This document shows, one piece after another, positions 1 through 64,000 of a stretch of DNA of 64,000 bases. Where the stretch lies: IMG/VR virus record IMGVR_UViG_3300014494_000005, positions 1 to 64,000 of that record; one strand, written 5' to 3'. The notes below the pieces were generated by a model. The model searched no databases. It saw nothing but the letters and a program-made list of their open reading frames with translations, and was not told the DNA's origin. The position numbers and the translations under genes were made by a program. Numbering within the stretch: the first letter of the stretch is position 1; each line of letters opens with the position of its first letter.

Positions 1-126
1 ACGTGTAGCATCCATTGCGGTGTTAGCAGGTTATTTATTATTTGTGCTACTAATTAAATTCATCTCGTTTTGATAGCTTAGTGTTTCAAAATCCGCAACG
101 ATATGCTACACGCAGCCGTTATAGCC
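1..126. repeat. attC-like palindromic element 1 (left end cut by window edge)
   Basis: Inverted repeats CGTGTAGCAT(2-11)/ATGCTACACG(103-112) and TTGCGG(15-20)/CCGCAA(93-98); ends in GTTATAGCC (118-126). Confidence 0.6.
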
Positions 127-128
127 AA

Positions 129-311
129 TTAAAAAACTACCACACAAGGAAACTCTAATGCTTTACCGAAAACAGGGCAATCGACTTCTTTTGCAAATTT
201 TACAGCAAAATCATAAGGGCAGTTTTCACCAAGCCATTTTTGAATTTGCTCTTTTGCATCGGCAGCAAATCTTACAACATATTTACCATCTCTATTAAAA
301 ACTTTTTTCAT
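129..311 (-). CDS. Hypothetical 60-aa protein between attC-like elements 1 and 2
   Basis: ORF fills the space between the two palindromes; short AT-rich leader. Confidence 0.7.
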   Translation of the reverse strand: MKKVFNRDGKYVVRFAADAKEQIQKWLGENCPYDFAVKFAKEVDCPVFGKALEFPCVVVF

Positions 312-327
312 AATTTAAAAATTAACT

Positions 328-422
328 GGCTATAACACACGGTATAAAACATGCCGTGACAAGCCTGTGTATAATTTGAAACGTTCTACATCGGCACGTT
401 TCATACCGCCACCGTTATACAC
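328..422. repeat. attC-like palindromic element 2
   Basis: GGCTATAAC...CGGTATAAAACATGCCG / CGGCACGTTTCATACCG...GTTATACAC; imperfect ~95-bp hairpin bounded by AAC and GTT. Confidence 0.7.
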
Positions 423-430
423 AATACTAC

Positions 431-462
431 ATTATACGTTCTAATTAGCATTTTGTTACAAA
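431..462 (-). promoter_or_regulatory. TTTGTAAC-N16-CGTATAAT promoter-like motif
   Basis: Motif with fixed 16-nt spacer, repeated at least 7 times in the window upstream of genes. Confidence 0.6.
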
Positions 463-466
463 ATTT

Positions 467-790
467 TTAATTAATATGTTCACAACGTTCAAAATTAATT
501 TCATTAAAATTTAAATTAATTTGACATTTATGTAATTTCCATATATTAGTATTATCATTTGGAATTATAAAAGCACTATCAAATAACTCATATTTTCCTT
601 CAATGTTATTTTCACCAACGACAATAAATTTAAATGGATTCCATTTTGATTTACCTGTAAATTGTTTTGTTCCATTATCATTTATTTTTTCTTCGATAAC
701 AAGAGTTGGATTTTCATTAAAATTTATTCTGAAAATAAAACTTCCCAAAATTAATTTACCATTTTTTACTTCATTTTTCATAATATTCAA
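467..790 (-). CDS. Hypothetical protein between attC-like elements 2 and 3
   Basis: 107-aa ORF; no recognisable motif. Confidence 0.65.
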   Translation of the reverse strand: MNIMKNEVKNGKLILGSFIFRINFNENPTLVIEEKINDNGTKQFTGKSKWNPFKFIVVGENNIEGKYELFDSAFIIPNDNTNIWKLHKCQINLNFNEINFERCEHIN

Positions 791-863
791 TTTTATTTAT
801 AATTATTCTTAAAAAGTTTTTGTTCGTTTTTCATATCAACATTTTACTTTAATAAACCGTACT

Positions 864-960
864 GTGTATAACAACGTGTATAAAACATAGCCAATTAAGG
901 TTTCTGGCTTATATCAAGTGTCGTGCGTGGCAACGTTTCATACACACAACCGTTAGCGTT
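864..960. repeat. attC-like palindromic element 3
   Basis: GTGTATAAC...GTGTATAAAACATAGCCA / TGGCAACGTTTCATACAC...GTTAGCGTT; shares TATAAAACAT.GCC and GGCA.CGTTTCATA with element 2. Confidence 0.7.
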
Positions 961-1135
961 CATTTGCCAACGCACTCTGATACATTTCTTCAAGGTCTTT
1001 AAAAAACTTATTTCCTTGAATTACTATCATTGATGGATTATATGTATTTACATATCTAGTGTAAACATCTTCAATTCTTTCATAACAATCGTGTTTATCT
1101 CTACCTTTTTCAGTATTAATCCATTGTAAATACAC
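953..1135 (-). CDS. Hypothetical 60-aa protein ending inside attC-like element 3
   Basis: Stop codon TAA lies within CGCTAAC (inverse-core-like site). Confidence 0.7.
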   Translation of the reverse strand: MYLQWINTEKGRDKHDCYERIEDVYTRYVNTYNPSMIVIQGNKFFKDLEEMYQSALANER

Positions 1136-1222
1136 TCTCGGCTTTGTTGCTGTTACTATTTTCAGTTCAGATACTTGTTTTTAAAGTCCATTTTAAATTT
1201 GTTTTGTATAACCAATACTACA

Positions 1223-1254
1223 TTAATACGTTCTAATTAGCATTTTGTTACAAA
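1223..1254 (-). promoter_or_regulatory. TTTGTAAC-N16-CGTATTA promoter-like motif (near-identical to 431-462)
   Basis: Same 16-nt spacer AAAATGCTAATTAGAA as the 431-462 copy. Confidence 0.6.
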
Positions 1255-1368
1255 AATTAACGTTTTTTATGAAAAAACTTCATTATTTTAATCCAAATTT
1301 TATCAATAAAAATTAATAAGTACATGAGAACTGCACCAAAAGTAACACCAATACAAAAATATAAAGAA

Positions 1369-1575
1369 TTAAATAGTTCCATTATCTTTATTATTTTTAA
1401 TGAAAATTACAATACCCCATATAGATAACATTAAAAATACTAATGCGCATATATATCCCCAAACAGGACGGTTTGGTTCAATTGTGGTTTTTGACATCGA
1501 GTATCCATAAATTAAGAAATACATTGCGAACATCAAAATCCTCAACACTTTCATTTTATATGGAATTATCTTCAT
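1369..1575 (-). CDS. Small membrane protein (2 TM)
   Basis: Two hydrophobic stretches. Confidence 0.6.
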   Translation of the reverse strand: MKIIPYKMKVLRILMFAMYFLIYGYSMSKTTIEPNRPVWGYICALVFLMLSIWGIVIFIKNNKDNGTI

Positions 1576-1615
1576 ATTATTTTACTATAAATAGTATGTT
1601 TAAAAGTATAATTAC

Positions 1616-1822
1616 TTATTTGTTTTGTAATTTTCTTACTTTATTGACTACTATTGGTCGTAATCCATCAAATTTTATGGTGTATTCAAACATATTACCA
1701 TATTTTATTTGTGTATCAGTAAGCTCATCAAAATGATGGGCATTAGTCCATATTTCTGATTTTTGAAGATTCTTTTGAATATTTTTATCTTCTATTGGCG
1801 AATAAACTTTTACGATTTCCAT
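1616..1822 (-). CDS. Hypothetical protein
   Basis: ORF co-directional with neighbours. Confidence 0.55.
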   Translation of the reverse strand: MEIVKVYSPIEDKNIQKNLQKSEIWTNAHHFDELTDTQIKYGNMFEYTIKFDGLRPIVVNKVRKLQNK

Positions 1823-1874
1823 TTTAATAATAATTAAATTAATTTTTCTTTAAATACTTATAATTTATTTTAAA

Positions 1875-2075
1875 TCATTGTTTTTCAAAATTTTCTAAAA
1901 TAAAGTTTATATTATAACTACAATATTCATTACCATATAATATATGATTTAATGTTATATCATCTTCATCAATGCCTAATACTTCATAATTGTCATTTTC
2001 GATAAATAATGGCATTTGAAAAATATTATATATTGTTTTTAAACATTTTAATTTATCGCCAAATTTTATTTTCAT
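1875..2075 (-). CDS. Hypothetical protein
   Basis: ORF co-directional with neighbours. Confidence 0.55.
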   Translation of the reverse strand: MKIKFGDKLKCLKTIYNIFQMPLFIENDNYEVLGIDEDDITLNHILYGNEYCSYNINFILENFEKQ

Positions 2076-2084
2076 ATTATTATT

Positions 2085-2381
2085 TTAATTGTATGACACT
2101 TCGTCATTTTCTTCAATTTCGTCAGTATTAAAACATTCATTTAAATCTTTAACGATATCATTTGGTTCTACAAATGTTTTAAAACACATACTTAATTCAT
2201 CTAAAACAATTCCATTTGGAAGTCTTATATTTTCAAAAGTAACAGAATAACCACCTAATTCATTAGGTTCGCATCCAAGTAATTCTAATACTTTTCCATT
2301 GGCAATTTCTTTATTTTCAGCTTCTACATTATCTATAAATAAAGAAACTAGACCAGTTGCTTCTACTTCAAATTTTTTCAT
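2085..2381 (-). CDS. Hypothetical acidic protein
   Basis: ORF track 2085-2432; ATG at 2381 (MKKFEVE) is the more plausible start. Confidence 0.6.
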   Translation of the reverse strand: MKKFEVEATGLVSLFIDNVEAENKEIANGKVLELLGCEPNELGGYSVTFENIRLPNGIVLDELSMCFKTFVEPNDIVKDLNECFNTDEIEENDEVSYN

Positions 2382-2446
2382 AATTTTTAATTTAAATACA
2401 AATATATTTGATTTTTTAAAGAAATGCAACAATAATAAAAAATTAT

Positions 2447-2839
2447 TTAAATTTTTTTAAAATTAAATTGGGTTCTTAGTCCAAATTCTTGTTCATCTGG
2501 AGGAAATTTTGTTAAGAACATATTATGAAAACCATTTTTTATTTCTTCAATAAAAAATCCATGAATTTCACCTTTAAATAAATTATTTCTTTCTTTAGAC
2601 TTCCAATAAGCAGTTTCATCATATGAAATAGGTGTTTTATCACTATTTTTATTACCCCAAGATATTTGTGTTTTTCCAACAATAGTCCAAAATTTATATG
2701 TAGATTCCATTATTTCAAATTTACTATCATGTAATTTGACTTCTAAAAGTGTTAAACAAATATCATTATTAGTATCATCTTTTAATATAAAATATTGTTC
2801 AATGATTTTAAAAAATTCGAATCGTGGTTTTACTTGCAT
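2447..2839 (-). CDS. Hypothetical protein
   Basis: 130-aa ORF. Confidence 0.6.
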   Translation of the reverse strand: MQVKPRFEFFKIIEQYFILKDDTNNDICLTLLEVKLHDSKFEIMESTYKFWTIVGKTQISWGNKNSDKTPISYDETAYWKSKERNNLFKGEIHGFFIEEIKNGFHNMFLTKFPPDEQEFGLRTQFNFKKI

Positions 2840-2899
2840 AATGAAAAATTATTATTTAAAATAGTTAAATTTTTTCGAAACATAAATTAAGTAACCTAA

Positions 2900-3262
2900 T
2901 TATGGGTGGTTCACAAAATAATAATGAAAATCTCCTTTAAAACCATAACTATTTTCCACTGAAGTTCTGACAATAATTTCATCGGTTTGAGATAATTCCG
3001 GGACAATAAGTGGTTCTTTATTATACTTATCAATACTTTTTAACATTTTACCTACAATAACAAACTCACCATCACGACCAGTAAAAATACCATGAATTTC
3101 ATTACTTATTATATCACCATCACTAAAAACAATAGTATCTTCATCAATAAAATTAGCAATATTAAATTTAGAATATTTTAATCGATTCTCTTTTCGTTCT
3201 TTGTATTCGCTATACGAAACTAAAATACCATACATAAAATATTGATTTCTTAATCTACTCAT
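2900..3262 (-). CDS. Hypothetical protein
   Basis: 120-aa ORF. Confidence 0.6.
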   Translation of the reverse strand: MSRLRNQYFMYGILVSYSEYKERKENRLKYSKFNIANFIDEDTIVFSDGDIISNEIHGIFTGRDGEFVIVGKMLKSIDKYNKEPLIVPELSQTDEIIVRTSVENSYGFKGDFHYYFVNHP

Positions 3263-3307
3263 ATTACTAAATTTTTTTTATAAAATAAATAACTTTTCAA
3301 AATATTT

Positions 3308-3318
3308 AAGTATTTATA
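3308..3318 (+). promoter_or_regulatory. AAGTATTTATA putative late-promoter motif upstream of tnpB
   Basis: Exact copy of a motif found 11-21 nt upstream of several ATGs. Confidence 0.55.
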
Positions 3319-3339
3319 CTAAATAAGAGAATAGTATAA

Positions 3340-4611
3340 ATGTTAAAATTATACAAATATAAACTAAAACCGGATAATAACCAAATTATTTTATTAAATA
3401 AACATTTTGGCTGTATTAGATTTATTTATAATTATTTTCTCAATGAACGTAAAAAAGAATATGAAACTAATAATCAAACACTTAATTATTATGATAATAC
3501 AAAAGCATTAACCGAATTAAAGCATTCAAATGAATATATTTGGCTTAATGAAATTTGTGCACAATCTTTACAACAGTCTCTTAAACATCTTGATGGAGCA
3601 TATAATGGATTTTTTAAAGGTAGGACAAAGTTTCCAAATTTTAAATCTAAACACAATAAAAATAGTTTTTGCGTTCCTCAAGCAGTAAAATTAATTAATA
3701 ATAAACTATATATACGTAAATTTAAAGGAGGAATTGGTGTTATTATTGATAGGAAATTTAAGGGAATTATAAAACAATGCACAATAACCAAAACACCAAC
3801 TAATGAATATTTTGTTAGTATTTTAGTTGAAACCGAACATGTTAAATTACCTAAAACTAATAAAAGTATTGGAATAGATTTGGGATTAAAAGATTTTGCA
3901 ATAACATCAGAAGGATTTAAATATAAAAACAATAAATATACTAAACAATATGAAAAGAAATTAAAAAAAGCACAACAACATTTATCAAAAAAAACAAAAA
4001 ATTCGAAAAAATTTGAACAACAAAGATTGAAAGTGGTTAAAATATACAAGAAGATAACCAATTCTCGTGTAGATAATCTACATAAAGTAAGTACTGACCT
4101 AATTAAAAAATATGACATAATTTGTTTAGAAGACCTTAATATTAAAGGTATGTCAACAAGATGCAAGCCAAAACAAGACAAAAATGGTAAGTATTTATCC
4201 AATGGTCAATCAGCAAAATCAGGACTTAATAAATCTATATCAAATGCTAGTTGGGGTACTTTTGTTGAAATGCTTAATTATAAAGCCAATTGGAATGATA
4301 AACAAATTGTTAAAATTAATAGATTTTATCCTTCAAGTAAAACATGTCATATTTGTGGCTATATAAATCAAGACTTAAATCTTTCTATTAGAGAATGGAA
4401 GTGTCCTAAATGTGGTATTGTTCATGATAGGGATATAAATGCTGCAAAAAACATATTAAAAGAAGGTCAGAAAATATTACTTAATGATTTAACAAATAAT
4501 ATTGACAATAACAAATCGTCAGGGACTGACGATAACAGACGTGGAGACCAAATAAGACCTGTTATAACGGGCACAATCGATGAAACGTCCAAAATTCTTA
4601 GCATAAGTTAA
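3340..4611 (+). mobile_element. tnpB: IS200/IS605-family TnpB RNA-guided endonuclease (no tnpA nearby)
   Basis: N-terminal HTH (YKYKLKP...FGCIRFIYN), RuvC-I IGIDLG, RuvC-II CLEDL, Zn ribbon CHICG...CPKCG, RuvC-III HDRDINAAKNI. Confidence 0.95.
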
Positions 4612-4657
4612 GAAGCCTAATTATTTTAGGTAGTCCATATGCATTATATTAAGGGAA
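4480..4657 (+). ncRNA. Putative TnpB omegaRNA scaffold, right end and guide
   Basis: GC-richer 3' end of tnpB, then GAAG-CCTAA/TTAGG hairpin (4616-4630)-TAGTCCA, typical of IS605 right ends; the following ~20 nt would be the guide. 5' boundary is approximate. Confidence 0.5.
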
Positions 4658-4671
4658 TATGAATCTTTATA

Positions 4672-5001
4672 TTATTCATTATAATCAGGATGACTTGTTA
4701 AATGCCAAAAACCACATTCATCACATTTATAGCTTCTTACGGGTCGTATATCTTTTTTTCCCATTCTTCTATTCATTCTTTGACCATGAAGATATCTTCT
4801 ATGTTTTTTACCAGAATTAATAGCTTCTTGAGCATCCCTAAATGAGGGATATTGAATCTTACCACATTTTGGTCTGAAATCGTTAGTAAATTCAACTTCT
4901 GCAAGTGGTACATTATCAATTTCTATTTTTGGCTCGGATAATGATAAATTTTTAGTTTCCATAATTTTCATTATTTTGATTATACTTTTCAATTTCATCA
5001 T
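4672..5001 (-). CDS. Hypothetical protein with C-terminal Zn-ribbon
   Basis: RSYKCDECGFWHLTS motif. Confidence 0.65.
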   Translation of the reverse strand: MMKLKSIIKIMKIMETKNLSLSEPKIEIDNVPLAEVEFTNDFRPKCGKIQYPSFRDAQEAINSGKKHRRYLHGQRMNRRMGKKDIRPVRSYKCDECGFWHLTSHPDYNE

Positions 5002-5515
5002 CTAAAATTGCCATTTGAATATATTCATCATCAACATTATATTCATAACATTCTTTATTGGCAATCATAATAACAACACCTTTTTTACAATGTTTTAATA
5101 TTCGTTTTAAATTGGCAAAATTATCATTATTTTGCCAAAATTTTGTTATAATACTAAGTAAATGATGTGGTTTATTAACACTGATGATTGGTGATTTTTT
5201 ATCTACATATCCACCAAGCATTGGTATCATTACATCATATCGTGGATTTATAATATCTGTTTCAATATCATATTGAAATATGGGAGTAAATACAAATCTG
5301 ATTTTATTAATTGATACACGATTTTCTGATAAAATATTTCTGTTTTTAATAATTAATTTTTTTTCATAATCCGATAATACATATGAACCAATAGAATATT
5401 TTTTATAAATTCTTTTATTAATAATTGAAGTGATTATTTTTTTAATTCTACCATAGAAAAAAATAAAAACACTTATTAGTAATAACGCAATTATTATTAA
5501 ATAAATTATTAACAT
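4952..5515 (-). CDS. Hypothetical protein with N-terminal TM anchor
   Basis: Hydrophobic N-terminus. Confidence 0.6.
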   Translation of the reverse strand: MLIIYLIIIALLLISVFIFFYGRIKKIITSIINKRIYKKYSIGSYVLSDYEKKLIIKNRNILSENRVSINKIRFVFTPIFQYDIETDIINPRYDVMIPMLGGYVDKKSPIISVNKPHHLLSIITKFWQNNDNFANLKRILKHCKKGVVIMIANKECYEYNVDDEYIQMAILDDEIEKYNQNNENYGN

Positions 5516-6066
5516 TTCTCTTCAATTAGTTTTTTAAACCATTCATAACTTTCATTTGATTTATCACCTGTTGCATTATCACAACGATAAAATTTTATAT
5601 AAAGGTCTAAACAATCAAGTAAATTTAAATCACCAATAAGTTTTTCAGCACGTCTTTTTGCCTTATACCAATCGCCATGTCTTCCACCTTGTGACCATGC
5701 ATTATATGCTTCATCATGTGATTGAATAACTTGAAGTATTTTAGTATTATTGCAATATTTTTCAGCAAATATTTCGGCAATTTTACCATGATGATTATCA
5801 CCCACTTTTGGTTTTGTATTGTCAACTTTATGTTTAAAAGTATCGTGAACTATTGCAATTAAACGTAAATCCTGACGGTCTTCATCATCAGCATAAAATT
5901 TATCAATGTTTTCTAATACTTCTTTAATATGATAAATAACCTGACCTTCTGGATGTCCACTTCTTGGGCGACCATGATTTGCACCTTGAATAAAAACAGC
6001 ATCAGAGATTATTGCAATCTCGATGCCGTTTTCAGGTTTCACGATATTTTTAATTAATTCGTTCAT
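5509..6066 (-). CDS. HD-domain phosphohydrolase
   Basis: GHPEG..YHIKEV, IAIVHDTFKH, late D (RCDN). Confidence 0.75.
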   Translation of the reverse strand: MNELIKNIVKPENGIEIAIISDAVFIQGANHGRPRSGHPEGQVIYHIKEVLENIDKFYADDEDRQDLRLIAIVHDTFKHKVDNTKPKVGDNHHGKIAEIFAEKYCNNTKILQVIQSHDEAYNAWSQGGRHGDWYKAKRRAEKLIGDLNLLDCLDLYIKFYRCDNATGDKSNESYEWFKKLIEEKC

Positions 6067-6128
6067 TATTTCAACTTTATTTCGAAACGATTAACCATCT
6101 TATTAATAGTTTCTTCTGGTACATTATG
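6066..6128 (-). pseudogene. C-terminal remnant of a P-loop (AAA_33/polynucleotide-kinase-like) gene
   Basis: HNVPEETINKMVNRFEIKLK* with its stop overlapping the HD ATG; upstream frame is broken. Confidence 0.45.
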
Positions 6129-6216
6129 ATTATTGCTTCATGCAGTGAACAACAATTCAGATTTCCAGACGCTGTATTTCGTTTCGACCACATGAAGTTT
6201 CAATAGTATATCTTTG

Positions 6217-6483
6217 TTACATTATTCTAAAATTTGTCACATATATTAATTTATTATTATTACTATAGATACCATCAACAAGAATAAATTTTTCATATCT
6301 TGTTTTAGATGAAACAACAGTTTTTTCTAACATTTCAAATAAAACAGAACCTTCAAATGCTTTTAATTTATGCTTATGTTTTTCATTTTCTGCAATATAT
6401 GAATAATATGTTTTTTTTATTCTTACTTTTGGTGTTGCTTTTCTAATTATTTTCCATATTATTTTGAGAGTTTCCGATTTCAT
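6217..6483 (-). CDS. Hypothetical protein
   Basis: 88-aa ORF. Confidence 0.5.
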   Translation of the reverse strand: MKSETLKIIWKIIRKATPKVRIKKTYYSYIAENEKHKHKLKAFEGSVLFEMLEKTVVSSKTRYEKFILVDGIYSNNNKLIYVTNFRIM

Positions 6484-6967
6484 TTTTTTCTTGTTTTACT
6501 TGTTTCCGTACTTCCATTAACGCTTTGCCTAAAAGATTCATACCTTGCCATTTAGTTTCATCAAGCACATCATCATTACTCCAATGCAATCCAATTCCCC
6601 ATACAGAATCATTTGGATTTGTTTCAACCAATATTTTATCACTAGTTGATAATAGTAATTCTTTTGAGCGTTTATCTTGACTAAATTTAGCATAATTAAC
6701 AGCTACCATTATATCAAAACAAGCAATCATCCATTTTTCAGTATTAAAATTTTTAACCATACGACCCAATGCTTTATTTTCTCTTGGTTCTGGTGTTTCA
6801 ACTATTTTTTTTGCTGTTTCCATATCACCAAAGAAAACAGCTTTTTCCCACATGAATGCTTGTTCTGTGTTAAAAAAAGTAATTCCTTTATATTTAAATT
6901 GACATATATGCCAATTTGATATTCTGGACTTATAAAAAAATACGTATTTATCCGTTATTCGTTCCAT
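6443..6967 (-). CDS. NADAR (YbiA/DUF1768) family ADP-ribosylglycohydrolase-like protein
   Basis: FFNTEQAFMWEKA, KALGRMVKNF, AKFSQ, LVETNPNDSVWGIG, GMNLLGKALMEVR. Confidence 0.9.
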   Translation of the reverse strand: MERITDKYVFFYKSRISNWHICQFKYKGITFFNTEQAFMWEKAVFFGDMETAKKIVETPEPRENKALGRMVKNFNTEKWMIACFDIMVAVNYAKFSQDKRSKELLLSTSDKILVETNPNDSVWGIGLHWSNDDVLDETKWQGMNLLGKALMEVRKQVKQEKNEIGNSQNNMENN

Positions 6968-6973
6968 TTTAAT

Positions 6974-7159
6974 CTATTTTAATAGTTTTCGTATATCTTC
7001 TTCCATTATTATAATTTCATTAATTTTTTTTGAAAAAGAATCAAATTTATCTTTATCATATTTAGATATTAAGATATTAATAATCCTTCTATCAAATCCC
7101 ATTTTTTCCAGAAAAATATATTGTTTTTCATTTAAATATAATGCTATGTTATTCATCAA
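6974..7159 (-). CDS. Hypothetical protein
   Basis: 61-aa ORF. Confidence 0.5.
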   Translation of the reverse strand: MMNNIALYLNEKQYIFLEKMGFDRRIINILISKYDKDKFDSFSKKINEIIIMEEDIRKLLK

Positions 7160-7446
7160 TTTTTGTTATATTTTACTGCTCTTTTATACGTACCAACACT
7201 TCCAAACGGATTATGATTATATAATGATTTATCTGCGGTATATGCCGATATGTCAATCCAAATTTCATCACCGGATTTTAAATCAATCACAGATTTAGCA
7301 ATGCTATTGTTATCAACAAAACTATGTAGATTAACACAAGCAAGTCTTTTATTGGTATTCTGAAATCTAATTTCATAAAAATTGTTTCTTTTTACAATCT
7401 TATCAATCTTAAATAAACCAAAATTTCCGTTAAATTGAGTTTCCAT
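7156..7446 (-). CDS. Hypothetical protein
   Basis: 96-aa ORF directly downstream of a promoter motif. Confidence 0.6.
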   Translation of the reverse strand: METQFNGNFGLFKIDKIVKRNNFYEIRFQNTNKRLACVNLHSFVDNNSIAKSVIDLKSGDEIWIDISAYTADKSLYNHNPFGSVGTYKRAVKYNKN

Positions 7447-7470
7447 ATCGAAAATATTAAATATTATACA

Positions 7471-7502
7471 ATATTACGAAAAATTATTTAAATTGTTGCA
7501 TA
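7471..7502 (-). promoter_or_regulatory. Variant motif TGCAAC-N16-CGTAAT
   Basis: Same 16-nt spacing as the TGTAAC motif. Confidence 0.5.
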
Positions 7503-7555
7503 ATTACAATACTTTTCCAAAACTAATTTGTATTTATCTATACAATATATATACC

Positions 7556-7708
7556 ATGAAAGCAAATAAAGAAATGTATTCATTAAGAATACCGTCAGAA
7601 CAACTGAAGTATTTACGTGATACTGCAAAAAATAACTTTACTACAGTTACACAATTAATTTTGGACTTAGTAAATCAAAAAATGAAAAGTGATATAAAAT
7701 ATGAATAA
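7556..7708 (+). CDS. Small ribbon-helix-helix-like DNA-binding protein (copy 1)
   Basis: 50 aa: beta-like MYSLRIP, then two helices (EQLKYLRDTAK, TVTQLILDLV); paralog at 12141. Confidence 0.65.
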   Translation: MKANKEMYSLRIPSEQLKYLRDTAKNNFTTVTQLILDLVNQKMKSDIKYE

Positions 7709-8534
7709 AATATGTGGAATTTATAAAATAACGTCACCATCGGGTAAAATTTATATCGGGCAATCGAGAAATATAAAACGAAGATTGAATGATTATATTA
7801 ATAATAGATGTTATGAACAATTATTAATATATCGTTCAATTAATAAATATGGTTGGAATATGCATAAATTTGAGGTAATTCATGAATGCACAGAACCAGA
7901 ATTAAATTATTTGGAAAAATATTATATAAAGTTTTACGATACATTTGATACAAAACATGGAATGAATTTAACAAGTGGTGGTGACCACATAAAACTTTCA
8001 AAAGAATCATTACGAAAAATTAGTGATAGTTCTAAGAATAGAATTGTTTCACAAGAAACTAGAGATAAATTTAGTAAAATTCATAAATGGAAAAAAATAT
8101 CTAAAGAACATAAATCAAGTTTAAGAAAATTTCATTTAGGTAAAAAACACACTAAAGAAAGTATTGAAAAGATGAGAATAATAAAATTAAATAAAAAACC
8201 ATCTAATGAAACAAAAGAAAAACTAAGAATTGTTAATACAGGAAAAAAACGTTCAGACATAACAAAAGAAAAAATAAGAAAATCAAAATTAGGAAATAAA
8301 ATATGGCTAGGTAAAAAACATTCTGAAGAAACCAAACAAAAATTAAGTGAAATTCATAAGAATAATTATGAAATTTATAACCAAAATAATGAATTGGTTC
8401 ATAAATTCAGAAATACCATTAGATTGGAATTAAAGAAATTAAATTTACCTCGTGAACGTTTTTGTGAAACATATAGAAGAAATGAAAAAATAAAAAATGG
8501 TAAATATAAGGATTGGTATATTATCAAACTATAA
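7701..8534 (+). CDS. GIY-YIG homing endonuclease with NUMOD3 repeats
   Basis: CGIYKITSPSGKIYIGQS, R and E catalytic positions, repeated GKKHS/TEETK.KL. Confidence 0.92.
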   Translation: MNKICGIYKITSPSGKIYIGQSRNIKRRLNDYINNRCYEQLLIYRSINKYGWNMHKFEVIHECTEPELNYLEKYYIKFYDTFDTKHGMNLTSGGDHIKLSKESLRKISDSSKNRIVSQETRDKFSKIHKWKKISKEHKSSLRKFHLGKKHTKESIEKMRIIKLNKKPSNETKEKLRIVNTGKKRSDITKEKIRKSKLGNKIWLGKKHSEETKQKLSEIHKNNYEIYNQNNELVHKFRNTIRLELKKLNLPRERFCETYRRNEKIKNGKYKDWYIIKL

Positions 8535-10022
8535 TTATTCATCAATTTTATTACATAATATGGTTGCAGTTAATTCGGGTCTTGTAAGGGCAGTATAAAA
8601 CAATTGATTTTTTTCACGTAACACCCAATTTTCTTCAAAATCGCTTAAGATGATTGTAACATGCTGATATGTAGACCCTTGCACTTTATGACAAGTTAAA
8701 AAATAGCCATAATCTAGGTCCTTGACAATAACTTCACCACTATTTCTAAGTCTACCATTTTGATATTTATCAATATTTTTCATTAATAAATTATTACGCC
8801 TGAATTCATAATATTTATTCCACATCTTCTTATTTGATTTTGCACAATCTTTAAAAAAATCGTGCATTTGTGCATATAAATGTAAATTTTTGTGGTTATT
8901 CGTATTAATAATAAAAACGTCTTCGAATTTAAATTTACCTTTGGGAAGGTCTTCACGAATTTTAACGGGATACCCACTAATTCCATAAGAATTTTCTTCT
9001 AAACCAGACTTTTCAATAACTCGATAATCAGCAGAATTTTGAATAATTATTTGATTTTGTCTATCATTTGTGATTGTTCGATATCCGCAAATAACATCAT
9101 TCACTTCAATAATATCTGCTTTATTTCCAAAAATTGCGGTTCTAACAACATTATTTGATTGCATTACAGTTTCATTTTTCCAAGCAATTCCTCGACAAAA
9201 ATTTATGTCTTTATTAAATTCTTCAGATGTGAATTTTTCCAAAACCATTTTTCTGAATTCTCTTTTATCTATAGTAAATATAATGCCCTCACCATTTATA
9301 TTAATATTAGTTTTTCTTGAAAAATTACCAGCATCAATACTCGTTAAATTATTTCTTATGATATCTGCAATCAATAATATGGGATTTGTGTCAGCTTGTC
9401 TCATAATTTCAGTGAGAATATATTTTTCAATATCTTCTTGAATAAAAACTGCAGATTCTTTTTCATTTATCGGAGGTAGCTGATGTGGGTCTCCTACGAA
9501 TAATACCTTTGTTCGACTATCTTTTGTTTTTTCTTTAATTAAATTAAAAAGGTCTTGATTTACCATTGAACTTTCATCCAAAATTACAAGGCTATAAAAT
9601 GTAATACGTGGTAAAGCGATTGGATTAAATTGAGGGAAGTTCGGTGAAAAATTTTCTAAATCCAAATCCGGACGTAAACCTAAAAGTGAGTGAAGGGTTT
9701 TGGATTCTTTTTCGGTAATATTTTGAATGATTCTGGTCGCCTTATGCGTGGGTGCTGATACTACAACACCATATCGATAATCATCTAATATTTTCTTTAT
9801 AATTGTTGATTTTCCACTACCAGCAGGTCCTTCAAGAGTAAAAAATGTTTTATCCTTTTCTTTTAGCCATTTCTTAATTCTTTGAATAGCTTCAAATTGT
9901 TGGTCATTAAATACAATTTTTTTACCATTTGGAAGAATTAGTTCATTATCAGCTACTGTTTCTTCTTCGTCTTCATTTAAAAAACTAAAAATATCATCAT
10001 TAGTTATCAATTCTTTACTCAT
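8535..10022 (-). CDS. dda: Dda-like SF1B DNA helicase
   Basis: Walker A GPAGSGKST, SAPTHKA, ILDESSMV, VGDPHQLPP, TCHKVQGSTY, YTALTRP. Confidence 0.88.
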   Translation of the reverse strand: MSKELITNDDIFSFLNEDEEETVADNELILPNGKKIVFNDQQFEAIQRIKKWLKEKDKTFFTLEGPAGSGKSTIIKKILDDYRYGVVVSAPTHKATRIIQNITEKESKTLHSLLGLRPDLDLENFSPNFPQFNPIALPRITFYSLVILDESSMVNQDLFNLIKEKTKDSRTKVLFVGDPHQLPPINEKESAVFIQEDIEKYILTEIMRQADTNPILLIADIIRNNLTSIDAGNFSRKTNININGEGIIFTIDKREFRKMVLEKFTSEEFNKDINFCRGIAWKNETVMQSNNVVRTAIFGNKADIIEVNDVICGYRTITNDRQNQIIIQNSADYRVIEKSGLEENSYGISGYPVKIREDLPKGKFKFEDVFIINTNNHKNLHLYAQMHDFFKDCAKSNKKMWNKYYEFRRNNLLMKNIDKYQNGRLRNSGEVIVKDLDYGYFLTCHKVQGSTYQHVTIILSDFEENWVLREKNQLFYTALTRPELTATILCNKIDE

Positions 10023-10261
10023 TTTGTATTAGCTAAACTAAATAAATTATATAAAATATGTCTATCTATTATTTTTGCCATAAATGCTGCATTCCAATCA
10101 GGAAATTTTGGTTCAATATTATCTTCTGATAAATTATATGCAACTTCTTTTTCAAATTGTTTGATTTCTTCATCTGTCATTTTATTTAAGAAATCTGGAA
10201 ATTTATCGTTTCTAATGATTGGTTTTTTAATTAATTCTTCTATTTTAATTGTATATTCCAT
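10019..10261 (-). CDS. Hypothetical protein
   Basis: 80-aa ORF overlapping the helicase start. Confidence 0.55.
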   Translation of the reverse strand: MEYTIKIEELIKKPIIRNDKFPDFLNKMTDEEIKQFEKEVAYNLSEDNIEPKFPDWNAAFMAKIIDRHILYNLFSLANTK

Positions 10262-10264
10262 TCT

Positions 10265-10675
10265 TTATTTTTTAAGACATTTTAAAGCACTAATTAAACT
10301 TTCCAATACATTTGCATTATCGATATATCCAGCATCTTCTTCATTAAAGAATTCAACAGTATAATTATTACATCTACTATCATAATCAATATGGTCATAA
10401 ACATCACTATCAGTATTATCTTTACATTCATCATTTGCACATGAAATCAGTATTGCTCTTTCATTTTTTAGATTATATACAAAATAATAATAAGGTGTGT
10501 TTCCAGATTCTTCTGCAGAAACATCTTCTCTTTCAAAACCTAAAGATAATAAAGTTTTTTCAGTTATTGGAAATTCTTTTATTGTTTCTTTTTTAATTAA
10601 AATTATTTTTAATTCATTCATTGCATCCCAAAGTCTTTGATATGCTTCATTTAATAATTTTTCATTGCTTTTCAT
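10265..10675 (-). CDS. Hypothetical protein
   Basis: 136-aa ORF. Confidence 0.6.
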   Translation of the reverse strand: MKSNEKLLNEAYQRLWDAMNELKIILIKKETIKEFPITEKTLLSLGFEREDVSAEESGNTPYYYFVYNLKNERAILISCANDECKDNTDSDVYDHIDYDSRCNNYTVEFFNEEDAGYIDNANVLESLISALKCLKK

Positions 10676-10685
10676 ATTTTAACTA

Positions 10686-10853
10686 TTAATTTTCAGATGT
10701 AATTTTTAATTTTTTTAAACACTTTTTACATGTTACGGCTTCTTTAATAGATGTCCATTCTTCATAAAATTCCATTCCACAAGCTGTTAACGAATAATAA
10801 GTTTCTGTATCACTTTCATTTCCATTTATTGCAGTAGCATAATGTATTTTCAT
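10686..10853 (-). CDS. Small Cys-containing protein (below ORF-track cutoff)
   Basis: MKIHYATA...TACG...VTCKKCLKKLKITSEN*, 55 aa, fills the gap between neighbours. Confidence 0.6.
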   Translation of the reverse strand: MKIHYATAINGNESDTETYYSLTACGMEFYEEWTSIKEAVTCKKCLKKLKITSEN

Positions 10854-10860
10854 ATTTCAA

Positions 10861-11454
10861 TCATTTTATATAATTACTTTGATAAAATTCGATTGCTTTT
10901 TTTATTGTTTCATTATGATTAAATGCCCAATTAAGTTTTTTATCATATTTACAATAAAAATCTGAAATTGATATCCATTGAGCTAATTTTGTTTCATTAT
11001 TTGAATAATTTTCAACATAAATTGGAAGTCTTTCAAGATGTTCATGAAAATCATATACTGAAAGATATATAAATGAAACATTTTGGCGATGATTGCCCGG
11101 ATTATCTCTGATTTCTATAGGTTTTTCATTATTATTTGTGATTAGTAAGTCATTATAATCTGGAAGATATAAACTGGTTTCTTCATATACTTCTCTTATC
11201 ATTGATTCAAAAATATTTTCATTAAAGTCAACATAACCATACGGTAAGCAATATTTATTTTTTTCATCACGCATTTTATTTGACCTTTGGGTAATAAGTA
11301 CATGCATTCCACCAACTAATGGAATAATTAATACAACTCCAACTGTTGCAATAGACCTACTTATCCAATAATCAAGATTTATAATACCTTGATTTGATTT
11401 ATGTTTAATTATTAGATGTTCATTAGGAACATTATTAAATATAGGCTTATTCAT
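10861..11454 (-). CDS. Nudix hydrolase
   Basis: Nudix box GYVDFNENIFESMIREVYEETSL. Confidence 0.85.
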   Translation of the reverse strand: MNKPIFNNVPNEHLIIKHKSNQGIINLDYWISRSIATVGVVLIIPLVGGMHVLITQRSNKMRDEKNKYCLPYGYVDFNENIFESMIREVYEETSLYLPDYNDLLITNNNEKPIEIRDNPGNHRQNVSFIYLSVYDFHEHLERLPIYVENYSNNETKLAQWISISDFYCKYDKKLNWAFNHNETIKKAIEFYQSNYIK

Positions 11455-11457
11455 AAA

Positions 11458-12021
11458 TTAAAATTTAACCCAACCATTAATAAAAGATAATGGAAGTTCA
11501 ATATAATTAATAATTCCACTCTCAGTATGTTCTTTAACTATTTCACCTATATTATTTAATTTTTCTCTTTCTAACCAATTAATTATTGATTGAATAACTT
11601 CTTCTTTTGAATCATTAGTTTTAAATTTACCAACACAACAATCCGAAACATCTTCATCGAAATAAAAAAACATAAATTTATTTGGTTTATTATTAGAATC
11701 ATAATTTTCTGCTTCAATTTCAGCAAGAATAACAATATCATCTCTAAAACAATTTAATTCAGTATGAAACATTTCGTTTTTACCTAATAAAATTTTATCT
11801 TTTAATTCACCTTTTGTATGATTATCATCGACTTTTTCATCATCTGGTGTATATCTATCGATTAAATAACACTTAATCGGATTAACATAATTAATAAATT
11901 CATTTAAAAATGTTGAAGATATATAACACCAAATAGTTCCATAAGGAATTGGATTATGTGCCACTTCTGATGGATAGTCAATACTTTCATTAAAGTAATT
12001 CCAAATTGTTTTATCTTTCAT
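11458..12021 (-). CDS. Hypothetical protein
   Basis: 187-aa ORF; TATCTTTG element upstream at ~12040. Confidence 0.65.
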   Translation of the reverse strand: MKDKTIWNYFNESIDYPSEVAHNPIPYGTIWCYISSTFLNEFINYVNPIKCYLIDRYTPDDEKVDDNHTKGELKDKILLGKNEMFHTELNCFRDDIVILAEIEAENYDSNNKPNKFMFFYFDEDVSDCCVGKFKTNDSKEEVIQSIINWLEREKLNNIGEIVKEHTESGIINYIELPLSFINGWVKF

Positions 12022-12140
12022 AATTTTTATAATTTATAATACAAAGATAATTATTATTTTTCTTTTAACGCAATTATTTTTTACAAATATAGAAATTTTT
12101 TAAATAAATACAGTATTTATCTACATAATATGTAGACAAT

Positions 12141-12293
12141 ATGAAAGAAAATAAAATTTTTTACACATTCAGAATTCATTCTAAACAATTAGTATATCTT
12201 AGAAAGAAAGCTAAGACTGAATTTACTACCGTTACACAACTAATTTTAGATTTAATAACCAAAGATATGAAAAATAATTTAAATAATGAATAA
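12141..12293 (+). CDS. Small ribbon-helix-helix-like DNA-binding protein (copy 2; not in ORF track)
   Basis: MKENKIFYTFRIHSKQLVYLRKKAKTEFTTVTQLILDLITKDMKNNLNNE*, 50 aa, clear paralog of 7556-7708. Confidence 0.7.
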   Translation: MKENKIFYTFRIHSKQLVYLRKKAKTEFTTVTQLILDLITKDMKNNLNNE

Positions 12294-13131
12294 AATATGC
12301 GGAATTTATAAAATAACTTCACCTACTGGAAAGATTTATATTGGTCAGTCTGTTGATATAAATCGTAGATTAAATTCATATAAAAGTACAAAATGTAAAA
12401 GACAACCTAAATTATATAATTCAATCATAAAATATGGTTGGAATGCCCATGAATTTGAAATAATTTGTGAATGCGAAGAATCGAAACTTAATGAATTAGA
12501 AAAATATTATATTAAACAATTTAATTGTTTTGACACTAAAAATGGTATGAATTTAACAGATGGTGGTGACCATTTTAAATTTAATGAAAAATTTAGGGAA
12601 AGAATGCGTATATTTATGAAAGATAATAAATATTGGTTGGGTAAACATCATTCTGATGAAACCAAACAAAAATTAAGTATTGCAAGTAAGGGTAGAAAAC
12701 ACACAAAAGAAAGTATATTATTGGTTGCTAATAAAAATAGAGGACAAAAACGTTCTGATGAAACCAAACAAAAAATGAGAATGGCTCAGTTAGGAAAAAA
12801 ACATACTAAAGAATCAATATTAAAAATGTGTATCGCAAGTAAGGGTAGAAACTTGGGAATGAAATTTAGTGATGAAATTAAGAAAAAAATGAGTATTGCT
12901 CAATTAGGAAAAAAATTTTCTGAAGAAGCTAAACAGAAAATGAGTATGGCACATTCTAATAATTATGAAATTTATAATCAAAATAATGAATTAATTTATA
13001 AATTCAAAAGTAATATTAAAAAAGAATTAAAAAAGTTAAAATTACCTAGAGAATCTTTTTGTAATACGTACAAATATAATATAAAAATTAATAAAGGAAA
13101 GTATAAGGATTGGTATATAATTAAATTATAA
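12286..13131 (+). CDS. GIY-YIG homing endonuclease with NUMOD3 repeats
   Basis: CGIYKITSPTGKIYIGQS; paralog of 7701-8534 including the C-terminus GKYKDWYIIKL. Confidence 0.92.
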   Translation: MNKICGIYKITSPTGKIYIGQSVDINRRLNSYKSTKCKRQPKLYNSIIKYGWNAHEFEIICECEESKLNELEKYYIKQFNCFDTKNGMNLTDGGDHFKFNEKFRERMRIFMKDNKYWLGKHHSDETKQKLSIASKGRKHTKESILLVANKNRGQKRSDETKQKMRMAQLGKKHTKESILKMCIASKGRNLGMKFSDEIKKKMSIAQLGKKFSEEAKQKMSMAHSNNYEIYNQNNELIYKFKSNIKKELKKLKLPRESFCNTYKYNIKINKGKYKDWYIIKL

Positions 13132-13143
13132 TTAATAATTCTT

Positions 13144-13641
13144 TTAAGAAACAATATCTATTTTATATTTCCTATAACTAAAAACTCTAGGCATAATACC
13201 CTCTCTTCTTAAAAGAGATAATAAAATACAACGTTCTTCTTTATAGTTATTAGATTGTATTTCAGGATTTTTAATTATAGTTATTTTACCTTCATTTGAG
13301 ACATAAAGAAGTCCCCATTTTTCAGGTAAATCATTTTCTTTTATAATTCCAATTGGACACATATAACTTCTAAATTCGCCTAGTCCTAGTTCAGGATATT
13401 TTCGCCAATATTTTTTCTTATCTACAAGAAAATCAGAACGAGACATTTTAACTTCAATTAATTGTGTTGAACGACTTGAAATTCCAAATGCATCTGGACA
13501 TTCACCAACACGGTCTAATTCACATACAACATATTGACATTTATGAAATGAATGAATTCCAGTATATCTAAGATATTTAGCAGCTTTAACACATAAATCT
13601 CTATGAGATAAATTATTAAATTTTGTTAATTTTTTCTTCAC
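13144..13641 (-). CDS. PD-(D/E)xK nuclease, MmcB-like
   Basis: ECPDAFG...LIEVKMSRSDF..D..K, LPEKWGLL. Confidence 0.65.
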   Translation of the reverse strand: MKKKLTKFNNLSHRDLCVKAAKYLRYTGIHSFHKCQYVVCELDRVGECPDAFGISSRSTQLIEVKMSRSDFLVDKKKYWRKYPELGLGEFRSYMCPIGIIKENDLPEKWGLLYVSNEGKITIIKNPEIQSNNYKEERCILLSLLRREGIMPRVFSYRKYKIDIVS

Positions 13642-13666
13642 TTTTCATTTGAATCTGCTTTAAAGG

Positions 13667-14041
13667 TTATTTTTTTGTTGTCATATAATTAATATATGAT
13701 TCAATATAAACATATGTATTATTTTTTTTACATAATTCTAAAAATTCTAAAATAACTTCTTCATTATTAAATGATATAATATATTCATATAAATCATGAA
13801 GAAAATACATTGGATGAAAATCTTTATTAGTAAAATGAGCAGAAGAATATTCTGGTTTTGCATAACTTCCTACACCGCCATCACTTAATTCATCTGTTTT
13901 ATGAATTTCAATTTTTACTCTTGCAAGTGTTATTGAAGAATGATTAGAATCTCCACAATCATCAGACCAATTTATAAATCCAAATTCTTTAAGAAGTATA
14001 TCAGTTAATAATAATTCACTAAATTCAAATGGATATTTCAT
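13667..14041 (-). CDS. Hypothetical protein
   Basis: 124-aa ORF. Confidence 0.6.
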   Translation of the reverse strand: MKYPFEFSELLLTDILLKEFGFINWSDDCGDSNHSSITLARVKIEIHKTDELSDGGVGSYAKPEYSSAHFTNKDFHPMYFLHDLYEYIISFNNEEVILEFLELCKKNNTYVYIESYINYMTTKK

Positions 14042-14060
14042 AATTTTTTAAAATCTTTTT

Positions 14061-14648
14061 TTATTCTTTAATATATTTATCAATAAATGATTGAGAAACT
14101 TGTGGAAATCTTGATTTATCATAAATCGATTTATAATGTTGTCTTAAAACAGATAATTTTATATCAGTTCTTATCCATTTATTAAGTTCATATAGGGTTT
14201 CTGCATATGAATTTTCAAAAACCTGTATGGTTTCCATTTTCCAATCACGTTTATTTTCCGGATTATTTAAAATATCTTTTAAATATTTAAAAGCAATATA
14301 TAATATATTAGTTTGAGATATTGGTTTGGTTTTATATTTTTCCCATTCATTACTACATGAATTACAATGGTTTATTTCACGTGTATTTATTATCATAATA
14401 CCTTTGATATTAATAAAACTTATTTTAATATTAATATTGCCAGTATTTTGAACACAAACAATTCGATTTATAATATTTTTTCTACTTTTACATATTGGAC
14501 ACTGACCATCATGAAAAAGTTTATTATCTTGCTGTTCTTCAATTTCTTTACGTGCAATAACATCACATTTCTTCAAAACAATTTCTTTATTATTCTGAAG
14601 AAATGCTTTTTGTGTTTTATTAGGTAAATTTAAAATTTTACGTATCAT
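14061..14648 (-). CDS. Hypothetical protein with two CxxC motifs
   Basis: CPIC and CNSC. Confidence 0.6.
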   Translation of the reverse strand: MIRKILNLPNKTQKAFLQNNKEIVLKKCDVIARKEIEEQQDNKLFHDGQCPICKSRKNIINRIVCVQNTGNINIKISFINIKGIMIINTREINHCNSCSNEWEKYKTKPISQTNILYIAFKYLKDILNNPENKRDWKMETIQVFENSYAETLYELNKWIRTDIKLSVLRQHYKSIYDKSRFPQVSQSFIDKYIKE

Positions 14649-14649
14649 A

Positions 14650-15219
14650 TCATGCTAGTTTTTTATCTCTAATTAATTCACGTAAGAATACGTTCTTAAT
14701 CCCACCAATGAAGCGTACCCATTCTTTATAATATTCTGGAAACATTTCTTGTAGTTTTTCCATGCTTTGTGTTTTAAGCATAATTATATTTTCTGCAGGT
14801 GCTGCTTCTTTTGCTTCGGGATACATTTTAATATCAAGAATATAATCCACAAAATCTGGATAATCTTTTCTGTTAAATACTCGTTCATCTACGATAAAAC
14901 ACAATGCAGTAAGTGCATCATTAAGGTCTGGTTCTTGAAAATAAGAAAATTGTATATCGTTTTGTTGTAAATCATCAGCAATTTGATTTAAACTACCCAT
15001 AACAATACCTTCAATATCTCTACGTTCATTTGTAGTACCACCATTTAAGATAATCCAAGTTTTCCAATTTCTTACAAAAATGATAAATTCTTCATCACTC
15101 CCATATTTATTAGCATATTCAAGTGCTGCATGACCACATTGTATACCAGCCTGAATACCAGTAAGTTGGTAAATTGTGAAGAAATACATTTTATATTCAA
15201 GTAATTTTTCTTCTTCCAT
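14650..15219 (-). CDS. Peptidyl-tRNA hydrolase 2-like protein
   Basis: KMYFF...GIQAGIQCGHAA, WKTWIILNGG, FQEPDLNDALTALC. Confidence 0.6.
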   Translation of the reverse strand: MEEEKLLEYKMYFFTIYQLTGIQAGIQCGHAALEYANKYGSDEEFIIFVRNWKTWIILNGGTTNERRDIEGIVMGSLNQIADDLQQNDIQFSYFQEPDLNDALTALCFIVDERVFNRKDYPDFVDYILDIKMYPEAKEAAPAENIIMLKTQSMEKLQEMFPEYYKEWVRFIGGIKNVFLRELIRDKKLA

Positions 15220-15244
15220 ATTATTTTTTAATTATAGCTTATTA

Positions 15245-15463
15245 TTAAAATTGCCAACACATTCCAACACCATCACACATTTCACATAATTCTTTTTCTA
15301 AATAATTTCTTCCCGCTTTTGTTTTTCTTTCAGTTTTTATCTCCATTATATGTAATGAGATTATTCCAATATCTATTGGGTTTGGTAAATCAAAGTAATT
15401 TATTTTTTTGCCATAACCTTCACATTCAGGACATTGCTTATATATTTTACCTTTAAAACTCAT
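15245..15463 (-). CDS. Small Zn-finger protein (CxxCxGxG x2)
   Basis: CPECEGYG and CEMCDGVG. Confidence 0.65.
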   Translation of the reverse strand: MSFKGKIYKQCPECEGYGKKINYFDLPNPIDIGIISLHIMEIKTERKTKAGRNYLEKELCEMCDGVGMCWQF

Positions 15464-15558
15464 ATTATTATTTCAACTTATTTTTTATAATTAATGATAC
15501 AAAGATATACAAAAATTGTAAATAACAATGCAATATTACGAAAAAAAATTAAATTTAA

Positions 15559-15840
15559 TTAATATTTTATTGAATCTAAGAATTCATCCTCTGTAGAAGG
15601 AGTCCAAGATACTATAAAAAACCTTTCACTTTGATTATCAATATAAACCACATAATGAAATGCATAATATTCGTTATTATTTGTTGGATAAATTACATAA
15701 TCGGAATATATTTTTATATGTCCGTCTTCAATGTTATTTTCTTTTCGAATTTCTAACGCTTGTTCATGAATATAAACAGCCATTAGTTCCACTATTTTCT
15801 TTAAACTAACATTTGCAATAATTGATGATACGGCATTCAT
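15559..15840 (-). CDS. Hypothetical protein
   Basis: 93-aa ORF. Confidence 0.55.
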   Translation of the reverse strand: MNAVSSIIANVSLKKIVELMAVYIHEQALEIRKENNIEDGHIKIYSDYVIYPTNNNEYYAFHYVVYIDNQSERFFIVSWTPSTEDEFLDSIKY

Positions 15841-15945
15841 AATAAAGACTTTATTATAAATACTTTTTTAAAAAGAAAGAAGTGTTAAATTTATATTAAT
15901 ATAAAATTTATGATGTTATTTTCCTTTAAAATTAAGGAAAATATT

Positions 15946-17871
15946 TTACAATTTTTTTAAATTTAAAAAATGTTGAACTTTTTCATCATATGAATAAATT
16001 AATTTATCATTAATTTCTTTTTGTATTAAATTTAATCCATTTTCATTACATAATTGTAAAAAATTGACAATTGAAATATCATTATTATCAATACAATGTT
16101 TTACAATTATTTTATATAAAGTAATGTGTTTATTTAATAAATCTCTTGCTCTTTTCTTTTCTTCACCTAATATATTTTCAATAATATCATTAGTTTTTTC
16201 AACATCATAATTTGATTCGTAATATGTATCTACTTCTTTTTTTAATATATTAGAAATAGTTCCATCCATAGCATAATGTCTAACATATCTTGCTGCAATA
16301 TCTGTTGCATTTATAATATCAGCAAATGCACCAGTAGATTTAAATTCCTCACCAAAAACCATTTCTTCGGCAATAAAACCAGCTAATAATATTGCTATTT
16401 GATTTCTTAAAAATGTTCTATTATCAATTGATTCATGTTCGATAATAAAACCTTTACTAAAACCAGCAGCATTGATATTTATTTGTTTTGGCGGTGTATC
16501 AAATAGTAAACAATAAAGTATAGCATGTCCAATTTCATGTATAATATATAATATTCTTTCATCAACAGATTTATTTTTATGAATATTGTCAATTTCTAAA
16601 ACAATTTCTTTTTCATATATTTTTTTATTAATATTTACAAATAAATTATTATTTTCATATTCAATATATAACTCATTAACGTTTTCACAAAAAGCATTAT
16701 ATATAAAATACGGTAAATTACTTCCAAGTATATTAAATACTGTTGAAATTGCTGGTCTTACACCTTGTGTTGGAAAAACACCATTTCTATATATTATATC
16801 ATATATATCATTAGATAATTTAATATCTATATTATGCTCATTTTTTACTTTATCAAGAATTTTTTGACAATTCATTTTAATGATTGTATAATATGATTTT
16901 TTATCTAAACATGGATATATTACATGATTATTTCCAAAACGAGCAATTTGTTCTGGTTTAAATTGATGTGATAATGCTTGTTTAATATTAATAATATTAA
17001 CTCTTTTTGATAATTCATGATATACATCAGCATCAGTATCGCTATCATCAACTTCATCCGACATTTTGAATGCACTATCTAAGTTTCCAGAAATAAAAAT
17101 TAAAAGTTTTTCATATGATTTACCTTCATTAATATTATCAGCTTTTAAACTATTTTGAACCAGAAATATTCTTTCTTCTGCATCCATTTCCATTATTTCT
17201 TCAATAGTATTATTTAAATTAAGAGTTTTCTTTATTCTACTTGCTGTCCAATGTGAGGTTTTAAATCTACGTTTTTTTAAAACTTTAATTTTATTAGATT
17301 GTTCATCTTTTTTTGATTCAATATCTTTTGGTTCTTCCTCATTATCTCTTGCATCAAGCCAATACATTTCATCAAAAAGCATTTCCATAATTTGAACTTT
17401 ACGTTCAGAATTATTTTGAAACCTACCATCTGAAAGTAATGTCCAAACATCATTAAAATACTTGTTTTCAAGCATTTTTCCGTTTTCATCTAAAGTACGA
17501 TAACGTTGAATTTCATCGAGTAATAATACTGCAGGTTCTTTTGTATCAATACCACCACTTTCTAAAAAACTTTCAATGTTTTTCATGTAATCGTTTTTCA
17601 TATCCATTTGAATTTCAATGAACTTATCAGTAAATTTTAATAAGCTCACAAGAGTTCTAACTAAATCAGTTTTACCAACACCAGTTATACCCCATAATGA
17701 AATTATAAGTGGTCTGAATTGAATATTTGGCATTAAATACCAGAGGGAAATATAATCGATTATTTTGTCAATAACATTATCGATTCCAATAAATTTTTCT
17801 TTTAATTTTATTTTAATTTCTTCGAGTTTTTCTCTTTTCTCTTTGATTTGATTAAAAAAATCTTTATTCAT
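15946..17871 (-). CDS. AAA+ ATPase fused to an FtsH/M41-like zinc peptidase
   Basis: Walker A GITGVGKT, Walker B LLLDE, FKPEQIARFG, HEIGH zinc motif, LAGFIAEE...GA..DI..AT; no TM segment. Confidence 0.8.
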   Translation of the reverse strand: MNKDFFNQIKEKREKLEEIKIKLKEKFIGIDNVIDKIIDYISLWYLMPNIQFRPLIISLWGITGVGKTDLVRTLVSLLKFTDKFIEIQMDMKNDYMKNIESFLESGGIDTKEPAVLLLDEIQRYRTLDENGKMLENKYFNDVWTLLSDGRFQNNSERKVQIMEMLFDEMYWLDARDNEEEPKDIESKKDEQSNKIKVLKKRRFKTSHWTASRIKKTLNLNNTIEEIMEMDAEERIFLVQNSLKADNINEGKSYEKLLIFISGNLDSAFKMSDEVDDSDTDADVYHELSKRVNIINIKQALSHQFKPEQIARFGNNHVIYPCLDKKSYYTIIKMNCQKILDKVKNEHNIDIKLSNDIYDIIYRNGVFPTQGVRPAISTVFNILGSNLPYFIYNAFCENVNELYIEYENNNLFVNINKKIYEKEIVLEIDNIHKNKSVDERILYIIHEIGHAILYCLLFDTPPKQININAAGFSKGFIIEHESIDNRTFLRNQIAILLAGFIAEEMVFGEEFKSTGAFADIINATDIAARYVRHYAMDGTISNILKKEVDTYYESNYDVEKTNDIIENILGEEKKRARDLLNKHITLYKIIVKHCIDNNDISIVNFLQLCNENGLNLIQKEINDKLIYSYDEKVQHFLNLKKL

Positions 17872-17941
17872 ATATATAATATTTTTAATTGTCAAATATA
17901 AACATTATAAAAATAATAAACAATTAAAAAATATTATTATT

Positions 17942-19312
17942 TTAATCATCGTTCATATCATATATATCATTCGTTATTATCCAATAATTTACAGCAATAC
18001 TAATAAGAAATGCAATTATATATATAATAATAATTGCAGTACTTGAAGGTTCAACAGTTAAATAATCAAATTCTTTAAATGTTCTTTTCTTAAATTGACT
18101 AAGATTTTGATTAAGATATTGATAAAGGTCATCCCAAGTTTTTTCAGTTAATACTGGATATTTTGGTGATTGAATTTTTATTGTAGTATCTTTAAATATT
18201 GGTGGTAATTGTTTTAATTTTCCTAATTTATTTCTAAACATTTTATTATTAACTGGTGGTAATTGCATTTTAATTACGCTATCTTTATAAGTATAAAGAT
18301 TTAATACTTGATGTGCTACTGCTGTAGTTAATACATTTGAATTTGCCCATGAAAATGAATGCGCCCATTGAATTTCATTTCCCTTTTTACCTATACAGAG
18401 TACAAGTTCATTTTTATTACCTTTCACCCAATAATTTTCTTGATATTCAGCAATTTTTTCTGGCTTATTTTCAAAAATAAGCACCCAAAGTCGCATTTTA
18501 TTGCTAACACCAAATTTACCGTTAAGTCTTTTAAATTTTTCTTGTGTTTCTTTATTAATATTAGTACCTAAAATTGTTGGATAATCCATACCTTGTGACA
18601 TAGAAAATAGTCCACCACCATTATATTCAGGATATTTAAATAATTTAAGACTATCTGCTTTCTTTTCACTTACAACTGATATATTAAATACAGATAAATC
18701 ACTGGCTTTAATTTTATTCACATAAGTATGTATACTTGTATATGCTTTTCTGGTATTGTCATTACCACTCCAAACTGTTTGATAATTGTATGAAACATTA
18801 CCTACACGTTTACCTTCAAATTTAGTTCCACTACAACCAGTACCTTCATCATTTGGTGCATAATTTTTATGAGAACCAACAATTGTTTTAGTAGTTCCAA
18901 ATTGTTTTACAAGTTCATCATGTAGTTTCTCAGTAATAGTAAAACTTTCATCTATATCTGTAACAGCATACCAATGAGGTGCAACATCTTCTTGATGTGA
19001 ACAATCATAATATTCTGTGCAATATGTTGTATTACCTTTACTATCACTTCCACAAGGAACTTGTCTGGAACAAGTTTCTGTTTTCCAATAATTATATGGT
19101 TCATTTTCATAAATTGCAGTAATTGTTGAACCCCAATATTCTGTGAAATGAACACTTGAATAAGAAATAATTAATTTGGATATAATTATTGCAACAAGGA
19201 CAGAACCAATTGGAATAAAAAATTCCCACCAAGTAAATTCACGTTTTTTAAAATAATAAAATATCGCAGTTACGATTATCGGAACTAATAATGCTAAATA
19301 AAGTACTGACAT
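17942..19312 (-). CDS. Membrane protein with a large extracytoplasmic domain
   Basis: 2 N-terminal and 1 C-terminal TM; Cys-containing CSRQVPCG...YCTEYYDC. Confidence 0.7.
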   Translation of the reverse strand: MSVLYLALLVPIIVTAIFYYFKKREFTWWEFFIPIGSVLVAIIISKLIISYSSVHFTEYWGSTITAIYENEPYNYWKTETCSRQVPCGSDSKGNTTYCTEYYDCSHQEDVAPHWYAVTDIDESFTITEKLHDELVKQFGTTKTIVGSHKNYAPNDEGTGCSGTKFEGKRVGNVSYNYQTVWSGNDNTRKAYTSIHTYVNKIKASDLSVFNISVVSEKKADSLKLFKYPEYNGGGLFSMSQGMDYPTILGTNINKETQEKFKRLNGKFGVSNKMRLWVLIFENKPEKIAEYQENYWVKGNKNELVLCIGKKGNEIQWAHSFSWANSNVLTTAVAHQVLNLYTYKDSVIKMQLPPVNNKMFRNKLGKLKQLPPIFKDTTIKIQSPKYPVLTEKTWDDLYQYLNQNLSQFKKRTFKEFDYLTVEPSSTAIIIIYIIAFLISIAVNYWIITNDIYDMNDD

Positions 19313-19337
19313 GATTTTATGTTTTAATTATTAATAG

Positions 19338-20174
19338 TTATTCCATATCTGGAATTAAATTATATAAAAATTCCATATCTTGAGTAAAAATTGGACATTC
19401 AGTACTTACCCAACGACTACGAATTGCTACTGCACTATTCAATTTATCTCTATCAGGTTCAATTTCAAATTCCTGTTTAATAATAAGTCTACCTCTTTTT
19501 AACTTAGGTGCATAGTCATTCCAATTAATACCCTTTTGAAATATCATTTCTTGTTGTTCGTTTGAACTTTTATTTTCCAGTTCTTTGTGACTGTAAAGAC
19601 TTTGGGCAACACTTGAAATACTATTTCTTACACAATCTTTTTGTCGCCAAACTATCATGTTAGCAACTTCAGTTTTTGAAGGAATTGTAAATACACGAGC
19701 ATCAAATTCAGCAAACTTAATTCCTTTAATTAGTATTTCACTAAATACCGCACCGTTTTGCAGTGAAGTAGGAAAGTATGAAGTATCAGGGCAAGCATTT
19801 TCAGTAACGTATCTTTTTAATCTTGCCATGTTAAATGCATTTGTTGCCATACTTGCAGCAACACTTGTCATTTTCTGTATATTACCATCAAACCAAGCAT
19901 CTGTAGCAATATCATCAAAATCAGTCAATAATATACTAATTTCATCTGACTGTACAAATGCAAATTTAGCACCTTGTATATTTTTACAAAGATAACAAGC
20001 GGTTTCATCCATATCATAAATTAAACCATCATCAAAAGGTCTTATTAATCCACGACAAAATTGTGAAAAACATCGACCATCAATACGAATTATAGTATAG
20101 GTTCTACGAGGAAGACTTATACGAGTTCTATCCTCATAATATTTTTTCATTCTATCACCAAGTGCGTCTTTCAT
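19338..20174 (-). CDS. tRNA-His guanylyltransferase (Thg1)-like 3'-5' polymerase
   Basis: IIRIDGRCFSQF, FVQSDEISILL, FDARVF, WRQKDCVRNS; likely start 20174 (MKDALGDRMK). Confidence 0.9.
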   Translation of the reverse strand: MKDALGDRMKKYYEDRTRISLPRRTYTIIRIDGRCFSQFCRGLIRPFDDGLIYDMDETACYLCKNIQGAKFAFVQSDEISILLTDFDDIATDAWFDGNIQKMTSVAASMATNAFNMARLKRYVTENACPDTSYFPTSLQNGAVFSEILIKGIKFAEFDARVFTIPSKTEVANMIVWRQKDCVRNSISSVAQSLYSHKELENKSSNEQQEMIFQKGINWNDYAPKLKRGRLIIKQEFEIEPDRDKLNSAVAIRSRWVSTECPIFTQDMEFLYNLIPDME

Positions 20175-20184
20175 TATTTTTATT

Positions 20185-21003
20185 TTATTTCCAATTCCAC
20201 AAATAGTCTCTTTTTTCATCATCTTGATGAAAGCCATCATCATATATTCTGTATTTATTAGCTTTTATTTTAGGCGAATCAATTTTTTTTAATTCTTCTA
20301 AATTATCTTCAGATACATCATCAATTTGTATATCAGATTTTTTTGATTTTAATGGTAATGCACCACCGCATTTTTTACATGCCCAATCAATTTGATATTG
20401 ATATTTACTTAAATCATATTTCCACCAATCTGGATGGTCATAAATATTAATACCGTCAACACCATTGAATAAATATGATAACATGCCAGCAACTTCACAA
20501 AAGAATGCACCTTTAGGATTTATTGTTGCTGACCATTCATTTTGAATCCAACATTTGTCAATACATTTATTAATTGTATCTTGACTTATATTATATTTAT
20601 TTTTTATTGATTCTGATGATGTTAATAATGGTGTATGTTTTGATATAAAATCACCAGTATGTTCATTAATAATAATATTATTTGTTATAAAATAATTACC
20701 AGCATATTTCATACAATCCTTATTATTTGTCCATAAACCTCTTTTATCATATGCTCTATATTTTTTAAAAAGTTCTAATATTTGTGGAAATTGTGGATGT
20801 AATAGTGGTTCACCACCCATAATACCAACAGTGCCTTGAAAATCTTTTAAGGTAATTAAAATATCTTCAATATATTTTAAATCCATAAAATATATTCTTT
20901 CTTTTGTGTAATGTCCACAAAATCTGGTACAATTACAACAAGATTTGTTGCATAAATTTGTAACATCAATTTGGATAATCCACATGTCTTTAATTTGTCT
21001 CAT
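20185..21003 (-). CDS. Radical SAM protein
   Basis: CNKSCCNC (CxxxCxxC), GGEPLLHP, C-terminal Cys cluster. Confidence 0.85.
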   Translation of the reverse strand: MRQIKDMWIIQIDVTNLCNKSCCNCTRFCGHYTKERIYFMDLKYIEDILITLKDFQGTVGIMGGEPLLHPQFPQILELFKKYRAYDKRGLWTNNKDCMKYAGNYFITNNIIINEHTGDFISKHTPLLTSSESIKNKYNISQDTINKCIDKCWIQNEWSATINPKGAFFCEVAGMLSYLFNGVDGINIYDHPDWWKYDLSKYQYQIDWACKKCGGALPLKSKKSDIQIDDVSEDNLEELKKIDSPKIKANKYRIYDDGFHQDDEKRDYLWNWK

Positions 21004-21015
21004 TTGTTTTAATAT

Positions 21016-22059
21016 TTATTCTTTATTATCAATTAAAAACTTATTTGAAATTGCTTTAAAGCTAAGTCTACCCTGATTTTTAAGTTCATGCTTTACAAAT
21101 ACTACTCCTTCTCTTTCAATTAAAGGATTTAATACACTTTTATTTTGTGCATAAGCAAGTATTTCATCAACACTATTTGGAAGTACATAATTCCAATCCA
21201 ATATGGGAACGGTTTCTAACTTAAATTGATTAACTATAATATCAACCATTTCTTCATAAGGTAAGAATTCATATTTGTCAATATCAAACATACGAAAAAA
21301 TTTAATTGTTTGACCCTTTAACTTATATCTATTCTTTTGAATACCTTCACCAATAATTTCACCTTGTAATCCAAGATTTCTTCCAAGTTCACCAAGTTTT
21401 TTTTCAAGATAATTTTGTCTTGCGAATTTCCAAAATGAATTAGTTGAACTTTCATAAAATTCATAATTTCTACTACAAACACCAAATTCACCATTTTTCC
21501 AATAAAACGAACCACTGCTACCATCAAGTTTTTCTGTCGTTATAAACATCTGACCAACATATTCTATTGGTATATGCGGAAGTATTTGAATACGGTCTTC
21601 ATCAGTTATTATCATAAATGAAGGAAATCCACCCTTTGCATCACCTGCAAGTTCAGCAGGAATTGGTGCTTCATATTTAGTGATACCAAGTTCTTCAGTA
21701 ACATCAAGACCTATAGGACTAATAGCATTTTCATGTAATATAAGTTCCGATTTATCCAATTCATTAATATGCCATTGAAGTTCAATAGGAAGAATATCCA
21801 ATGGAAAACAAATGCCCTGCGAAATCTGTCCACGAAATTTACAGGTTCTAATACGAAATTTGTCTTTTCTTAAAAATTCAAATTCTGAACGTTCAGATAA
21901 TAATGAATCTATTTCACAATAAACACATAATTCTCCTACATGAAATTCATCTTTCTTTACAACTACTTTCCAACCCAATACTTGTGCAACTTCAATTGCA
22001 TCAGCATCTGGAATTGGATTGATGGATAATATTTTTTGTATTGTTGCTAATTTTCTCAT
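21016..22059 (-). CDS. RNA ligase, Rnl2/DRB0094 family
   Basis: N-terminal RKLATIQKI..PIPDADAIE, motif I TEKLDGSS, LQGEIIG, REGVVF, FKAISNKFL. Confidence 0.9.
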   Translation of the reverse strand: MRKLATIQKILSINPIPDADAIEVAQVLGWKVVVKKDEFHVGELCVYCEIDSLLSERSEFEFLRKDKFRIRTCKFRGQISQGICFPLDILPIELQWHINELDKSELILHENAISPIGLDVTEELGITKYEAPIPAELAGDAKGGFPSFMIITDEDRIQILPHIPIEYVGQMFITTEKLDGSSGSFYWKNGEFGVCSRNYEFYESSTNSFWKFARQNYLEKKLGELGRNLGLQGEIIGEGIQKNRYKLKGQTIKFFRMFDIDKYEFLPYEEMVDIIVNQFKLETVPILDWNYVLPNSVDEILAYAQNKSVLNPLIEREGVVFVKHELKNQGRLSFKAISNKFLIDNKE

Positions 22060-22070
22060 AATTTTTATTT

Positions 22071-22200
22071 AAAACCAGTTCATTTATCTACTGGCAAAGT
22101 TAGGTTTAGTCGATAACTTTCCTTTATGTGGAGAACGTTTTTATTTTTTCCAGAGGCATATTATTCCACCCATCCATTGGCTTTGCCTAATTCCAACTCG
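22071..22200 (-). ncRNA. Structured leader between the tRNA-like RNA and the RNA ligase
   Basis: Pairings GGCAAAG/CTTTGCC, GTGGA/TCCAC, AAAGTTA/TAACTTT, and a CCAGT/ACTGG hairpin followed by TTTT. Confidence 0.4.
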
Positions 22201-22206
22201 TCTTCG

Positions 22207-22312
22207 AGCGCAGAATGAGATTCGAACTCATACTATGGGCAATTAATTCAAGTGCACTTTTGCCGAGACCATACATTTGTATATGTGCCTTACCAATTGA
22301 GACTATCTACGC
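22207..22312 (-). tRNA. Non-canonical tRNA-like RNA (tRNA-Gly-like body, aberrant anticodon arm, 38-nt extra arm)
   Basis: Acceptor GCGTAGA/TCTGCGC + U73, D arm GTCT-CAATTGGTA-AGGC, T arm ATGAG-TTCGAAT-CTCAT; anticodon stem CATAT/GTATG with a 6-nt loop; no encoded CCA. Confidence 0.65.
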
Positions 22313-22336
22313 TTATGGGATTGCTCCCACAAATAT

Positions 22337-22912
22337 TTACTTTTTAAATAAATCAACATTATCTTCTTTACCGGATTTATATGCATTTTCAGTCACTTCG
22401 GAAGTAATTATTGTAATACCTTCTTTAAGAACTTTACCATTAGCATCTGCTAAATAACCTATATTATGACGACTACCAATAACAATACTGTTTGGAAATG
22501 TCTGGCACATAGTTTTATGTTGACGGTCAATATCAATAAGTTTTTCCTGTTCAACAAAGAAACCATTTCGTTCACCTTCAATAGCTGCCATCAATTTATC
22601 ATACAATTTTGTATCAAAATTTGGATTACTTTCTGTTATCCATTTCATTAATGAACCATCATTTTTTGAATAACGACCTGCAATAAGGTCAGGATAAATT
22701 TTTGCAAATGCATCTTTATACTGGTCAGCAACTTGTGCATCCTGATGAATAATTTTCCACATTTTATCAAAGAATGCAGCACATACTTTTTGCTGTGCAT
22801 CACCTGTTTGGTGAGTGCGTATTTCTGAGTTACTTACACTAACCACCCAGAGAAAGGCGAATAATGCGAATATTGCACATACTCCAATTCCAATAAATAA
22901 ATTTTTTTTCAT
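22337..22912 (-). CDS. LemA-like membrane-anchored protein
   Basis: N-terminal TM then helical domain ending FPNSIVIG. Confidence 0.5.
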   Translation of the reverse strand: MKKNLFIGIGVCAIFALFAFLWVVSVSNSEIRTHQTGDAQQKVCAAFFDKMWKIIHQDAQVADQYKDAFAKIYPDLIAGRYSKNDGSLMKWITESNPNFDTKLYDKLMAAIEGERNGFFVEQEKLIDIDRQHKTMCQTFPNSIVIGSRHNIGYLADANGKVLKEGITIITSEVTENAYKSGKEDNVDLFKK

Positions 22913-22955
22913 AATTTTTGTTTTAAATTAATAAAAATTTTAATTTTAAAATAAA

Positions 22956-22986
22956 TAATACGAGCAAAGATACAAAATTGTTACAA
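22956..22986 (-). promoter_or_regulatory. TTGTAAC-N17-CGTATTA motif containing the Bacteroidota -7 element TATCTTTG
   Basis: Directly visible upstream of ORF 22337-22912. Confidence 0.55.
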
Positions 22987-23379
22987 TAATTCAGACAAAT
23001 ATTTAATAGAAATTTCACTTTGTTCAATTTCTTTTTTAATGTATGTTTCTATTATATCTTTTTTTTCTTTATCTTCTTCTTTAAAATATAATTTAAGCAT
23101 ATTCACCAAATTATTTAGTGGACTAAGTTTGTTTCTAATATCAGCACAAATAACACCCGCTTCAATTAAATCATATTTTATTAATTCATAATCATCTAAG
23201 TTAATTTCTTTTGGAAGTGGTGAGTGTTCTTCATAATATTTTTTTAATAAATCCATTGTTGCTGTAATATTCATTAGAACTGGAAGTATACATGTAAATA
23301 TCATATTTATACCACCAATATTGCTGATTTCAACAAATTCTTTTGGTTCTTTTTTAGTTCTAAGTGCTTTGATTTTCAT
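22981..23379 (-). CDS. Hypothetical protein
   Basis: 132-aa ORF. Confidence 0.6.
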   Translation of the reverse strand: MKIKALRTKKEPKEFVEISNIGGINMIFTCILPVLMNITATMDLLKKYYEEHSPLPKEINLDDYELIKYDLIEAGVICADIRNKLSPLNNLVNMLKLYFKEEDKEKKDIIETYIKKEIEQSEISIKYLSELL

Positions 23380-23702
23380 ATTGAAATTATTTTAGTTTTA
23401 CCTCTTTTTCTTAAAATTGGCATTATTGTATTTGCAAAAGAACTTCTAATTATTGTTACAATATATGCATAAACATTATCACTTCTATCTGGATTAAAAT
23501 TTAATACATGTTTACAACATGCATCATATGCATTAGTTTCACAAAGAATCTTATTGATTTCAATCATTATTGAATATCTTTTTTCAATTTCTTGATTAAT
23601 TATTTCAAAAAACATATCTTTAATTTCAAGTGTAAGTTCATTTAATTCTTTACAAAGAATTATTTCTTTTAATAATTGTTCTTTAAATTCTTTTGTTATC
23701 AT
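23376..23702 (-). CDS. Short T4 gp55-like (late sigma) domain protein
   Basis: CCKHVLNFNPDRSDNVYAYIVTIIRSSF resembles the gp55 region NFDPEKSxNPFAYFTQIIxxAF (recalled consensus). Confidence 0.5.
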   Translation of the reverse strand: MITKEFKEQLLKEIILCKELNELTLEIKDMFFEIINQEIEKRYSIMIEINKILCETNAYDACCKHVLNFNPDRSDNVYAYIVTIIRSSFANTIMPILRKRGKTKIISI

Positions 23703-23989
23703 TTTATTTCTTCCCCTTTTTGTCTAAAAGTTTTACCTTCTTGTCGTAATTTTTTCTTTAATTCTTCTCTTAATTTTAATCCAATTTCTTCTGCAGCAAA
23801 TTTAGCGTTTACAGAATGAGAAATATCAATTCCATTATATATTGCACCGTTTATATAAGCAATGCCTCGATAAACATTTTGAAACTGTTTTAATGGAAAT
23901 TCATTTGGTATTAATTCAACTTCAACCAATAAATTTTCTTCGTGTTTATTTGTAGTATATATTAATTTATACTTGCCTTTCATTATCAT
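23699..23989 (-). CDS. Hypothetical protein
   Basis: 96-aa ORF. Confidence 0.55.
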   Translation of the reverse strand: MIMKGKYKLIYTTNKHEENLLVEVELIPNEFPLKQFQNVYRGIAYINGAIYNGIDISHSVNAKFAAEEIGLKLREELKKKLRQEGKTFRQKGEEIK

Positions 23990-23990
23990 A

Positions 23991-25118
23991 TTAAATGTCT
24001 TCTCTAATACGCATTGCTACTGGAAATCTTGGTACATTATTTTTTGTAGTCAATCCTTGATATTTAACTGTAAGCATTTTTCCAACAATTAATTCTGGAT
24101 TTTCAGCATATTTAATTAAATTATCCATATTACCAATCATTTTTGCTGCAAATTGAGTACCATTTTCAGTTTCACAAACAAATACTGCTTTTCCTGCCAT
24201 TCTACCTTTATTTCCAACCTTAACATCAACTACTTTATATTCAGAATCTTGAAATTCTTTCACCTTTTGTAAATCATATGAACGTTTATTTACATATAAT
24301 CCATCCATATTTCTTACCATACAACCTTCATAACCTTCTGCAAGGAAATGTTCAAATGCTTCCATAAGTTCATCTTCATTATTAACTACTATTGTTTCAA
24401 CAATATGAACTGCAGTATTTTCAAAAAATGGCTTAAGTGATTGTAAAAGAGTATTACGTTCACCATTAGATAGATTGGGAAGTGCAATGTCATAAATATG
24501 ATATTGAACAATTTCACAACCTTCTTTTGGTTTTTCTTGCCTGATAAATGAAGTTAATTCTTCAAATCTATTATGATATTGATGATTATAAAGTTCGCCA
24601 TCAAATCTATCACTAAGTCCACATTTTTCAAGTATTTTAATAATATGTGGCATACTTGTTATTTGTTTTCTGGTTCTTGACCAAAGAGTTACAGCACCAT
24701 CATCATATTGCGAAGTTGCTCTACACCCGTCCAATTTAGGTTGACAAAGTGCAGAATATTTTATTTTATGTCCTTGTTCACTGAATTTATGTGCAAGCAT
24801 TGGAGCAATACCACCTTCAATAATATCATCAGTTTTACCTGCTTGTGCATCTTCAATATTTTGAACGTAACCTTTTTTTAATTGTTTTTCCCAATCAGAT
24901 TTAGCTTGAGTTTCAGCTTGTTGTATTGGAGTAGTTTCATTTGACCTGCCAATATTTTTACCTCTAATTACTTGTTCTTTGCTTTCTTGAATTTTACCAC
25001 CAACTTGACCATAATTACTTATAATTGTAGGTATATTTTCAATTTCATTAACACTAACTTGCCATTCTTGAATAGCACCAGTACTGGTTTTTTTAAATAA
25101 TTTTGGAAATTCTTTCAT
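23991..25118 (-). CDS. ATP-dependent DNA ligase (phage type)
   Basis: PMLAH, QPKLDGCR, FDGELY, YEGCMVR, KRSYDLQKVK, TVKYQG..PRFP. Confidence 0.92.
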   Translation of the reverse strand: MKEFPKLFKKTSTGAIQEWQVSVNEIENIPTIISNYGQVGGKIQESKEQVIRGKNIGRSNETTPIQQAETQAKSDWEKQLKKGYVQNIEDAQAGKTDDIIEGGIAPMLAHKFSEQGHKIKYSALCQPKLDGCRATSQYDDGAVTLWSRTRKQITSMPHIIKILEKCGLSDRFDGELYNHQYHNRFEELTSFIRQEKPKEGCEIVQYHIYDIALPNLSNGERNTLLQSLKPFFENTAVHIVETIVVNNEDELMEAFEHFLAEGYEGCMVRNMDGLYVNKRSYDLQKVKEFQDSEYKVVDVKVGNKGRMAGKAVFVCETENGTQFAAKMIGNMDNLIKYAENPELIVGKMLTVKYQGLTTKNNVPRFPVAMRIREDI

Positions 25119-25149
25119 TGTTAAAATTTTTATTTAATATATTTAAATT

Positions 25150-25902
25150 TCATTTTTCTTTTTGAATATATTCTTGAAAACATTGATAAAACATATTTGG
25201 TAATATGGCATGGTTTACAAAACCATAAAGTCCGCAGGAGAAGAATGTGTGAATTTCGATTATGAAAGTACCATCTTTATCATTAACACCAACATCCAAT
25301 GTATATGCAATTGGTGCTGATTTATATTTCTTAATCATACTTCTAATTTTATTTATATTAGGAAATTTAGTAAATTCACCACAATAATTTTGCAACCCAA
25401 CTAATTTATTTTGATATACAAAAGCACGCCATTCACTATCAATATTAATATATTTAGAAATTTGATAATTACCTTCAGGTAATGGTTTAAATTCTTTATT
25501 TGTATTAATAATAGCTGAATATCCTTTTATTTTGTCATTACTTTTAACAAAATATTCACCGTCAAAACCATCTAATGATGATTGATTACCATTAAAAATA
25601 ATTCTTTCTGTATAACAAAATAATTCTTCTGGAACATTTATTGGCTTTGGAGTAAGATTGTAAAAATGTTGCAAAAATGCTGTTACAAATTCTACACTAC
25701 CTATGGGTACATATGTAAAATGCATTGGTTTAAATATTGAAGGGTCAATAGTTTCTACATTACAATCAGTATTAAGAAATTTGACTTTAATATTATCTTT
25801 TTCTAAATGAAGTAACCAATTCTTGAATCTAATTGATTCAAGTAGAGTAAATGAGAAATCGTGAGTAACATTTCCGTTACATTTTTGAATAAGAAATTTC
25901 AT
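25150..25902 (-). CDS. ATP-grasp domain protein (DUF4343/R2K-like)
   Basis: PIGSVEFV, YFVKS, SEWRAFV, YTLDVGV, IIEIH..FSCGLYG. Confidence 0.7.
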   Translation of the reverse strand: MKFLIQKCNGNVTHDFSFTLLESIRFKNWLLHLEKDNIKVKFLNTDCNVETIDPSIFKPMHFTYVPIGSVEFVTAFLQHFYNLTPKPINVPEELFCYTERIIFNGNQSSLDGFDGEYFVKSNDKIKGYSAIINTNKEFKPLPEGNYQISKYINIDSEWRAFVYQNKLVGLQNYCGEFTKFPNINKIRSMIKKYKSAPIAYTLDVGVNDKDGTFIIEIHTFFSCGLYGFVNHAILPNMFYQCFQEYIQKEK

Positions 25903-25907
25903 TATTT

Positions 25908-26219
25908 TTATTTTTTAGGTGCATAATTTTTATCAAGCCAATATACTATAGGTGCAAGGTCTTCATCATCATGATACATATCTTTCACATATTCTTTGCG
26001 AGTTTCTATCCATTCATCGATTCCATACCACCAACCTTCTGGTAAGAATTTTTCTGCTGCAGCAACTGCTTCAAATTTATTTTTAAAAATAAATGTTTCT
26101 TCACACATTAATATAGTAATACCTATTGGTTTAAAACCAGCATCACAAATTTCTTTTAATAGTTCACTATTTGGAGTACCATAAGAACCATGTCCTAAGT
26201 ATGTTGAATGTGGTGACAT
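25908..26219 (-). CDS. Hypothetical protein
   Basis: 103-aa ORF. Confidence 0.6.
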   Translation of the reverse strand: MSPHSTYLGHGSYGTPNSELLKEICDAGFKPIGITILMCEETFIFKNKFEAVAAAEKFLPEGWWYGIDEWIETRKEYVKDMYHDDEDLAPIVYWLDKNYAPKK

Positions 26220-26262
26220 TTTTTATTTTAAATTATTGCCAAATATATAAAATAAATTCGAA

Positions 26263-27420
26263 TTAATCAATACCTTTATCAGAATAACTTGAAAATTGTT
26301 TGGGAATACCAATGCATGAACCAATTGCTGTTGCATCTACAGTAATTAATTTACCACCACCAATACCAGTAACTGGAACTTTATCTGGAACTTGGTCAAG
26401 ACAAGTAACTACAACATTTTTTCGAGATTTTGGATTATTATAATTGTCACAATCAAATGCATATCTTAATAATCCAATATCAAGTATTGATTTTCTGAAT
26501 ACACCTTGCCATCCATCATTTACGTTGGTTTCTAATGGATTATCCTTAATATAACTAATGTCCATGCCTTCATTTGTCATCGGACCATTTCCATGACGAG
26601 TCTGATATGCACGTGTTATATAGTATGTATCGACATTTCTTTCATTAATTGTAATTCCAAGTTTGTTTATGATTTCAATTGCATTTTTGCTTGTTGTATT
26701 GCTTCGTGTAACATGTGGAAAAAATCCATAATCCATATCAAGCATGATGCCTTGACCACCTTCAAAAATTAAGTCAAAATAATCAGTAGGTATTGATGAA
26801 CCAAGTAAGTATATATCATATATTGTATTTACAATATCAAATCTACTTACAAGGTCATCACATGCTAATTTAAAATCATCAATTATTTTTTGAGTTTTGG
26901 AATTGGCAAGACTAATATATTCATAATATTTTTCTTGTAAAAGTTTGAGTTTAATATCACGAATTTTTGGATATTGTAAATCTCTGGCATATAAATGAAA
27001 AAAATCTTCATTTCTTTTAATTGTTGTACCAAAACCAACGCCAACAGTACCATGAAGATTAAGACTATCAAGTTTAATATTTTTCAAAATATCAAAAGGT
27101 GTTGTTATCATTGCATTTGCATTAATAAATAATTGAGGATGAATTTCCATTTTTCTCAATGCATTGCCTTCTTTTAGTATTCCCACAGGATTTACAGTAC
27201 AATATTCTGACCAATATGTTGGTGCGCCTAATAGTGTACCCGAACCAAAATTTGAGAATACATGTCTTTTATCATCAATAACTACTGTATGTCCGCATTG
27301 ATGCCCGCCATTGAATCTTATAACTAATGGATTATTGGATTTACTACAAAGATAATTTACAAATGCACCCTTGCCTTCATCTCCAAACAAAAATCCTAAA
27401 CAAATTGATATTGAATTCAT
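26263..27420 (-). CDS. purA: Adenylosuccinate synthetase-like protein
   Basis: GFLFGDEGKG, RFNGGHQCGHTV, GTVGVGFG, FEGGQGIMLD..YG.FPHVTRSNT, RAYQTRHGNGP. Confidence 0.85.
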   Translation of the reverse strand: MNSISICLGFLFGDEGKGAFVNYLCSKSNNPLVIRFNGGHQCGHTVVIDDKRHVFSNFGSGTLLGAPTYWSEYCTVNPVGILKEGNALRKMEIHPQLFINANAMITTPFDILKNIKLDSLNLHGTVGVGFGTTIKRNEDFFHLYARDLQYPKIRDIKLKLLQEKYYEYISLANSKTQKIIDDFKLACDDLVSRFDIVNTIYDIYLLGSSIPTDYFDLIFEGGQGIMLDMDYGFFPHVTRSNTTSKNAIEIINKLGITINERNVDTYYITRAYQTRHGNGPMTNEGMDISYIKDNPLETNVNDGWQGVFRKSILDIGLLRYAFDCDNYNNPKSRKNVVVTCLDQVPDKVPVTGIGGGKLITVDATAIGSCIGIPKQFSSYSDKGID

Positions 27421-27439
27421 TATGATTAATTATTATGTT

Positions 27440-27820
27440 TTACTTTATTCTTACAACCCAACAATAACCAAACATTAAAGGACATGGATTGACTATTTCA
27501 TCATCTGATTCATCCATAACATTCATAAATTCAGAATAATCTTTTTCCCATACAGACCCCGGAATTTGATTTTGCATTCTTTTTATTTGAACATCAGCTT
27601 CTTCAATTTTCCATTGTCCTATTTCCTTAGAAATTATAGTATATAATGTTTTTATTTCACGAAAAGATATCAAGGTATTTAATGGAGCAATTCTTGTTAA
27701 AAAAAATGTTTTTATTTGAGACTTCAAATCATGTCCTTCAGAAAAGTCTTGTTCGATATTTACTTTAACTTCTGTTCCAGAATTTGGAGAAACATATGTA
27801 CATTCGAATTTTCTTAACAT
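27440..27820 (-). CDS. Hypothetical protein
   Basis: 126-aa ORF. Confidence 0.6.
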   Translation of the reverse strand: MLRKFECTYVSPNSGTEVKVNIEQDFSEGHDLKSQIKTFFLTRIAPLNTLISFREIKTLYTIISKEIGQWKIEEADVQIKRMQNQIPGSVWEKDYSEFMNVMDESDDEIVNPCPLMFGYCWVVRIK

Positions 27821-27837
27821 AATAATATTTTTTACAA

Positions 27838-27868
27838 TAATACGAAAAACAATTTATATTGTTACAAA
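27838..27868 (-). promoter_or_regulatory. TTTGTAAC-N16-CGTATTA motif
   Basis: Spacer AATATAAATTGTTTTT = 16 nt. Confidence 0.6.
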
Positions 27869-27898
27869 AAAAGGGATATATTTTAATATATCCCTTTT
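27869..27898. terminator. Intrinsic terminator downstream of the vWA gene
   Basis: AAAAGGGATATATT-TT-AATATATCCCTTTT perfect hairpin with A/T tracts on both sides. Confidence 0.75.
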
Positions 27899-27916
27899 GT
27901 TTCATTTATATTTTTA

Positions 27917-28831
27917 TTAAAGTTTTAATGCTCCTTCATCACTTGTTGATACGACAGCACCACTTACAACTGTTGCAAGAGCAGTAGTAACCAAACCAGC
28001 AGTTTTTTCATCAAATTTGCTTACAACTGATTTAATATCAGCACCATGCTGAACTGCGATAAGTGTTGCAATTGTAGCACAAATTGCATGATAATCGTCC
28101 AAAATGATAAGTCTTTCACCAAGCATTTTTTTCCAATAGCCAAGAACATCTGGGTCATTTTTGTAACTAGCTTCATTAACGTGTATATGATATACATTAT
28201 AAAGTCTTTGTGCTTCTGCAAGAAGTTGTTCATCAGTATATTCTTCATTTTCTTTATATCCAAGAATATTTTTTAAAGTACTTGCATCAACAAAATCCCA
28301 ACTTTTTTCATCACCAATTGTAAAAAGAAAACCCTTTTCATTACGTTTTTCAAAACAATCAATACTGGTATGTTTACCAGCAATTAACCATGCAAGTAAA
28401 TAACTTTCCATGTCTTGACCACCACCACCACCTTGAATAGCTACGTTTTTTAACCATTTATCAAGGTCTTCAGTACTTGATTCAAATTGACCTATCTGAA
28501 TTGGAGTACTGATGCAATGGTGGTCATTAATTGCACCAAAAAGTACTTGTGGATGTTCTACGCCATTATCAATAATAGTATTCATAAGAGTATCGAGTTC
28601 ATTTTTGATAATATCTTCAGGAATTCTACCCATACTACCAGTATCATCAAGAAAAATCATTATTGCTAAAGATTTTGGATGTTCATCACTGTCACGAGAT
28701 TCTCTAACTGTAATATTTTTTGGAAGCATATCATTTATTGCAGATTTTGAAAAAATATCATCTGCACTTTTACTTGCATAACTTGCACTTATGTGCGTAT
28801 ATGCATCATGTGACCATTTACCACCACCCAT
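27917..28831 (-). CDS. von Willebrand factor A (vWA) domain protein
   Basis: MGGGKWS N-terminus, IFLDDTGSMG MIDAS-like motif, GGGGGQDMESY, FTIGDE. Confidence 0.8.
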   Translation of the reverse strand: MGGGKWSHDAYTHISASYASKSADDIFSKSAINDMLPKNITVRESRDSDEHPKSLAIMIFLDDTGSMGRIPEDIIKNELDTLMNTIIDNGVEHPQVLFGAINDHHCISTPIQIGQFESSTEDLDKWLKNVAIQGGGGGQDMESYLLAWLIAGKHTSIDCFEKRNEKGFLFTIGDEKSWDFVDASTLKNILGYKENEEYTDEQLLAEAQRLYNVYHIHVNEASYKNDPDVLGYWKKMLGERLIILDDYHAICATIATLIAVQHGADIKSVVSKFDEKTAGLVTTALATVVSGAVVSTSDEGALKL

Positions 28832-28833
28832 AA

Positions 28834-29028
28834 TTATTTAGTTTTAGTTGTTTCGTCATTGCATTCACAGTTTTCATCTGTACATTCGCAAGGTTTATCA
28901 CCTGTTTCTGTTACAGGTTCTGTGGTATCAGCAACTTTAGTTGCTTCTTCTGCAGTTTTTACTTCTGCATTTTCTTGTTCTTGTGCCATATCTTCGAAAG
29001 ACTTGGCATCATTTGTATTAAATCCCAT
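28834..29028 (-). CDS. Small acidic protein
   Basis: 64 aa, E/T-rich, three Cys. Confidence 0.55.
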   Translation of the reverse strand: MGFNTNDAKSFEDMAQEQENAEVKTAEEATKVADTTEPVTETGDKPCECTDENCECNDETTKTK

Positions 29029-29099
29029 AATTTAAAATTTTAATTGTTAATACTATTTAATTTAAATAAAACTCATTATATTTATATAAAAAAATTAAG

Positions 29100-29987
29100 T
29101 TACAAATTTAATAAATAAAATTTCTTTTCAAAATTTTTTGCCAATATTTCTCTATATTGTTTATATTCATCAACATGATTTTTATGTTTTGTTAACAAAA
29201 ATGTTAAGATATTTTGATTTACATTAACTTTATCCATTTTTAATTTAGTACCTGCTGCTGACTTATCTCCTAACAAATATAATGCAATTTTTTTACAAAG
29301 CTCCAAATCTATATCAGGAGTTGCTATTTTTTCTGAAAAAAGAGTGGTAGGATACCACATTTTATACTTTGCCGAAATTGTTTCAGCTTTCTTAAATAAT
29401 GTGGTCATATGATAGAAACTAATTATTATAATTCCATGAGTTTCAGGCACTACAAAGACTGTTGTAGGATTTAATCCCATATGAGAATAGCTAATTTGCC
29501 TTAACCATAGCACAAACTCGAACATTCTACTAAACAACCAATTAACATGAATTTGTTTTAATTTCTGTCCAGTAAGAGGAACACTACGGTTTTTTAAATT
29601 TATAGTAAGTTTATTTTTTTCTAAGACCATACTTTCTGGCAGATATCTATGAAAACTTTCTGACGCTTTGTCAGTTTTTGCCATAAGTTGTTTATAATTA
29701 TTTACTGATTTCGTAATTAATTTTCTATTAGCATCAGTTACAATATATTCGATTTTTTTTTCAAATACTCTAAAATCACCGCTTTCATCAGTAAATTTTG
29801 TACCATTTTCCAGAATATCTTTATAATTATTCATTTTCGCCATTGCTTCTGCTGCTAATGAATTTGGATGATAATCTGGATGAATGAGTTTACAATAATC
29901 CCTATACAATTTTTTCCAATCATCTGGGAATATATCTGATGGTTTATTTGATTTAATTAGTTTATCAATTAATTCACGGTCTGTCAT
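29100..29987 (-). CDS. J-domain-like (HPD) protein fused to a degenerate kinase-like domain
   Basis: YRDYCKLIHPDY...AMAKMN; SHMGLNPTTVFVVPETHGIIII catalytic-loop-like segment lacks Asp/Asn. Confidence 0.6.
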   Translation of the reverse strand: MTDRELIDKLIKSNKPSDIFPDDWKKLYRDYCKLIHPDYHPNSLAAEAMAKMNNYKDILENGTKFTDESGDFRVFEKKIEYIVTDANRKLITKSVNNYKQLMAKTDKASESFHRYLPESMVLEKNKLTINLKNRSVPLTGQKLKQIHVNWLFSRMFEFVLWLRQISYSHMGLNPTTVFVVPETHGIIIISFYHMTTLFKKAETISAKYKMWYPTTLFSEKIATPDIDLELCKKIALYLLGDKSAAGTKLKMDKVNVNQNILTFLLTKHKNHVDEYKQYREILAKNFEKKFYLLNL

Positions 29988-29992
29988 AATTT

Positions 29993-30190
29993 TTAATAAT
30001 TATTATTGTATTGTCTTAAAATACCTATTTCATAATCTTCCCATACTTCAATTTGTGCTCTTAAATATTTTTTAAGAACATCATCAGTAGCATCTGCTAA
30101 ATCTACATATAATGTTTTAATAATATCACCACAACGGACATATGCTTCATTATTTCTAATCACTGAGACAATTTTAACATTATTTCCCAT
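29993..30190 (-). CDS. Hypothetical protein
   Basis: 65-aa ORF. Confidence 0.55.
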   Translation of the reverse strand: MGNNVKIVSVIRNNEAYVRCGDIIKTLYVDLADATDDVLKKYLRAQIEVWEDYEIGILRQYNNNY

Positions 30191-30191
30191 A

Positions 30192-30455
30192 TTATTTTAT
30201 TTTTGAATGTAAAACACTATCAAGTTCTTTAATTTCAATTTTAATTGAATCTTTTGTGAGATAATTTTTATCGTGAAGATATTTCACAGTTTTATTAAAA
30301 CCATCCCAAAGACCTTGTTCATAAGTTTTTTGTGGATTTTGTTCTGTTAAAACTACAGTAGAGGGTTTAAAACCTTTATGTTTTTGTACAACAACAAAAA
30401 AAATACCAATTGCAATTATCGTAATAAATAATATAAAATTTATAATCCTTTTCAT
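30192..30455 (-). CDS. Small membrane-anchored protein
   Basis: N-terminal TM. Confidence 0.55.
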   Translation of the reverse strand: MKRIINFILFITIIAIGIFFVVVQKHKGFKPSTVVLTEQNPQKTYEQGLWDGFNKTVKYLHDKNYLTKDSIKIEIKELDSVLHSKIK

Positions 30456-30457
30456 AA

Positions 30458-31048
30458 TTAAAATGTTTTATGTATAAAAAATCTTTTTATTCTATAACAA
30501 ATATTAGGGGTTAAACCCGAATAATTATCGGTTTGAAAAAAGTTGAATTGTTGATTTAGAAGCATATCACTATCATCATCAATTATAGCAAAACGATAAA
30601 AATCATAATAATGAATACCAAACCATTTCATACAATTTTCTTTTAACCAAAGTGATATTTCAGTTCCTCTTTCAAATCCAGTATGCTTTGTTTTATCAAT
30701 AATAGTAAATGTTGCACCACAATATTTAAAAATTTCTTGAAGTCTTTCAAGGGTATGTCCATTTCTCATTGAAGCCGACAATACTACAGCAGAATTAGTT
30801 TCTTTACAAAGATTATTTAATAAATCTATGCGCATAGGACAAATTTCATTTTTATAATAATCTAATTTTGAAATTTCATTTGCTTTTAACATTTTGCGTA
30901 AATATTTCTTAACTGTTTTATAAAAAGGTATACCATCATATTGAGTTAAATGTTTATATCTCTCAGTATAAAACAATTGACAATTAAGTACCCCATCTAT
31001 ATCAAGAAAAATTATTGAATTATATTTATTAAGTTCCGCTTCCATCAA
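30458..31048 (-). CDS. HAD-superfamily phosphatase (HAD_SAK_2 RNA-repair type)
   Basis: IIFLDIDGVLN, VVLSAS.R, RGTEI..WL, FAIIDDDSDM. Confidence 0.85.
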   Translation of the reverse strand: MMEAELNKYNSIIFLDIDGVLNCQLFYTERYKHLTQYDGIPFYKTVKKYLRKMLKANEISKLDYYKNEICPMRIDLLNNLCKETNSAVVLSASMRNGHTLERLQEIFKYCGATFTIIDKTKHTGFERGTEISLWLKENCMKWFGIHYYDFYRFAIIDDDSDMLLNQQFNFFQTDNYSGLTPNICYRIKRFFIHKTF

Positions 31049-31259
31049 TTAATTCATCTACTTCTTCAAAAGTTTTTACTGTAACTTCACCACAATAATT
31101 TTCAAATAATGATTTTATATCTTTCCGAAAAACTTCAAGTTCTTCTTGATTATCAAAATAAAAATCATGTTGTAATTTCCATCGAACATCGTTTATACCA
31201 ATAGTTGGGTCTCCTTTAGATAAAACATGAAATCCACTAACTTTAATTATATTAATCAT
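31029..31259 (-). CDS. Hypothetical protein
   Basis: First gene of the leftward block. Confidence 0.55.
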   Translation of the reverse strand: MINIIKVSGFHVLSKGDPTIGINDVRWKLQHDFYFDNQEELEVFRKDIKSLFENYCGEVTVKTFEEVDELIDGSGT

Positions 31260-31271
31260 AATTTTTATTTT

Positions 31272-31303
31272 ATTAAACGAATCTTCTATCAGAAGGTTAC
31301 AAA
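31272..31303 (-). promoter_or_regulatory. TTTGTAAC-N16-CGTTTAAT motif at the strand-switch region
   Basis: Spacer CTTCTGATAGAAGATT = 16 nt; a divergent TATTTTTG -7 element precedes 31426. Confidence 0.6.
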
Positions 31304-31425
31304 CTTTTAAATATTTTTTGACAAATGTAAATAAAAAAATTAATAATACTATAATAATATTTATTTTTTATAAAAATTATAGTAAAAAAAATTTTTTATT
31401 TAAATTATTTCATTATTTTTGCATC

Positions 31426-31986
31426 ATGATAAATTTAGAAAAAATAAAAGAATTTGCGCAAAAATCTTATGATGATGCTAATTGTAAATATAATGATGGA
31501 AATTATTTTATTCATATTAATATGGTTGTCGATACATTAAATAATCATATGAATATATTTTGTAATCATAATGATTTTATTAATACTCTTGCAGCATGCT
31601 ACACACATGATTTGTTGGAAGATGCAAAAAAATCATATAATGATATCAAAATAATATCAAATAAAGATGTTGTAGACATTACATTAGCAGTTACTGATGT
31701 TCCAGCAGAAAATCGTTTGATGCGACATTTACTTACTATGGGTAAAACTGTAAGAGATTATCGTGCAATAATTCTTAAAATGTGTGATATGCTTGCTAAT
31801 GCTCAATATAGTAAAGAACATAATAGCTCAATGTATAAAAAATATGTTGAAGAATACGAATATCGCAAACCAATTTTTAAAAAAGCATTAACTTGGTATA
31901 AAGATAATCTCGATATGGATGAAGTTGAAAAACTTTGGGTAATATTGGATTATATTCACAATAATAAAAATATAAATAATTTATGA
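31426..31986 (+). CDS. HD_4 (Mesh1/SpoT-like) hydrolase
   Basis: YFIHINMV, ACYTHDLLED, V.DITLAVTD, ILKMCDMLAN; ATG 31426 preferred over the ORF-track start. Confidence 0.75.
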   Translation: MINLEKIKEFAQKSYDDANCKYNDGNYFIHINMVVDTLNNHMNIFCNHNDFINTLAACYTHDLLEDAKKSYNDIKIISNKDVVDITLAVTDVPAENRLMRHLLTMGKTVRDYRAIILKMCDMLANAQYSKEHNSSMYKKYVEEYEYRKPIFKKALTWYKDNLDMDEVEKLWVILDYIHNNKNINNL

Positions 31987-32528
31987 AAAATTTAGGACAT
32001 CTTATGCTTGACCTTGAAACAATGGGTAATAAAAGCAATGCAGTAATTGTTTCAATTGGTGCTGTTGAATTTGACCTTGAAACAGGTGAATTAGGTAAAG
32101 AATTTTATGAAAGAATTGATTTACAATCATGTCTTGATGTTGGCTTAATAGTTAATGGTAGTACACTTTACTGGTGGTTACAACAAAGTGAAGCAGCAAG
32201 AAATGAAATTTGTAAAAAAGGTAATGACCTCAGAAGTGCATTAGTTTTGTTCAATACTTTTATGATATTTGAAAATGATTTTAAAGATATTCAAATTTGG
32301 GGAAATGGTGCAAGATTTGATATTGGTATATTGGAGGATGCATATACTGCACTTAAATTAGGTACTCCTTGGAATTTTAGAAATGAAAGAGATGTACGTA
32401 CATTAGTTTCATTTGCTCCACAAGTTAAAGAACATTATCCTATAAGTGGTATGGTGCATTATGCGTTAGATGATTGTAAAAACCAAATTGGTTATTGTTG
32501 TGCTATTTGGCAGAAATTAAATAAATAA
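31983..32528 (+). CDS. DEDDh 3'-5' exo(ribo)nuclease (phage/Rv2179c-like)
   Basis: MLDLETMG, WGNGARFDIGIL, HYALDDC..Q. Confidence 0.88.
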   Translation: MKNLGHLMLDLETMGNKSNAVIVSIGAVEFDLETGELGKEFYERIDLQSCLDVGLIVNGSTLYWWLQQSEAARNEICKKGNDLRSALVLFNTFMIFENDFKDIQIWGNGARFDIGILEDAYTALKLGTPWNFRNERDVRTLVSFAPQVKEHYPISGMVHYALDDCKNQIGYCCAIWQKLNK

Positions 32529-32539
32529 ATTTAATTATC

Positions 32540-32780
32540 ATCATTAATGGTACTTTTACATACATATTTGTAATGAATTAACTAAATATATAAAAAAACC
32601 ATTAATGTAAATATTAAATCAACTATTAGATATAAAAATATTGGTGCTGTTCGTTTAAGTGACACTAAACAAGTAATTAAATTCATGGATTGGTTATATT
32701 ATGATTCAACAATTTATTTAATAAGAAAATATAATAAATTTAAAAATTTTAAATTATTATGGAATGGGAAGATGAATTAA
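32540..32780 (+). pseudogene. LAGLIDADG homing endonuclease C-terminal remnant
   Basis: ..GAVRLSDTKQVIKFMDWLYYDSTIYLIRKYNKF resembles the C-terminus of 33617-34603; frameshift/stop upstream, no start codon. Confidence 0.55.
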
Positions 32781-33145
32781 AAAAACATATTCTTAAATGG
32801 ATTAAAGAAGAATTTGACCCAGAAGCCAATATGAATAATTTATGTTTTATTGATATTGGATTACCAGAGGATATTGATTTTAATGAATTTTCTATTCCAA
32901 ATTTAGGTAAATTTTATGCTTATTCTATAATGAAAGAAAATTATGAACAAGCAGAAAAAATTAAAGAAATGCTTGCTAAAAAAGGTAGTAACGTTAATTT
33001 AGATATTAATGAAAAAACCAGAGAAGGTATTCTTGAAATATCTTTTGTTCCTGAAAAAGGTGTGGAAAAAATTGAAATAAATATGAAAGTATTAAAAAAT
33101 GGTTTAAGTATTGATTGGGATAAGGAATTAAAAGATAAATTATAA
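32759..33145 (+). CDS. Hypothetical protein
   Basis: 128-aa ORF. Confidence 0.6.
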   Translation: MEWEDELKKHILKWIKEEFDPEANMNNLCFIDIGLPEDIDFNEFSIPNLGKFYAYSIMKENYEQAEKIKEMLAKKGSNVNLDINEKTREGILEISFVPEKGVEKIEINMKVLKNGLSIDWDKELKDKL

Positions 33146-33156
33146 TAATTAATTAT

Positions 33157-33507
33157 ATGAAAAATTTAACAGCAGAAACATTTAAAGAAAAAATATTTGA
33201 CTTTTCAAAAGAAACTGAATGGTCATTTAAAAGTAGTAAACCTGCAATTATTGATTTTTATGCTGATTGGTGTTCACCTTGCAAAGCAATTGCTCCAGTT
33301 CTTGATGAACTTAATAAGGAATATCAAAATATTGATTTTTATAAAGTAGATACTGATGCAGAAAATGAAATAGCATCTGCTTTTAATATTAAAAATATAC
33401 CTTCAATACTTTTTATACCTCTTACAGGTATGCCACAAATGTCTTTAGGTGCAATGCCTAAAGAAATATTTAAGAAAATAATTAAAGAAGTATTAGGTAT
33501 TGAATAA
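33157..33507 (+). CDS. trxA: Thioredoxin
   Basis: IDFYADWCSPCK, FYKVDTD, cis-Pro IPSILF. Confidence 0.95.
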   Translation: MKNLTAETFKEKIFDFSKETEWSFKSSKPAIIDFYADWCSPCKAIAPVLDELNKEYQNIDFYKVDTDAENEIASAFNIKNIPSILFIPLTGMPQMSLGAMPKEIFKKIIKEVLGIE

Positions 33508-33521
33508 AAAATATTCGTAAT

Positions 33522-33553
33522 TTTGTAACCTATTAATTTTTTATTAGTATAAG
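33522..33553 (+). promoter_or_regulatory. TTTGTAAC-N16-AGTATAAG motif
   Basis: 16-nt spacer. Confidence 0.5.
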
Positions 33554-33616
33554 TAAAAAAATGGACAACAATAATATTTTTGGATATGGAGAAGTATTTA
33601 TAACTAAAATATAATT

Positions 33617-34603
33617 ATGGATACAATACAAACATTTGAAAAAGAAATTATTGAATTATCGAAAATTAAATCGCAAAAAGAAATTGCATTACTATATAAC
33701 AGTACTCAGCCAAAAATTAGTAATATTTTAAGGAAAAATAAAATTATAAATAAAAAGAGTAGATTAAATATGAGTCATCTTGCACTTAATATTGACTATT
33801 TTAAAGAAATTAATTCTAATGATAAAGCATATTGGCTTGGATTTATATGTGCTGATGGTAATATTAAAAAAACAAACAATAAGGTTAGTTTAATATCTAA
33901 AGATTTAGAAGTAATTGTAGGATTTAAAGAAGCAATTGGCGCAGAACATAAAATTAGTAAAAGGGAAATTTTTGATAAACGAACAAATAAAACATATACT
34001 GGATATAGTATTCAGATTGGCAATGAAATATTTACCCAGCATTTAATTAATTTAGGTATTACTAATAATAAAACAAATGTATTGGAATTTCCAAATATTG
34101 AAGAGAAATACTATTCATATTTTATTGCTGGATTATTTGATGGTGATGGGTCAATTTCATTGAAAGGGATAAATAAAAATAGATTAGTAATTAATTTAAT
34201 TTCTACAAATGAAATGTTATTATATATTAAAGAATATATTTTAAATAAATTAAATATTAAACCAAAATATTGTTGTGATGTTAGTAAAAATAAACAAAAT
34301 GTTTGGAAAATGTATTTGTATTCAGATGCACATAGATTTTTAAAATTTATATATTGTGATGCTAATTTCAAATATTATTTAAAAAGAAAATATAATATAT
34401 TTCTAAAAAATATTAATTATCGAAATAATATTCGTCATTTAAAAAAAGTAATACAATGTGATAAAAATATGAATATAATTAAAATATGGAATACAATTAG
34501 AGAAGCAAGTATTGAAATGAATTGTCACGAAAACACGTTAAATTATAATATAAAGAAAGAAAGATTATTTAAAAATTATCATTGGAAACATGAAAATGAA
34601 TAA
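33617..34603 (+). CDS. LAGLIDADG homing endonuclease (two motifs, C-terminal NUMOD1-like)
   Basis: YWLGFICADGNI and YFIAGLFDGDGSI; KVIQCD..IWNTIREA; AAGTATTTATA at 33592-33602. Confidence 0.9.
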   Translation: MDTIQTFEKEIIELSKIKSQKEIALLYNSTQPKISNILRKNKIINKKSRLNMSHLALNIDYFKEINSNDKAYWLGFICADGNIKKTNNKVSLISKDLEVIVGFKEAIGAEHKISKREIFDKRTNKTYTGYSIQIGNEIFTQHLINLGITNNKTNVLEFPNIEEKYYSYFIAGLFDGDGSISLKGINKNRLVINLISTNEMLLYIKEYILNKLNIKPKYCCDVSKNKQNVWKMYLYSDAHRFLKFIYCDANFKYYLKRKYNIFLKNINYRNNIRHLKKVIQCDKNMNIIKIWNTIREASIEMNCHENTLNYNIKKERLFKNYHWKHENE

Positions 34604-35051
34604 TAATGTGGTTTTATTTTTAGATTTAGATGGTGTTATGTGTACCACCACTCAATATTATACTAATAAAGATAAATGGAATTCCGAATATCATCGTTAT
34701 AAATTCGATGAAAAATGCGTGAAAGTGTTTAATCAAATTATTGAAAAAACAAAACCAATTATTATATTGTCAAGCGATTGGAAAGATAGTTATACTATTG
34801 AACAACTTAATCGTATTTTTGAAATAAATAAGGTCGATGTAAAAATTTTTGATATTACACCGCAATTATGGGGTATTAAATATTTTAAATTAACTGAATT
34901 AGAAGAATGTCGTGCAAATGAAATATTAAAATATGTTGAAGGCCATAAGATAAAAAAATTTATTGCAATTGATGACCTTGATTTATCGAAATGGCTTCCT
35001 AACAATTTCATTAGAACACCAATGGCAAATGAAGGTATTAAAACAAAGTAA
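34590..35051 (+). CDS. HAD-superfamily phosphatase (HAD_SAK_2 type), second copy
   Basis: VLFLDLDGVM, IILSSDWK, CRANEI, FIAIDDLD. Confidence 0.85.
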   Translation: MKMNNNVVLFLDLDGVMCTTTQYYTNKDKWNSEYHRYKFDEKCVKVFNQIIEKTKPIIILSSDWKDSYTIEQLNRIFEINKVDVKIFDITPQLWGIKYFKLTELEECRANEILKYVEGHKIKKFIAIDDLDLSKWLPNNFIRTPMANEGIKTK

Positions 35052-35092
35052 TGTTAAAGATAAGATTTTTAAATTAATTAATTTATTATAAA

Positions 35093-36490
35093 ATGAAAAA
35101 CGAAAAATTAGAATTATTATTGAACAAGGTGGTTGAATATAATCGACCAGATATTGCTCACTATAGAGGATTTCTCTATAAAAATGGTGTTGACGACTAC
35201 TATATTAAAATCGTTGAAGTTGATAGTGGTAATATTACTATTGATGAAAAAGTATATCTGCAAGAAAGTGATGCACAATTTATCACTTTATCTGAAAAAC
35301 CTAAATTAATGCGAGTTAGTATGAAATCATGGCATTATCGTTTGATTAAATTCGTACTTCGCAGTAATGCACCTACCCCTAAAACAATGCAAAATGGTTG
35401 TCCTTATTTTTGGTTATTATTGTTTTCATTATTTATGGTAATATTTGTATTACTTAGACATTTAATTAAATTTATATTTTTATTAATCCCTAAAACATTG
35501 CTTTGGGGATTGAAAAAACTTACTGATGGTTGGATAATGAATATCGATGAACGACAAGTATATGGCATGTATTGGAATAATGATACAAAAATGCCAATAA
35601 CTGCAAAAATATATTTTGATAAATCCGATGAGAATTTTTTGGATTATTTTTTGCTTGAAAAATATCATCTTGATGGTAAAATAAATCCAGAAGAATATGA
35701 AAAAAAGAAGCAAGAACTTTTAGTAAAATGGGAAAAATGGCGTGAAGAATTAGCAAAATCTCGTCAATTTTTTAGAGAAGAAGCACAGAAAAGAGAAGAA
35801 GAAATTGAACGTAGAAAAGCTGAACGTGAACGTCTTCAAGCAATAAAAAAAGCTAAATGGGATGCCAGAATGAAACCAATTAATGATGGTTTTAAAAAAA
35901 TATCTACATCAATTTCAAATGCATTTACTTTTAATCCTGCTAATTTAAAAAACATTATTAAAAGAACAAAACAATTTGTTGGTGCATTAATTACATTGTT
36001 TTTACTTGCAGTAACATATTTTGCAGTTAATGGTCTTACATATTGTATAATTGCTGCTATTGATTGGTGTATTGTAAATTGGGTAATTTTTGTATGTATT
36101 GGTTTAGGTGCTGTTGCTGTCGGTATTATCTATATACTTTATGTACTTATTGGCGGTTGGTTACAAAATATAGTTAATAAATATCAAATTGGTAAAAAAG
36201 TATGGTATATTGAACCATTGATTTATTTAATTTGGTATCCAGTGAAATATGCAGTACATGGAATAGTATATGGATTTTTTTACATAGTATGTATACCAAT
36301 TAAATTCGTATTTTATAATTTAATATTTAAATTCATACTTATACCATTAAGTATTCTTATTTGGAAATTATTGAAAGCATTAGGTAACGGTCTTAAAAAT
36401 AGTAGTGGCGTATTTGGTGAATATTTCAATGCAAGTTACAGTGATTATTGTCCGGGAATTGAATGGGTTGATACTGAGGAAGAAAAATAG
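35093..36490 (+). CDS. Multi-pass membrane protein with a central coiled coil
   Basis: Several hydrophobic segments; E/K/R-rich coil; CPYFW motif. Confidence 0.7.
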   Translation: MKNEKLELLLNKVVEYNRPDIAHYRGFLYKNGVDDYYIKIVEVDSGNITIDEKVYLQESDAQFITLSEKPKLMRVSMKSWHYRLIKFVLRSNAPTPKTMQNGCPYFWLLLFSLFMVIFVLLRHLIKFIFLLIPKTLLWGLKKLTDGWIMNIDERQVYGMYWNNDTKMPITAKIYFDKSDENFLDYFLLEKYHLDGKINPEEYEKKKQELLVKWEKWREELAKSRQFFREEAQKREEEIERRKAERERLQAIKKAKWDARMKPINDGFKKISTSISNAFTFNPANLKNIIKRTKQFVGALITLFLLAVTYFAVNGLTYCIIAAIDWCIVNWVIFVCIGLGAVAVGIIYILYVLIGGWLQNIVNKYQIGKKVWYIEPLIYLIWYPVKYAVHGIVYGFFYIVCIPIKFVFYNLIFKFILIPLSILIWKLLKALGNGLKNSSGVFGEYFNASYSDYCPGIEWVDTEEEK

Positions 36491-36519
36491 TAATTTTTTA
36501 ACACTTAAAACTTAAAGTT

Positions 36520-37137
36520 ATGTTAACGTTTATATTATCAGTTATAATAGTTTCCTTTATTTGTCTTTGTTTTTTCAAAGGTAATTTTTGGGAAAATAGA
36601 TACTTAGTACTTTTAATTAGTGGTGGTGTGGCATTAGTTGTCACACTTACTACTAATTTAATTATTCGTGGACATTTGCAGACCAAAACAGAAATTGTAT
36701 CTACAAGTCCATTACATACCTTTTTTGTACAAAAGAGTCTTTTTAAAAATAAAACTCATTTTATTAAAGATTATGATTATTTTAATAATCATTATGCTAC
36801 CGAATTTTTTTATAATAAAAAAGATAGTTTGCATAAACAAAAACCTGTTACTATTCTTCTTTATACTCAAAATAAAGATGATAATAATATTATTGTTGGA
36901 ACATTTTATAAATCATATAAACAAGATTATGATGATTTAAATGATGTATATCTTGCTCCAAGTAATGCTGATAGTATTGCATATAGATGTAAGAAAAAAT
37001 TAATCTATGATGTACCTAAAAGTAATTGGTTAACTGGTTTTAGTTTACCACGTATTAAAACAATTACTATTCTCTATATTCCACCAAAGGAATATAAGTT
37101 AATACCAGATTCATTAATTCGTAAAATACCATTCTAA
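36520..37137 (+). CDS. Membrane protein (2 N-terminal TM)
   Basis: Hydrophobic N-terminus. Confidence 0.6.
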   Translation: MLTFILSVIIVSFICLCFFKGNFWENRYLVLLISGGVALVVTLTTNLIIRGHLQTKTEIVSTSPLHTFFVQKSLFKNKTHFIKDYDYFNNHYATEFFYNKKDSLHKQKPVTILLYTQNKDDNNIIVGTFYKSYKQDYDDLNDVYLAPSNADSIAYRCKKKLIYDVPKSNWLTGFSLPRIKTITILYIPPKEYKLIPDSLIRKIPF

Positions 37138-37139
37138 TT

Positions 37140-37385
37140 ATGAAAACAAATTTATTTATAATTCTTTGGAAAAAAGAAAAAATCCATTGGAAACGAATTG
37201 TAATATTATTCAATCGTTTTAATGGTTGGATGTATAAATTAACTTTTGGTTTAATTGTTGCTTTACTTGTAACAATATTTCATTATGCTTTTGCATTAAT
37301 GCATACACTTTATGAAATATTTTTATTTATTTTTGCAAGGCAAGCATTTAAAGCAAATTTACAAAAAATGGCATTAAAAGTATGA
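37140..37385 (+). CDS. Small membrane protein
   Basis: Hydrophobic segment. Confidence 0.55.
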   Translation: MKTNLFIILWKKEKIHWKRIVILFNRFNGWMYKLTFGLIVALLVTIFHYAFALMHTLYEIFLFIFARQAFKANLQKMALKV

Positions 37386-37909
37386 ATAAAAATAAATTAA
37401 TATGTGTCGATGTTGAAAGTGATGGTGGATATATGCCAGATTATTCAATAGTTTGTTTTGCTGCAATAATTGTTGAACCATCACTTTCTAAAACATTTTA
37501 TGGACAAATGCGACCAATTTCTGATAAATGGAATCCTGATGCATTAGCTATAAGTGGTTTTAGTAGAGAAGAACATCTTAAATTTGATGAACCTTATATA
37601 GTAATGAAAAGATTTGCAGATTGGTTAAAAGAAAATGTAAATGGTCAACCAATAGGTATTTCAGATAATAATGGTTATGATTTTGGTGTATGTTTAAATT
37701 ATTATTTTCATAAATTTTATGGTAGTAATCCATTTTCTTGGAGTTCAAGAAGGATTGGGGATTTGTTTTGCGGTGTTGAACACGATATGTGGTATAAATG
37801 GAAAAAACATAGAATAACATCCCATAATCATAACCCCAAATTTGATGTAAAAGGAAATGCTGAAGCATTATTGTATTTATCTAAAACATATAATATTAAA
37901 TTACCATAG
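37382..37909 (+). CDS. DEDDh 3'-5' exonuclease
   Basis: CVDVESDG, SDNNGYDFG, HNHNPKFDV. Confidence 0.85.
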   Translation: MNKNKLICVDVESDGGYMPDYSIVCFAAIIVEPSLSKTFYGQMRPISDKWNPDALAISGFSREEHLKFDEPYIVMKRFADWLKENVNGQPIGISDNNGYDFGVCLNYYFHKFYGSNPFSWSSRRIGDLFCGVEHDMWYKWKKHRITSHNHNPKFDVKGNAEALLYLSKTYNIKLP

Positions 37910-38005
37910 TGTTATGATAATCCATCAAGAATTTTTAATGAAATTAATTGAAAATAATATTCATTATAAAAATAAAAAATTTAAAGTAATTGGTGAATAT
38001 AAAAA

Positions 38006-38794
38006 ATGAGAGACCATATTTTAATTGAAGATAAATTTGGATTATTAAAAAGTACACCAGATAAACTTTTACATGGAAATAAACCTACAGTACAATCTGC
38101 ATTAAATAAATATGAATATATTGTAAATAAATTTAATTATATTCATTTCAACAAATATGTTTATAAAAAATTTCTTTATTTAAAAGAAACTACAGAATTT
38201 GAATTTATTTGCCCCAAACATGGTATAATGAAAACATTAGTTAATTATCATTTAAAGCATGGGTGTTCAAAATGTGGAATGGAATTAGCAAAAAATAGAC
38301 GACCTAAATCTTTAAATAATTTTATAAACCAATCTAATGCAGTACATAATAATAAATATAATTATTTTAATGCCAAATATATTAATACTTCAACCAAATT
38401 AATTATAACATGTTCAATACATGGTGATTTTTTACAAACACCCAATAAACATTTACAAGGTAGGGGTTGTAAAAAATGTAGTAGAGAAAATAATAATTTT
38501 AAAAAATTGGACTGGATTTCCAAAAAAGGTATTGCAACCTTTTATATTTTAAATTGTTGGAATGAAAATGAAAAATTTTATAAATATGGAATTTGCACTG
38601 GAGAAATAAAAAATAGGTTTAATTCAAAAACAAAAATGCCATATAATTATACAATAGAAATTAAATTACAAAATCTTAACAGGTCAATAATTTGGGAAAT
38701 GGAAGAAAAATATAAAAAGAATAATTTATTAATTCATTATAAACCTAAAATTTATTTTAAGGGTTCATCTGAATGTATTATTAATATAAACTAA
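38006..38794 (+). CDS. Putative homing endonuclease: CxxHG repeats (DUF723-like) + GIY-YIG-like C-terminus
   Basis: CPKHG..CSKC, CSIHG..CKKC; FYIL...FYKYGI...NRF. Confidence 0.7.
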   Translation: MRDHILIEDKFGLLKSTPDKLLHGNKPTVQSALNKYEYIVNKFNYIHFNKYVYKKFLYLKETTEFEFICPKHGIMKTLVNYHLKHGCSKCGMELAKNRRPKSLNNFINQSNAVHNNKYNYFNAKYINTSTKLIITCSIHGDFLQTPNKHLQGRGCKKCSRENNNFKKLDWISKKGIATFYILNCWNENEKFYKYGICTGEIKNRFNSKTKMPYNYTIEIKLQNLNRSIIWEMEEKYKKNNLLIHYKPKIYFKGSSECIININ

Positions 38795-38866
38795 ATAAGT
38801 TATGTTAAGAAATATCAGGAATTATTAAAAATTTAATTAATTTTACACTAAATAATTAAGAGTATT

Positions 38867-39127
38867 ATGGATAATTTTAAAAACATATGGTTTATTTTTC
38901 CAGTAATGGTATATTACTTTTTAGAATCTATTGTTATTGCGATTTTTATTTCCGTTATATGGAAATTAGTATTACAATCACTTACTACAATTAATATTAC
39001 ATATTTTCAATGGGTATGTATAATTTGGATTATTAAAGTGATATTTTTTGATGTATTTAAGTTATTATCTGGATTATCTACAATGAATAATCAAAATAAA
39101 GAAACCGAAGAAAAACAAATATTATGA
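38867..39127 (+). CDS. Small membrane protein
   Basis: Two hydrophobic segments. Confidence 0.6.
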   Translation: MDNFKNIWFIFPVMVYYFLESIVIAIFISVIWKLVLQSLTTINITYFQWVCIIWIIKVIFFDVFKLLSGLSTMNNQNKETEEKQIL

Positions 39128-39339
39128 AATATGCGAAAGAAACTCCAAGACTAACCGTTAAATTTATTAATGCTGATACAGAAAAAACACTTTTTGAAAT
39201 AAATGACAGGACATGGTTAAATATAGGTGAAATTTTTTCTGATTATTACATTGATGCAGTAATGAAAACTGAGATGAAAGACAAAAAAATGCCTACCAAT
39301 CTTATGGTATTGGCAGTCGGTGAATATAAGTTAAAATAA
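39124..39339 (+). CDS. Hypothetical protein
   Basis: 71-aa ORF. Confidence 0.6.
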   Translation: MKYAKETPRLTVKFINADTEKTLFEINDRTWLNIGEIFSDYYIDAVMKTEMKDKKMPTNLMVLAVGEYKLK

Positions 39340-39361
39340 GACCATTTTTTATTTAAAATAC

Positions 39362-39390
39362 AAAAACACGTACAAAAATACGTGTTTTTT
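39362..39390 (+). terminator. Intrinsic terminator
   Basis: AAAACACGTA-CAAAAA-TACGTGTTTTTT. Confidence 0.7.
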
Positions 39391-39419
39391 GTAACATTTA
39401 TGCTTGTTTTTCGTATATT
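39388..39419 (+). promoter_or_regulatory. TTTGTAAC-N16-CGTATATT motif
   Basis: Spacer ATTTATGCTTGTTTTT = 16 nt; overlaps the terminator U-tract. Confidence 0.6.
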
Positions 39420-39442
39420 CAAGTAAACAAATAAATAAAAAG

Positions 39443-40045
39443 ATGAAAAAGTTTATTGGATTATTAATAATTGTTCTGTTTACTGCCAATTTGTTTGGGC
39501 AAAAACAACATCTACAACTAAGTCGATTTAGAACATACCCATCATATATTGATGTTGATGAAACAAGAGTTTGGTGCGCACAAAAGGGTGGAGATTTAAA
39601 TGAATATTTAAAAACAAGAACATATTCATTTTATGGTGAAAATGGCAAATTGTATTTGATTTCATATGCAGATACACTTAATATTCAGAATTTTCCTGTT
39701 TTACATTATGGAGAAAAAATAGAAAGGAATCTTTATTTACTTCGTTATGATAATGGTAAATGGAATGTTGCCTCAGATATTATTCAAACTGATTATAATG
39801 GTTGTACTTCTAATGGTGAAGCATCATATAGTTATACATATTTAAGTAAAACTGACCTTAAAGATTTACTTTATGTTAAAAATGGTGTTAGCAATGGATA
39901 TGTAAAAAAATTGGATAATGGTAATGTAGAAATACGCTTATTGATAATTATCAGTGATAATGGACATGATGATGATTATTATTGGAAAACTTGGCGTTTT
40001 ACACCAAAAAGTGATGGAACATATGATATTAAAGAAATAAAATAA
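39443..40045 (+). CDS. Secreted/periplasmic protein with signal peptide
   Basis: MKKFIGLLIIVLFTANLFG|QK signal peptide. Confidence 0.7.
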   Translation: MKKFIGLLIIVLFTANLFGQKQHLQLSRFRTYPSYIDVDETRVWCAQKGGDLNEYLKTRTYSFYGENGKLYLISYADTLNIQNFPVLHYGEKIERNLYLLRYDNGKWNVASDIIQTDYNGCTSNGEASYSYTYLSKTDLKDLLYVKNGVSNGYVKKLDNGNVEIRLLIIISDNGHDDDYYWKTWRFTPKSDGTYDIKEIK

Positions 40046-40480
40046 ATGATAAAGGTAGTTCCATTTATACAAACAACAGGGAGCGAGAAGTTCAAACAAT
40101 TTCTCGCTCTTTCTTTCACTATTGATATGCTATATCCAGTATTTAATGAAAAATCTTGTGAAACTCTTTTTGAGGGTTGGCATTGTAAGAATATGATGAA
40201 TTGGTATAGATTCACGAATGATGATAAAATTATTCTTGAATTTTATCCAAAACATTATGTTATTTATAAAAATGTTTCAAATACTGTAAAATATATATTA
40301 TCAATACCAGTTACCATTAATGATTTTATTAATGATATAGAAAGATTCGGTATTCAACTTTATTGGATGGATTGGATTGATAAGAATTTTGAACCTAAAG
40401 AATATTTACATGTTAATGAAATAAAGAATTATTATATTGATTTACTTACCAAGATGGGAAAATCAAATGAATTACAATGA
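40046..40480 (+). CDS. Hypothetical protein
   Basis: 144-aa ORF. Confidence 0.6.
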   Translation: MIKVVPFIQTTGSEKFKQFLALSFTIDMLYPVFNEKSCETLFEGWHCKNMMNWYRFTNDDKIILEFYPKHYVIYKNVSNTVKYILSIPVTINDFINDIERFGIQLYWMDWIDKNFEPKEYLHVNEIKNYYIDLLTKMGKSNELQ

Positions 40481-40517
40481 ATTTGCATATTAAAATAATT
40501 TTACATATATTTGCATA

Positions 40518-41252
40518 ATGAATGATAGTGATTGGAGATTATGGAGTAATATCACATTCAAAACACAGGGTTATCGTAAAAATTTTGACCTTGTAAATGA
40601 TGATGAAAATATTATTACCGAATATGAAGGATGTGTATCAGAAATTAAAATAGCTAATCAAGAACCACCACTTATTATTGGTGAATATGGATTTTCAGTG
40701 TGGAATATTGAATTAGGAATAAAATTTGACGTGAATTTGAATAAATTAATTACAGAACGTATTGTTGAAAATACTTTTTCTGAATTAATAAATGTTATTC
40801 AAGATAAAGAAATTGAAATAAAAGATTTTAAAAAAATTGTTTTTATTTATTCTTTTATTTTACGTAAAGATTATCGTAAACGTGGAATAACTGAAGAGTT
40901 CATTGAAATGATTTATAGGGATTTTTATGATAAAAACACTGCAATTATTGCATTAATTAAACCATTTCAAGATAATTCTATTGATGCTGATTATTATTAT
41001 AATCGTAAATCAGTACAAGTTAGAGAAAATTTAAAATTATTTGAAATTATTAAAGTTCCAGCACATGAATATTATTTACTTGATGAATTAGTTAAGAAAA
41101 AAGATACTGAAATAAATGAATATAAATTATTTGCAATCGCTAATAAATGTGGTTTTAATAGAATTAACAATTCTTATTTATTTCTATATTCACCAGAAAA
41201 AACAATCGAAAGAATGTTGGAAAAACGTCAATATGTAAAAATAATTGAATAA
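40518..41252 (+). CDS. Hypothetical protein, possible GNAT-like fold
   Basis: FILRKDYRKRGITEEFIEMI resembles acetyl-CoA binding motif A; TATATTTG element upstream. Confidence 0.4.
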   Translation: MNDSDWRLWSNITFKTQGYRKNFDLVNDDENIITEYEGCVSEIKIANQEPPLIIGEYGFSVWNIELGIKFDVNLNKLITERIVENTFSELINVIQDKEIEIKDFKKIVFIYSFILRKDYRKRGITEEFIEMIYRDFYDKNTAIIALIKPFQDNSIDADYYYNRKSVQVRENLKLFEIIKVPAHEYYLLDELVKKKDTEINEYKLFAIANKCGFNRINNSYLFLYSPEKTIERMLEKRQYVKIIE

Positions 41253-41257
41253 AATTA

Positions 41258-41467
41258 ATGGCAAAGAAAAAAAATAAATTATCTAAATTTTATTATCATG
41301 AAGCACTTGATAGGTCTCATGTAGTTAGTATGATTATTGAAACTCATTTAATTGAACATCCTGTTTTTATAAAACATAAAAAATTAAGAAAAAAGATTGA
41401 AAAAGTACAAGATATTTTATATGATGTATATCAAATAGTTGGTAATTTAGAATTTAAAAAACGTTGA
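41258..41467 (+). CDS. Hypothetical protein
   Basis: 69-aa ORF. Confidence 0.6.
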   Translation: MAKKKNKLSKFYYHEALDRSHVVSMIIETHLIEHPVFIKHKKLRKKIEKVQDILYDVYQIVGNLEFKKR

Positions 41468-41751
41468 AAATCAATTGTTTAATAAATTAAAAATATCACA
41501 GTATTTATATCTGCTTATAAATTTAAATTAAAACAATAAAATTTGAAACAATTAAAAAAAACATATAAATTTGCCGATTCTACTGAAAGTACAGGTCAAA
41601 TTTCTCCAATATATAAGGCAATACCCGAAAAAATAGTGTTTTTCGGGCATTTTAGTTTAAAAATGCCACTAATTTGTGGTAATATTTAAAATTTTTATAG
41701 TTAGCAACTAATTGATTTTCAATAAATAACATTATTATTAAAAATTAAATT

Positions 41752-42432
41752 ATGAAAAAAATATTATTTATGACTGTAATTCTCTTTACTTGTATTATGA
41801 GTGCTACAAATATTGGTAATCCTAATATGATGAGAACTCATGGTAGTGATAATGAAAGAGTAAAACTTAATCAAATTAAACAACAAAAGAGATTAGAAAA
41901 AATACATAAAATGATTGATACTATTGAGTTTCAGGCAGAGATTAAAATTCCAAATTATGTAGATACTAATGATATAGAATTTATATATGATAAAACAATG
42001 GAATTTCAATTACCAATAAGAACGATTTTTAGATTAGTATTTAATGAATCAAAATTTATTGATACTATTGTTTCACCTGTAGGTGCAAAAGGTTTTTTTC
42101 AACTTATGCCGGAAACAGAAGATGCATATTCGTTAATGCTTAATATTGACACATTTAATTTTACTTATAATCAAAAAAATATATATATTGGATTAACAAT
42201 GGTAAAAGATTTATATGATTATTGGCGTGGTAAAGGTTGTACTGATAAATATTCATGGAAATTAACTCTTGCATCATATAATGCAGGTATTAAAAAAGTA
42301 TTTAAATTTCGTGGTATTCCACCAATTCAAGAAACAATTAATTATATAGATTATATATTAAGAAGGCATTCAAATTCTAAATTTTATACTAATATAAAGA
42401 AAAATGAGAACAAAACTAAAATCGGCACATGA
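41752..42432 (+). CDS. Soluble lytic transglycosylase (SLT) with signal/anchor
   Basis: VFNESKF (catalytic E), SPVGAKGFFQLMPET, LASYNAG, ETINYI. Confidence 0.9.
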   Translation: MKKILFMTVILFTCIMSATNIGNPNMMRTHGSDNERVKLNQIKQQKRLEKIHKMIDTIEFQAEIKIPNYVDTNDIEFIYDKTMEFQLPIRTIFRLVFNESKFIDTIVSPVGAKGFFQLMPETEDAYSLMLNIDTFNFTYNQKNIYIGLTMVKDLYDYWRGKGCTDKYSWKLTLASYNAGIKKVFKFRGIPPIQETINYIDYILRRHSNSKFYTNIKKNENKTKIGT

Positions 42433-42709
42433 AGAACAATATTCTGATGGTAGTAAAACATTAGGAATTATATTTAATTATTCTCTCGAAGTTGAAAATG
42501 ATGGATGGAAAGAAAGTTTCGCATTTATTTTTAATCATGAAAATAATATGTATATTTTCTTTGATACAATGTTCGATATGTTTAACTATTTACTTAATGG
42601 AGTTTATAATATAAGATGTGCTTATATGGAAGAAGATGAATATGATAGTTATTATGATGCACCATATATTGAAGATAAATTTGCTAATATATTGAAATGG
42701 ATTAATTAA
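42404..42709 (+). CDS. Hypothetical acidic protein
   Basis: 101-aa ORF. Confidence 0.6.
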   Translation: MRTKLKSAHEEQYSDGSKTLGIIFNYSLEVENDGWKESFAFIFNHENNMYIFFDTMFDMFNYLLNGVYNIRCAYMEEDEYDSYYDAPYIEDKFANILKWIN

Positions 42710-42732
42710 ATCTATTTCAGTATTTATTATTA

Positions 42733-42903
42733 ATGATAAGTATAAAAAACGATATTGAAGCATATAATCTTTGGAACAAACTATCTTATGATGATAAGGT
42801 CAAATTACTATCAGAATGGAATTTTTGGGTAGGATTTAGCCAATATATATATGGATACTTACCTGAAGACCTTAAAGAAAAATTAAGGCTTAAAATCGAT
42901 TAA
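42733..42903 (+). CDS. Small hypothetical protein (56 aa, below track cutoff)
   Basis: MISIKNDIEAYNLWNKLS...LRLKID*. Confidence 0.5.
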   Translation: MISIKNDIEAYNLWNKLSYDDKVKLLSEWNFWVGFSQYIYGYLPEDLKEKLRLKID

Positions 42904-43846
42904 AATATTGTTTTTTAGTAATTGGCTGGAAAACCTCAATTCTTTTTGGGTCTAATGCCGTATTATATCCTTCTTCCCACCAAGCAAGCATTTCTTCTTG
43001 ATTAAATATCATACTATTTGAACTTAATTTTCTTGGTAACCAATAGATTGTAACTTTTGTACCTTGTCGATTTAATTTTTTTATTCTATCATAAAAATAT
43101 TCAAATTCAATATCATATCTCATAGCATTAATACTGGTGGTTACATTTTCCATAAGACTATTAATTTTTTTACCTTCATAAACGTCAGTATTTTTTGTTC
43201 TATGCAAAATAATATCAATTTCATTAAATCCTTTATTTATTAATTGATTAATACCAACCAAATCTGTTAAACCACCATCACTCCATAAACCGACATGAAA
43301 ACTTCCAGTTTCATTATTCCAACTTTTTTTAACTAAAGAAGTAAAAAATGGAACATTGGTACTACACCACATCCAATCTTTCATATCTTCATAATCTTCA
43401 TTTAATGAACTAAAATAATGTATTTTTGAAGGTACTTGTGCAAAATTTTGTGTACCAACTAATATTTCTTTATTTTGTTTTCTTAATTCATTAAAATATT
43501 GTTTGGGAAAAAATTTATCAATTGTTTTTCTTAAAACATTTGATGTGCAAATAGTTTTTTGTTTTAATAATAATGATATTATTATTGGTAATATTCTAAT
43601 ATTACCTGTTTTTGAAATAGGATATGGTTTATACCAATATGTATCAAAAATATTTTTATTTGTAACTGTTGTGTATCCTGCTTTAAGTAATTCCCATTCT
43701 TTTAATGCAGCAAGTGGTGCTAATAAACTTCCAGTTGATACTCCAACAATGGTGTTATAATCTTTATTAATTCTTGCTAAAGTACCACCACCGAATGCAC
43801 CCCAAGCACCACCACTTGAAATGACACACCCCTTTTTTATTTCCAT
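42890..43846 (-). CDS. Patatin-like phospholipase
   Basis: SSGGAWGAFGGG oxyanion loop, GVSTG nucleophile, SDGG. Confidence 0.88.
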   Translation of the reverse strand: MEIKKGCVISSGGAWGAFGGGTLARINKDYNTIVGVSTGSLLAPLAALKEWELLKAGYTTVTNKNIFDTYWYKPYPISKTGNIRILPIIISLLLKQKTICTSNVLRKTIDKFFPKQYFNELRKQNKEILVGTQNFAQVPSKIHYFSSLNEDYEDMKDWMWCSTNVPFFTSLVKKSWNNETGSFHVGLWSDGGLTDLVGINQLINKGFNEIDIILHRTKNTDVYEGKKINSLMENVTTSINAMRYDIEFEYFYDRIKKLNRQGTKVTIYWLPRKLSSNSMIFNQEEMLAWWEEGYNTALDPKRIEVFQPITKKQYFNRF

Positions 43847-43910
43847 AATTATCTTACTTTTTTAATTTATTAATTTCTTGTTTTAGATAATTAATTTCTT
43901 TATGTTGTTA

Positions 43911-44723
43911 TTATAATTGTCTTAATTCATTCATGAGTTGAATGACAAGGTTTGTTTGTGTAGCTGATTGTAATGATATAAATTCAAGAGTTTCTTCTGG
44001 GTTTTCTACGACATTATTCCAATAATATTTTGATAATTCATTATTTGGTAATAAATCTACCGTTCTTTTAAGATTCATAAAATCAGAAATTAGCATTAAT
44101 GGCATATAATCATAACCATTGAATTTCCAGACATTAATAGTATCAATAATACCAGATTCCCAAGGTTTCATAATTAAACTTTTTTTCAAAATTAATGGTA
44201 ATTCTTTATTTGTTTTAAATTTATTTTTGTTAATTATAAATCTTTTAATTAAAAGGGGAATATCATGACTTATGATATTATGTCCACAAAGCATTGGAAA
44301 ATTCTTAGGGGTTGATAATTCACCATCACTTGATAATTGATGTAAAATATCCATAAATTGTTCAATTATATTATGTTCATTTTCTCCTGTAAATTTTTTT
44401 AAACTTCTTTTCAATGTACCATTTTCCATATATAACATTGCATATGTTATAGTAATAATTCTACTATATTCAGGATAGTTTGGTGCATTATTTTGATACA
44501 TGGATTCTTCAAATTGGCGAAGTTCATCACCTACAAGGTCTTTATATATTTTATCTGGATAATGTTTATTAAACGCTAAATCTTTCCAACTATCAAATAA
44601 AGATTTGTTTTTTTCTTCAAGGTCTTTAAGTGTAGAATAAATAAGAACTGATTTTACATTAAAGAAAAGCATTTCATAAATGCTTGCTTTGTTAAATACA
44701 TCTTCAAATAATTGATTTGCCAT
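43911..44723 (-). CDS. PolB-type 3'-5' exonuclease-like protein, apparently inactive
   Basis: LCGHNIISHDIPLLIKR and KPWE..IDT..VWKF; ExoI position reads FFNVKS instead of FFDIET. Confidence 0.65.
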   Translation of the reverse strand: MANQLFEDVFNKASIYEMLFFNVKSVLIYSTLKDLEEKNKSLFDSWKDLAFNKHYPDKIYKDLVGDELRQFEESMYQNNAPNYPEYSRIITITYAMLYMENGTLKRSLKKFTGENEHNIIEQFMDILHQLSSDGELSTPKNFPMLCGHNIISHDIPLLIKRFIINKNKFKTNKELPLILKKSLIMKPWESGIIDTINVWKFNGYDYMPLMLISDFMNLKRTVDLLPNNELSKYYWNNVVENPEETLEFISLQSATQTNLVIQLMNELRQL

Positions 44724-44764
44724 ATACGATTGTTTTTATATTATAATACAAATGTAATTAATCT

Positions 44765-45127
44765 TTAATTAATATTAAAGAGAAAATGTAAATATTTTGA
44801 AATTGTTGAACGATTTTCTTTTTTTATTTGATTATAAATATCTTGAATATCTTCGAAACTATATGAATTTAATTCCTCAATATCATCAACATCATATTTA
44901 CCTTTTGAATGTTTTATGATATATGGAATTAGTTTAGTTTTTTTAAGTTCTTTTTGTTTCTTTTTTTTATTAATTTCTTTTAGATAAAAATTACCCATTT
45001 TTTCAATTTCAGAAATTGTTTGATTTTTCTTTCGTACAGTATCTGTTTCAAGATATTCATTAAATGCTGTAATATCTTTATCATCATCATTATAATCAAT
45101 TGATAATATTTTTTTATCAATAGTCAT
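44765..45127 (-). CDS. Hypothetical protein
   Basis: 120-aa ORF. Confidence 0.6.
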   Translation of the reverse strand: MTIDKKILSIDYNDDDKDITAFNEYLETDTVRKKNQTISEIEKMGNFYLKEINKKKKQKELKKTKLIPYIIKHSKGKYDVDDIEELNSYSFEDIQDIYNQIKKENRSTISKYLHFLFNIN

Positions 45128-45131
45128 AAAA

Positions 45132-45659
45132 TTATTCTTTATCGATTTCTAATAGTTCTGTGGTTGTTTTTGTTGTACTTGTTTCACCAGTAGATAAAAT
45201 TACTTTAGGTTGTCTGGTTTTTTTTAATTTCTTTTCATCATTATTGTCTTTATGTATGTTTTTAACGAAATTATCATTAATTTTCTTAAATGAATTTTCT
45301 TTTAATTCATCTAATTCTTTAAAGAATGCACTTGCTTTTTTTTCAAGACCCTTTTTCATTTCTTCCATTTGCAATTTAAATTCTTCTTCTTTTTCGGCAA
45401 TTTTCTTATTGGTGTTAATAATAATTTCAAAAAATGCAATTAGGTCATCAATAACAATATTTTGATTTTTAGGTGATATTTTTATCATTTTACCTGATTT
45501 ATCTTCAGCTAAAATTTCACATTTAATTTCATCATTTTCGTCAAAAACCCAATTATTCGGTATTCCAATTTCTATTTCATACCAACCATTGACAGTATTT
45601 CGAGTTATTGAAATTAAGTAACCTTCTACTAGCTGTAGTGCTAATTCAATTGTTTTCAT
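45132..45659 (-). CDS. Hypothetical coiled-coil protein
   Basis: 175-aa ORF. Confidence 0.65.
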   Translation of the reverse strand: MKTIELALQLVEGYLISITRNTVNGWYEIEIGIPNNWVFDENDEIKCEILAEDKSGKMIKISPKNQNIVIDDLIAFFEIIINTNKKIAEKEEEFKLQMEEMKKGLEKKASAFFKELDELKENSFKKINDNFVKNIHKDNNDEKKLKKTRQPKVILSTGETSTTKTTTELLEIDKE

Positions 45660-45854
45660 TTAAAATAAATATGTAAAAAATATTCCTAAAGAAATCCATA
45701 ATATGATTTTTTCAGAAATTGTTAAAACAAATTGTGTTTCTTTGTCTAATTTAAACCTCCCATACATTTTTATAACTAAATCACCAAAGATATATATCAT
45801 AAAAATGATGGAAGATATAAATAAAAATTGATATATTTCAGTTAATATATTCAT
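45660..45854 (-). CDS. Small membrane protein (2 TM)
   Basis: Hydrophobic; candidate holin-like (weak). Confidence 0.55.
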   Translation of the reverse strand: MNILTEIYQFLFISSIIFMIYIFGDLVIKMYGRFKLDKETQFVLTISEKIILWISLGIFFTYLF

Positions 45855-46135
45855 TATTCACCGTGACTCTGACCTTGATGTACTTGTCCTTTAGGTATTA
45901 CTTGTTGCTGAGTATTTGTTTCGGCAGCAGGTACGGGTGCTGGTTCTTGAAAATATTGGGCAACTAAACCAATTTGTGCATTCAAAATTGAAATGCTTCG
46001 AAGTCTACAAGCCATGTTATCAATTTTTTCTTTATAATTTGTATTTGGGTCTGATGCAAGACGAACTAATTCAAGTTCTTCATAATACTTGTTGTTGTTT
46101 AAATAATTTAATAAATCAAGTTTCAAATTTGCCAT
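45854..46135 (-). CDS. Hypothetical protein
   Basis: 93-aa ORF. Confidence 0.6.
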   Translation of the reverse strand: MANLKLDLLNYLNNNKYYEELELVRLASDPNTNYKEKIDNMACRLRSISILNAQIGLVAQYFQEPAPVPAAETNTQQQVIPKGQVHQGQSHGE

Positions 46136-46212
46136 AATTCTTTTTGGTTTTAAAATAATATTATTTTTATGTTCGTAAATTTAATTATAATAAATACAAT
46201 ATGCAAGGATTT

Positions 46213-46638
46213 TTAGACAATCTCTAAAACATTTTTTTCTTGATTAATTGATTTGTCATAAATATTATATATTTCAATTAAGATATTAATTATATTTTTG
46301 TTCTTTTGATTATCAATTTCGAATATATTTCTCCAAAATTTTTCATAATATCCTATTGATGTATCCTGATTATTATTAACTTTATAAAATTGATGGTAAT
46401 AATATGCATAAAAATATTCTTTTAACTCTTTATTTTGACTAAAATCAATACTTTCTTGTTTAAATTCATCACAAACTTTATTAAAACACCATATATAGTG
46501 ATTACGAATATCTTCATCAGCACTTAAACTTTCTCTATCAATATAATAATTAAAAATATAATATAATAAATTCATAGCAAAATCTTTATAGATTTCAACT
46601 CTATCTTTAACTATAATATATTTTTGAACACTACTCAT
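46213..46638 (-). CDS. Hypothetical protein
   Basis: 141-aa ORF coupled to the GH25 gene. Confidence 0.65.
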   Translation of the reverse strand: MSSVQKYIIVKDRVEIYKDFAMNLLYYIFNYYIDRESLSADEDIRNHYIWCFNKVCDEFKQESIDFSQNKELKEYFYAYYYHQFYKVNNNQDTSIGYYEKFWRNIFEIDNQKNKNIINILIEIYNIYDKSINQEKNVLEIV

Positions 46639-47324
46639 TAAAATTTATTAAAAAAATCTTTTTTCATTATATTTAAGTCAATATCACCAACATAACCATC
46701 AATTAGTCCTTTTTCAGTAAATTGCCAAATTTTCCATTCTGACCATCCTTGTGGTACTGCTGGTTGATAATTTTCTGGGTCGTCTAAATAAGCTGCCTCC
46801 CAAAGCGGATTTGAGCCAAAACTATGATTAGTATTTGTATTAATAAAACTTCTATATGAATAAATAATAACTGAAATATTGCGTTGTTTTAATCCACTAA
46901 TAAATGCCGTAATAAATTTATTCATATGGTCAATTTTTTCTGTATCACTCCAAATAATATTGTTTGCATATGCTTCAACATCTAAAACTAATGGAAAATT
47001 AGGTTTTGGTAATATATTATAATGATTAATAATATTAGTTATTTCAGCATTAGCATCATCTTCGGGATTATTGATATCTCCGGGGCGACAAAAATGATAA
47101 TAAGATATTTTAACATTATTTTTTTGTGCTTCAAGAACTCTATTCCTTACATTATAAATGCTATCTTCATGTCCTGTAGTTCCTTCGGTTATTTTTACAA
47201 ATGCAAAATCAATTCCTGCTGCTTTTGCTTTACTCCAAGTAATATCTGCTTGATATTTACTACAATCAAGTCCTAAAACACAATTTAATGCTGCCAATCT
47301 TTCCTTACTTATCGTACTTACCAT
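46638..47324 (-). CDS. GH25 muramidase (endolysin)
   Basis: GLDCSKYQ, FAFVKITEG, YYHF, VLDVE, LWEA.Y, WKIWQFTEKG, DIDLN. Confidence 0.92.
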   Translation of the reverse strand: MVSTISKERLAALNCVLGLDCSKYQADITWSKAKAAGIDFAFVKITEGTTGHEDSIYNVRNRVLEAQKNNVKISYYHFCRPGDINNPEDDANAEITNIINHYNILPKPNFPLVLDVEAYANNIIWSDTEKIDHMNKFITAFISGLKQRNISVIIYSYRSFINTNTNHSFGSNPLWEAAYLDDPENYQPAVPQGWSEWKIWQFTEKGLIDGYVGDIDLNIMKKDFFNKF

Positions 47325-47331
47325 AATTTAA

Positions 47332-48228
47332 TTATATTAATAAATTCAATTTATTTTTTATATTTTCATCATATTTAATTCTAGTGAGATTTATATTGTT
47401 ATTTTTACAATATTCTTCTTTCATTTTATCTCTTTTCTGTTGTACATCAAATCCAATTTCACCTCCAAAAAACTTAATTGATTTAAAATGTTGTATTCCA
47501 TCATATTCAATACATGTACCATATTTAGGTAAATAAAAATCAAAAAATAAATATGACTTATATTTACAATTATTGAATTTCTTTTGATATTCGAAATTAA
47601 TATTATTTTCTTTTAAAAAATTCATAACATGAATTTCTCCTTTACTTTGTTTACATTTAGAACAACCAATACCACATAAATGATTATTTGCTCTTTGTTC
47701 AAATATACCATGAATGGGACAAATAATTTTTATTTTAGTTTTATTATCTTTATATTCAACTAATGAATAATTATATTTATTATTATGAATTTTATTTGAC
47801 TTTTCTTTAAAATATTTATTATCCATATAATTTCCAGCACATTTAGAACAACCCTTATTACTTAAGTGGTCATTTGGTGTTTGTTCAAATATACCATGAA
47901 TAGGACAAATTATTTTAATATTTGTTTTTGAATCAACATACTCAACCAATGAATAATCATACTTATCACCATGAATAACTTTTGTTTTTTCAATAAATTC
48001 AATATTTGTTAGTATGATAGATAAATGATTTTTTATTTTTCCACATTTAGGACAACCCTGACCATTTAAATGATTATGAGGTGTTTGCTCAAAAACTCCA
48101 TGTTTTTTACATGTTATTTTTACTTTAGTATAATTATTAGCATATTGAACTAATGAATAATCATATTCATTATTATGAATAATATTTGCCTTTTCAATAA
48201 AAGTAATATTTGTTAATCTCCTTGCCAT
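47332..48228 (-). CDS. Homing endonuclease: three CxxHG repeats + PD-(D/E)xK/Vsr-like domain
   Basis: CKKHG/CPIHG x2; SKGE...FDFYLP...IEYDGIQHF; AAGTATTTATG at 48243-48253. Confidence 0.85.
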   Translation of the reverse strand: MARRLTNITFIEKANIIHNNEYDYSLVQYANNYTKVKITCKKHGVFEQTPHNHLNGQGCPKCGKIKNHLSIILTNIEFIEKTKVIHGDKYDYSLVEYVDSKTNIKIICPIHGIFEQTPNDHLSNKGCSKCAGNYMDNKYFKEKSNKIHNNKYNYSLVEYKDNKTKIKIICPIHGIFEQRANNHLCGIGCSKCKQSKGEIHVMNFLKENNINFEYQKKFNNCKYKSYLFFDFYLPKYGTCIEYDGIQHFKSIKFFGGEIGFDVQQKRDKMKEEYCKNNNINLTRIKYDENIKNKLNLLI

Positions 48229-48263
48229 TATTATATTTTTCTCATAAATACTTATAAATGTAA

Positions 48264-48289
48264 AAGGGTATTAAATACATAATACCCTT
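48264..48289 (-). terminator. Intrinsic terminator-like hairpin
   Basis: AAGGGTATT-N8-AATACCCTT followed by a T-run on the minus strand. Confidence 0.55.
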
Positions 48290-48314
48290 ACAAATTTAAG
48301 AAATTAATCTCAAA

Positions 48315-48683
48315 TTAGCTATAAATTTTTGTAACTAAAGTATTATATTCTTCTTTAGTTATATTGAGTTTTTCACAAATTTTATTTATTCTAAGATTGT
48401 TAAGAAACACTGCACTGAATAAATAAAATACAAGTACTACAAGTAAAATACTATATATAATTGTAATAGTAACTATTATTGGTTTTGATAAACCAAAAAT
48501 AGTACATATAAATCCAACACCAAATAATCCAAATAAAACATATAAAATAGTATTTTTTAATGACATGTTTTTCTTTTCAGTTTCATTTGAAAAATATTTG
48601 TAAGCGAATTTAATCCATTTATTTGGCAGATACTTATTATATGCGGTATCAAATTGTTCTTTAGTTATTTTATTAACATCCAT
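48315..48683 (-). CDS. Membrane protein (2 TM)
   Basis: Hydrophobic hairpin. Confidence 0.65.
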   Translation of the reverse strand: MDVNKITKEQFDTAYNKYLPNKWIKFAYKYFSNETEKKNMSLKNTILYVLFGLFGVGFICTIFGLSKPIIVTITIIYSILLVVLVFYLFSAVFLNNLRINKICEKLNITKEEYNTLVTKIYS

Positions 48684-48686
48684 ATA

Positions 48687-51600
48687 TTAAAATCCTCTAT
48701 TTTTCTTTACATTATTCGTATTTGTAAATGTTTCGGGATTGTAGCCAAGTAAATGTTTCATTTTATCCATTTGTTCATTTATTACTGGTTTTTCTACTTT
48801 TTGTTCATTTTCATTTAATTTCTGAACAGGATTTTTAATCGCAAATACTATCTTACCATCTGTATAAAATTTATGTTCTGACATTGCTTTAACAACTGCT
48901 TCATTAACGATTACTTTATTATCAATTGTTTTACTATTATATGTATTACCTAATCCAGTAAAATCTAGTTCAAACAAACCTGTTTGTCTTGCAGTTCCAG
49001 ATGGAGTAATTAAATTTTTTACTTCATTTAATTTAAAATCAATTAAACGTCTTTTGTCTAAAGCATCAATATATCTACCAGTAACCATTGATTCATTAAG
49101 ACCCTTACCATCATTAAATCCAGATTTTTCTTTATTAAATTGTGTTTTATCAATACCTTTTTCAATTGGTTGTGGGTCTTTATTATACATGGGTGCTTTA
49201 CCTTTAAATTTAAGTTGTTTTTGTCTTATATTATATACTTTATCACCCATGTCTTTTTTCATGCGGTCTTCAAAACGTTTTCCCGGTTCATTATCATAAA
49301 CCAAACTATGTTGACCATTACGATACAAATTAACTTCATCTTGTTCCTCAGTTGTCATATTACGTTTTGGAATTTCATCACCTTTATTATTTGTACTATC
49401 GCCAACATTTTTTAAAGATTCATCACCTTTAGCATCTGTTGTTTTAATTTCTTTTTCTTCAATATCCTGACCTAATTTTTGTGGGTCTTTGCCAACATCA
49501 GTTTGTTGGTCTTTCCATTGAAGTTCTTTTTCAACATCAATGATTTCTTTAGTACCACTATGTTGTAAGTCTTTCTTAAAATTGACTGGATTTTCACCAG
49601 TAACACGGTCTTTTAAAACCAATGCAGATGGTTTTCTATCTTCACTCATTTTTATTAATTTTTGATGATGAATTGAATAAGCATTCAATTCGTTATTTAA
49701 TTCTTCTAATAATTTAAAATCTTCGTTCATACCACCACTTGTTTGTTGCATACCAACAGGCATTGTAGTATTATCCATTTTGTTTGACATTGAATCTTCT
49801 TTAGGTTGCATTTTTGATGCATTTGCCATTGTTGTAGAATCTTCATCTACCTTGTCAGGTAATTTATCATGTTTAGTTGAAGCGAAATCTTCAACATCTT
49901 TTTTACTAACATTTTTTGCAATTTTATTAACTTTATCACTAACTTTATTTGGAGATAATTCGCCCTTTTGTACTGCATGTGCCATACCAAAAAGACGTTG
50001 TTGTGATGCTGACTTAGCTTTTTCTTCGATTTTTTTTGATTCTTCCATTGTATTAAGATTTGGTTTGTCTGGGTCGCCAGTTTTTATTGTATTTAATTCA
50101 ATACCAGTGTCTTTATTATTCCAATGTTTAACTGCATCACTGGTGAATGCATTTGTTTTATCTATAATAAAATTATCTTCTTTTTCTTTGTTTGTTCCAA
50201 AAGGTTTACTTATTTCTTTACCTTGTTGATTAATACCTGAAATACCATCATCAGGTAAATTTGGATTATCTGGATGCGGAAAATATGAATGTTTTTGTGT
50301 CATATCATTATGTAAAATTTTTACATCGTCATCTCTCATTTTATCGACATCCTGACCAATATATAATGATGTATTATCATCAATTCCTTTTTTACTTTTT
50401 TCACGTTCTGATGTTTGTGGTATTTCACTAACGCCTAATCCTTTATTACTTCCAGTATGAGATTGTTTATATTCTTGACCTAATTTTGTTTGATATGAAA
50501 GGTCTTCTTCATTTAATATTTTAATAAAATTTTCAAAACCACTTGGGTCAACAAGATAATTTTTATTTTCTTGAATTATTGTACCACCGGGAAACATTGG
50601 TTTAGTTTTTACTTTTGATTTACCCTTTACTTTCATTAAATCACCACTACCCCATACTGAAGGTCCAACATATGCCCCTGAACCACTTACATTACTTCCA
50701 GTATCACCTGCACCACCTGCAGCACCAGTACCAGTCATTTCATTAAGAATATTACCATTATCATCAACTAAAGAATAATTTCCGTGGTCTGAAATGAACC
50801 ATGTATTAGGATACCATTTATTAGAATCCTTCCAAGTTTTTACTGCATCAAATGCGTCTTGGTCTTCAACAAATTCACCAATAAATTTTCCACCACAACT
50901 AACTGAAAGTTTATAACCATTTGATGAAATAAAACAATCTTCTTCATTTGGTTCGTCAATTTCATTTTCTTCACTAATCGTATTCTTCTTATATCCTAAT
51001 GCTGGAGCGAATGCACCAGAACCACCTGCAGCACCCGTACTTTCATTTGTAGAATTTAATACATCAAAATTATAACCAATACTTTCAAGTTCGGTTTTAA
51101 GATTTTGATATTCTTCAGGAGTTGCAAGTCTACTTTCTTTTGCATACCTTGGGTCTACTCCACCGTGTTGACCAACATGAGAATATCCCACTTTTAAATT
51201 TCCTTTATTGTCATAATTTTCTTCAGGAAAATATGCAAATAAATCAGGATTTTTGGGGTCTTTTTCATTAACTAAAAATAATACTTTAGTTAATGGTTCA
51301 CTAGTTTCATCAACTTCAGATTTAACTTTGGGTTCAACTAATTTAGTTCCTGTACTGTCAGTCTTTTTCATTTTTTCTTCTCCTGCTTGTTTTAATTGAT
51401 TAATGCCGCTTTGGTCCCTGCGTTCTTTTTTTACAGGTATTGCCATTTTATATTTTTGTAAATATTTTGGGCTATTAAGCACATAATCATTGAACAATAT
51501 ATTTTGAACGGTTTCGTTTGCGTGGTATCCATAACGATTTGTTCCAGTATTATCATCTTTACCATCGCCCATCATTTTATTATATTCTGCACTTAATTTT

Positions 51601-51821
51601 GGGTCAGAAAAAACTAATGCTTCCATTTTCGGCAATGAAAATATTTTTTTCTTAAGTTTAAAATCTTCTTCATTTAAATATGAATCAATTTCATTCATTA
51701 CAATACTTTCACTTAACTTAACATCAGGTGCAGTGTTATGCATAGTTTTATTAAAATTACTTTCATATTTCTTTGACTGTACACTTATCGGTTTTGCTAA
51801 TGTTGGTTTAAATGTTGCCAT
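48687..51821 (-). CDS. Large multi-domain low-complexity protein, probable virion/internal head protein
   Basis: 1044 aa; Gly/Ala linkers, KSASQQRLFGMAHA (DUF3008-like) segment, many [ILVM]xE sites; AAGTATTTATA at 51839-51849. Confidence 0.55.
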   Translation of the reverse strand: MATFKPTLAKPISVQSKKYESNFNKTMHNTAPDVKLSESIVMNEIDSYLNEEDFKLKKKIFSLPKMEALVFSDPKLSAEYNKMMGDGKDDNTGTNRYGYHANETVQNILFNDYVLNSPKYLQKYKMAIPVKKERRDQSGINQLKQAGEEKMKKTDSTGTKLVEPKVKSEVDETSEPLTKVLFLVNEKDPKNPDLFAYFPEENYDNKGNLKVGYSHVGQHGGVDPRYAKESRLATPEEYQNLKTELESIGYNFDVLNSTNESTGAAGGSGAFAPALGYKKNTISEENEIDEPNEEDCFISSNGYKLSVSCGGKFIGEFVEDQDAFDAVKTWKDSNKWYPNTWFISDHGNYSLVDDNGNILNEMTGTGAAGGAGDTGSNVSGSGAYVGPSVWGSGDLMKVKGKSKVKTKPMFPGGTIIQENKNYLVDPSGFENFIKILNEEDLSYQTKLGQEYKQSHTGSNKGLGVSEIPQTSEREKSKKGIDDNTSLYIGQDVDKMRDDDVKILHNDMTQKHSYFPHPDNPNLPDDGISGINQQGKEISKPFGTNKEKEDNFIIDKTNAFTSDAVKHWNNKDTGIELNTIKTGDPDKPNLNTMEESKKIEEKAKSASQQRLFGMAHAVQKGELSPNKVSDKVNKIAKNVSKKDVEDFASTKHDKLPDKVDEDSTTMANASKMQPKEDSMSNKMDNTTMPVGMQQTSGGMNEDFKLLEELNNELNAYSIHHQKLIKMSEDRKPSALVLKDRVTGENPVNFKKDLQHSGTKEIIDVEKELQWKDQQTDVGKDPQKLGQDIEEKEIKTTDAKGDESLKNVGDSTNNKGDEIPKRNMTTEEQDEVNLYRNGQHSLVYDNEPGKRFEDRMKKDMGDKVYNIRQKQLKFKGKAPMYNKDPQPIEKGIDKTQFNKEKSGFNDGKGLNESMVTGRYIDALDKRRLIDFKLNEVKNLITPSGTARQTGLFELDFTGLGNTYNSKTIDNKVIVNEAVVKAMSEHKFYTDGKIVFAIKNPVQKLNENEQKVEKPVINEQMDKMKHLLGYNPETFTNTNNVKKNRGF

Positions 51822-51857
51822 TATTTGTTCTTTTTTAGTATAAATACTTGAATATTA

Positions 51858-52760
51858 TCAATTGTTTATAGTAATAATATTTCCCGATTTAATATGTCTA
51901 TTGGTGTATGAACAAAGCGGTTGAAAATTGGTATAATGATTTAACTTTAAAACATCTTTTTCGGTTTTTGCTGTTGACATTGGTACTATATGGTCAATAT
52001 CCCATGCAGTATTTATTTCTTTGGGATATCCATTCCAATTCCCATAATTATTCCAATTCATCCAAGGTTCAAATTTTGATTCTAAATGTTTTTTAAATTC
52101 TTCAAACGTACAACCGAGAATATCTTGTGTTTTTGACGATTTTTTATTGCCTTTTAATTTTATGGAACAACGAATTAAACTTCTAATATTAGTCGTTAGT
52201 TTATATAAAGCATCATTAGAATTTCTATTCTTTTTATATATATAATTATAATTTTTTATCCATTCTTTACGTTTTATGTTATATTCCTTAATTTTCTCAC
52301 CATTTTTTTCTCTATATTCTTTATTTTTTTTATTTCGTTCTTCTTTATTTCTAAAATAATTTTCAGACCTTTGCTTTACAATTTTTTCTTTATTAATTTT
52401 ATTATAATTTTTTAAATATTTTGAAATTTTGTCTTTATGTTTTTCACGATATTTTAAAATAATATTTGAAATTTTTTCTTTATTCTTTTTATAATATTCT
52501 TTTTGTTTTAATCGAATTTTATTATTTTGATTTAAATAACGTTCAGAACTACGTTTTTTTATTATATTAGAATTATTTTGATAATATTCAGATAATCGAT
52601 TTTTAATTTTTTCTTTATTTATTAACGACCATCTTTTTTGACGTTGTGAAATTTTTTCTTTATTCTTTTGAACATATTCTTTAGCATATTGTGATATCTT
52701 TTCTTTATTTCTTAGATAATAATTTCTTTTACTTTTTGCAATTGCTTCTTTACTTCTCAT
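51858..52760 (-). CDS. HNH homing endonuclease with K/E/Y-rich helical repeats
   Basis: ILGCTFEEFKKHLE..F...M.W.NYG, WDIDHIVP, LNHYTNFQPL..TN. Confidence 0.85.
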   Translation of the reverse strand: MRSKEAIAKSKRNYYLRNKEKISQYAKEYVQKNKEKISQRQKRWSLINKEKIKNRLSEYYQNNSNIIKKRSSERYLNQNNKIRLKQKEYYKKNKEKISNIILKYREKHKDKISKYLKNYNKINKEKIVKQRSENYFRNKEERNKKNKEYREKNGEKIKEYNIKRKEWIKNYNYIYKKNRNSNDALYKLTTNIRSLIRCSIKLKGNKKSSKTQDILGCTFEEFKKHLESKFEPWMNWNNYGNWNGYPKEINTAWDIDHIVPMSTAKTEKDVLKLNHYTNFQPLCSYTNRHIKSGNIITINN

Positions 52761-52781
52761 AACTCATTAATAATCAATCGA

Positions 52782-52988
52782 TTACTTAATTCCTGTCTTC
52801 CAAAAATCCTTTTTAACCCATAATGTCTTAAACACCATTTCCATACTATCTTTTATTGTTGAAATCATTTCATTTCTTGTTTGACTTCCAGATTTTTTAA
52901 GTATTTTCTTAACTTCCCTATCTAAAGCATCATTAACAAACTTATTAATTTCATCATTAACGATTTTTTTTACATCATCATTATTCAT
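52782..52988 (-). CDS. Hypothetical protein
   Basis: 68 aa; AAGTATTTATA at 53002-53012. Confidence 0.65.
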   Translation of the reverse strand: MNNDDVKKIVNDEINKFVNDALDREVKKILKKSGSQTRNEMISTIKDSMEMVFKTLWVKKDFWKTGIK

Positions 52989-53086
52989 ATAATAATTTTA
53001 TTATAAATACTTAATCGGCATTAAAAATAAAAAGAACGCATATTAATAAAACATGTGTTCTTGAATATGTTTGCTTAAACATATTT

Positions 53087-53872
53087 TTATTTTATAAGAA
53101 AATGTCCTACTGCAACACCAGCACCACCAATTAATACATATTTACTATTTTTTCCAATCCAATCAGTAAATTTTTTCCAATCAGATTTATCTATCTTATC
53201 TTTATTAATTGCAGGAATTGCATAACTATCAATATTTACTGTTTTAAAATAATCATTACTATTACTTACACTAAATGATACGGGATAATCAGTTTTTGCT
53301 TTTTTATCCCAATGAAATTCAATAAATTGTTTATTTGGTAGTAAAAATTCTTTAAATGTTAATAATGGTTTAACATTTTTTAATGCGGGAATTGCATGAC
53401 TAATTAATAAATCATATTTAATATTTTTTGTTGAATCTTTAAAAGTAATGCTACTATCTTTTTCATTGATACTAACTTTTCCACCTTTTAGTGAATCAAG
53501 ATTTACATTGGTTTGAATTAATGCTGCTGCAATAATATCATTCTTTTTATTAATATCTTTTACTCTATCCATCAATTCTTGTTGAGAAGCAGTTAATTGA
53601 CCATACATTTTGCTAAGATTTTTTACTGTTTCTTGCATTGTCAATTTTTCAGCAACCATTTCGCCTTGTTTATTTTTATAAACATGAACAGTATCCAGCA
53701 AAGCATCTTTTAATTTAACTTCTGTATCATATTTATCTTTCAGTCCTACAATTTTCTTATGTTGAAAATAATCGACTATAGACAAAAACAAAATGATAGC
53801 AATTACAATTGCAATTAACATATTGTTTTTTTGTTTTAAAAACGTCCAAAATTTTAATAATATTGCGTTCAT
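53087..53872 (-). CDS. Membrane-anchored coiled-coil protein (spanin-like candidate)
   Basis: N-terminal TM, coiled coil, C-terminal hydrophobic tail. Confidence 0.45.
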   Translation of the reverse strand: MNAILLKFWTFLKQKNNMLIAIVIAIILFLSIVDYFQHKKIVGLKDKYDTEVKLKDALLDTVHVYKNKQGEMVAEKLTMQETVKNLSKMYGQLTASQQELMDRVKDINKKNDIIAAALIQTNVNLDSLKGGKVSINEKDSSITFKDSTKNIKYDLLISHAIPALKNVKPLLTFKEFLLPNKQFIEFHWDKKAKTDYPVSFSVSNSNDYFKTVNIDSYAIPAINKDKIDKSDWKKFTDWIGKNSKYVLIGGAGVAVGHFLIK

Positions 53873-53883
53873 AAATTTAATTA

Positions 53884-54390
53884 TTATTGTTGTAACATGT
53901 TATTTCTCCAGTATTTAAAAAATGTATCATAATATGATTCAATTCTACCTACAATTTCATCATTTTCGGGATTATCTGGTGAAAAATCTTCCAAATAATT
54001 AAATTCAACTCCTGATGTTTTTTCATCGGGTGTTACTTTATAAATAAATTGAATTACACCATCAATTGTACCACCCCAGAAAACCAAATTATCATAAATT
54101 TCTAAATCAATGAATTTAATATTAACATTCATATCTCTAAAAAAATCATTAAATTTTTCTTCTTCTCTGCTTTGGTCATAGACGGTTTTTTTATTCTGTG
54201 CTATTTTTTGTTCATCATCACCAATACCCTCATTAATTTTACGTGTAATTTTAAGCATATCACGTATAGATAAATCCTTCTTCATTTCTTTTGGTGATTC
54301 ACTTGCTTCATATTTTCCTTCACGTATTCTTTTCATAAGAATACGCATTTGATTCGGTGTACTTTTGTTGTTTATATTTTTATTATCCAT
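53884..54390 (-). CDS. Hypothetical protein (probably late)
   Basis: 168 aa; AAGTATTTATA at 54402-54412. Confidence 0.65.
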   Translation of the reverse strand: MDNKNINNKSTPNQMRILMKRIREGKYEASESPKEMKKDLSIRDMLKITRKINEGIGDDEQKIAQNKKTVYDQSREEEKFNDFFRDMNVNIKFIDLEIYDNLVFWGGTIDGVIQFIYKVTPDEKTSGVEFNYLEDFSPDNPENDEIVGRIESYYDTFFKYWRNNMLQQ

Positions 54391-54535
54391 ATAAATTTTA
54401 TTATAAATACTTAATCAACATCAGTATATATTAAAACAATTGAATTCTTTTTAACATATTTCTCTAATTTATGCATGTAATGATGAAAACCAACATTTAA
54501 CCACCACCAATCTCCAATTTTTCTTATAATTTTTT

Positions 54536-55150
54536 TCATACAAGTTCTTTATGTAACATTTCATTGAATTTGGAAATATCAAATAATGGATTTATATCAC
54601 TACTATCTTCGATATAATTACTTCTAAATACAATACCTCTAAATTTAATAGTATCTTTATGATAATGATGAAATTCAATGCAAACTTTTGGAATATTGAA
54701 TTGTTCACATAATTCCTCACAAAGTAATACTAAACTTTCTAATTGTGTATCTGAAAATTTTTCCCAATAATTATATCCATACCATTGTTTTTCAATTACA
54801 TTTTGTTCATCACAAACTTCATTTATCCAATTAATATGTTTTCCTTCAGTTGTTTGAAATAAACTTCCCATGTTTTCCATTATAATTGAAACAGATTGTT
54901 TATCTACTTCTTTAATGCCAAGAAAATCTGAATGATATTTATTATCGTAATGTTGAAAAATAGTTCCATCTCTACTAATAGTATATGTGTTCCATTTTTT
55001 TGTTTTACCAAAATCTTTATGTAATAATCTAGTAATATAATAACTATCTTTTCTCAAACTTGATGCCAATACAATTTGTGTTTTAACTGTTTGAGTTTTA
55101 TGACGATTTACTTCATTTATTTTATATGTTTCATTATCTATGTGCATCAT
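54536..55150 (-). CDS. N-acetylmuramoyl-L-alanine amidase (Amidase_2)-like protein, degenerate
   Basis: YTISRDGTIFQH, SVSIIMEN, FSDTQLESLVLLCEELCEQFNIP; the IVLH motif reads IVLA. Confidence 0.65.
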   Translation of the reverse strand: MMHIDNETYKINEVNRHKTQTVKTQIVLASSLRKDSYYITRLLHKDFGKTKKWNTYTISRDGTIFQHYDNKYHSDFLGIKEVDKQSVSIIMENMGSLFQTTEGKHINWINEVCDEQNVIEKQWYGYNYWEKFSDTQLESLVLLCEELCEQFNIPKVCIEFHHYHKDTIKFRGIVFRSNYIEDSSDINPLFDISKFNEMLHKELV

Positions 55151-55595
55151 AATTCATGTATATAACTTCTACACTTCCTTCAGATAAAATTATCAATGCC
55201 CTTTTAAATCCTTCACCAAATTTAGGGTCATTAAAATCAGGTTCTTTATCACAGAAAACTTTTTTTATTCCTGCTTGAACAATAAATCCAGCGCATGTAT
55301 CACAAGGAAATAAATTAACATATATATCAGCACCTAATGTACTTTTACCTTGTCGTGCTGCATTAATTATTGCATTGGATTCTGCGTGGATAAACCAATG
55401 ATATTTTTCGGGTTTTTCATGACGGGCATCAACATCATCATTAACACCTCGTGGCATTCCATTAAAACCAGTTGTAACTATTTCTCTGTCTTTAATAATT
55501 ACTGCACCAATTTTTCTCGAACGGTCTTTACTCCATTGAGCCACCTCTAAATCAGCCATTCTCATAAATCTTAAATTCCAGTCTGTTTTACTCAT
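55134..55595 (-). CDS. dCMP deaminase
   Basis: SKDRSRKIGAVI, TGFNGMPRG, HAESNAI, PCDTC. Confidence 0.92.
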   Translation of the reverse strand: MSKTDWNLRFMRMADLEVAQWSKDRSRKIGAVIIKDREIVTTGFNGMPRGVNDDVDARHEKPEKYHWFIHAESNAIINAARQGKSTLGADIYVNLFPCDTCAGFIVQAGIKKVFCDKEPDFNDPKFGEGFKRALIILSEGSVEVIYMNYDAHR

Positions 55596-55607
55596 AATTA
55601 TTTTAAT

Positions 55608-55787
55608 TTAATCTAAATACACATCTTTAGCTGCTTGCCAAGAATTAATTTCTTTTATTCTAAATTCTTCTTTAATTTTCACCATTTGTTTCATCCATTC
55701 AGATATTTGTTCAGAAGTCATAATTACTTCAGTCACTTTGCCTTCTTTTCGTAAGCGTTTAATTATATTTTCACTTTGACTAATCAT
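55608..55787 (-). CDS. Small hypothetical protein (59 aa, below track cutoff)
   Basis: MISQSENIIKRLRKEGKV...AAKDVYLD*. Confidence 0.55.
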   Translation of the reverse strand: MISQSENIIKRLRKEGKVTEVIMTSEQISEWMKQMVKIKEEFRIKEINSWQAAKDVYLD

Positions 55788-55790
55788 ATT

Positions 55791-55985
55791 TTAAAATAAT
55801 TTCCACCATTGATTTTTCTTTAATGAACGAGATTTTATTATTAAATCTTGTAAACTTCCATAATCAAAATCATCATTTGTAAATTTACCGTCTATATCTG
55901 CCAAATCTGATTTAGCAAGTTTATCTACAATTTTTAATGCCTCTTTAATGAGTCTACCTTTTTCTAATGCTTCAATATTTTTCAT
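55791..55985 (-). CDS. Hypothetical protein
   Basis: 64-aa ORF. Confidence 0.6.
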   Translation of the reverse strand: MKNIEALEKGRLIKEALKIVDKLAKSDLADIDGKFTNDDFDYGSLQDLIIKSRSLKKNQWWKLF

Positions 55986-55987
55986 AA

Positions 55988-57139
55988 TTATTTCATATTT
56001 TCTAATATTCTCAATGTATCATCAAAACTTTCAATTATATTCATTGCTTCATGATATGTTACAGCAATAAATCTTCTTTTACCAACAGTATTAAACACTC
56101 CAAGTCTATCCATATCAAATAAAAATCCTTCAACCATTTTATTAGAATTTCCTATATTTGTTTTCTCAGCAACCAATTCTTTTAATTCTAAACCACTTAT
56201 TACTTTATCGCCATTTGTTAATTTACCATCATTATATACAAATGTTAATAGTGAACGATATCTATCTTTTTTCGTATATATTTTTTCAAATTTTTGTTGA
56301 TGTATAATAAATAAATTATATTCAAACCATTCTCTAAAATATACACCAGCAAAAATGATAATTTCACAAAAACATGCAACAATTACAAATAAAATAATGT
56401 TTTGTACATCTTCTGTCTTATTAACATTTTTTACTTCACTAAGATTTGTTTTTAAATCAACAACATTTTGAGATAATTTATCTTCGATTTTATCCACTTC
56501 ATTTTGATTAATTTCAATAATTTTTACATTTTTATCAATATTTGCTTGATATTGATTTCTAATTGTTATATAAGTAACTGGAGTTTCTGTTAATTTTTGA
56601 CGTAAATCATTATTAATCATTCTTAAAGTTGTATTATCATCCTCATATGTTTTCTTTTTCTTTTCATATAATATTGATAAACTATCGGTAATATTTGTTG
56701 TTTTATTTTCAATAACATTATCTTTATAAGTGCTTGTTGATGCCAAATTTTTTGAACCAATTATTGATAAGTAAAAGCTCAAAAGAATTATTGAAACTGA
56801 TATTGTTAACCAACCAACAATACTTGCTTTTATTTTCTTTTTATTTGAAACAAAATCTGTTGAAAAACTCCTAATTAAATATCGTTTAATTACTTCAAAA
56901 ATAACAAGAAATATTATTGTGAAAGTAAATGCAAAAATACTTGCCCAAATACCACCGATTAAATTAATTGTAATTGCTTTTAATAAACCCGGATATACAA
57001 GAAAGTATGAAAAGAAAATAGAACCAGCATTTCCAATAAAAGAGAATAAATATAACCACTTATCAAGACCCTTATTATTACCCTCAAAGTCTTTAGTGTT
57101 AATCTTTTTTCTTAATTCATCATATTTTTTTAAATCCAT
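55988..57139 (-). CDS. Multi-TM protein with coiled coil
   Basis: 3 N-terminal TM, coiled coil, further TM. Confidence 0.7.
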   Translation of the reverse strand: MDLKKYDELRKKINTKDFEGNNKGLDKWLYLFSFIGNAGSIFFSYFLVYPGLLKAITINLIGGIWASIFAFTFTIIFLVIFEVIKRYLIRSFSTDFVSNKKKIKASIVGWLTISVSIILLSFYLSIIGSKNLASTSTYKDNVIENKTTNITDSLSILYEKKKKTYEDDNTTLRMINNDLRQKLTETPVTYITIRNQYQANIDKNVKIIEINQNEVDKIEDKLSQNVVDLKTNLSEVKNVNKTEDVQNIILFVIVACFCEIIIFAGVYFREWFEYNLFIIHQQKFEKIYTKKDRYRSLLTFVYNDGKLTNGDKVISGLELKELVAEKTNIGNSNKMVEGFLFDMDRLGVFNTVGKRRFIAVTYHEAMNIIESFDDTLRILENMK

Positions 57140-57177
57140 ATCTACAGTTTATCCATAAATAGTTTTAGAATACGTTT

Positions 57178-60100
57178 TTATTCTAATATAAGTGATGATA
57201 TTCCATCTTCATTTAATTCGACATTAATTAAATAATCAGGATTAATATTTGCATTATGTTCAACAACCAATACTTTCTTCATATTATTTTTTATTAATTG
57301 TAATATTTCAATAAATTCTTCAATACTATCCTCATCTAATTTACCCATTACTTCATCAAGTAAAAATATTGTTGGTTTTGCTTTTACATTAATTTGATTT
57401 AATGCAAATTTCAATACTACACTAGAAAATGTTCTTTCCTTACCACTAGCACTAATACAATCAATAATTGCAGGTCTGTCATTATATTTTAATTTGGGTC
57501 TAAGTTCATCTAAATCAAGCCATACTTTAAATTGTGCAACAGATAATATATTTTCCAGAGTTAAATTAATTTTTGGTATAATATAATTACTTAACATTTG
57601 TCTTGGTATACCATCCCGATGAACGCATTTTTTATAAAGATTCATAACCGTATCTCTATATTCTTGTGCTTTAAAATCTATAATTAATACTTCATTATTT
57701 TTAATTTTTAATTGTTTTTCACCAATATTTGTTTTTCTAATATATACATTTTCATTCTCATTGGTTTTTTCAGTTTCAAGTTCGTTTAATTTTAATTTAG
57801 CTGTAGCAATACCCTTTTCAATCTTTTGATTTTCTTCAATTTGAAGTAAACTATTCTCATGGCTTGTTATCTTTTGTTCAAGAATACCAATTTTTAGTTC
57901 TTCATTTTGAATTTTTATTGGAACTTGGTCTAATTCTATTTGTAATTCTTTACGTTTTTCAACATCATTTTTTTCATTGGTGAGTGTTCCTATTTCTTTA
58001 AGAATCTCTTCCATTTCTAATGCAGATTGTTTTATACTTTCATTTATTTTTTCAATTTCATTAATCTTTACATTAATTATTATTTGATGTTCATGTATAT
58101 CAATTGCTTGTTTTACATTAATTTTATCAGCAATAATATACATTTCCTTTTCCTTTTCTTTAACAGCATTTTCAATATGGTCTTTATGTTCTTGTTTTTC
58201 AATAACTTGTCCACATTGACTACAAATTTTACTATTTTTGAGGTCAGCAATTTCTTTTTTTAATTTAATACCGTCTTGTTTTAATTTAAAAATATCACCA
58301 TTAATTATTTCAATTTTATGTTCTTCTTCAGATTTTAGCCGTTCAAGATTTTTAATTTCTAATTTTTTATTATATTCAGTAGTTTTATGTGTATCTTTTT
58401 GTTCAAGAAGAATTTTTAATTTTTCAATATCATATGTTTCTTTCAATGGTATTATACTTTGCTTTAAAACCATTTCTTGTGCCTTTATTTCAATGATATT
58501 CTTTTTATTGGCACTTATGTCCTCTCGTGCTTTATCTACGTCCAGATTGTAAATTTCTGAGTCTATTTTATATAATTTCTTTGAAAGGTCTTCCACATAT
58601 TTTCTACCAATTTCAATTCGATTTTGAATGTCAGGAAGTTTTACTGTTTCAATTTGAGTTATTTCTCCTTCAAGTGCAATAATTTCCTGTTGTAACCTTG
58701 CATTCTCCATATTTGTAAATTCTACATTACATAAAACTCTAGGTTTTTCATTAACCCGTTTTTGATAAACTTTAAGACCTTCAAGTTTTTTATCAAATAT
58801 ATCCAATCCGCTATCATAGAGCAAACTGTCGATAAATGTAGACATATCGTTACTGAGTATGCGATTGAGTGAATCGGAAGTTGTCATTACAATTCGCATA
58901 AAATTATCATAACTGCCGATAATTGATTCTACTTTCTTTTGAGTTTTTACTCTATGGTTTTCATCAAGTTTTTCTATTGATGTTTCGTCATTCATTTCAT
59001 CATCTGGCGTTGCCAGCATATAATAACTCAATGTTGTTGGTGCACCAGTAATTTCTCCACATTTGTTTTTATTAATTTCTGTTTTCTTTTTAATACCAAA
59101 ATATTCACCATTAGCTTCAATAATCATATATACCTCACATGATGTTGCACCATTTCTATTATTAATAAATCGTATGTCACCGTATTTCATACGAGTTTCA
59201 GTTTCCAAAGTTTTACCAAAAAGCGCATAACTAATTGATTTTAAAATAGTTGTCTTGCCGAAAGTATTTTTTCCGATTATTTGATATAGACCATCTTCAT
59301 TTCTCCAGTCAATATCAAATTGACCATATGACATAAAATTTTTACCACCAAATTTGACAACATTCCATTCTATACTTTGGTCTTCAACTATATCAATTTC
59401 TGTAAGTATTTCTTCATCTAATGCAATTACATCATTAACAAGTTGTTCATCACTACCTATTTTAGTTAAAAATTCTTTAAAAATTTCATGTTGAACTTCT
59501 TTTGTGGTTACATTTTGTAATGAAACATTTTCATTTACATCAATTTTTTCATTTTCAAGAAATTCATTTTTATGTGAAATTGTGACATTTTTATGTTTAG
59601 ATTTTAAATATTCAATTACTTTTCTCTCATTTTCTTTAGTACGTGTTTGTGGTAATGTGCCCCAAATGAATCTAATTTTCATATATTTGGTTGGATTTTC
59701 AATTTCGAAATCCAAATCATCAAAATCAACATATTGTGTAATTCTAATATTTTTAAATGAATAATCATCATATATGGGAATTTCTTGAACTGTTTTATTT
59801 AAAATATTCCACAGAAGATATCCGTGAAAACAAGAATCTCCTTCTGTAACATCCTGACTTACAAGGCTTCCACAATATCCTTTAGTTTTATTTTTATCTA
59901 AGTATTGTTGGATATGAATATCAGCAAAAAAACCAAAGTCTGATTTGAAGTCTGAAAGTTTATAATATGATTTACTTTTCATTTCAAAACCTGTTGTGGT
60001 TTTACAACCATTTATTGGGTCATGGAAAAGGTCAATATAAACCCTCTTATTAGTTTTTCTATCAATTTCAATTTGCTTGCCTTGTTTGGTTTTCCAAGAA

Positions 60101-60504
60101 TTGTTGTTCTTATCACCATGATGCCAAACCACCCATGTTACATTTTCATCATCATAAAATCCGGTCTTATTATAATAAATAATATTAGGATTGTTTAATA
60201 TTTTTGTTATAGCTTCAATGCTATCAGTTCTTTTATTATTTTTACGAAGAAAATCATGATTACCACGAGTTATTCTAACAGGAGCAATATTTGCTAATGT
60301 ATTTAAAAAATTTGAAGCTAGAACTAATTGTTCGCTTTCGAGATTTAAATAATCATGAACGAGGTCTCCTACAATTACTATCCTATCAGGTTTTTGTTCT
60401 TCTAAACTTTTATATAAGGTTTCAAATACTTTTTGATATTCTTCATTACGAGATGGTGATTTGCGTATATGAATATCCCCAAGATGGGCAATTTTTTGAA
60501 TCAT
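57178..60504 (-). CDS. Single-chain Mre11/SbcD nuclease - Rad50/SbcC ATPase fusion
   Basis: GDIH, GDLVHD, GNHD phosphoesterase motifs; Walker A GKNTFGKTT; Zn hook CSQC; signature SGKE; Walker B LLDE; H-loop VEH; one uninterrupted ORF. Confidence 0.92.
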   Translation of the reverse strand: MIQKIAHLGDIHIRKSPSRNEEYQKVFETLYKSLEEQKPDRIVIVGDLVHDYLNLESEQLVLASNFLNTLANIAPVRITRGNHDFLRKNNKRTDSIEAITKILNNPNIIYYNKTGFYDDENVTWVVWHHGDKNNNSWKTKQGKQIEIDRKTNKRVYIDLFHDPINGCKTTTGFEMKSKSYYKLSDFKSDFGFFADIHIQQYLDKNKTKGYCGSLVSQDVTEGDSCFHGYLLWNILNKTVQEIPIYDDYSFKNIRITQYVDFDDLDFEIENPTKYMKIRFIWGTLPQTRTKENERKVIEYLKSKHKNVTISHKNEFLENEKIDVNENVSLQNVTTKEVQHEIFKEFLTKIGSDEQLVNDVIALDEEILTEIDIVEDQSIEWNVVKFGGKNFMSYGQFDIDWRNEDGLYQIIGKNTFGKTTILKSISYALFGKTLETETRMKYGDIRFINNRNGATSCEVYMIIEANGEYFGIKKKTEINKNKCGEITGAPTTLSYYMLATPDDEMNDETSIEKLDENHRVKTQKKVESIIGSYDNFMRIVMTTSDSLNRILSNDMSTFIDSLLYDSGLDIFDKKLEGLKVYQKRVNEKPRVLCNVEFTNMENARLQQEIIALEGEITQIETVKLPDIQNRIEIGRKYVEDLSKKLYKIDSEIYNLDVDKAREDISANKKNIIEIKAQEMVLKQSIIPLKETYDIEKLKILLEQKDTHKTTEYNKKLEIKNLERLKSEEEHKIEIINGDIFKLKQDGIKLKKEIADLKNSKICSQCGQVIEKQEHKDHIENAVKEKEKEMYIIADKINVKQAIDIHEHQIIINVKINEIEKINESIKQSALEMEEILKEIGTLTNEKNDVEKRKELQIELDQVPIKIQNEELKIGILEQKITSHENSLLQIEENQKIEKGIATAKLKLNELETEKTNENENVYIRKTNIGEKQLKIKNNEVLIIDFKAQEYRDTVMNLYKKCVHRDGIPRQMLSNYIIPKINLTLENILSVAQFKVWLDLDELRPKLKYNDRPAIIDCISASGKERTFSSVVLKFALNQINVKAKPTIFLLDEVMGKLDEDSIEEFIEILQLIKNNMKKVLVVEHNANINPDYLINVELNEDGISSLILE

Positions 60505-60580
60505 TTCATAATCAAATTACATAAAATTATTTTTACAAATATATTGAAAAGCCACGTATAATGCAAGGATTTTAAAAATT

Positions 60581-60613
60581 TGTCAACGTGTCTATTTTAG
60601 TGTCAAGATGTCA
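60581..60613. repeat. TGTCA direct repeats upstream of hsp20
   Basis: TGTCA-acg-TGTCT (60581-60593) and TGTCA-aga-TGTCA (60601-60613). Confidence 0.45.
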
Positions 60614-60685
60614 TATATTTGTTTATGGTATAACATTTGATTAATTCTAATTAAAAATAATTTTATATTTAAAAATTTATATAAT

Positions 60686-61093
60686 ATGTTAATAAAAAGA
60701 TTTCACTATGACCCATTCATAAGTTTGTTTGATGACATGATGAATGATGCATCAACAAGTACTACAACAGCAAGAATACCCAAACATAATGTCATTGAAA
60801 ATGATAAAGAATTTCAAATAGAAATATCATTAGCTGGTGTAAAAAAAGATGATATGAATATTAATATTGACAAAGATGTTATGACAATTAAAGCTGAACG
60901 TAAAGAAATAAAAGATGTAAAATATAATCGTAAACAAACTTATTTTGGTAAATACGAAAGAATGTTTGTGCTTCCAGACGAAATTGATAAAGAAAATATT
61001 AGTGCTTCATTAGTTGATGGAATACTTAGAGTAATTGTTCCTAAACTCGTGGGTGATACAAAGTTAACTAAAAAAACAATTGAGATTAAGTAA
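60686..61093 (+). CDS. Small heat-shock protein Hsp20/alpha-crystallin
   Basis: NVIENDKEFQIEISLAGVKKDD, FGKYERMFVLP, ISASLVDGILRVIVPK. Confidence 0.93.
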   Translation: MLIKRFHYDPFISLFDDMMNDASTSTTTARIPKHNVIENDKEFQIEISLAGVKKDDMNINIDKDVMTIKAERKEIKDVKYNRKQTYFGKYERMFVLPDEIDKENISASLVDGILRVIVPKLVGDTKLTKKTIEIK

Positions 61094-61115
61094 ATATATT
61101 AAGAGTCCCAAAAAT

Positions 61116-61145
61116 AAAAAAGGCATCGAATATGATGCTTTTTTT
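61116..61145. terminator. Bidirectional intrinsic terminator between convergent genes
   Basis: AAAAAAGGCATC-GAATAT-GATGCTTTTTTT. Confidence 0.75.
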
Positions 61146-62508
61146 ATTGTTCTGGTTGCATTTGTTGTTGCATACTTGTTCTTGCAGCTTCAAATTCATC
61201 TTTATATACATCAATTTGACCAATTATAAAGTTTGATACATCAGTAATTGTTGTAATATTTTCTTTAATTAATTGTTTGCTACTTAATTTACCCTGTGCT
61301 TGCCATAAAGCCATATATGTTGGGTGATGTTCTACTGATAATCCATAATGCTTACAAAGAACTGCAGATACTGTTTCTGCTTGAATTTCTTTAATTTGTT
61401 TTATCATTGCAAAATTTAAATCACCTTTTTTCTGAAAATAATCTAATGCTTTATTATAAAATTTACCACCTGATTGATGTAATAAATCGTGTGCCCATTC
61501 ATGAAATATTGTTGATGCAGCACCACTACCAGTCGCATTCTGACTAACATTTATTTGTCCTTTTCTACTCCAGCCAGCTTCACCTGCAGTTGCAGGGTCT
61601 TGTGTTACTCTCATGCCCATCTTTTCCAAACTTTTTTTTGCAATTGTAAATAATGCTTTTGCATCGGCACGGTCATCATATTCACCTTCCCATTCCGGTT
61701 TATCTTGAATTGGTTCACCTTCTGTATTTGCAACATCATAAACAACACATGGGTCGAATTTTACATGAACAATATTTCTTCTTGTTTTAATTGCATTCAT
61801 TTTAGTATTATCAATTTGTTCAATACCTGCTTCAACTTTTGTAACATATTCATTATCTCTATTTTGCTGGTCTAAAGTATATTGAGAAAGTTTTCCATCT
61901 GCAGTTTTAAAAAATTTATTTGCACACCAAATTGAAATTGCTTTCTTTTTATCAATGACTTTTCTATGAAATTTTTTATTCCATTTACCTTCACCTGCAA
62001 CCTGTGTTGCATTTGGGTCTTGTAAATAGATTAACATGATATTACTGAAACTATATTTATGAAATTTATGAGAAAAATCTAAAAATTTTTGAAATTCTGC
62101 ACTTGCTGCTCTTTCATCAGTAGCATTTGCAATATCTTCAATATATTGTTCTATTTTTGTTTCAAGTTCTGATTTTGTTTTTGCTGGCATACTTGAATTT
62201 TGAACTTCGGATTTAAGATTTTCTAATTGTGACATAAAATCTTCAAGATTACCAGTTTGACCACCTTGTGTTTCTAATTCAGCATTAATTGTTTTTAATC
62301 CATCAAGAACTGCAGTACTTAATTTATTTCCGAACATCCACCATTCTTTACCATTCCATTGAAAACCAAGTGCAGATAATTTTTCTTTTACTTTTTTTGT
62401 TTCTAAATTTACATCAGAAACTACAATATATCTCACATAAGATTTTCCTTCTTTACTGGTAAGATTTTGCTTTTGTAGATTAACATACTCGAAAATACCT
62501 TTTTTCAT
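61144..62508 (-). CDS. ArdC-like ssDNA-binding domain + zincin-like metallopeptidase
   Basis: FHKYSFSN.MLI..Q.P.ATQVAG..KW; VYDVANTEG; HEWAH (HExxH); EIQAETVS; AAGTATTTATA at 62525-62535. Confidence 0.8.
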   Translation of the reverse strand: MKKGIFEYVNLQKQNLTSKEGKSYVRYIVVSDVNLETKKVKEKLSALGFQWNGKEWWMFGNKLSTAVLDGLKTINAELETQGGQTGNLEDFMSQLENLKSEVQNSSMPAKTKSELETKIEQYIEDIANATDERAASAEFQKFLDFSHKFHKYSFSNIMLIYLQDPNATQVAGEGKWNKKFHRKVIDKKKAISIWCANKFFKTADGKLSQYTLDQQNRDNEYVTKVEAGIEQIDNTKMNAIKTRRNIVHVKFDPCVVYDVANTEGEPIQDKPEWEGEYDDRADAKALFTIAKKSLEKMGMRVTQDPATAGEAGWSRKGQINVSQNATGSGAASTIFHEWAHDLLHQSGGKFYNKALDYFQKKGDLNFAMIKQIKEIQAETVSAVLCKHYGLSVEHHPTYMALWQAQGKLSSKQLIKENITTITDVSNFIIGQIDVYKDEFEAARTSMQQQMQPEQ

Positions 62509-62538
62509 AGTATCAAATATTTTTTATAAATACTTGAT

Positions 62539-63156
62539 TTAATTGTAAATTATCTCTGGGTTATTTTTTTTGAGTTTGGTTTTTATATAATTAACTCTAT
62601 TACTAATTGTAGAACTTGTAACATTAAATTCTTTTCCAATTTCGCAATAATCGTATCCTTGAACGTATTTCATATCAAGCAATGTAAAATCTTGTGGTGA
62701 TATTTGTGTTGAAATATAACTTATTGAACTATTATTTTCGAATTCCATATTATTTGTAGTACATATTCCATTTGCCATAAATGTTAAACTGCATGTATTA
62801 TTGGATGTCGTGGTGAATGAATTACTAATATCTGCTGATGATGTAAATGATATATTACCAGTTATTGATGTAGCGGTACAAGAATTATTTCTCCATTTAT
62901 CAATCATATAATTTTTAGCAATACTAAAAACCCATGACCTAAATTTTGATTTTGTACAATCAAATGATTTTAAATTTAAAAAAACTTTAATCATTATTTC
63001 AGATACATCATCTTCAAGGTCGTAATAAATAGAATATTTACTTTTTAAAAAATTTTTAACAGATTTTTTATATTTGTTATATAGTTTTTCTTGTGCTTGT
63101 TGATTTCCATTCAAAATATTTTGAATAAGTATCGTATCTTCCTGTTCTATTATCAT
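62539..63156 (-). CDS. ECF-type sigma-70 factor
   Basis: Region 2 (EDDVSEIMIKVF...SKFRSWVFSIAKN..ID.WR) and region 4 HTH (YCEIGKEFNVTSSTISNR). Confidence 0.82.
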   Translation of the reverse strand: MIIEQEDTILIQNILNGNQQAQEKLYNKYKKSVKNFLKSKYSIYYDLEDDVSEIMIKVFLNLKSFDCTKSKFRSWVFSIAKNYMIDKWRNNSCTATSITGNISFTSSADISNSFTTTSNNTCSLTFMANGICTTNNMEFENNSSISYISTQISPQDFTLLDMKYVQGYDYCEIGKEFNVTSSTISNRVNYIKTKLKKNNPEIIYN

Positions 63157-64000
63157 ATGGTTTTTGTAACTTATTAATAAAATAATCATCTATAGTTAAA
63201 CCTCTTGCAGTATAAAGACTTTTAATTACTTCATCAATTCCTTTATTTTTACGAAGTTCATCTAAATCTTTTTCATTTGGAATTTTAACTAATTTAACCC
63301 TTTCTTCACAGCCAACATAAATAGTATGTAACATATAATATAGTTCTATAGCATTTTTATAGGCATCAGGGTCTAACAAAATAACGACATCAGGTTTTAA
63401 TTCTTGCAGTTTCAAAAACAATGTGGCTGATAATGTTTTTCCTAATATTGGTATAATATTGACGGGAAATGATAACATTTCAAACGCACCTTCAACAAGG
63501 TATACAGTAGAATCCCAATTTACAAAACCTTCATTAAAAATGATTTTATCTTTATCCGCAAATGGATTTAAATATTTTTTTCTTTTTTCTTTCGGGTCAT
63601 AACTTCTACCAACAAAATAATTTATTTCACCGTTCTTATCATAAGATGGAATAATTATTCTTTTAGCATATTTTCCAGTAGTACAAAAACCAAGCCGATA
63701 TTTTAAAATAATATCTCGACTTATTTTTCTTTCATTAATGATATAATTATATGCTTCAAAATGTTCAGGATTTCCTTCTTCTAATTGAGAAAACGATATC
63801 ATTTCATTAGGAAGTTTAATTTGTACAAATTCTTTTTCATCTTCATTATTACTATAATCAATTAAAATGTTAGCATATGACTTATATATATCATAATCCA
63901 TATGACTACCAAACATTCTAATTAACCTACCCAAAGAACCAGAAAATTTAGGTTCATCACATTTCCAACAACGAAACATTCGTTTGGCAGTATTTATTTC
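63077..64000 (-). CDS. DNA primase (Zn finger + Toprim), 5' end beyond the window
   Basis: FRCWKC, RIIIPSYD..G.INYFVGR, VYLVEGAFE, ILLDPDA; frame stays open to the window edge. Confidence 0.85.
   Translation of the reverse strand, partial: EINTAKRMFRCWKCDEPKFSGSLGRLIRMFGSHMDYDIYKSYANILIDYSNNEDEKEFVQIKLPNEMISFSQLEEGNPEHFEAYNYIINERKISRDIILKYRLGFCTTGKYAKRIIIPSYDKNGEINYFVGRSYDPKEKRKKYLNPFADKDKIIFNEGFVNWDSTVYLVEGAFEMLSFPVNIIPILGKTLSATLFLKLQELKPDVVILLDPDAYKNAIELYYMLHTIYVGCEERVKLVKIPNEKDLDELRKNKGIDEVIKSLYTARGLTIDDYFINKLQKPYDNRTGRYDTYSKYFEWKSTSTRKTI

Follow-up and report, generated by a model that had tools for sequence, protein, structure and literature searches.

A likely phage version of the bacterial integron in a 349-kb phage of marine Flavobacteria

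Integrons are held to be bacterial devices, and their phage examples have so far been either pieces of host integrons carried by temperate phages or small clusters of sites without an integrase. As for virulent phages, 2–4 predicted attC sites each, with no integrase, have been reported (Qi et al. 2023, PMC9892861). In T4-type phages, the exchange mediated by PeSLs is credited to homologous recombination between promoter-terminator repeats (PMC2839356, PMC4122927). Concerning Xer recombinases, their sites are duplexes of ~28 bp; pdif modules are bracketed by sites in alternating orientation. Finally, IntegronFinder-based surveys describe the Bacteroidetes as nearly integron-free.

The DNA analysed here, referred to as the window, is a stretch of 64,000 nt (positions 1 to 64,000 of IMG/VR record IMGVR_UViG_3300014494_000005) located at the start of its own contig. 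Its positions 1–955 are likely the distal end of an integron-like platform that is phage-borne and self-encoded. This platform is probably an as yet undescribed phage version of the bacterial integron, carried by a 349-kb phage of marine Flavobacteria; no earlier description of a phage-encoded integron-like platform was found.

Like bacterial integrons (class 1, Vibrio superintegron), the platform has a tyrosine recombinase gene and an attI-like site at one end of the array, the gene diverging from the top-strand orientation of the sites; same-orientation hairpin sites with an AAC...GTT base, a conserved structure and variable loops; a crossover within G|TT; cassettes whose first bases complement their own site; and cassettes which are duplicated, reordered and, as far as comparisons can tell, reinserted next to attI. 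Unlike integrons, its recombinase is a Xer-like protein of 269 aa devoid of the ~47-aa IntI-specific insert, the basal stem is 15 bp long (7 in integrons), A.C/G.T mismatches take the place of extrahelical bases, and the carrier is a virulent-type jumbo phage. Moreover, no Pc-type expression logic applies, as the ORFs of the cassettes are encoded by the bottom strand and read toward the integrase. Since the recombinase has no IntI-specific domain and the ORFs are inverted, the system is called integron-like and not a canonical integron.

With the phages of Qi et al. 2023 (PMC9892861), it shares attC-like clusters and a DNA methyltransferase cargo, but it differs from those clusters by a complete platform (own recombinase and attI), by arrays reaching up to 16 sites per locus and by evidence of shuffling. 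The likeness to T4-type PeSLs resides in small accessory ORFs, bracketed by stem-loops and exchanged as modules in hyperplastic regions of large virulent phages; here, however, the exchange occurs site-specifically at TAA|C, and a dedicated recombinase and an attI are present. The phage enzyme has its closest relatives, in sequence and in structure, among the Xer recombinases (XerA, XerC/D), but the phage sites, in contrast to the Xer duplexes, are hairpins of 48–190 nt, in uniform orientation and with covarying stems.

Hairpin sites and cassettes of the window

The features found at the left end of the window are the following:

1–121, plus strand: attC-like site E1, 5'-truncated (covariance model 34.3 bits, E = 1.7e-5)
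119–414, no strand assigned: cassette made of ORF 129–311 (minus strand) and site E2, with crossovers at G|TTA (118|119) and CCG|TTA (414|415)
129–311, minus strand: cassette ORF, 60 aa (ORF listing)
333–417, plus strand: attC-like site E2, TAACA...CCGTTA, 85 nt (covariance model 63.3 bits, E = 2e-12)
415–952, no strand assigned: cassette made of ORF 467–790 (minus strand) and site E3, with complementary ends
467–790, minus strand: cassette ORF, 107 aa from TTG or 104 aa from ATG at 781
869–955, plus strand: attC-like site E3, 87 nt (covariance model 83 bits, E = 3.7e-17)
953–1135, minus strand: first ORF past the distal array end (ORF listing)
1200–1258, plus strand: copy of the left end of cassette 415–952 (416–466 vs. 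1207–1258, 92% identical over 52 nt)

The first-pass annotation, made from the sequence alone, had described three palindromes of ~95–125 bp separating small minus-strand ORFs. The description held, the palindromes belonging to one structured family found in same-strand arrays, while the sizes held in part: the TAAC...GTTA cores of E2 and E3 are 85 and 87 nt long, and the first site measures 126 nt when complete. The covariance model, trained on 49 other family members with E1–E3 not among them, detected nothing beyond these three sites across the 64 kb, and in particular no further site to the right of E3, the one most distant from the integrase. Only the first 5 nt of E1 are cut off by the window edge; its uncut copy (L023:8401–8526) in a 100% identical contig scores 50.7 bits. 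E1, which terminates with CCG|TTA at 116–121, has together with its own cassette a second copy 3 kb further left, adjoining attI. Concerning E2, copies 94–98% identical occur in phage contigs L052, L084 and L088, the similarity ending at 417–419.

As a whole, the family comprises 217 phage sites in 63 loci, all on one strand in 61 of them, with length classes of ~48, 87, 124 and 190 nt. The exact arm patterns are present in 79 and 52 IMG/VR loci. Eight base pairs of the hairpin display compensatory changes, in 106 cells, with a covariation score matched by none of 500 shuffles, and the stem pairs covary while the loop varies from ~10 to ~145 nt: what is conserved in these sites is their structure rather than their sequence, the terminal loop being variable. 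TAAC and GTTA are invariant across 49 aligned sites, and 189 of the 217 phage sites begin with the former and finish with the latter; outside these motifs, the site-end bases are cassette-specific. The earlier remark that the cores only partly match RYYYAAC/GTTRRRY was borne out, this 7-bp consensus being unmatched by the window sites, which read CTATAAC/GTTATAG, GTATAAC/GTTATAC and GTTAGCG. Also, conserved A.C mismatches of the top strand, at two positions and at a third in the flank stem, correspond to G.T pairs on the bottom strand, and the sites possess an asymmetric internal loop (2 nt vs. 5–7 nt) with no bulged G or T. Under default filters, the covariance model missed the diverged sites of Polaribacter phage P12002L and the 48-nt mini sites, both of which were recovered with the filters off.

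That flanks are cross-complementary between neighbouring elements and not within one element, as first proposed for this window, proved correct and general. In cassette 119–414, GTTATAGCC (118–126) is complementary to GGCTATAAC (328–336), and the ends 118–132 and 322–336 are 93% complementary across 15 nt; in cassette 415–952, GTTATACAC (414–422) is complementary to GTGTATAAC (864–872), with 93% across 14 nt for the ends 414–427 and 859–872. With a run of at least 4 nt as criterion, the right flank of a site and the left flank of the next were complementary in 60% of the 139 adjacent pairs on phage contigs, vs. 4% when the two flanks of one and the same site were compared and 3% in random pairings, while bacterial arrays gave 51% vs. 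5% and 2% in the controls. Furthermore, the left flank moves with its site whereas the right flank does not (44 cases vs. 4), and the boundaries of shared segments near a site fell exactly at the GTTA end in six cases out of six. An all-vs-all comparison of the inter-site modules yielded few common modules, because the cargo is extremely diverse. Read on the plus strand, the mobile unit is likely TTA, minus-strand ORF, site and CCG. The orientation initially put forward, in which each ORF precedes its own attC along the minus strand, failed: since the phage ORFs lie opposite to the bacterial integron strand, that ORF-attC unit is not what moves.

The circular junction of each cassette was rebuilt for folding. 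For cassette 119–414, the bottom strand then formed one hairpin at –24.8 kcal/mol, vs. –18.2 kcal/mol in array context and –19.7 kcal/mol for the top strand; for cassette 415–952, the corresponding values were –18.4, –11.5 and –14.0 kcal/mol. Folding the sites without constraints in array context resulted in split structures, or in z-scores that were weak for E3; a single hairpin emerges only after the cassette junction is rebuilt.

Neither cassette ORF matched a Pfam or PHROG family. The homologue of ORF 129–311 in L326, 59% identical, is an ordinary gene without flanking sites, and searches with ORF 467–790 recovered it only from the four contigs of the same phage. ORF 953–1135 takes its stop codon from the TTA of the final GTTA, within CCGTTAGCG (950–958); the stop does sit inside CGCTAAC, as first noted, yet the ORF is located past the last site and hence outside the array proper. 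No convincing family was found for it, the SduA_C match being weak (E = 0.098).

The repeat at 1200–1258 is preceded by GTATAAC, has no hairpin and gave no covariance-model match; it may possibly be a fossil cassette boundary. The 416–466 copy contains a sigma-70-like match (459 to 431 on the minus strand); promoter-like matches were, however, not above chance (10 observed vs. 9.9 expected from shuffles). No tRNA was found in the window, Rfam, which has no attC model, returned only noise (whole window at gathering thresholds, positions 1–1500 with E up to 10), and megablast of window 1–8000 against GenBank phages gave no match. Two short-motif matches, at 11762 and 18788, were rejected as elements, being coding sequence. 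A TnpB gene (TnpB-only element) lies nearby, at 3340–4611.

Recombinase, attI-like site and cassette rearrangements

The window holds no integrase and its array runs off the left edge, as the first-pass annotation had stated. Contig L023 (L023/L238), a 100% match to window 1–8521, adds six more sites leftward, the array ending at a conserved attI-like motif (..TTATATATTATA|GTTA..) and a 269-aa tyrosine recombinase. This phage-encoded recombinase gene, on the minus strand, spans –4118 to –3309 relative to window base 1, i.e. ~3.3 kb to the left (L023:11831–12640), ~300 nt from the innermost site, and is found again at the opposite end of the contig to which the window belongs. The suggestion that the phage relies on its own or a host IntI held in part: the phage does have its own recombinase, with R-K-H-R-H-Y residues, but it is Xer-like and without the IntI-defining domain. 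It scores 153 bits on TIGR02249 vs. a cutoff of 265, in two stretches, and the ~47-aa insert is missing, residues 181–260 of VchIntIA (2a3v) having only 33 counterparts. Its nearest relatives are XerA/XerC-like, 4a8e and 5hxy aligning end to end, and its best family is NF040815.

Relatives of the recombinase are encoded in 216 IMG/VR viral stretches, and the ~268-aa family is abundant in metagenomes, where the source names it only XerD or integrase. The sites are antisense to the integrase in 157 of 157 cases and upstream of it in 154. The attI motif TAAC|TATNATATAT was found in 55 of 66 distinct integrase-upstream regions, vs. 28 matches in 905 kb elsewhere, and the attI junction has TAAC alone in common with the hairpin sites. 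Among the integrase loci for which 1 kb or more of upstream sequence was available (60), the model detected no site in 21. Some site-less integrase loci hold 48-nt variants, missed by the model under default filters. That the adjacent recombinase is the enzyme acting on the array is inferred, no activity of the enzyme having been observed.

Both the architecture of the platform and the position of the crossover are shown. Whole-cassette duplication and reordering also occur in nature, which is shown by sequence comparison only. A 394-nt cassette is duplicated at 100% identity, from GTTAGG.. to ..CCGTTATA, one copy following a site and the other attI, with boundaries at GTTA. Contigs L292, L293 and L307 are 97–99.9% identical around the integrase, and their cassettes, themselves 100% identical, are reordered and cut at TAA|C; a 956-nt cassette occupies an internal position in L307 and the one next to attI in L292 and L293. 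Among isolates of the cultured Polaribacter phage Freya, the only differences are units located immediately upstream of the integrase, and all junctions fall at YYAAC|. Freya-type sites look simpler. As for the window's own cassettes, 119–414 and 415–952, they were not seen moving, the array being identical in the four contigs of the phage; L023, L044 and L075 are 100% identical to the window and therefore display no cassette-level variation. The early proposals of a captured cassette array and of integration at G|TT were supported in all tests run, among them the shared segments ending at GTTA and the reordering of whole cassettes.

Cassette cargo and chromosomal relatives

The identifiable cassette cargo includes seven DNA methyltransferases, Tad2-like and Tad6 Thoeris inhibitors, RtcB and ADP-ribosyltransferases. 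No family match was obtained for about 100 of 114 distinct cassette ORFs, so that the arrays constitute a pre-sorted catalogue of candidate counter-defence genes. Pfam and PHROG searches with the ten array-region ORFs of the window phage were empty, with the exception of a duplicated 76-aa ORF which matches a small membrane-protein family. The role of the array as a store of accessory and counter-defence genes is inferred.

Homologous arrays of the same site family are present in Flavobacteriaceae chromosomes, where the array-linked recombinases observed, of ~370 aa, are also without the IntI insert. The orientation of the cassette ORFs differs between the two: 116 phage ORFs are on the strand opposite to the sites and 5 on the same strand, vs. 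52 on the same strand and 2 opposite in chromosomes. In phages, the stronger-folding strand is the mRNA (gene-sense) strand. The G.T/A.C asymmetry is identical in the bacterial arrays, although their mRNA carries the other strand.

Proposed mechanism and alternative explanations

The best explanation, which we consider likely, is a phage platform with its own recombinase, an attI-like site and hairpin-site cassettes. In plus-strand order, it would consist of the recombinase gene (minus strand), the attI-like site and ten cassettes. The recombinase would cut at the invariant G|TTA, which reads TAA|C on the opposite strand, and recombination between two hairpin sites would excise a cassette as a circle, in which the two cassette ends would pair and complete the 15-bp basal stem; the flanks would be complementary across ORFs and not within one site because the ends pair in the excised circle. 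Recombination of the circle with attI would then reinsert the cassette adjoining the integrase. Excision and reinsertion at attI are supported by comparison only, no circular intermediates having been observed. As for the substrate, we lean by inference, and by a small margin, towards the folded bottom strand, i.e. the gene-sense strand. Against this explanation, besides the unobserved circles and enzyme activity, the window's own cassettes not seen moving and the integrase loci without a detected site, the IntI insert that contacts the extrahelical bases of a folded attC is missing from the recombinase, and the sites show mismatches, not bulged bases.

The alternative that survives best, although unlikely, retains the same platform and recombinase but has the sites read as duplexes, as Xer does at dif/pdif, the hairpin serving for termination or stability at the RNA level. 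In its favour are the closest relatives being XerA/XerC-like end to end, the missing insert by which IntI reads folded attC, the better-folding strand being the mRNA strand in phages, and the simplicity of the Freya-type sites. Against it, the stem covaries with loops of ~10 to ~145 nt, which is not required of a duplex-binding site, and the G.T/A.C asymmetry is unchanged in bacterial arrays although the mRNA carries the other strand.

A second alternative is a passive CALIN, whose cassettes would originate from a host integron, any recombination being due to a host IntI. Flavobacteriaceae chromosomes are indeed full of the same site family, and IntI1 is able to use attC sites of virulent phages, one of them from P12002L (Qi et al. 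2023). However, dozens of distinct phages have a recombinase of their own and a conserved attI where the array ends, the inverted ORFs are phage-specific (the counts run the other way in chromosomes), and the recombinases linked to bacterial arrays are also without the IntI insert, which makes this alternative very unlikely. The CALIN criterion, no integrase within ~4 kb, is not met either, given the ~300 nt between recombinase gene and innermost site. Taken alone, the window would resemble a CALIN.

Equally improbable are regulatory repeats (terminator/promoter units, similar to the PeSLs of T4) shuffled by homologous recombination. The sites are intergenic, with a stable sense-strand hairpin and a 52-nt repeat bearing a –35/–10-like match, and modular exchange by PeSLs occurs in T4-like phages. 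On the other hand, the breakpoints fall at one position, on the scale of a phosphodiester, and are not scattered through the repeat; the attI junction has only TAAC in common with the sites; the promoter-like matches are no commoner than in shuffles; and the complementarity of cassette ends is not predicted. Finally, MITE-like or IS200/IS605-derived palindromes moved by a transposase, for instance the nearby TnpB-only element, are all but excluded: the elements are palindromic, widespread and multi-copy, and a TnpB gene is at hand, but the remainder of the 64 kb contains no copy of them, target duplications are lacking and no TnpA was seen. Moreover, TnpB does not act as a transposase, the element is linked to its left flank, and the orientation is uniform in tandem arrays beside one gene.

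Returning to the preferred reading of a self-encoded phage platform, a virulent-type jumbo phage would carry a complete system whose design recurs in more than 200 viral stretches, and phages would gain a dedicated site-specific means to acquire, lose and reorder accessory genes. The result also indicates that chromosomes of Flavobacteriaceae harbour integron-like arrays, surveys having described the Bacteroidetes as nearly integron-free. A bolder reading, for which the evidence only just tips the scale, is that Flavobacteriaceae and their phages share a second, unrecognised integron-type lineage run by Xer-like recombinases without the IntI domain; phages (jumbo phages of ~350 kb, cultured Polaribacter and Cellulophaga phages) would carry their own copy as a reshuffling bank of counter-defence and accessory genes, a mirror image of the bacterial integrons in which defence systems are stockpiled, and cassettes may pass between host and phage arrays.

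Cultured systems are at hand, namely phages Freya, Ingeline, Leef, Danklef and P12002L. Of the two P12002L sites tested by Qi et al., attC1 was not located in the 12-kb stretch examined, while attC2 corresponds to L116 4125–4147. The latter is not among the three family members found by the model (filters off) around the methyltransferase gene of this phage, at L116 4914–4969, 5758–5815 and 6001–6124.

Hairpin sites and cassette ends

The array in the window is real. In all likelihood a jumbo phage encodes a complete integron-like system, apparently active, of which the window shows one end; the activity of the enzyme is inferred. Three GC-richer islands stand out within the otherwise AT-rich window 1-960, for which the first-pass annotation had proposed an integron-like gene-cassette array with cross-complementary flanks between neighbouring sites. 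Its reading of the sequence held: the pair near 118/336 was recovered by a repeat finder as 118-132/322-336 (15 nt, 93%), the pair near 414/872 as 414-427/859-872 (14 nt, 93%), and the stop of the minus-strand ORF 953-1135, said to lie inside a core site, is the TTA of CCGTTAGCG. The sites, scored with R1, a covariance model built from aligned copies of the family, are as follows.

1-121, plus strand: attC-like site E1, 34.3 bits
333-417, plus strand: attC-like site E2, 63.3 bits
869-955, plus strand: attC-like site E3, 83 bits

No further R1 match was found over the 64-kb window. All three sites share one design: TAACA and the left arm ACGTGTATAAAACAT come first, then a centre that varies, and after the right arm ACGTTTCATACAC a short unpaired segment leads to CCGTTA. 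The caveat that the R box is matched only in part also held, the 7-bp consensus being satisfied only in its AAC/GTT part, and the sites carry mismatches where bulged bases would stand.

In scans of IMG/VR by exact arm patterns, 79 loci had the right arm and 52 the left. Among 49 distinct aligned copies, which fall into two length classes (~87 and ~124 nt), TAAC and GTTA are invariant, eight hairpin pairs show compensatory changes, and 95% of cells are paired, vs. 21-37% with the partner columns slid; the covariation score was not attained by any of 500 shuffles. At two conserved stem positions, an A.C mismatch on the plus strand is a G.T pair on the minus strand. Rfam holds no family matching these hairpin sites. 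On the fetched viral loci, R1 found 217 non-overlapping sites in 63 loci, confined to one strand in 61 of them, with up to 16 sites per 14-kb locus and a spacing mostly of 150-1800 nt.

In 139 non-redundant adjacent pairs, the 12 nt following the GTTA of one site were compared with the 12 nt, reverse-complemented, that precede the TAAC of the next. Matches of 4 nt or more in a row were present in 60% of these pairs, vs. 4% for a site's own two flanks and 3% for random pairings. The match typically runs for 6 nt, meets a fixed A-versus-G difference (G.T on the minus strand) and then resumes, so that a 15-bp basal stem is expected in the circularised cassette. Rebuilt circular junctions of both window cassettes folded into single long hairpins.

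Folding energies of the two window cassettes (kcal/mol)
Cassette 119-414 (E2): bottom strand, circular, -24.8; bottom strand, array context, -18.2; top strand, circular, -19.7
Cassette 415-952 (E3): bottom strand, circular, -18.4; bottom strand, array context, -11.5; top strand, circular, -14.0

Near-identical site pairs in differing contexts have the left flank alone in common in 44 cases and the right flank alone in 4, and segments shared between contigs stop exactly at the GTTA end in 6/6 site-associated cases. This makes TTA-module-site-CCG the mobile unit, as read on the plus strand.

A 52-nt repeat, 92% identical, was also noted at window 416-466 and 1207-1258. Its second copy, just past the last site, is preceded by GTATAAC and has no hairpin; it could mark the boundary of a fossil cassette, result from insertion at a secondary site, or be regulatory sequence common to both places.

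Recombinase and attI-like site of the phage

Contig IMGVR_UViG_3300014494_000005 starts with the window, which covers its first 64 kb. A second contig, IMGVR_UViG_3300050009_000051 (L023 and L238), matches window 1-8521 at 100% identity and extends further left, where it carries the following features (window-relative).

-4118 to -3309, minus strand: tyrosine recombinase, 269 aa
reaching -3006: six more sites (R1)
between the left-hand sites, minus strand: small ORFs
-4 to 121: complete E1

The integrase reported as not visible in the window thus lies outside it, to the left, in the identical contig. It matches Phage_integrase and Phage_int_SAM_4, with its catalytic residues in place. The gene also lies 160 nt from the opposite end of the window's own contig (L239 and L238, 100% identical), hence this contig broke inside a repeat. 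The repeat is a cassette, a 394-nt stretch in two 100% identical copies running from GTTAGG.. to ..CCGTTATA: one follows the CCG of a preceding site, the other follows an AT-rich ..aaactttatatattata directly upstream of the integrase. This attI-proximal copy would be the expected product of excision followed by reinsertion at attI, an inference from sequence alone. The duplicated cassette, whose duplication accounts for the contig break at the array, carries an ORF for a 76-aa membrane protein (phrog_705, phrog_2169; L023:8521-8751 and 11523-11753), the start of which overlaps E1.

As a whole, the integron-type interpretation is supported; the phage system differs from canonical integrons in its recombinase and its cassette polarity. 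A canonical IntI identity was rejected for the recombinase, given its sub-cutoff family scores and the mostly missing IntI-specific insert. Its best families are NF040815 (XerA/integron integrase; 168 bits vs. a cutoff of 220) and TIGR02249 (153 bits vs. 265, split in two stretches). Against VchIntIA, residues 19-179 align to 16-180 and 213-268 to 261-316, so that ~47 residues of the IntI-specific insert are absent. End-to-end alignment was obtained with XerA and with a Pyrococcus XerC-like protein. In public sources, its relatives are named only XerD or integrase.

The platform in other phages and in bacteria

Relatives of the recombinase are encoded by 216 IMG/VR stretches, of which 80 (58-100% identity) were kept, several from contigs of 276-362 kb. 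In these 80 loci, R1 hits are antisense to the integrase in 157/157 cases and upstream of it in 154/157, the nearest site being typically 100-1000 nt away. The integrase lies less than 1 kb from a contig end in 20/80, as expected if arrays break assemblies. Of 66 distinct regions, 55 have the attI-like motif TAAC|TAT(T/A/C)ATATAT at 27-88 nt ahead of the integrase gene; elsewhere it was found 28 times in 905 kb. Variable cassette ends adjoin it exactly at TAAC.

Three loci, L292, L293 and L307, are 97-99.9% identical over the integrase and downstream genes, and their arrays differ by whole units.

Cassette order in three related loci (nt)
L307: 528, 956, 625, 817, 939, attI
L293: 1081, 528, 276, 810, 956, attI
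L292: (956), 625, 817, 271, 810, 956, attI

Units that recur are 99.6-100% identical from end to end, and all junctions fall at TAA|C. Most sites here are 48-nt mini sites (TAACG-TCCGATGATAAACAA-loop-TTGTTTATCATT-TGTTA), mixed with full-length ones. Mini sites were found by R1 only with filters off (24-27 bits); the numbers given for sites and for phages with arrays are therefore too low.

Cultured phages follow this pattern. Isolates 1-10 of Polaribacter phage Freya carry an integrase 38% identical to the phage recombinase. In the isolates compared (Freya_1, 5, 6, 8, 9 and 10; L327-L333), differences are limited to units of small ORFs, amounting to 0 to 4.1 kb, directly upstream of this integrase, with all junctions at YYAAC|ACCCCTATAAC: Freya_9 lacks a 304-nt integrase-proximal unit present in Freya_10, and Freya_6 has a unit absent from Freya_10. 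The paper describing Freya took these integrases to point to a temperate lifestyle. Freya sites look different (hairpins GTTGG...CCAAC, cut at the 3' end), and their geometry is unresolved. In Polaribacter phage P12002L, three family members, each opposite in orientation to the phage's genes, bracket a DNA methyltransferase and a small ORF, in a region where Qi et al. 2023 (PMC9892861) called a CALIN.

Concerning bacterial chromosomes, one genome per species was scanned for the right arm. This gave at least 120 stretches, nearly all in Flavobacteriaceae or other Bacteroidota, including Aquimarina, Polaribacter, Tenacibaculum, Maribacter, Cellulophaga and Winogradskyella. R1 showed same-strand arrays with sites of ~125 and ~190 nt, and flanks are cross-complementary in 51%, vs. 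5% and 2% in controls. In three loci, a ~370-aa recombinase, in one case 46% identical to the phage enzyme, lies upstream of the array and is co-oriented with it. ORFs and sites are on the same strand in 52 chromosomal cases and on opposite strands in 2; in phage arrays, these numbers are 5 and 116. Chromosomal cargo (AraC regulators, hydrolases, beta-lactamase-fold proteins, AbiEii, Fic, restriction and methylase genes, group II intron reverse transcriptases) looks similar to that of sedentary integrons. The reverse transcriptases (RVT_1, GIIM) are three ORFs in loci L118-L237; attC sites of classical integrons are targets of some group II introns.

A possible chromosomal attI, ..AATTGTTA|CCACACATTTGA.., was seen downstream of the recombinase gene in Aquimarina (L126:6050-6120), and a similar AATTGTTG, perhaps also an attI, downstream of the recombinase in a second bacterial locus (loci L126, L177, L178); the possible chromosomal attI differs from the phage TATNATATAT motif. 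Short MAG-binned contigs (L143, L164, L179, L203, L228, L232) carry phage-type arrays with ORFs opposite the sites. The first five have stretches 74-97% identical to IMG/VR phage contigs, and these MAG contigs are probably mis-binned phage DNA.

Integrons and CALINs in phages (PMC9892861), as well as PeSLs, have already been reported. A phage-encoded platform such as this one was not found described in the open full-text literature; priority cannot be excluded, subscription literature being outside the search. Nor did the open full-text literature searched yield a description of integron-like arrays in Flavobacteriaceae, and the IntegronFinder 2.0 paper describes Bacteroidetes as nearly devoid of integrons.

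Phage cargo and other window genes

Pfam gave no match for ~100 of the 114 distinct ORFs in phage cassettes, which range from 41 to 482 aa (median ~100), and no family match was found for the window's own cassette ORFs. The identifiable ones are seven DNA methyltransferases, Tad6, a Tad2-like protein, RtcB, a PAPS-reductase-fold protein, a GNAT acetyltransferase and ADP-ribosyltransferase folds.

Outside the array, a TnpB/IS605 OrfB-type gene (3340-4611, plus strand) stands alone among minus-strand genes; its product has HTH_OrfB_IS605, OrfB_IS605 and Cas12f1-like TNB domains (phrog_506, 7e-126), and no TnpA was seen nearby. Window 4900-64000 is rich in homing endonucleases (GIY-YIG with NUMOD3, HNH, and LAGLIDADG at 33617-34603) and dense in RNA-repair genes (RNA ligase at 21016-22059, Thg1-like, HAD_SAK_2, NADAR). 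A Dda-like helicase (8535-10022) and a DNA ligase (23991-25118) are also present. An adenylosuccinate-synthetase-family protein is encoded at 26263-27420 (minus strand); one window ORF, not tied to these coordinates, matches the PHROG '2-aminooxy adenylosuccinate synthetase', and a dCMP deaminase and other nucleotide-metabolism genes occur as well. A PurZ-like base modification of the phage DNA is conceivable.

What the first reader, a model, noticed from the sequence alone, without database searches (positions are those of the whole stretch)
431..39419. Phage-specific bipartite promoter grammar TGTAAC-N16-CGTAT
Copies occur at 431-462(-), 1223-1254(-), 7471-7502(-, TGCAAC), 27838-27868(-), 31272-31303(-), 33522-33553(+) and 39388-39419(+), all with an exact 16-nt spacer, plus 22956-22986(-) with 17. 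All lie intergenic or nearly so and point at the next gene. The motif differs from the Bacteroidota TAnnTTTG elements also present (e.g. ~12040, ~15500, ~26240, ~40507). A bipartite -35/-10 shape like this suits an ECF sigma, and the window encodes one (62539-63156). That pairing is inference.
Basis: partly seen in the sequence, partly recalled or inferred. Interest (0 to 1): 0.6.

Follow-up and report, generated by a model that had tools for sequence, protein, structure and literature searches.

The report
ECF-sigma promoters of a jumbo phage
A repeated two-part DNA signal (TGTAAC, 16 bases, CGTAT) marks about 58 promoters of a 349-kb phage that probably infects Bacteroidota; the signal has the classic form read by ECF sigma factors, and the phage encodes two of them.

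Summary
Across the whole 348,923-bp phage genome there are 58 such sites, against about 0.1-0.3 expected. Of these, 52 are intergenic, 49 sit 100 nt or less upstream of a co-oriented ORF, and five others precede tRNA genes.

The consensus ttTGTAAC(A/C)TTTT-N-tCGTATAat matches the grammar of ECF-type promoters such as B. subtilis sigma-W. It shares the AAC -35 core, the T-tract next to the -35, the 16-nt spacer and the CGTA -10. The motif is conserved in related jumbo phages, at 30-58 copies per complete genome, and each complete genome carries two ECF sigma genes. In two relatives, 14 ORFs start exactly 8 nt after CGTAT, which fixes the likely transcription start.

A second ECF sigma at 292.6 kb heads the densest promoter array in every genome examined. 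One lineage switched its -35 to TGCAAT; there the second sigma's recognition helix differs, while the window sigma's helix is unchanged.

This is a new member of a known kind, a phage sigma-directed temporal class. No RNA 5' ends or biochemistry are available.

The parts
434..460 (-). ECF-type promoter: -35 TGTAAC at 455-460, -10 CGTAT at 434-438, N16 spacer. It precedes a ~120-nt leader and a 60-aa ORF at 129-311. It is a near-identical copy of the 1226 site.
   Evidence: Exact match; PWM score 20.8 bits; 33-nt direct repeat with 1226-1258.
1226..1252 (-). ECF-type promoter, N16 spacer. Next co-oriented ORF is 953-1135, 91 nt downstream.
   Evidence: Exact match; PWM score 18.4 bits.
7474..7500 (-). 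ECF-type promoter variant TGCAAC-N16-CGTAA. ORF 7156-7446 starts 28 nt downstream.
   Evidence: PWM score 23.7 bits. TGCAAC occurs in 7 of 42 N16 seed sites genome-wide.
22958..22985 (-). ECF-type promoter with an N17 spacer. The spacer contains a host-type TATCTTTG box, so this may be a dual promoter. It drives 22337-22912 (phrog_1383, virion structural protein).
27840..27866 (-). ECF-type promoter, exact consensus. ORF 27440-27820 starts 20 nt downstream.
   Evidence: Exact match; PWM score 26.3 bits.
27869..27898 (.). Palindromic terminator-like hairpin that abuts the -35 of the 27840 promoter, marking a transcription-unit boundary.
   Evidence: also visible in the sequence.
31275..31301 (-). 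ECF-type promoter of the rare 'CGTT' -10 subclass (TGTAACC-N16-CGTTT). The other four members of this subclass flank the second sigma gene. ORF 31029-31259 starts 16 nt downstream.
   Evidence: PWM score 25.3 bits; list of the CGTT subclass.
33524..33550 (+). ECF-type promoter variant TGTAACC-N16-AGTAT. It is followed by a GTATTTAT box at 33594-33601 and then ORF 33617-34603 (phrog_4645, endonuclease).
   Evidence: PWM score 21.7 bits.
39390..39416 (+). ECF-type promoter, the best in the window. ORF 39443-40045 starts 27 nt downstream.
   Evidence: Exact match; PWM score 29.3 bits.
39362..39389 (.). Palindromic terminator-like hairpin that abuts the -35 of the 39390 promoter.
62539..63189 (-). 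ECF-family sigma factor 'sigma-1' (216-aa ORF). Its 5' end overlaps the primase-like gene 63077-64147, so the true start may be internal. [quoted passage not shown] It is co-transcribed with the primase-like gene from a conserved host-type promoter (TTTG-N19-TATATTTG at G000 64152-64159), which lies just outside the window.
   Evidence: PF04542 4e-13 and PF07638 27.3 bits, above its cut-off. TIGR02937 79.8 bits against a cut-off of 42.9. Closest PDB entry is SigW 5WUQ at 6e-9. Promoter. Alignment.
23376..23702 (-). Candidate T4 gp55-like late sigma (108 aa). It is not part of the ECF promoter class. It is relevant because it could account for the separate GTATTTAT (late) promoter class.
   Evidence: phrog_234 'late sigma transcription factor' E 7.5e-6. 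Partial PF04542 hit E 0.009. 41% identical homolog in G002. The evidence is weak.

Best explanation
The motif is the promoter of a phage-specific transcription class. Host (probably Bacteroidota) core RNA polymerase is redirected by a phage-encoded ECF-type sigma factor. The sigma-4 domain reads the -35 element tTGTAAC(A/C)TTTT. The sigma-2 domain reads the -10 element CGTAT(A), 16 nt further on. Transcription starts about 8-9 nt after CGTAT.

The class comprises about 58 promoters in the 349-kb genome, eight of them in the window. They drive:
- arrays of small ORFs at 289-326 kb
- rIIA and rIIB homologs
- nucleic-acid enzymes
- tRNA clusters
- three small non-coding units

This looks like an early-delayed or middle class. 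It lies between host-sigma-A promoters (TTTG-N19-TAnnTTTG) and a third class, aGTATTTATa, that precedes structural genes.

What is shown: the motif's reality, its position and orientation, its ECF grammar, its conservation across the phage family, and its co-occurrence with two phage ECF sigma genes.

What is inferred: that a phage ECF sigma, rather than a host one, reads it, and which of the two does. My best guess is sigma-2 (G000 292628-293194, outside the window), at about 0.55, against about 0.3 for the window's sigma-1. Sigma-1 may act upstream of sigma-2 or on the CGTT -10 subclass.
For: (1) Enrichment and geometry. There are 58 sites at 17 bits or more, against 0.1-0.3 in Markov shuffles. 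52 are intergenic although only 8.3% of the genome is (binomial P about 2e-49). 49 have a co-oriented ORF start within 100 nt, and 5 of the rest precede tRNA genes. The top intergenic dyad is GTAAC-N16-CGTA.

(2) Two conserved blocks with a free spacer. Information content is 1.4-2.8 bits in the cores and near 0 at spacer positions 11-19. A T-tract follows the -35.

(3) Grammar. This matches published ECF promoters: sigma-W -35 tGAAACnTTTt with -10 CGTA (PMC5758882).

(4) Sigma genes. The phage encodes two ECF sigmas. TIGR02937 scores are 79.8 and 99.0 bits against a cut-off of 42.9. The closest solved structure for both is B. subtilis SigW. No phage RNA polymerase was detected with PF00562 or PF00940.

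(5) Family-wide conservation. Exact hits number 58, 30, 18, 11 and 7 in five relatives whose sigma-1 is 54-69% identical, against 0-1 for the reversed-pattern control. Two further complete genomes have 58 and 42. All five complete or near-complete genomes carry both sigmas.

(6) Start-site inference. Over 161 sites in four genomes, no ORF starts closer than 7 nt to CGTAT. There is a spike of 15 at exactly 8 nt, consistent with leaderless mRNAs.

(7) Unit boundaries. Terminator hairpins abut the -35 at two window sites.

(8) Host. The host looks like Bacteroidota. Only 1.3% of genes have a Shine-Dalgarno-like sequence, TTTG/TAnnTTTG promoters are present, and there is no excess of sigma-70-type matches.

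(9) Evidence for sigma-2 specifically. Its gene is followed within about 50-400 nt by the first promoter of an array in G001, G002, G009, G010, G011 and G018. It lies inside the array in G000, and G019 shows two sites within about 900 nt downstream. In two small 47%-GC contigs that carry only a sigma-2-like gene, TGAAAC-N16-CGTAT follows that gene directly. In G010 the -35 is TGCAAT (29 sites against 0 TGTAAC). There the sigma-2b helix differs (SVLSMIARGKK against TVKATIMRCRE or SVKGMINRCK), while the sigma-1 helix TSSTxSNRVNYxKTKLKK is invariant.
Against: - There is no direct evidence of transcription initiation. The peat metatranscriptome data are contigs only. They cover parts of the region but cannot show 5' ends or strand.
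- Gene calls come from my own greedy ORF caller, not a trained gene finder.
- The host has not been identified, so a host ECF sigma cannot be excluded.
- The sigma-2 assignment rests on synteny and on a single lineage with an altered -35 (n=1).
- In G000, sigma-2's own promoter is itself ECF-type (TGTAACC-N16-CGTTT). Some ECF activity must therefore pre-exist, which favours sigma-1 acting first.
- Sigma-1 is the sigma with a conserved host-type early promoter.
- No complete genome lacks either sigma, so there is no natural knock-out.
- PhiKZ-type divergent RNA polymerases might escape Pfam detection.
Confidence: 0.8

Rival explanations
1. The window's sigma-1 (62539-63189) is made early from the host-type promoter together with primase, and it reads the bulk TGTAAC-N16-CGTAT promoters. 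Sigma-2 serves only a small auto-regulated regulon (the CGTT -10 subclass around its own gene) or some other target.
For: Sigma-1 lies behind a TTTG-N19-TATATTTG promoter that is conserved in G000, G001, G002 and G010, which gives the right temporal order. Sigma-1 homologs were the handle that found every motif-bearing relative. Sigma-2's own promoter has GTT in place of GTA in three genomes: CGTTT, CGTTA and AGTTT. A -10 difference is the kind that separates sigma-X from sigma-W (PMC5758882).
Against: The sigma-1 region-4.2 helix is invariant even in G010, where the -35 changed to TGCAAT. There are no motif copies within 20 kb of sigma-1 in any of 30 loci, apart from one site in L015. Sigma-1 has an atypical 60-80-aa low-complexity linker and weaker sigma-4 Pfam scores. 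In the small contigs G020 and G021, only a sigma-2-like gene is seen next to the motif.
Confidence: 0.3
2. A host ECF sigma factor reads the motif. The phage borrows a host stress regulon's promoter grammar, and the phage sigmas have other targets.
For: The grammar is generic ECF. Bacteroidota carry many ECF sigmas (established knowledge). G000's sigma-2 needs some pre-existing ECF activity for its own promoter.
Against: Host ECFs are normally held inactive by anti-sigma factors. The phage family always carries its own two ECFs along with the motif. The -35 switch in G010 is phage-lineage-specific and is accompanied by a change in a phage sigma helix. The sigma-2 gene is syntenic with the arrays.
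Confidence: 0.07
3. The motif is not a promoter. It would instead be a repeated cassette spread by duplication or recombination, or the binding site of a dimeric regulator.
For: Sites in the 289-298 kb array share extended flanks and a conserved 5' leader (..ataaaccaataaaaacaataaagcaATG). Three sites are identical over more than 30 nt, so some copies are paralogous.
Against: - The spacer is free while the two cores are fixed.
- The motif is asymmetric and strictly co-oriented with the downstream gene.
- There is a hard 7-8-nt minimum and a spike in distance to the ATG.
- It is conserved in genomes with unrelated flanks and at 35% GC.
- It lies directly after terminators and upstream of tRNA genes.
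Confidence: 0.05

Closest known systems
B. subtilis ECF sigma-W (and sigma-V/X/M) promoters: tGAAACnTTTt - N16 - CGTA
   Same: The AAC core of the -35, a homopolymeric T-tract proximal to the -35, the 16-17-nt spacer and the CGTA -10 are all shared (PMC5758882). SigW is also the closest solved structure and the best-named NCBIfam hit for both phage sigmas.
   Different: - The -35 is TGTAAC, with TGCAAC or TGAAAC tolerated and TGCAAT in one lineage.
- The -10 is extended to CGTATAAT.
- The sigmas score far below the SigW equivalog cut-off (84.8 and 45.6 bits against 209).
- They are phage-encoded, and no anti-sigma partner was detected.
- The probable host is Bacteroidota, not Bacillota.
Phage sigma cascades (SPO1 gp28 then gp33/34; T4 early/middle/late with gp55)
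   Same: A phage-encoded sigma-family protein redirects host core polymerase to a phage-specific promoter class, giving temporal classes. This phage also has rIIA and rIIB, a tail sheath and a candidate gp55-like protein. Group-2 jumbo phages lack an RNA polymerase but encode sigmas (PMC7824862).
   Different: Here the factor is a canonical two-domain ECF sigma with canonical ECF promoter grammar. It is neither a minimal gp55-type nor an RpoD-like sigma, and no MotA/AsiA-type appropriation is evident. The ECF reclassification explicitly did not capture phage ECFs (PMC7826278).
'RNA polymerase sigma-W factor' genes of crAss-like Suoliviridae
   Same: These are Bacteroidota-associated phages that encode an ECF sigma 26-33% identical to sigma-2.
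   Different: Their genomes show no excess of G[AT]AAC-N16/17-CGTA over the control. The regulon described here is therefore not shared with them.
Bacteroidota sigma-A promoters (TTTG -33 / TAnnTTTG -7)
   Same: These promoters are present in the same genome, upstream of other genes including the primase/sigma-1 operon.
   Different: The sequence, the spacing and the genes served all differ. Thirteen genes have both kinds of element upstream, which may indicate dual promoters.

Membership tests
ECF (group 4) sigma-70-family sigma factor, applied to sigma-1 (window 62539-63189) and sigma-2 (G000 292628-293194) | Sigma-2 domain (region 2) present | tested here: met
   PF04542 scores 49.3 bits for sigma-1 and 44.3 bits for sigma-2, against a cut-off of 24.
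ECF (group 4) sigma-70-family sigma factor | Sigma-4 domain (region 4.2 helix-turn-helix) present | tested here: met
   Sigma-2: PF08281 37.8 bits against a cut-off of 25.7. Sigma-1: PF04545 22.4 and PF08281 20.5 bits are just below their cut-offs, but PF07638 Sigma70_ECF scores 27.3 against 21.1 over residues 156-208. The region-4 helix aligns across the whole family.
ECF (group 4) sigma-70-family sigma factor | Whole-protein match to the sigma70-ECF superfamily model; small size, without regions 1.1 or 3 | tested here: met
   TIGR02937 scores 79.8 and 99.0 bits against a cut-off of 42.9. The proteins are 216 and 188 aa, with no other Pfam domain. Caveat: sigma-1 has a 60-80-aa low-complexity linker, which is atypical for ECFs.
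ECF (group 4) sigma-70-family sigma factor | Cognate anti-sigma factor encoded next to the sigma gene (common in the family, not universal) | tested here: not met
   The small ORFs flanking sigma-2 (292340-292552 and 293254-293436) and the 454-aa ORF after sigma-1 have no PHROG or Pfam hits. Absence is plausible for a phage sigma.
SigW equivalog (NCBIfam NF007223 / TIGR02948) | Score above the curated equivalog cut-off | tested here: not met
   84.8 bits (sigma-2) and 45.6 bits (sigma-1) against a cut-off of 209. They resemble SigW but are not members.
ECF-type promoter | -35 element with a conserved AAC | tested here: met
   AAC was fixed by the seed pattern in the 42 N16 seed sites. The PWM scan, which does not require it, still finds AAC in 56 of the 58 sites at 17 bits or more; the other two read TGTAAT. 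G010 uses AAT instead.
ECF-type promoter | -10 element with a conserved CGT | tested here: met
   CGTA was likewise fixed by the seed pattern. In the PWM scan only four sites at 17 bits or more depart from CGT: two TGT, one AGT and one GGT.
ECF-type promoter | Rigid 16-17-nt spacer, often with a T-tract proximal to the -35 | tested here: met
   55 of the 58 sites have N16 and 3 have N17. Positions +7 to +10 are T in 29-35 of the 42 seed sites. Compare PMC5758882.
ECF-type promoter | Transcription start about 6-10 nt downstream of the -10, dependent on the cognate sigma | not testable with these tools
   Support is indirect only: a hard minimum at 7 nt and a spike at 8 nt between CGTAT and the ATG. 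RNA contigs give no 5' ends.
Bacteroidota sigma-A promoter | TAnnTTTG at -7 and TTTG at -33 | tested here: not met
   The motif's cores do not contain these elements. The three N17 sites do carry an embedded TATCTTTG in the spacer.

The most novel reading that the evidence does not exclude
A family of T4-like jumbo phages of peat and soil Bacteroidota runs a four-tier sigma programme:
- host sigma-A (TTTG/TAnnTTTG)
- ECF sigma-1
- ECF sigma-2
- a gp55-like late sigma (aGTATTTATa)

In this reading, canonical ECF sigmas have taken the place of MotA/AsiA-type middle control. The two ECFs are told apart by the -10 (CGTT against CGTA). Lineages re-target the -35 (TGTAAC, TGAAAC or TGCAAT) by changing the sigma-2 recognition helix. 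That would amount to a natural set of orthogonal ECF/promoter pairs that also drive tRNA arrays and small RNAs.
Probability: 0.3. Interest if true: 0.65.

Novelty: new member of a known kind. Interest (0 to 1): 0.5.

Why it matters
Phage-encoded ECF sigmas were explicitly left out of the ECF classification (PMC7826278), and the comparative jumbo-phage overview I checked never mentions ECF sigmas (PMC7824862). This genome offers a large, clean phage ECF regulon: about 58 promoters, conserved across at least seven large genomes. It includes a natural -35 specificity switch and a predicted start site.

Three consequences follow:
- The temporal programme of an uncultured Bacteroidota jumbo-phage family becomes directly testable.
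- Candidate orthogonal sigma/promoter pairs become available for Bacteroidota, where standard sigma-70 parts do not work.
- The motif helps annotation of these genomes: transcription units, leaderless genes, tRNA operons and new small RNAs.

Tried and rejected
- **Metatranscriptome evidence.** The phage occurs in peat, permafrost and bioreactor runs. Four RNA runs hold parts of 29001-35000, but only as contigs. No contig crosses the 31255-31592 divergent promoter gap. Contigs cannot show starts or strand, so this is inconclusive.
- **crAss-like phages with sigma-2-like genes.** They show no excess of the motif, so the idea of a shared regulon was rejected.
- **Phage RNA polymerase.** No PF00562 or PF00940 hit was found. 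The T7-type model had no positive control, and phiKZ-type enzymes could be missed.
- **Sigma-70-type consensus scan.** 172 matches against 161 expected, so there is no signal.
- **Rfam on the window and on 286-324 kb.** No matches, so the three non-coding units remain unnamed.
- **Anti-sigma search near the sigmas.** Nothing was found.
- **Looking for a complete genome that lacks one sigma.** None exists in the set.
- **G010.** A first look found no TGTAAC motif. Unbiased k-mers then revealed the TGCAAT variant.
- **Literature searches.** Neither a search for the motif words nor one for phage or jumbo-phage ECF sigmas turned up a description of this regulon.
- **TAG recoding, suggested by a CTA-anticodon tRNA.** TAG is rare (14 of 375 stops), but no ORF extends on read-through. 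No alternative genetic code was used.
- **Searches not run.** I did not run the large protein searches, because the family scans already placed both sigmas.

Full report
**Context**

The window is the first 64 kb of a 348,923-bp IMG/VR virus record. CheckV rates it 100% complete, and its GC content is 26%. The phage has these features:
- It encodes 33 tRNAs.
- It has a tail sheath, rIIA and rIIB homologs, and many nucleic-acid enzymes.
- No RNA polymerase is detectable.
- Only 1.3% of its genes have a Shine-Dalgarno-like sequence, and an A-rich tract precedes start codons.
- TTTG-N19-TAnnTTTG promoters are present.
- Canonical sigma-70-type matches are not enriched.

The same DNA occurs in peat, permafrost and bioreactor metagenomes.

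**Checking the observation**

The exact pattern TGTAAC-N16-CGTAT occurs four times in the window, against 0.01 expected. One N17 copy is also present.

I built a 36-nt PWM from genome-wide seeds and iterated it. The score distribution is bimodal. There are 55 N16 sites at 14-16 bits or more, against 0.3-0.75 in Markov shuffles.

Of the 58 sites:
- 52 are intergenic, although intergenic DNA is only 8.3% of the genome (binomial P about 2e-49).
- 49 have a co-oriented ORF start within 100 nt.
- Of the other nine, five precede tRNA genes, among them one that leads through a short ORF to an anticodon-CTA tRNA. Separately, the site at 282807 sits 16 nt before a tRNA-His gene.
- Three are identical promoters in front of paralogous non-coding units of about 95 nt.

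Two unbiased analyses recover the motif independently. CGTATA, TTCGTA and TGTAAC top the upstream-enriched hexamers that are not pure A/T. GTAAC-N16-CGTA is the most frequent G/C-containing dyad in intergenic DNA.

**What the motif looks like**

The consensus is ttTGTAAC(A/C)TTTT - 9 free positions - t(t/a)CGTATAat. Information is concentrated in the two cores and in a T-tract just after the -35. The rest of the spacer is uninformative.

This is the published grammar of ECF promoters. For B. subtilis sigma-W the -35 is tGAAACnTTTt and the -10 is CGTA. The last -10 positions discriminate between paralogous ECFs, and the T-tract proximal to the -35 is a described ECF feature (PMC5758882).

At two window sites, a palindromic terminator hairpin abuts the -35. 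The motif therefore sits exactly at transcription-unit boundaries.

**Sigma factors**

The genome encodes two ECF-family sigmas:
- Sigma-1 lies in the window at 62539-63189(-).
- Sigma-2 lies at G000 292628-293194(+).

Both pass the sigma70-ECF superfamily model, and both have SigW as their closest solved structure. Neither reaches any equivalog cut-off.

A third, weak candidate is a gp55-like 'late sigma' at 23376-23702(-).

**Comparative evidence**

Sigma-1 homologs at 44-69% identity identify a family of large IMG/VR phage contigs. The exact motif is abundant in them: 58, 30, 18, 11 and 7 copies, against 0-1 for a reversed-pattern control. It is also present in most of the smaller fragments.

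Two more complete genomes, found through sigma-2, have 58 and 42 copies. Every complete or near-complete genome (G000, G001, G002, G018, G019) carries both a sigma-1-like and a sigma-2-like gene.

Full PWM and ORF analysis of G001 and G002 reproduces the intergenic, co-oriented geometry, even at 35% GC.

Over 161 sites in four genomes, no ORF begins closer than 7 nt to CGTAT. Fifteen begin at exactly 8 nt, and a broad mode follows at 18-33 nt. This is what a fixed transcription start about 8-9 nt after the -10 would produce, with a subset of leaderless mRNAs.

**Which sigma reads the motif?**

The evidence leans the other way, though not decisively.

Evidence favouring sigma-2:
- Sigma-2's gene is followed within about 50-400 nt by the first promoter of a dense array in G001, G002, G009, G010, G011 and G018. 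It lies inside the array in G000, and G019 shows two sites within about 900 nt downstream.
- In two small 47%-GC contigs that show only a sigma-2-like gene, TGAAAC-N16-CGTAT follows that gene directly.
- The 20 kb around sigma-1 is free of the motif in 29 of 30 loci.
- In G010 the -35 has switched cleanly to TGCAAT, with the same N16 spacing and the same CGTAT: 29 copies against 0 TGTAAC.
- The sigma-1 region-4.2 helix is the same in G010 as everywhere else, while the sigma-2b helix differs at several positions.

Evidence favouring sigma-1:
- Sigma-1 always lies behind a primase-like gene with a conserved host-type promoter, which makes it an early product.
- Sigma-2's own promoter carries GTT instead of GTA in the -10 in three genomes.

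A cascade of sigma-1, then the CGTT promoters including sigma-2's own, then sigma-2 reading the bulk CGTAT promoters is therefore plausible. It remains inference.

**Temporal class**

Genes behind the ECF-type promoters include rIIA, rIIB, a Mom-like protein, an endonuclease, a transcription regulator, many small ORFs, tRNAs and small non-coding units.

A separate single-block motif, aGTATTTATa..aAA, lies 15-17 nt before start codons. It has 84, 59, 62 and 28 near-start copies in the four genomes examined. It precedes the tail sheath and many large ORFs. It probably marks the late class, perhaps read by the gp55-like candidate.

**Negative and inconclusive results**

- crAss-like Suoliviridae encode sigma-2-like 'sigma-W' genes but lack the motif.
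- Rfam finds nothing in the window or in 286-324 kb.
- RNA contigs from peat metatranscriptomes overlap the region but cannot show 5' ends.
- No anti-sigma factor was found.

**Verdict**

The ECF-promoter interpretation is well supported by sequence grammar, geometry and comparative co-occurrence. The specific pairing with the window's sigma is unproven and is probably not the whole story.

In kind this is a phage sigma-directed promoter class, a known strategy. It is carried out here by canonical ECF sigmas in an uncultured family of jumbo phages that probably infect Bacteroidota. Phage ECFs were left out of the ECF classification (PMC7826278), and the jumbo-phage overview I checked does not mention ECF sigmas (PMC7824862).

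Noticed in passing
window 3310(+), 12104(-), 12113(+), 15856(-), 33594(+), 41501(+), 42720(+), 46190(-), 48244(-), 51840(-), 53003(-), 54403(-), 62526(-); genome-wide: A second conserved single-block motif, aGTATTTATa..aAA, lies 15-17 nt before start codons and has no -35 element. It has 84 near-start intergenic copies in G000, and 59, 62 and 28 in G001, G002 and G010. It precedes the tail sheath and many large ORFs, so it is probably the late promoter class.
   Followed up: partly
window 23376-23702 (-): A 108-aa ORF weakly matches phrog_234 'late sigma transcription factor' (T4 gp55-like, E 7.5e-6) and part of Sigma70_r2 (E 0.009). A 41% identical homolog exists in G002. It lies in an operon with DNA ligase behind a TAnnTTTG promoter at 26240.
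   Followed up: partly
G000 301260-301400, 306406-306540, 308137-308270 (L087:15255-15440; L088:2401-2586; L088:4132-4317): Three identical, top-scoring ECF-type promoters (33-35 bits) precede paralogous non-coding units of about 95 nt. Each unit ends in a conserved TAGAATCATTCTA hairpin. None has an Rfam match. These are candidate phage small RNAs.
   Followed up: partly
G000 134.5 kb and 238-283 kb: The genome has 33 tRNA genes. One, at 268386-268463, has anticodon CTA and would act as an amber suppressor. Several tRNA clusters lie behind ECF-type promoters. TAG is a rare stop (14 of 375 genes), but no ORF extends on read-through, so nothing shows recoding.
   Followed up: partly
IMG/VR contig behind L027 (G010, 148 kb): This lineage switched the -35 hexamer from TGTAAC to TGCAAT, keeping the N16 spacing and the CGTAT -10 (29 copies against 0). 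It carries three ECF sigma genes.
   Followed up: yes
window 22958-22985 (-); G000 240262-240289 and 258469-258496 (+): The only N17 sites each contain a host-type TATCTTTG box inside the spacer. They may be dual host/ECF promoters. Two of them head tRNA clusters.
   Followed up: no
window 3340-4611 (+): A TnpB/IS605 OrfB-type gene (HTH_OrfB_IS605, OrfB_IS605 and the Cas12f1-like TNB domain) is preceded by a GTATTTAT box.
   Followed up: no
window 26263-27420 (-): This ORF is an adenylosuccinate synthetase homolog (PF00709, 1e-40). In phages such genes can be PurZ, which makes 2-aminoadenine for DNA. I did not examine it further.
   Followed up: no
window 15946-17895 (-), 19338-20243 (-), 21016-22059 (-), 57178-60504 (-), 60686-61093 (+): The window also encodes an FtsH-like AAA+/M41 protease, a tRNA-His guanylyltransferase (Thg1-like), an RNA ligase, a fused SbcD-SbcC-like nuclease/ATPase (1108 aa) and an Hsp20 chaperone.
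   Followed up: no
G000 289-299 kb: In an array of small ORFs, each ORF has its own ECF-type promoter and a conserved 31-35-nt leader (..ataaaccaataaaaacaataaagcaATG). These look like duplicated promoter-leader cassettes.
   Followed up: partly
window 100-460 (-) and 860-1252 (-): The two identical promoters at 434 and 1226 are followed by 90-120-nt, relatively G/C-rich leaders with repeated GTATAAC/GTTATAG words, before 60-aa ORFs. These could be structured 5' UTRs or small RNAs.
   Followed up: no

What the first reader, a model, noticed from the sequence alone, without database searches (positions are those of the whole stretch)
7529..13131. Duplicated two-gene mobile module: RHH repressor-like ORF + GIY-YIG homing endonuclease
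The same unit occurs twice (7529-8534 and 12111-13131), each antisense to the surrounding operon. It consists of a GTATTTATCTA motif, a 50-aa RHH-like ORF sharing FTTVTQLILDL, and a GIY-YIG/NUMOD3 gene whose ATG overlaps the small ORF's end by 8 nt. The endonucleases end in an identical GKYKDWYIIKL*. The second small ORF is missing from the ORF track. Free-standing HEGs are usually single genes, so a co-mobile dedicated regulator or inhibitor (autorepressed, TA-like architecture) would be unusual. Copy 1 abuts the helicase stop with a 0-bp gap.
Basis: partly seen in the sequence, partly recalled or inferred. Interest (0 to 1): 0.65.

Follow-up and report, generated by a model that had tools for sequence, protein, structure and literature searches.

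The report
Homing nuclease cassettes with own Arc-like regulator
Two diverged copies of a selfish two-gene cassette sit in this 349-kb peat phage, each pairing a tiny Arc-like DNA-binding protein with a GIY-YIG homing nuclease; the same tiny protein precedes at least four other kinds of nuclease gene in other large phages, which suggests a portable brake on selfish nucleases.

Summary
Both units have the same layout: GTATTTATCTA, a 50-aa ORF, then a GIY-YIG/NUMOD3 gene overlapping it by 8 nt. Both lie antisense to their neighbours. They are old paralogues (58% and 55% amino-acid identity), not a recent duplication.

The small ORF is a genuine gene (dN/dS 0.04-0.36). It is an Arc-type ribbon-helix-helix protein by profile match, fold and predicted dimer.

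The pair is inherited as a unit. Every close relative of the small ORF found in viral contigs precedes the same nuclease clade, at more than one kind of site. Related phages show filled and empty sites beside the helicase gene.

A sister branch of the small-ORF family precedes LEM-3-like GIY-YIG, EndoVII/HNH-like, endonuclease-I-like and TnsA-like genes.

One correction: GTATTTAT is not cassette-specific. It is a genome-wide promoter-like motif upstream of about 72 genes, including portal and terminase. The cassette-specific part is the dyad-rich leader between that motif and the ATG.

Best reading: a self-contained homing cassette whose RHH dimer represses its own promoter, with the nuclease translationally coupled to it. 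DNA binding and repression are inferred, not shown. A toxin-antitoxin-style inhibitor is unlikely. I rate it a new variant of a known kind.

The parts
7530..7537 (+).
   Evidence: The octamer occurs 147 times in the genome. 72 of these lie 0-34 nt upstream of an ATG-started ORF of at least 45 aa (65 with the 60-aa limit used for the control). Permuted octamers give a mean of 2.3 at that 60-aa limit. Genes behind it include portal and terminase.
7538..7555 (+). Cassette-specific leader of unit 1 between the promoter-like core and the ATG; candidate operator with only weak dyad symmetry
   Evidence: It differs from the A/T-only sequence that follows GTATTTAT at other genes. Its counterparts in 11 related units carry dyads.
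7556..7708 (+). Small ORF 1: 50-aa Arc-like ribbon-helix-helix protein
   Evidence: PHROG 582 Arc-like repressor, E=2.5e-4. Family profile against Arc 1b28, E=2.7e-5. AF2 pLDDT 91.6 with an extended N-terminus and two helices. Foldseek top hits are Arc, TM 0.8-0.9. Dimer model ipSAE 0.43 against 0.01 for the best control. dN/dS 0.04-0.36.
7701..8534 (+). GIY-YIG/NUMOD3 homing endonuclease gene 1 (277 aa); its ATG overlaps the small ORF by 8 nt
   Evidence: Pfam GIY-YIG 30.5 bits and NUMOD3 41 bits, both above cut-off. PHROG 314 homing endonuclease, E=5e-36. The GIY, YIG, Arg, Glu and Asn columns are invariant in the clade.
8535..10022 (-). SF1 (PIF1/AAA_30-type) helicase gene abutting unit 1; the likely neighbourhood of the homing target
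   Evidence: Pfam AAA_30 E=2e-25, PIF1, UvrD_C_2. Relatives carry the cassette at this same gene end (L024, L027, L031, L037-39) or lack it (L036, L040).
12113..12120 (+).
   Evidence: Same genome-wide motif as in unit 1.
12120..12136 (+). Palindrome TCTACAT-AAT-ATGTAGA in the leader of unit 2; candidate operator
   Evidence: Read from the sequence. It is the strongest dyad among the 12 leaders.
12141..12293 (+). Small ORF 2: 50-aa Arc-like RHH protein
   Evidence: 58% identical to ORF 1. Matches the family profile at E=3.6e-26. dN/dS 0.24 against ORF 1.
12286..13131 (+). GIY-YIG/NUMOD3 homing endonuclease gene 2 (281 aa); its ATG overlaps the small ORF by 8 nt
   Evidence: Pfam GIY-YIG 36.7 bits and NUMOD3 54.5 bits. 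PHROG 314, E=8e-38.

Best explanation
Each unit is a free-standing homing-endonuclease cassette that carries its own expression control. It has four parts: a copy of the phage's general promoter-like box (GTATTTAT, also used by the portal and terminase genes), a short dyad-rich leader, a 50-aa Arc-type ribbon-helix-helix gene, and an I-TevI/Seg-like GIY-YIG nuclease gene that starts 8 nt before the small gene ends.

Proposed mechanism: both genes are made from one transcript. The nuclease is translated by coupling to the small ORF. The RHH dimer binds the leader that overlaps or abuts the promoter and shuts it down. The result is a small, self-limited pulse of nuclease.

Shown here: the gene structure, the RHH fold, the predicted dimer, purifying selection, co-inheritance of the pair, filled and empty sites, the genome-wide use of GTATTTAT, and the link of this small-protein family to several nuclease families.

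Inferred: DNA binding to the leader, repression, co-transcription, translational coupling, and nuclease activity and target.
For: RHH identity:
- PHROG 582 Arc-like repressor, E=2.5e-4.
- Family profile against PDB: Arc E=2.7e-5 over its full length, HP0222 E=0.006.
- AF2 pLDDT 91.6, with residues 1-13 extended and helices at 14-26 and 31-48.
- The top Foldseek hits are Arc, and nearly all of the 50 listed rows are RHH proteins. TM is 0.8-0.9, but E is only about 0.02 because the protein is so small.
- Homodimer model: ipSAE 0.43 against a best control of 0.01. That mark was reached by 20 of 30 solved homodimers and 1 of 23 solved monomers. Runs agree in at least 95% of contacts, and partner pLDDT is at least 76. 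The strands pair antiparallel, centred on residue 9.

Real gene: dN/dS is 0.04-0.36 in the 10 of 12 pairs where dS could be computed. That is as low as or lower than the nuclease's in 8 of those 10 pairs (nuclease range 0.21-0.49).

Unit inheritance:
- All 11 subgroup-A loci from viral contigs have the small ORF followed by the same nuclease clade, at -35 to +5 nt.
- The cassette lies at the helicase gene end in relatives whose helicases are 58-81% identical to this one. It is absent there in L036 and L040.
- The window itself holds the cassette at two different sites.

Generic regulator rather than specific partner: subgroup B of the family precedes and overlaps LEM-3-like GIY-YIG, EndoVII/HNH-like and NUMOD3 plus endonuclease-I-like genes. 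It also precedes a TnsA-like gene.

Cis element:
- All 12 subgroup-A units have GTATTTAT 18-24 nt before the ATG, followed by a dyad or 11-nt-spaced repeats.
- Four nuclease genes of the same clade lack the small ORF. They keep GTATTTAT but have an ordinary A/T leader.
- In subgroup B the upstream box TATATAATGTAAA is essentially cassette-specific in its genomes.

Precedent: Arc encoded in IS605 elements binds and represses the element's own promoters, and its homologues were noted next to homing endonuclease genes (bioRxiv 10.64898/2026.09.24.754181).

Transcription: peat metatranscriptome contigs span the small ORF-nuclease junction in both units.
Against: - There is no direct evidence of DNA binding or repression.
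- The leaders of the two window units differ from each other and from the commonest variant. Unit 1 has only a 4-bp dyad. Dyads are easy to find in 26% GC DNA.
- In the commonest variant the dyad (GTATTTA-N3-4-TAAATAC) could instead be two overlapping divergent promoter boxes, as at 144596/144612.
- Nuclease genes of the clade persist intact without the small ORF, so the regulator is not indispensable. In both informative records (G001 and G007) an RHH-bearing cassette is also present, so it could act in trans.
- In one syntenic phage group the small ORF is present whether or not an HNH-like gene follows it.
- The RNA-library contigs give no strand information and may include carried-over DNA.
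Confidence: 0.55

Rival explanations
1. The link reflects where nucleases land, not what the small protein does. On this view the RHH gene is an ordinary phage regulator of other genes. Homing endonuclease genes preferentially insert just downstream of it, borrowing its promoter and its stop codon for translational coupling, as T4 seg and mob genes do with host ORFs.
For: In one syntenic group (L025, L060, L062, L064, L067, L071) the small ORF sits in a fixed place, between a 124-aa gene and a TnsA-like gene. An HNH-like gene is present between them in three loci and absent in three. T4 free-standing nuclease genes often overlap the upstream host ORF by 11-23 bp (PMC2988022). More remote family members (P0022, P0020) are not next to recognisable nucleases.
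Against: In subgroup A the empty sites lack both genes. The window holds the pair at two unrelated sites, with similarity starting at the promoter box and ending at the nuclease stop codon. LEM-3-type and endonuclease-I-type pairs lie antisense between unrelated flanks. So the small ORF moves with the nuclease. Even in the fixed-place group, the next gene is nuclease-like (TnsA-like).
Confidence: 0.15
2. The RHH dimer works with the nuclease at DNA rather than on its promoter. It could be an extra DNA-recognition subunit that helps target the homing site. Or it could be a protector that occupies the target or a near-cognate site in the carrier genome to prevent self-cleavage.
For: One natural fusion exists: P0030 has the small-protein domain followed by a LEM-3-like GIY-YIG domain (Pfam E=3e-13). 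Gene overlap implies linked amounts of the two proteins.
Against: The fusion is seen on a single 1.6-kb contig, and one indel in the overlap would create it. The I-TevI-like nucleases already have NUMOD3 repeats and a conserved C-terminal domain for DNA binding. The same small-protein family accompanies nucleases of unrelated folds. Nucleases of the clade persist without it.
Confidence: 0.12
3. Toxin-antitoxin-like pair: the small protein binds the nuclease directly and neutralises it.
For: The architecture resembles type II systems: a small RHH gene upstream of, and overlapping, a potentially toxic enzyme gene. Foldseek also lists RHH antitoxin domains such as CopA, AtaR, TacA and MazE.
Against: RHH antitoxins neutralise through a C-terminal extension. 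Here the fold and the predicted dimer interface use residues 3-48 of 50, leaving no such tail. The closest sequence and structure matches are Arc itself, not antitoxins. Partners of unrelated fold argue against a shared binding surface. No binding prediction for the pair was run.
Confidence: 0.05
4. The small ORF matters only as a translated leader that delivers ribosomes to the nuclease start. Its protein product has no function.
For: The 8-nt overlap, the absence of a Shine-Dalgarno-like sequence (read from the sequence), and the absence of a sigma-70-like promoter before the nuclease ATG.
Against: Amino-acid conservation is strong, with dN/dS as low as 0.04. The RHH fold is recognisable across 27 clusters that are only about 30% identical.
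Confidence: 0.03

Closest known systems
Free-standing GIY-YIG homing endonuclease genes of T4-like phages (seg genes) and I-TevI
   Same: N-terminal GIY-YIG domain, NUMOD3-type linker repeats and a separate C-terminal domain. They insert between conserved genes and are sporadic among relatives. Expression is limited by late-type promoters, overlap with the upstream ORF and autorepression (PMC2988022).
   Different: In T4 the nuclease itself is the autorepressor (I-TevI), or the cassette has no promoter and overlaps a host gene. Here the upstream overlapping gene is a separate DNA-binding protein that moves with the nuclease gene.
Arc repressor of phage P22 (MetJ/Arc ribbon-helix-helix superfamily)
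   Same: Same size (50 against 53 aa) and the same strand-helix-helix layout. About 25-33% identity in the structural alignments. The predicted dimer has an antiparallel beta-ribbon.
   Different: Arc controls the immI region of a temperate phage. This family sits in front of nuclease genes in large uncultured lytic-type phages. Operator binding is untested.
Arc proteins encoded in IS605-family transposons (bioRxiv 10.64898/2026.09.24.754181)
   Same: A protein of about 50 aa with an RHH fold, inside a selfish element, next to the element's nuclease. It has been shown to repress the element's own promoter. The authors also saw homologues next to homing endonuclease genes.
   Different: That element is a bacterial transposon with TnpA and TnpB, whereas this is a protein-only homing cassette in phages. 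No sequence comparison with those Arc proteins was possible here.
Controller (C) proteins of type II restriction-modification systems
   Same: A small DNA-binding regulator gene directly upstream of, and often overlapping, the nuclease gene. It acts on repeats in its own promoter to time and cap nuclease expression (established knowledge; regulation review PMC3874152 listed but not read).
   Different: C proteins are helix-turn-helix, not RHH. They serve a methylase-nuclease pair, and no methylase is present here.

Membership tests
Ribbon-helix-helix (MetJ/Arc) superfamily | Significant sequence-profile similarity to known RHH proteins | tested here: met
   Family profile A3 against PDB: Arc 1b28 E=2.7e-5 over residues 3-47, HP0222 E=0.006, AvtR E=0.1. 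PHROG 582 Arc-like repressor E=2.5e-4. No Pfam hit for the single sequences.
Ribbon-helix-helix (MetJ/Arc) superfamily | N-terminal strand followed by two helices, in about 45 residues | tested here: met
   AF2 with the 27-row alignment gives pLDDT 91.6, residues 1-13 extended, helices 14-26 and 31-48. Foldseek top hits are Arc structures with TM 0.8-0.9, and nearly all of the 50 listed rows are RHH proteins. E-values are weak (0.02) because of the small size.
Ribbon-helix-helix (MetJ/Arc) superfamily | Obligate dimer with an intermolecular antiparallel beta-ribbon | tested here: met
   Prediction only. ipSAE 0.43 against a best control of 0.01. That mark was reached by 20 of 30 solved homodimers and 1 of 23 monomers. 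Contacts 9-9, 7-11 and 6-12, plus helix-B contacts 35/38/39. The pass may partly reflect the model's memory of solved RHH dimers.
Ribbon-helix-helix (MetJ/Arc) superfamily | Binding to repeated or dyad operator DNA | not testable with these tools
   Candidate sites exist: dyads and 11-nt-spaced repeats in the leaders.
GIY-YIG homing endonucleases (I-TevI/Seg type) | GIY-YIG catalytic domain with conserved GIY, YIG, Arg, Glu and Asn | tested here: met
   Pfam PF01541 at 30.5 and 36.7 bits (cut-off 22.6). Invariant columns G6 I7 Y8, Y18 I19 G20, R28, E72 and N89 in the clade alignment.
GIY-YIG homing endonucleases (I-TevI/Seg type) | Modular DNA-binding part (NUMOD3 repeats plus a C-terminal domain) | tested here: met
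   NUMOD3 at 41 and 54.5 bits. The number of repeats varies, and the C-terminal block of about 55 aa ending in GWYIIKL is conserved.
GIY-YIG homing endonucleases (I-TevI/Seg type) | Sporadic presence at a fixed site among related genomes (filled and empty sites) | tested here: met
   Filled at the helicase gene end in L024, L027, L031 and L037-39. Empty in L036 and L040.
GIY-YIG homing endonucleases (I-TevI/Seg type) | Site-specific cleavage of the empty allele, and gene conversion | not testable with these tools
   Needs enzyme assays or phage crosses.
Type II toxin-antitoxin system with RHH antitoxin | Antitoxin has a toxin-binding extension beyond the RHH core | tested here: not met
   The protein is 50 aa. 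The fold and dimer interface span residues 3-48.
Type II toxin-antitoxin system with RHH antitoxin | Direct antitoxin-toxin complex | not tested
C-protein-controlled restriction-modification system | Helix-turn-helix controller protein plus a methyltransferase partner | tested here: not met
   The regulator has an RHH fold. The cassette holds only two genes. The likeness is in layout only.
IS605-family element with Arc | TnpA and/or TnpB within the element | tested here: not met
   The cassette contains only the RHH and GIY-YIG genes. A TnpB-like transposase gene lies elsewhere in the window, at 3340-4611, and is unlinked.

The most novel reading that the evidence does not exclude
The Arc-like gene plus its leader may be a portable controller module for selfish nucleases. 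It would have been recombined with at least four unrelated nuclease families in large phages: I-TevI-like GIY-YIG, LEM-3-like GIY-YIG, EndoVII/HNH-like and endonuclease-I-like. Its role would parallel that of C proteins in restriction-modification systems and Arc in IS605: the element brings its own repressor so that the nuclease is expressed briefly and at low level. Copies lacking the repressor might be held in check in trans by a repressor-bearing copy in the same genome.
Probability: 0.4. Interest if true: 0.75.

Novelty: new variant of a known kind. Interest (0 to 1): 0.6.

Why it matters
Homing endonuclease genes are usually described as single-gene parasites. Their expression is thought to be limited by host signals, RNA structure or the nuclease's own DNA binding.

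A cassette-borne, dedicated repressor would add a new layer of self-restraint. It would also explain how a nuclease gene can sit antisense inside an early operon of a large phage without harm.

The small-protein family is unnamed. It has no Pfam model. It is absent from 185,579 representative prokaryotic genomes and from cultured phages. It marks nuclease cassettes of several kinds, so it could be used to find mobile nucleases in metagenomes.

The genome-wide GTATTTAT motif also gives a first handle on the transcription programme of this uncultured peat phage group.

Tried and rejected
- AF2 on the small ORF with a 5-row alignment gave one long helix (pLDDT 68). It was uninformative and was superseded by the 27-row run.
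- The 5-row profile against PDB gave only Arc at E=1.5.
- Megablast of the region against GenBank phages found nothing.
- tblastn of the small ORFs against GenBank phages found only the uncultured 735-kb phage LR756501/LR756503.
- The search for related loci with the whole family alignment failed for lack of a conserved stretch, so the alignment was split into two subgroups.
- The scan of representative prokaryotic genomes found no relatives.
- The sigma-70 promoter and intrinsic terminator scans found nothing at the cassette ends.
- Folding the leaders as RNA gave only weak hairpins (-1.8 to -6.5 kcal/mol), so an RNA switch is not favoured.
- My first count suggested the motif was rare and cassette-specific. 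Counting the 8-mer core overturned that.
- A suspected decayed small ORF upstream of the L080 nuclease gene did not align convincingly and was dropped.
- My by-eye guess that the gene after P0021 is TnpB-like got no support from Pfam or PHROGs.
- The nuclease tree is too poorly resolved (100 columns) to count gains and losses of the small ORF.
- Covariation between beta-strand residue 7 (M/L against Y/F) and the two leader variants is visible. It is confounded by shared descent and is not used as evidence.
- No prediction of an RHH-nuclease complex was made, because the single job went to the homodimer.

Full report
**Setting**

The window is the first 64 kb of a 348,923-bp IMG/VR virus record. 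CheckV rates it complete, and its GC content is 26%. Near-identical sequence is present in peat metatranscriptome libraries from several studies. No close relative exists among GenBank phages.

**Check of the observation**

- Unit 1: GTATTTATCTA at 7530-7540, a 50-aa ORF at 7556-7708, and a 277-aa gene at 7701-8534.
- Unit 2: the same motif at 12113-12123, a 50-aa ORF at 12141-12293, and a 281-aa gene at 12286-13131.
- In both, the nuclease ATG lies 8 nt before the end of the small ORF, and both nucleases end in GKYKDWYIIKL.
- All neighbouring ORFs are on the other strand. Unit 1 ends one base before the end of a PIF1/AAA_30-type helicase ORF.
- DNA similarity between the units begins at the motif and stops about six bases after the stop codon.
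- The genome holds only these two copies.

The copies are old. The small ORFs are 58% identical and the nucleases 55%, and synonymous sites are near saturation. Copy 2's small ORF is closer to one in another phage than to copy 1. They are better described as two members of one cassette family than as a duplication.

**The nuclease genes**

Both score above the Pfam cut-offs for GIY-YIG and NUMOD3, and both match PHROG homing-endonuclease families. Their nearest relatives in cultured phages are Seg- and I-TevI-like genes.

In an alignment of ten clade members the GIY, YIG, Arg, Glu and Asn columns are invariant. The number of NUMOD3 repeats varies. A C-terminal block of about 55 aa is conserved. 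Nothing suggests decay.

**The small ORF is a real gene and an Arc-type RHH protein**

- Across the pairs of units where dS could be computed, dN/dS is 0.04-0.36, against 0.21-0.49 for the nuclease.
- An exhaustive profile search of 1.84 billion representative proteins found only 27 clusters at E of 0.001 or better. Nearly all are 45-60 aa long.
- A profile of this family matches Arc repressor over its whole length (E=2.7e-5) and the RHH protein HP0222 (E=0.006). The single sequence matches PHROG 582, Arc-like repressor, at E=2.5e-4.
- AlphaFold2 with the family alignment gives pLDDT 91.6. The N-terminus is extended, with helices at 14-26 and 31-48.
- Foldseek's best matches are Arc structures (TM 0.8-0.9), followed almost entirely by other RHH proteins. 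E-values are only about 0.02 for so small a protein.
- A homodimer prediction scored ipSAE 0.43 against a best control of 0.01. That mark was reached by 20 of 30 solved homodimers and 1 of 23 solved monomers. Runs agree in at least 95% of contacts, and partner pLDDT is at least 76. The contacts are those of an antiparallel beta-ribbon centred on residue 9, plus helix-B packing. This shows likeness to RHH dimers; it does not show that this protein binds.

**The pair travels together**

- The word-based search and the viral-contig scans found the small ORF at 70-81% identity in related phages. It is always followed by a GIY-YIG gene at the same place, against the end of the helicase gene.
- In all 11 subgroup-A loci from viral contigs, the next gene belongs to the same nuclease clade. 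It starts between 35 nt before and 5 nt after the small ORF's stop.
- Helicase relatives give a presence/absence series. Phages with helicases 58% identical to this one carry the pair there (L037-39). Phages at 59% and 65% do not (L036, L040). In L036 the helicase gene is followed after two bases by the NADAR-like gene.

Together with the two sites in the window, this shows that the promoter box, small ORF and nuclease gene behave as one mobile block.

**How tight is the link, seen from the nuclease side?**

I examined 73 I-TevI-like loci sharing the ICGIYKITSP N-terminus.

- Only the closest clade has the small ORF.
- Four further members have GTATTTAT 12-22 nt before the nuclease ATG and no small ORF.
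- The remainder have neither.

All bearers fall in one 23-row clade, but the tree is poorly resolved.

One bare copy is L024 5180-5953. It keeps GTATTTAT followed by 11 bases that match the 3' end of the small ORF, which looks like a deletion.

Both informative records with a bare copy (G001 and the 91%-complete G007) also hold a bearing cassette. So the small ORF is not indispensable in cis. Control in trans is possible but rests on two cases.

**The family reaches beyond GIY-YIG**

A second branch of the small-protein family has the signature YTTMTQYLIDLIKKDK. It precedes several kinds of gene, and overlaps the first three below by 8-26 nt:

- LEM-3-like GIY-YIG genes (L066, L068, L070);
- EndoVII/HNH-like genes (L071, and L025 in the 735-kb phage LR756501);
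- a NUMOD3 plus endonuclease-I-like gene (L063);
- a TnsA-like gene, in one syntenic group, reached either directly or after the HNH-like gene.

Several of these pairs lie antisense between unrelated flanks. One 285-aa protein fuses the small domain to a LEM-3-like GIY-YIG domain, but it is seen on a single 1.6-kb contig.

More remote members are not next to recognisable nucleases (P0022 beside a resolvase, P0020, P0018, P0021). The family was not found in 185,579 representative prokaryotic genomes. Among GenBank phages it occurs only in that one uncultured huge phage.

**The motif**

GTATTTAT occurs 147 times in the genome. With ORFs of at least 60 aa, 65 occurrences lie 0-34 nt upstream of an ATG start, most often 14-15 nt. 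Permuted octamers give a mean of 78 occurrences and 2.3 such placements, with a maximum of 11. Lowering the ORF limit to 45 aa raises the count to 72.

Genes behind it include the portal protein, the large terminase, other homing endonuclease genes and a TnpB-like transposase gene. So it is the phage's own promoter-like box, probably of a late class. The class is inferred from the portal and terminase genes only.

At ordinary genes the box is followed by A/T-only sequence. In the cassettes it is followed by a distinctive leader:

- In seven units the leader is GTATTTA-N3-4-TAAATAC, followed by TTGTAAAT and TTGTCAAT 11 nt apart.
- In unit 2 it is the palindrome TCTACAT-AAT-ATGTAGA.
- L052 and L058 have other dyads.
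- Unit 1 has only a 4-bp dyad.

Subgroup B has its own box, TATATAATGTAAA, followed by a second TGTAAAT-like repeat 11 nt on. That box is essentially confined to the cassettes in those genomes.

These leaders are the natural candidates for operators, but AT-rich DNA yields dyads easily. The commonest dyad could also be two overlapping divergent promoter boxes, as at 144596/144612. As RNA the leaders fold only weakly. No sigma-70-type promoter or intrinsic terminator was found at either cassette.

**Expression**

Four peat RNA libraries from three studies hold contigs identical to the region. These include pieces spanning the leader, small ORF and nuclease start of unit 1 (7400-7759 and 7556-7850) and of unit 2 (12036-12346 and 12226-13106).

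Contigs give neither strand nor level, and DNA carry-over cannot be excluded. This is compatible with co-transcription but does not demonstrate it.

**Interpretation**

The best-supported reading is a self-contained homing cassette. It has a resident-type promoter box, an operator-like leader, an Arc-like repressor gene and a translationally coupled nuclease gene. The repressor caps expression of both genes.

Four points favour a transcriptional role over protein-protein inhibition or co-targeting:
- The protein is a bare RHH core.
- Its closest relatives by sequence and structure are Arc itself.
- Its family accompanies nucleases of unrelated folds.
- A distinctive leader co-occurs with it.

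The known regulatory repertoire of T4 homing endonuclease genes comprises borrowed promoters, RBS-hiding hairpins, overlap with host ORFs and autorepression by I-TevI itself. It contains no separate regulator (PMC2988022).

The nearest precedent is recent. Arc proteins encoded in IS605 elements repress the element's promoters, and their homologues were noted next to homing endonuclease genes (bioRxiv 10.64898/2026.09.24.754181).

The main rival is that nucleases simply tend to land behind a pre-existing regulator gene. That fits one syntenic group in subgroup B, but not the co-mobile subgroup-A cassettes studied here.

**Verdict**

The finding is a new variant of a known kind. DNA binding, repression, coupling and cleavage all await experiment.

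**Tool use**

The costly protein searches were each used once, because family scans left the small protein open.

Noticed in passing
whole genome G000; in the window e.g. 3310, 33594, 48251(-), 51847(-), 53010(-), 54410(-), 62533(-): GTATTTAT is a genome-wide promoter-like box. It occurs 147 times, and 72 of these lie 0-34 nt (mode 14-15 nt) upstream of gene starts, usually followed by A/T-rich sequence. Genes behind it include portal, large terminase, several homing endonuclease genes and a TnpB-like gene. It is probably a late-class promoter of this uncultured phage group.
   Followed up: partly
window 3340-4611 (+): A 423-aa ORF matches PHROG 506 'transposase' at E=7e-126 (IS605 OrfB/TnpB-like by that label). 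It is preceded by the GTATTTAT box, so another mobile nuclease-type gene uses the phage's own promoter motif.
   Followed up: partly
window 47332-48228 (-) and 33617-34603 (+): Two more nuclease genes carry the same upstream box: an HNH homing-endonuclease-like gene (PHROG 559, E=2e-85) and an endonuclease (PHROG 4645, E=6e-45). Neither has a small RHH ORF in front.
   Followed up: no
window 37857-38009 and 38006-38794 (+): A 50-aa ORF overlaps a 262-aa Cys-rich ORF by 4 nt; neither was assigned to a family. A further GTATTTATCTA lies at 37873, inside the 3' end of the preceding 175-aa ORF. This may be another small-ORF plus large-ORF cassette, or chance.
   Followed up: partly
G000 67733-68930 (-), just outside the window: A 77-aa ORF is preceded by GTATTTAT and looks RHH-like by eye, but has no family hit. 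It heads a three-gene run ending in a T5orf172/MUG113 GIY-YIG-type gene (Pfam E=3e-14).
   Followed up: partly
G000 202372-203106 (+), outside the window: A GIY-YIG homing endonuclease gene lies directly after a thymidylate-synthase-like gene. It has the GTATTTAT box and no small ORF, which is the classic td-associated position.
   Followed up: no
L024 5156-5953 (IMGVR_UViG_3300025736_000816): A nuclease gene of the same clade, next to the NUDIX gene, lacks the small ORF. GTATTTAT is followed by 11 bases matching the small ORF's 3' end and then the ATG, which looks like a clean deletion of the regulator gene.
   Followed up: partly
P0030; L153 374-1231: A single 285-aa protein joins the small RHH domain to a LEM-3-like GIY-YIG domain. 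It is seen on one 1.6-kb contig only, so it may be a real fusion or an indel in the gene overlap.
   Followed up: partly
L060 2778-3299 and homologues (L025 2711-3232): The 173-aa gene that follows subgroup-B small ORFs is labelled 'head closure' in PHROG 218, yet it matches the TnsA-like endonuclease N-terminal domain (Pfam E=4e-16). The label and the fold disagree.
   Followed up: no
window 7400-13200: Identical contigs occur in peat metatranscriptome libraries from several studies, so the phage is from peat. One A-to-G difference at 10642 appears in one run.
   Followed up: partly
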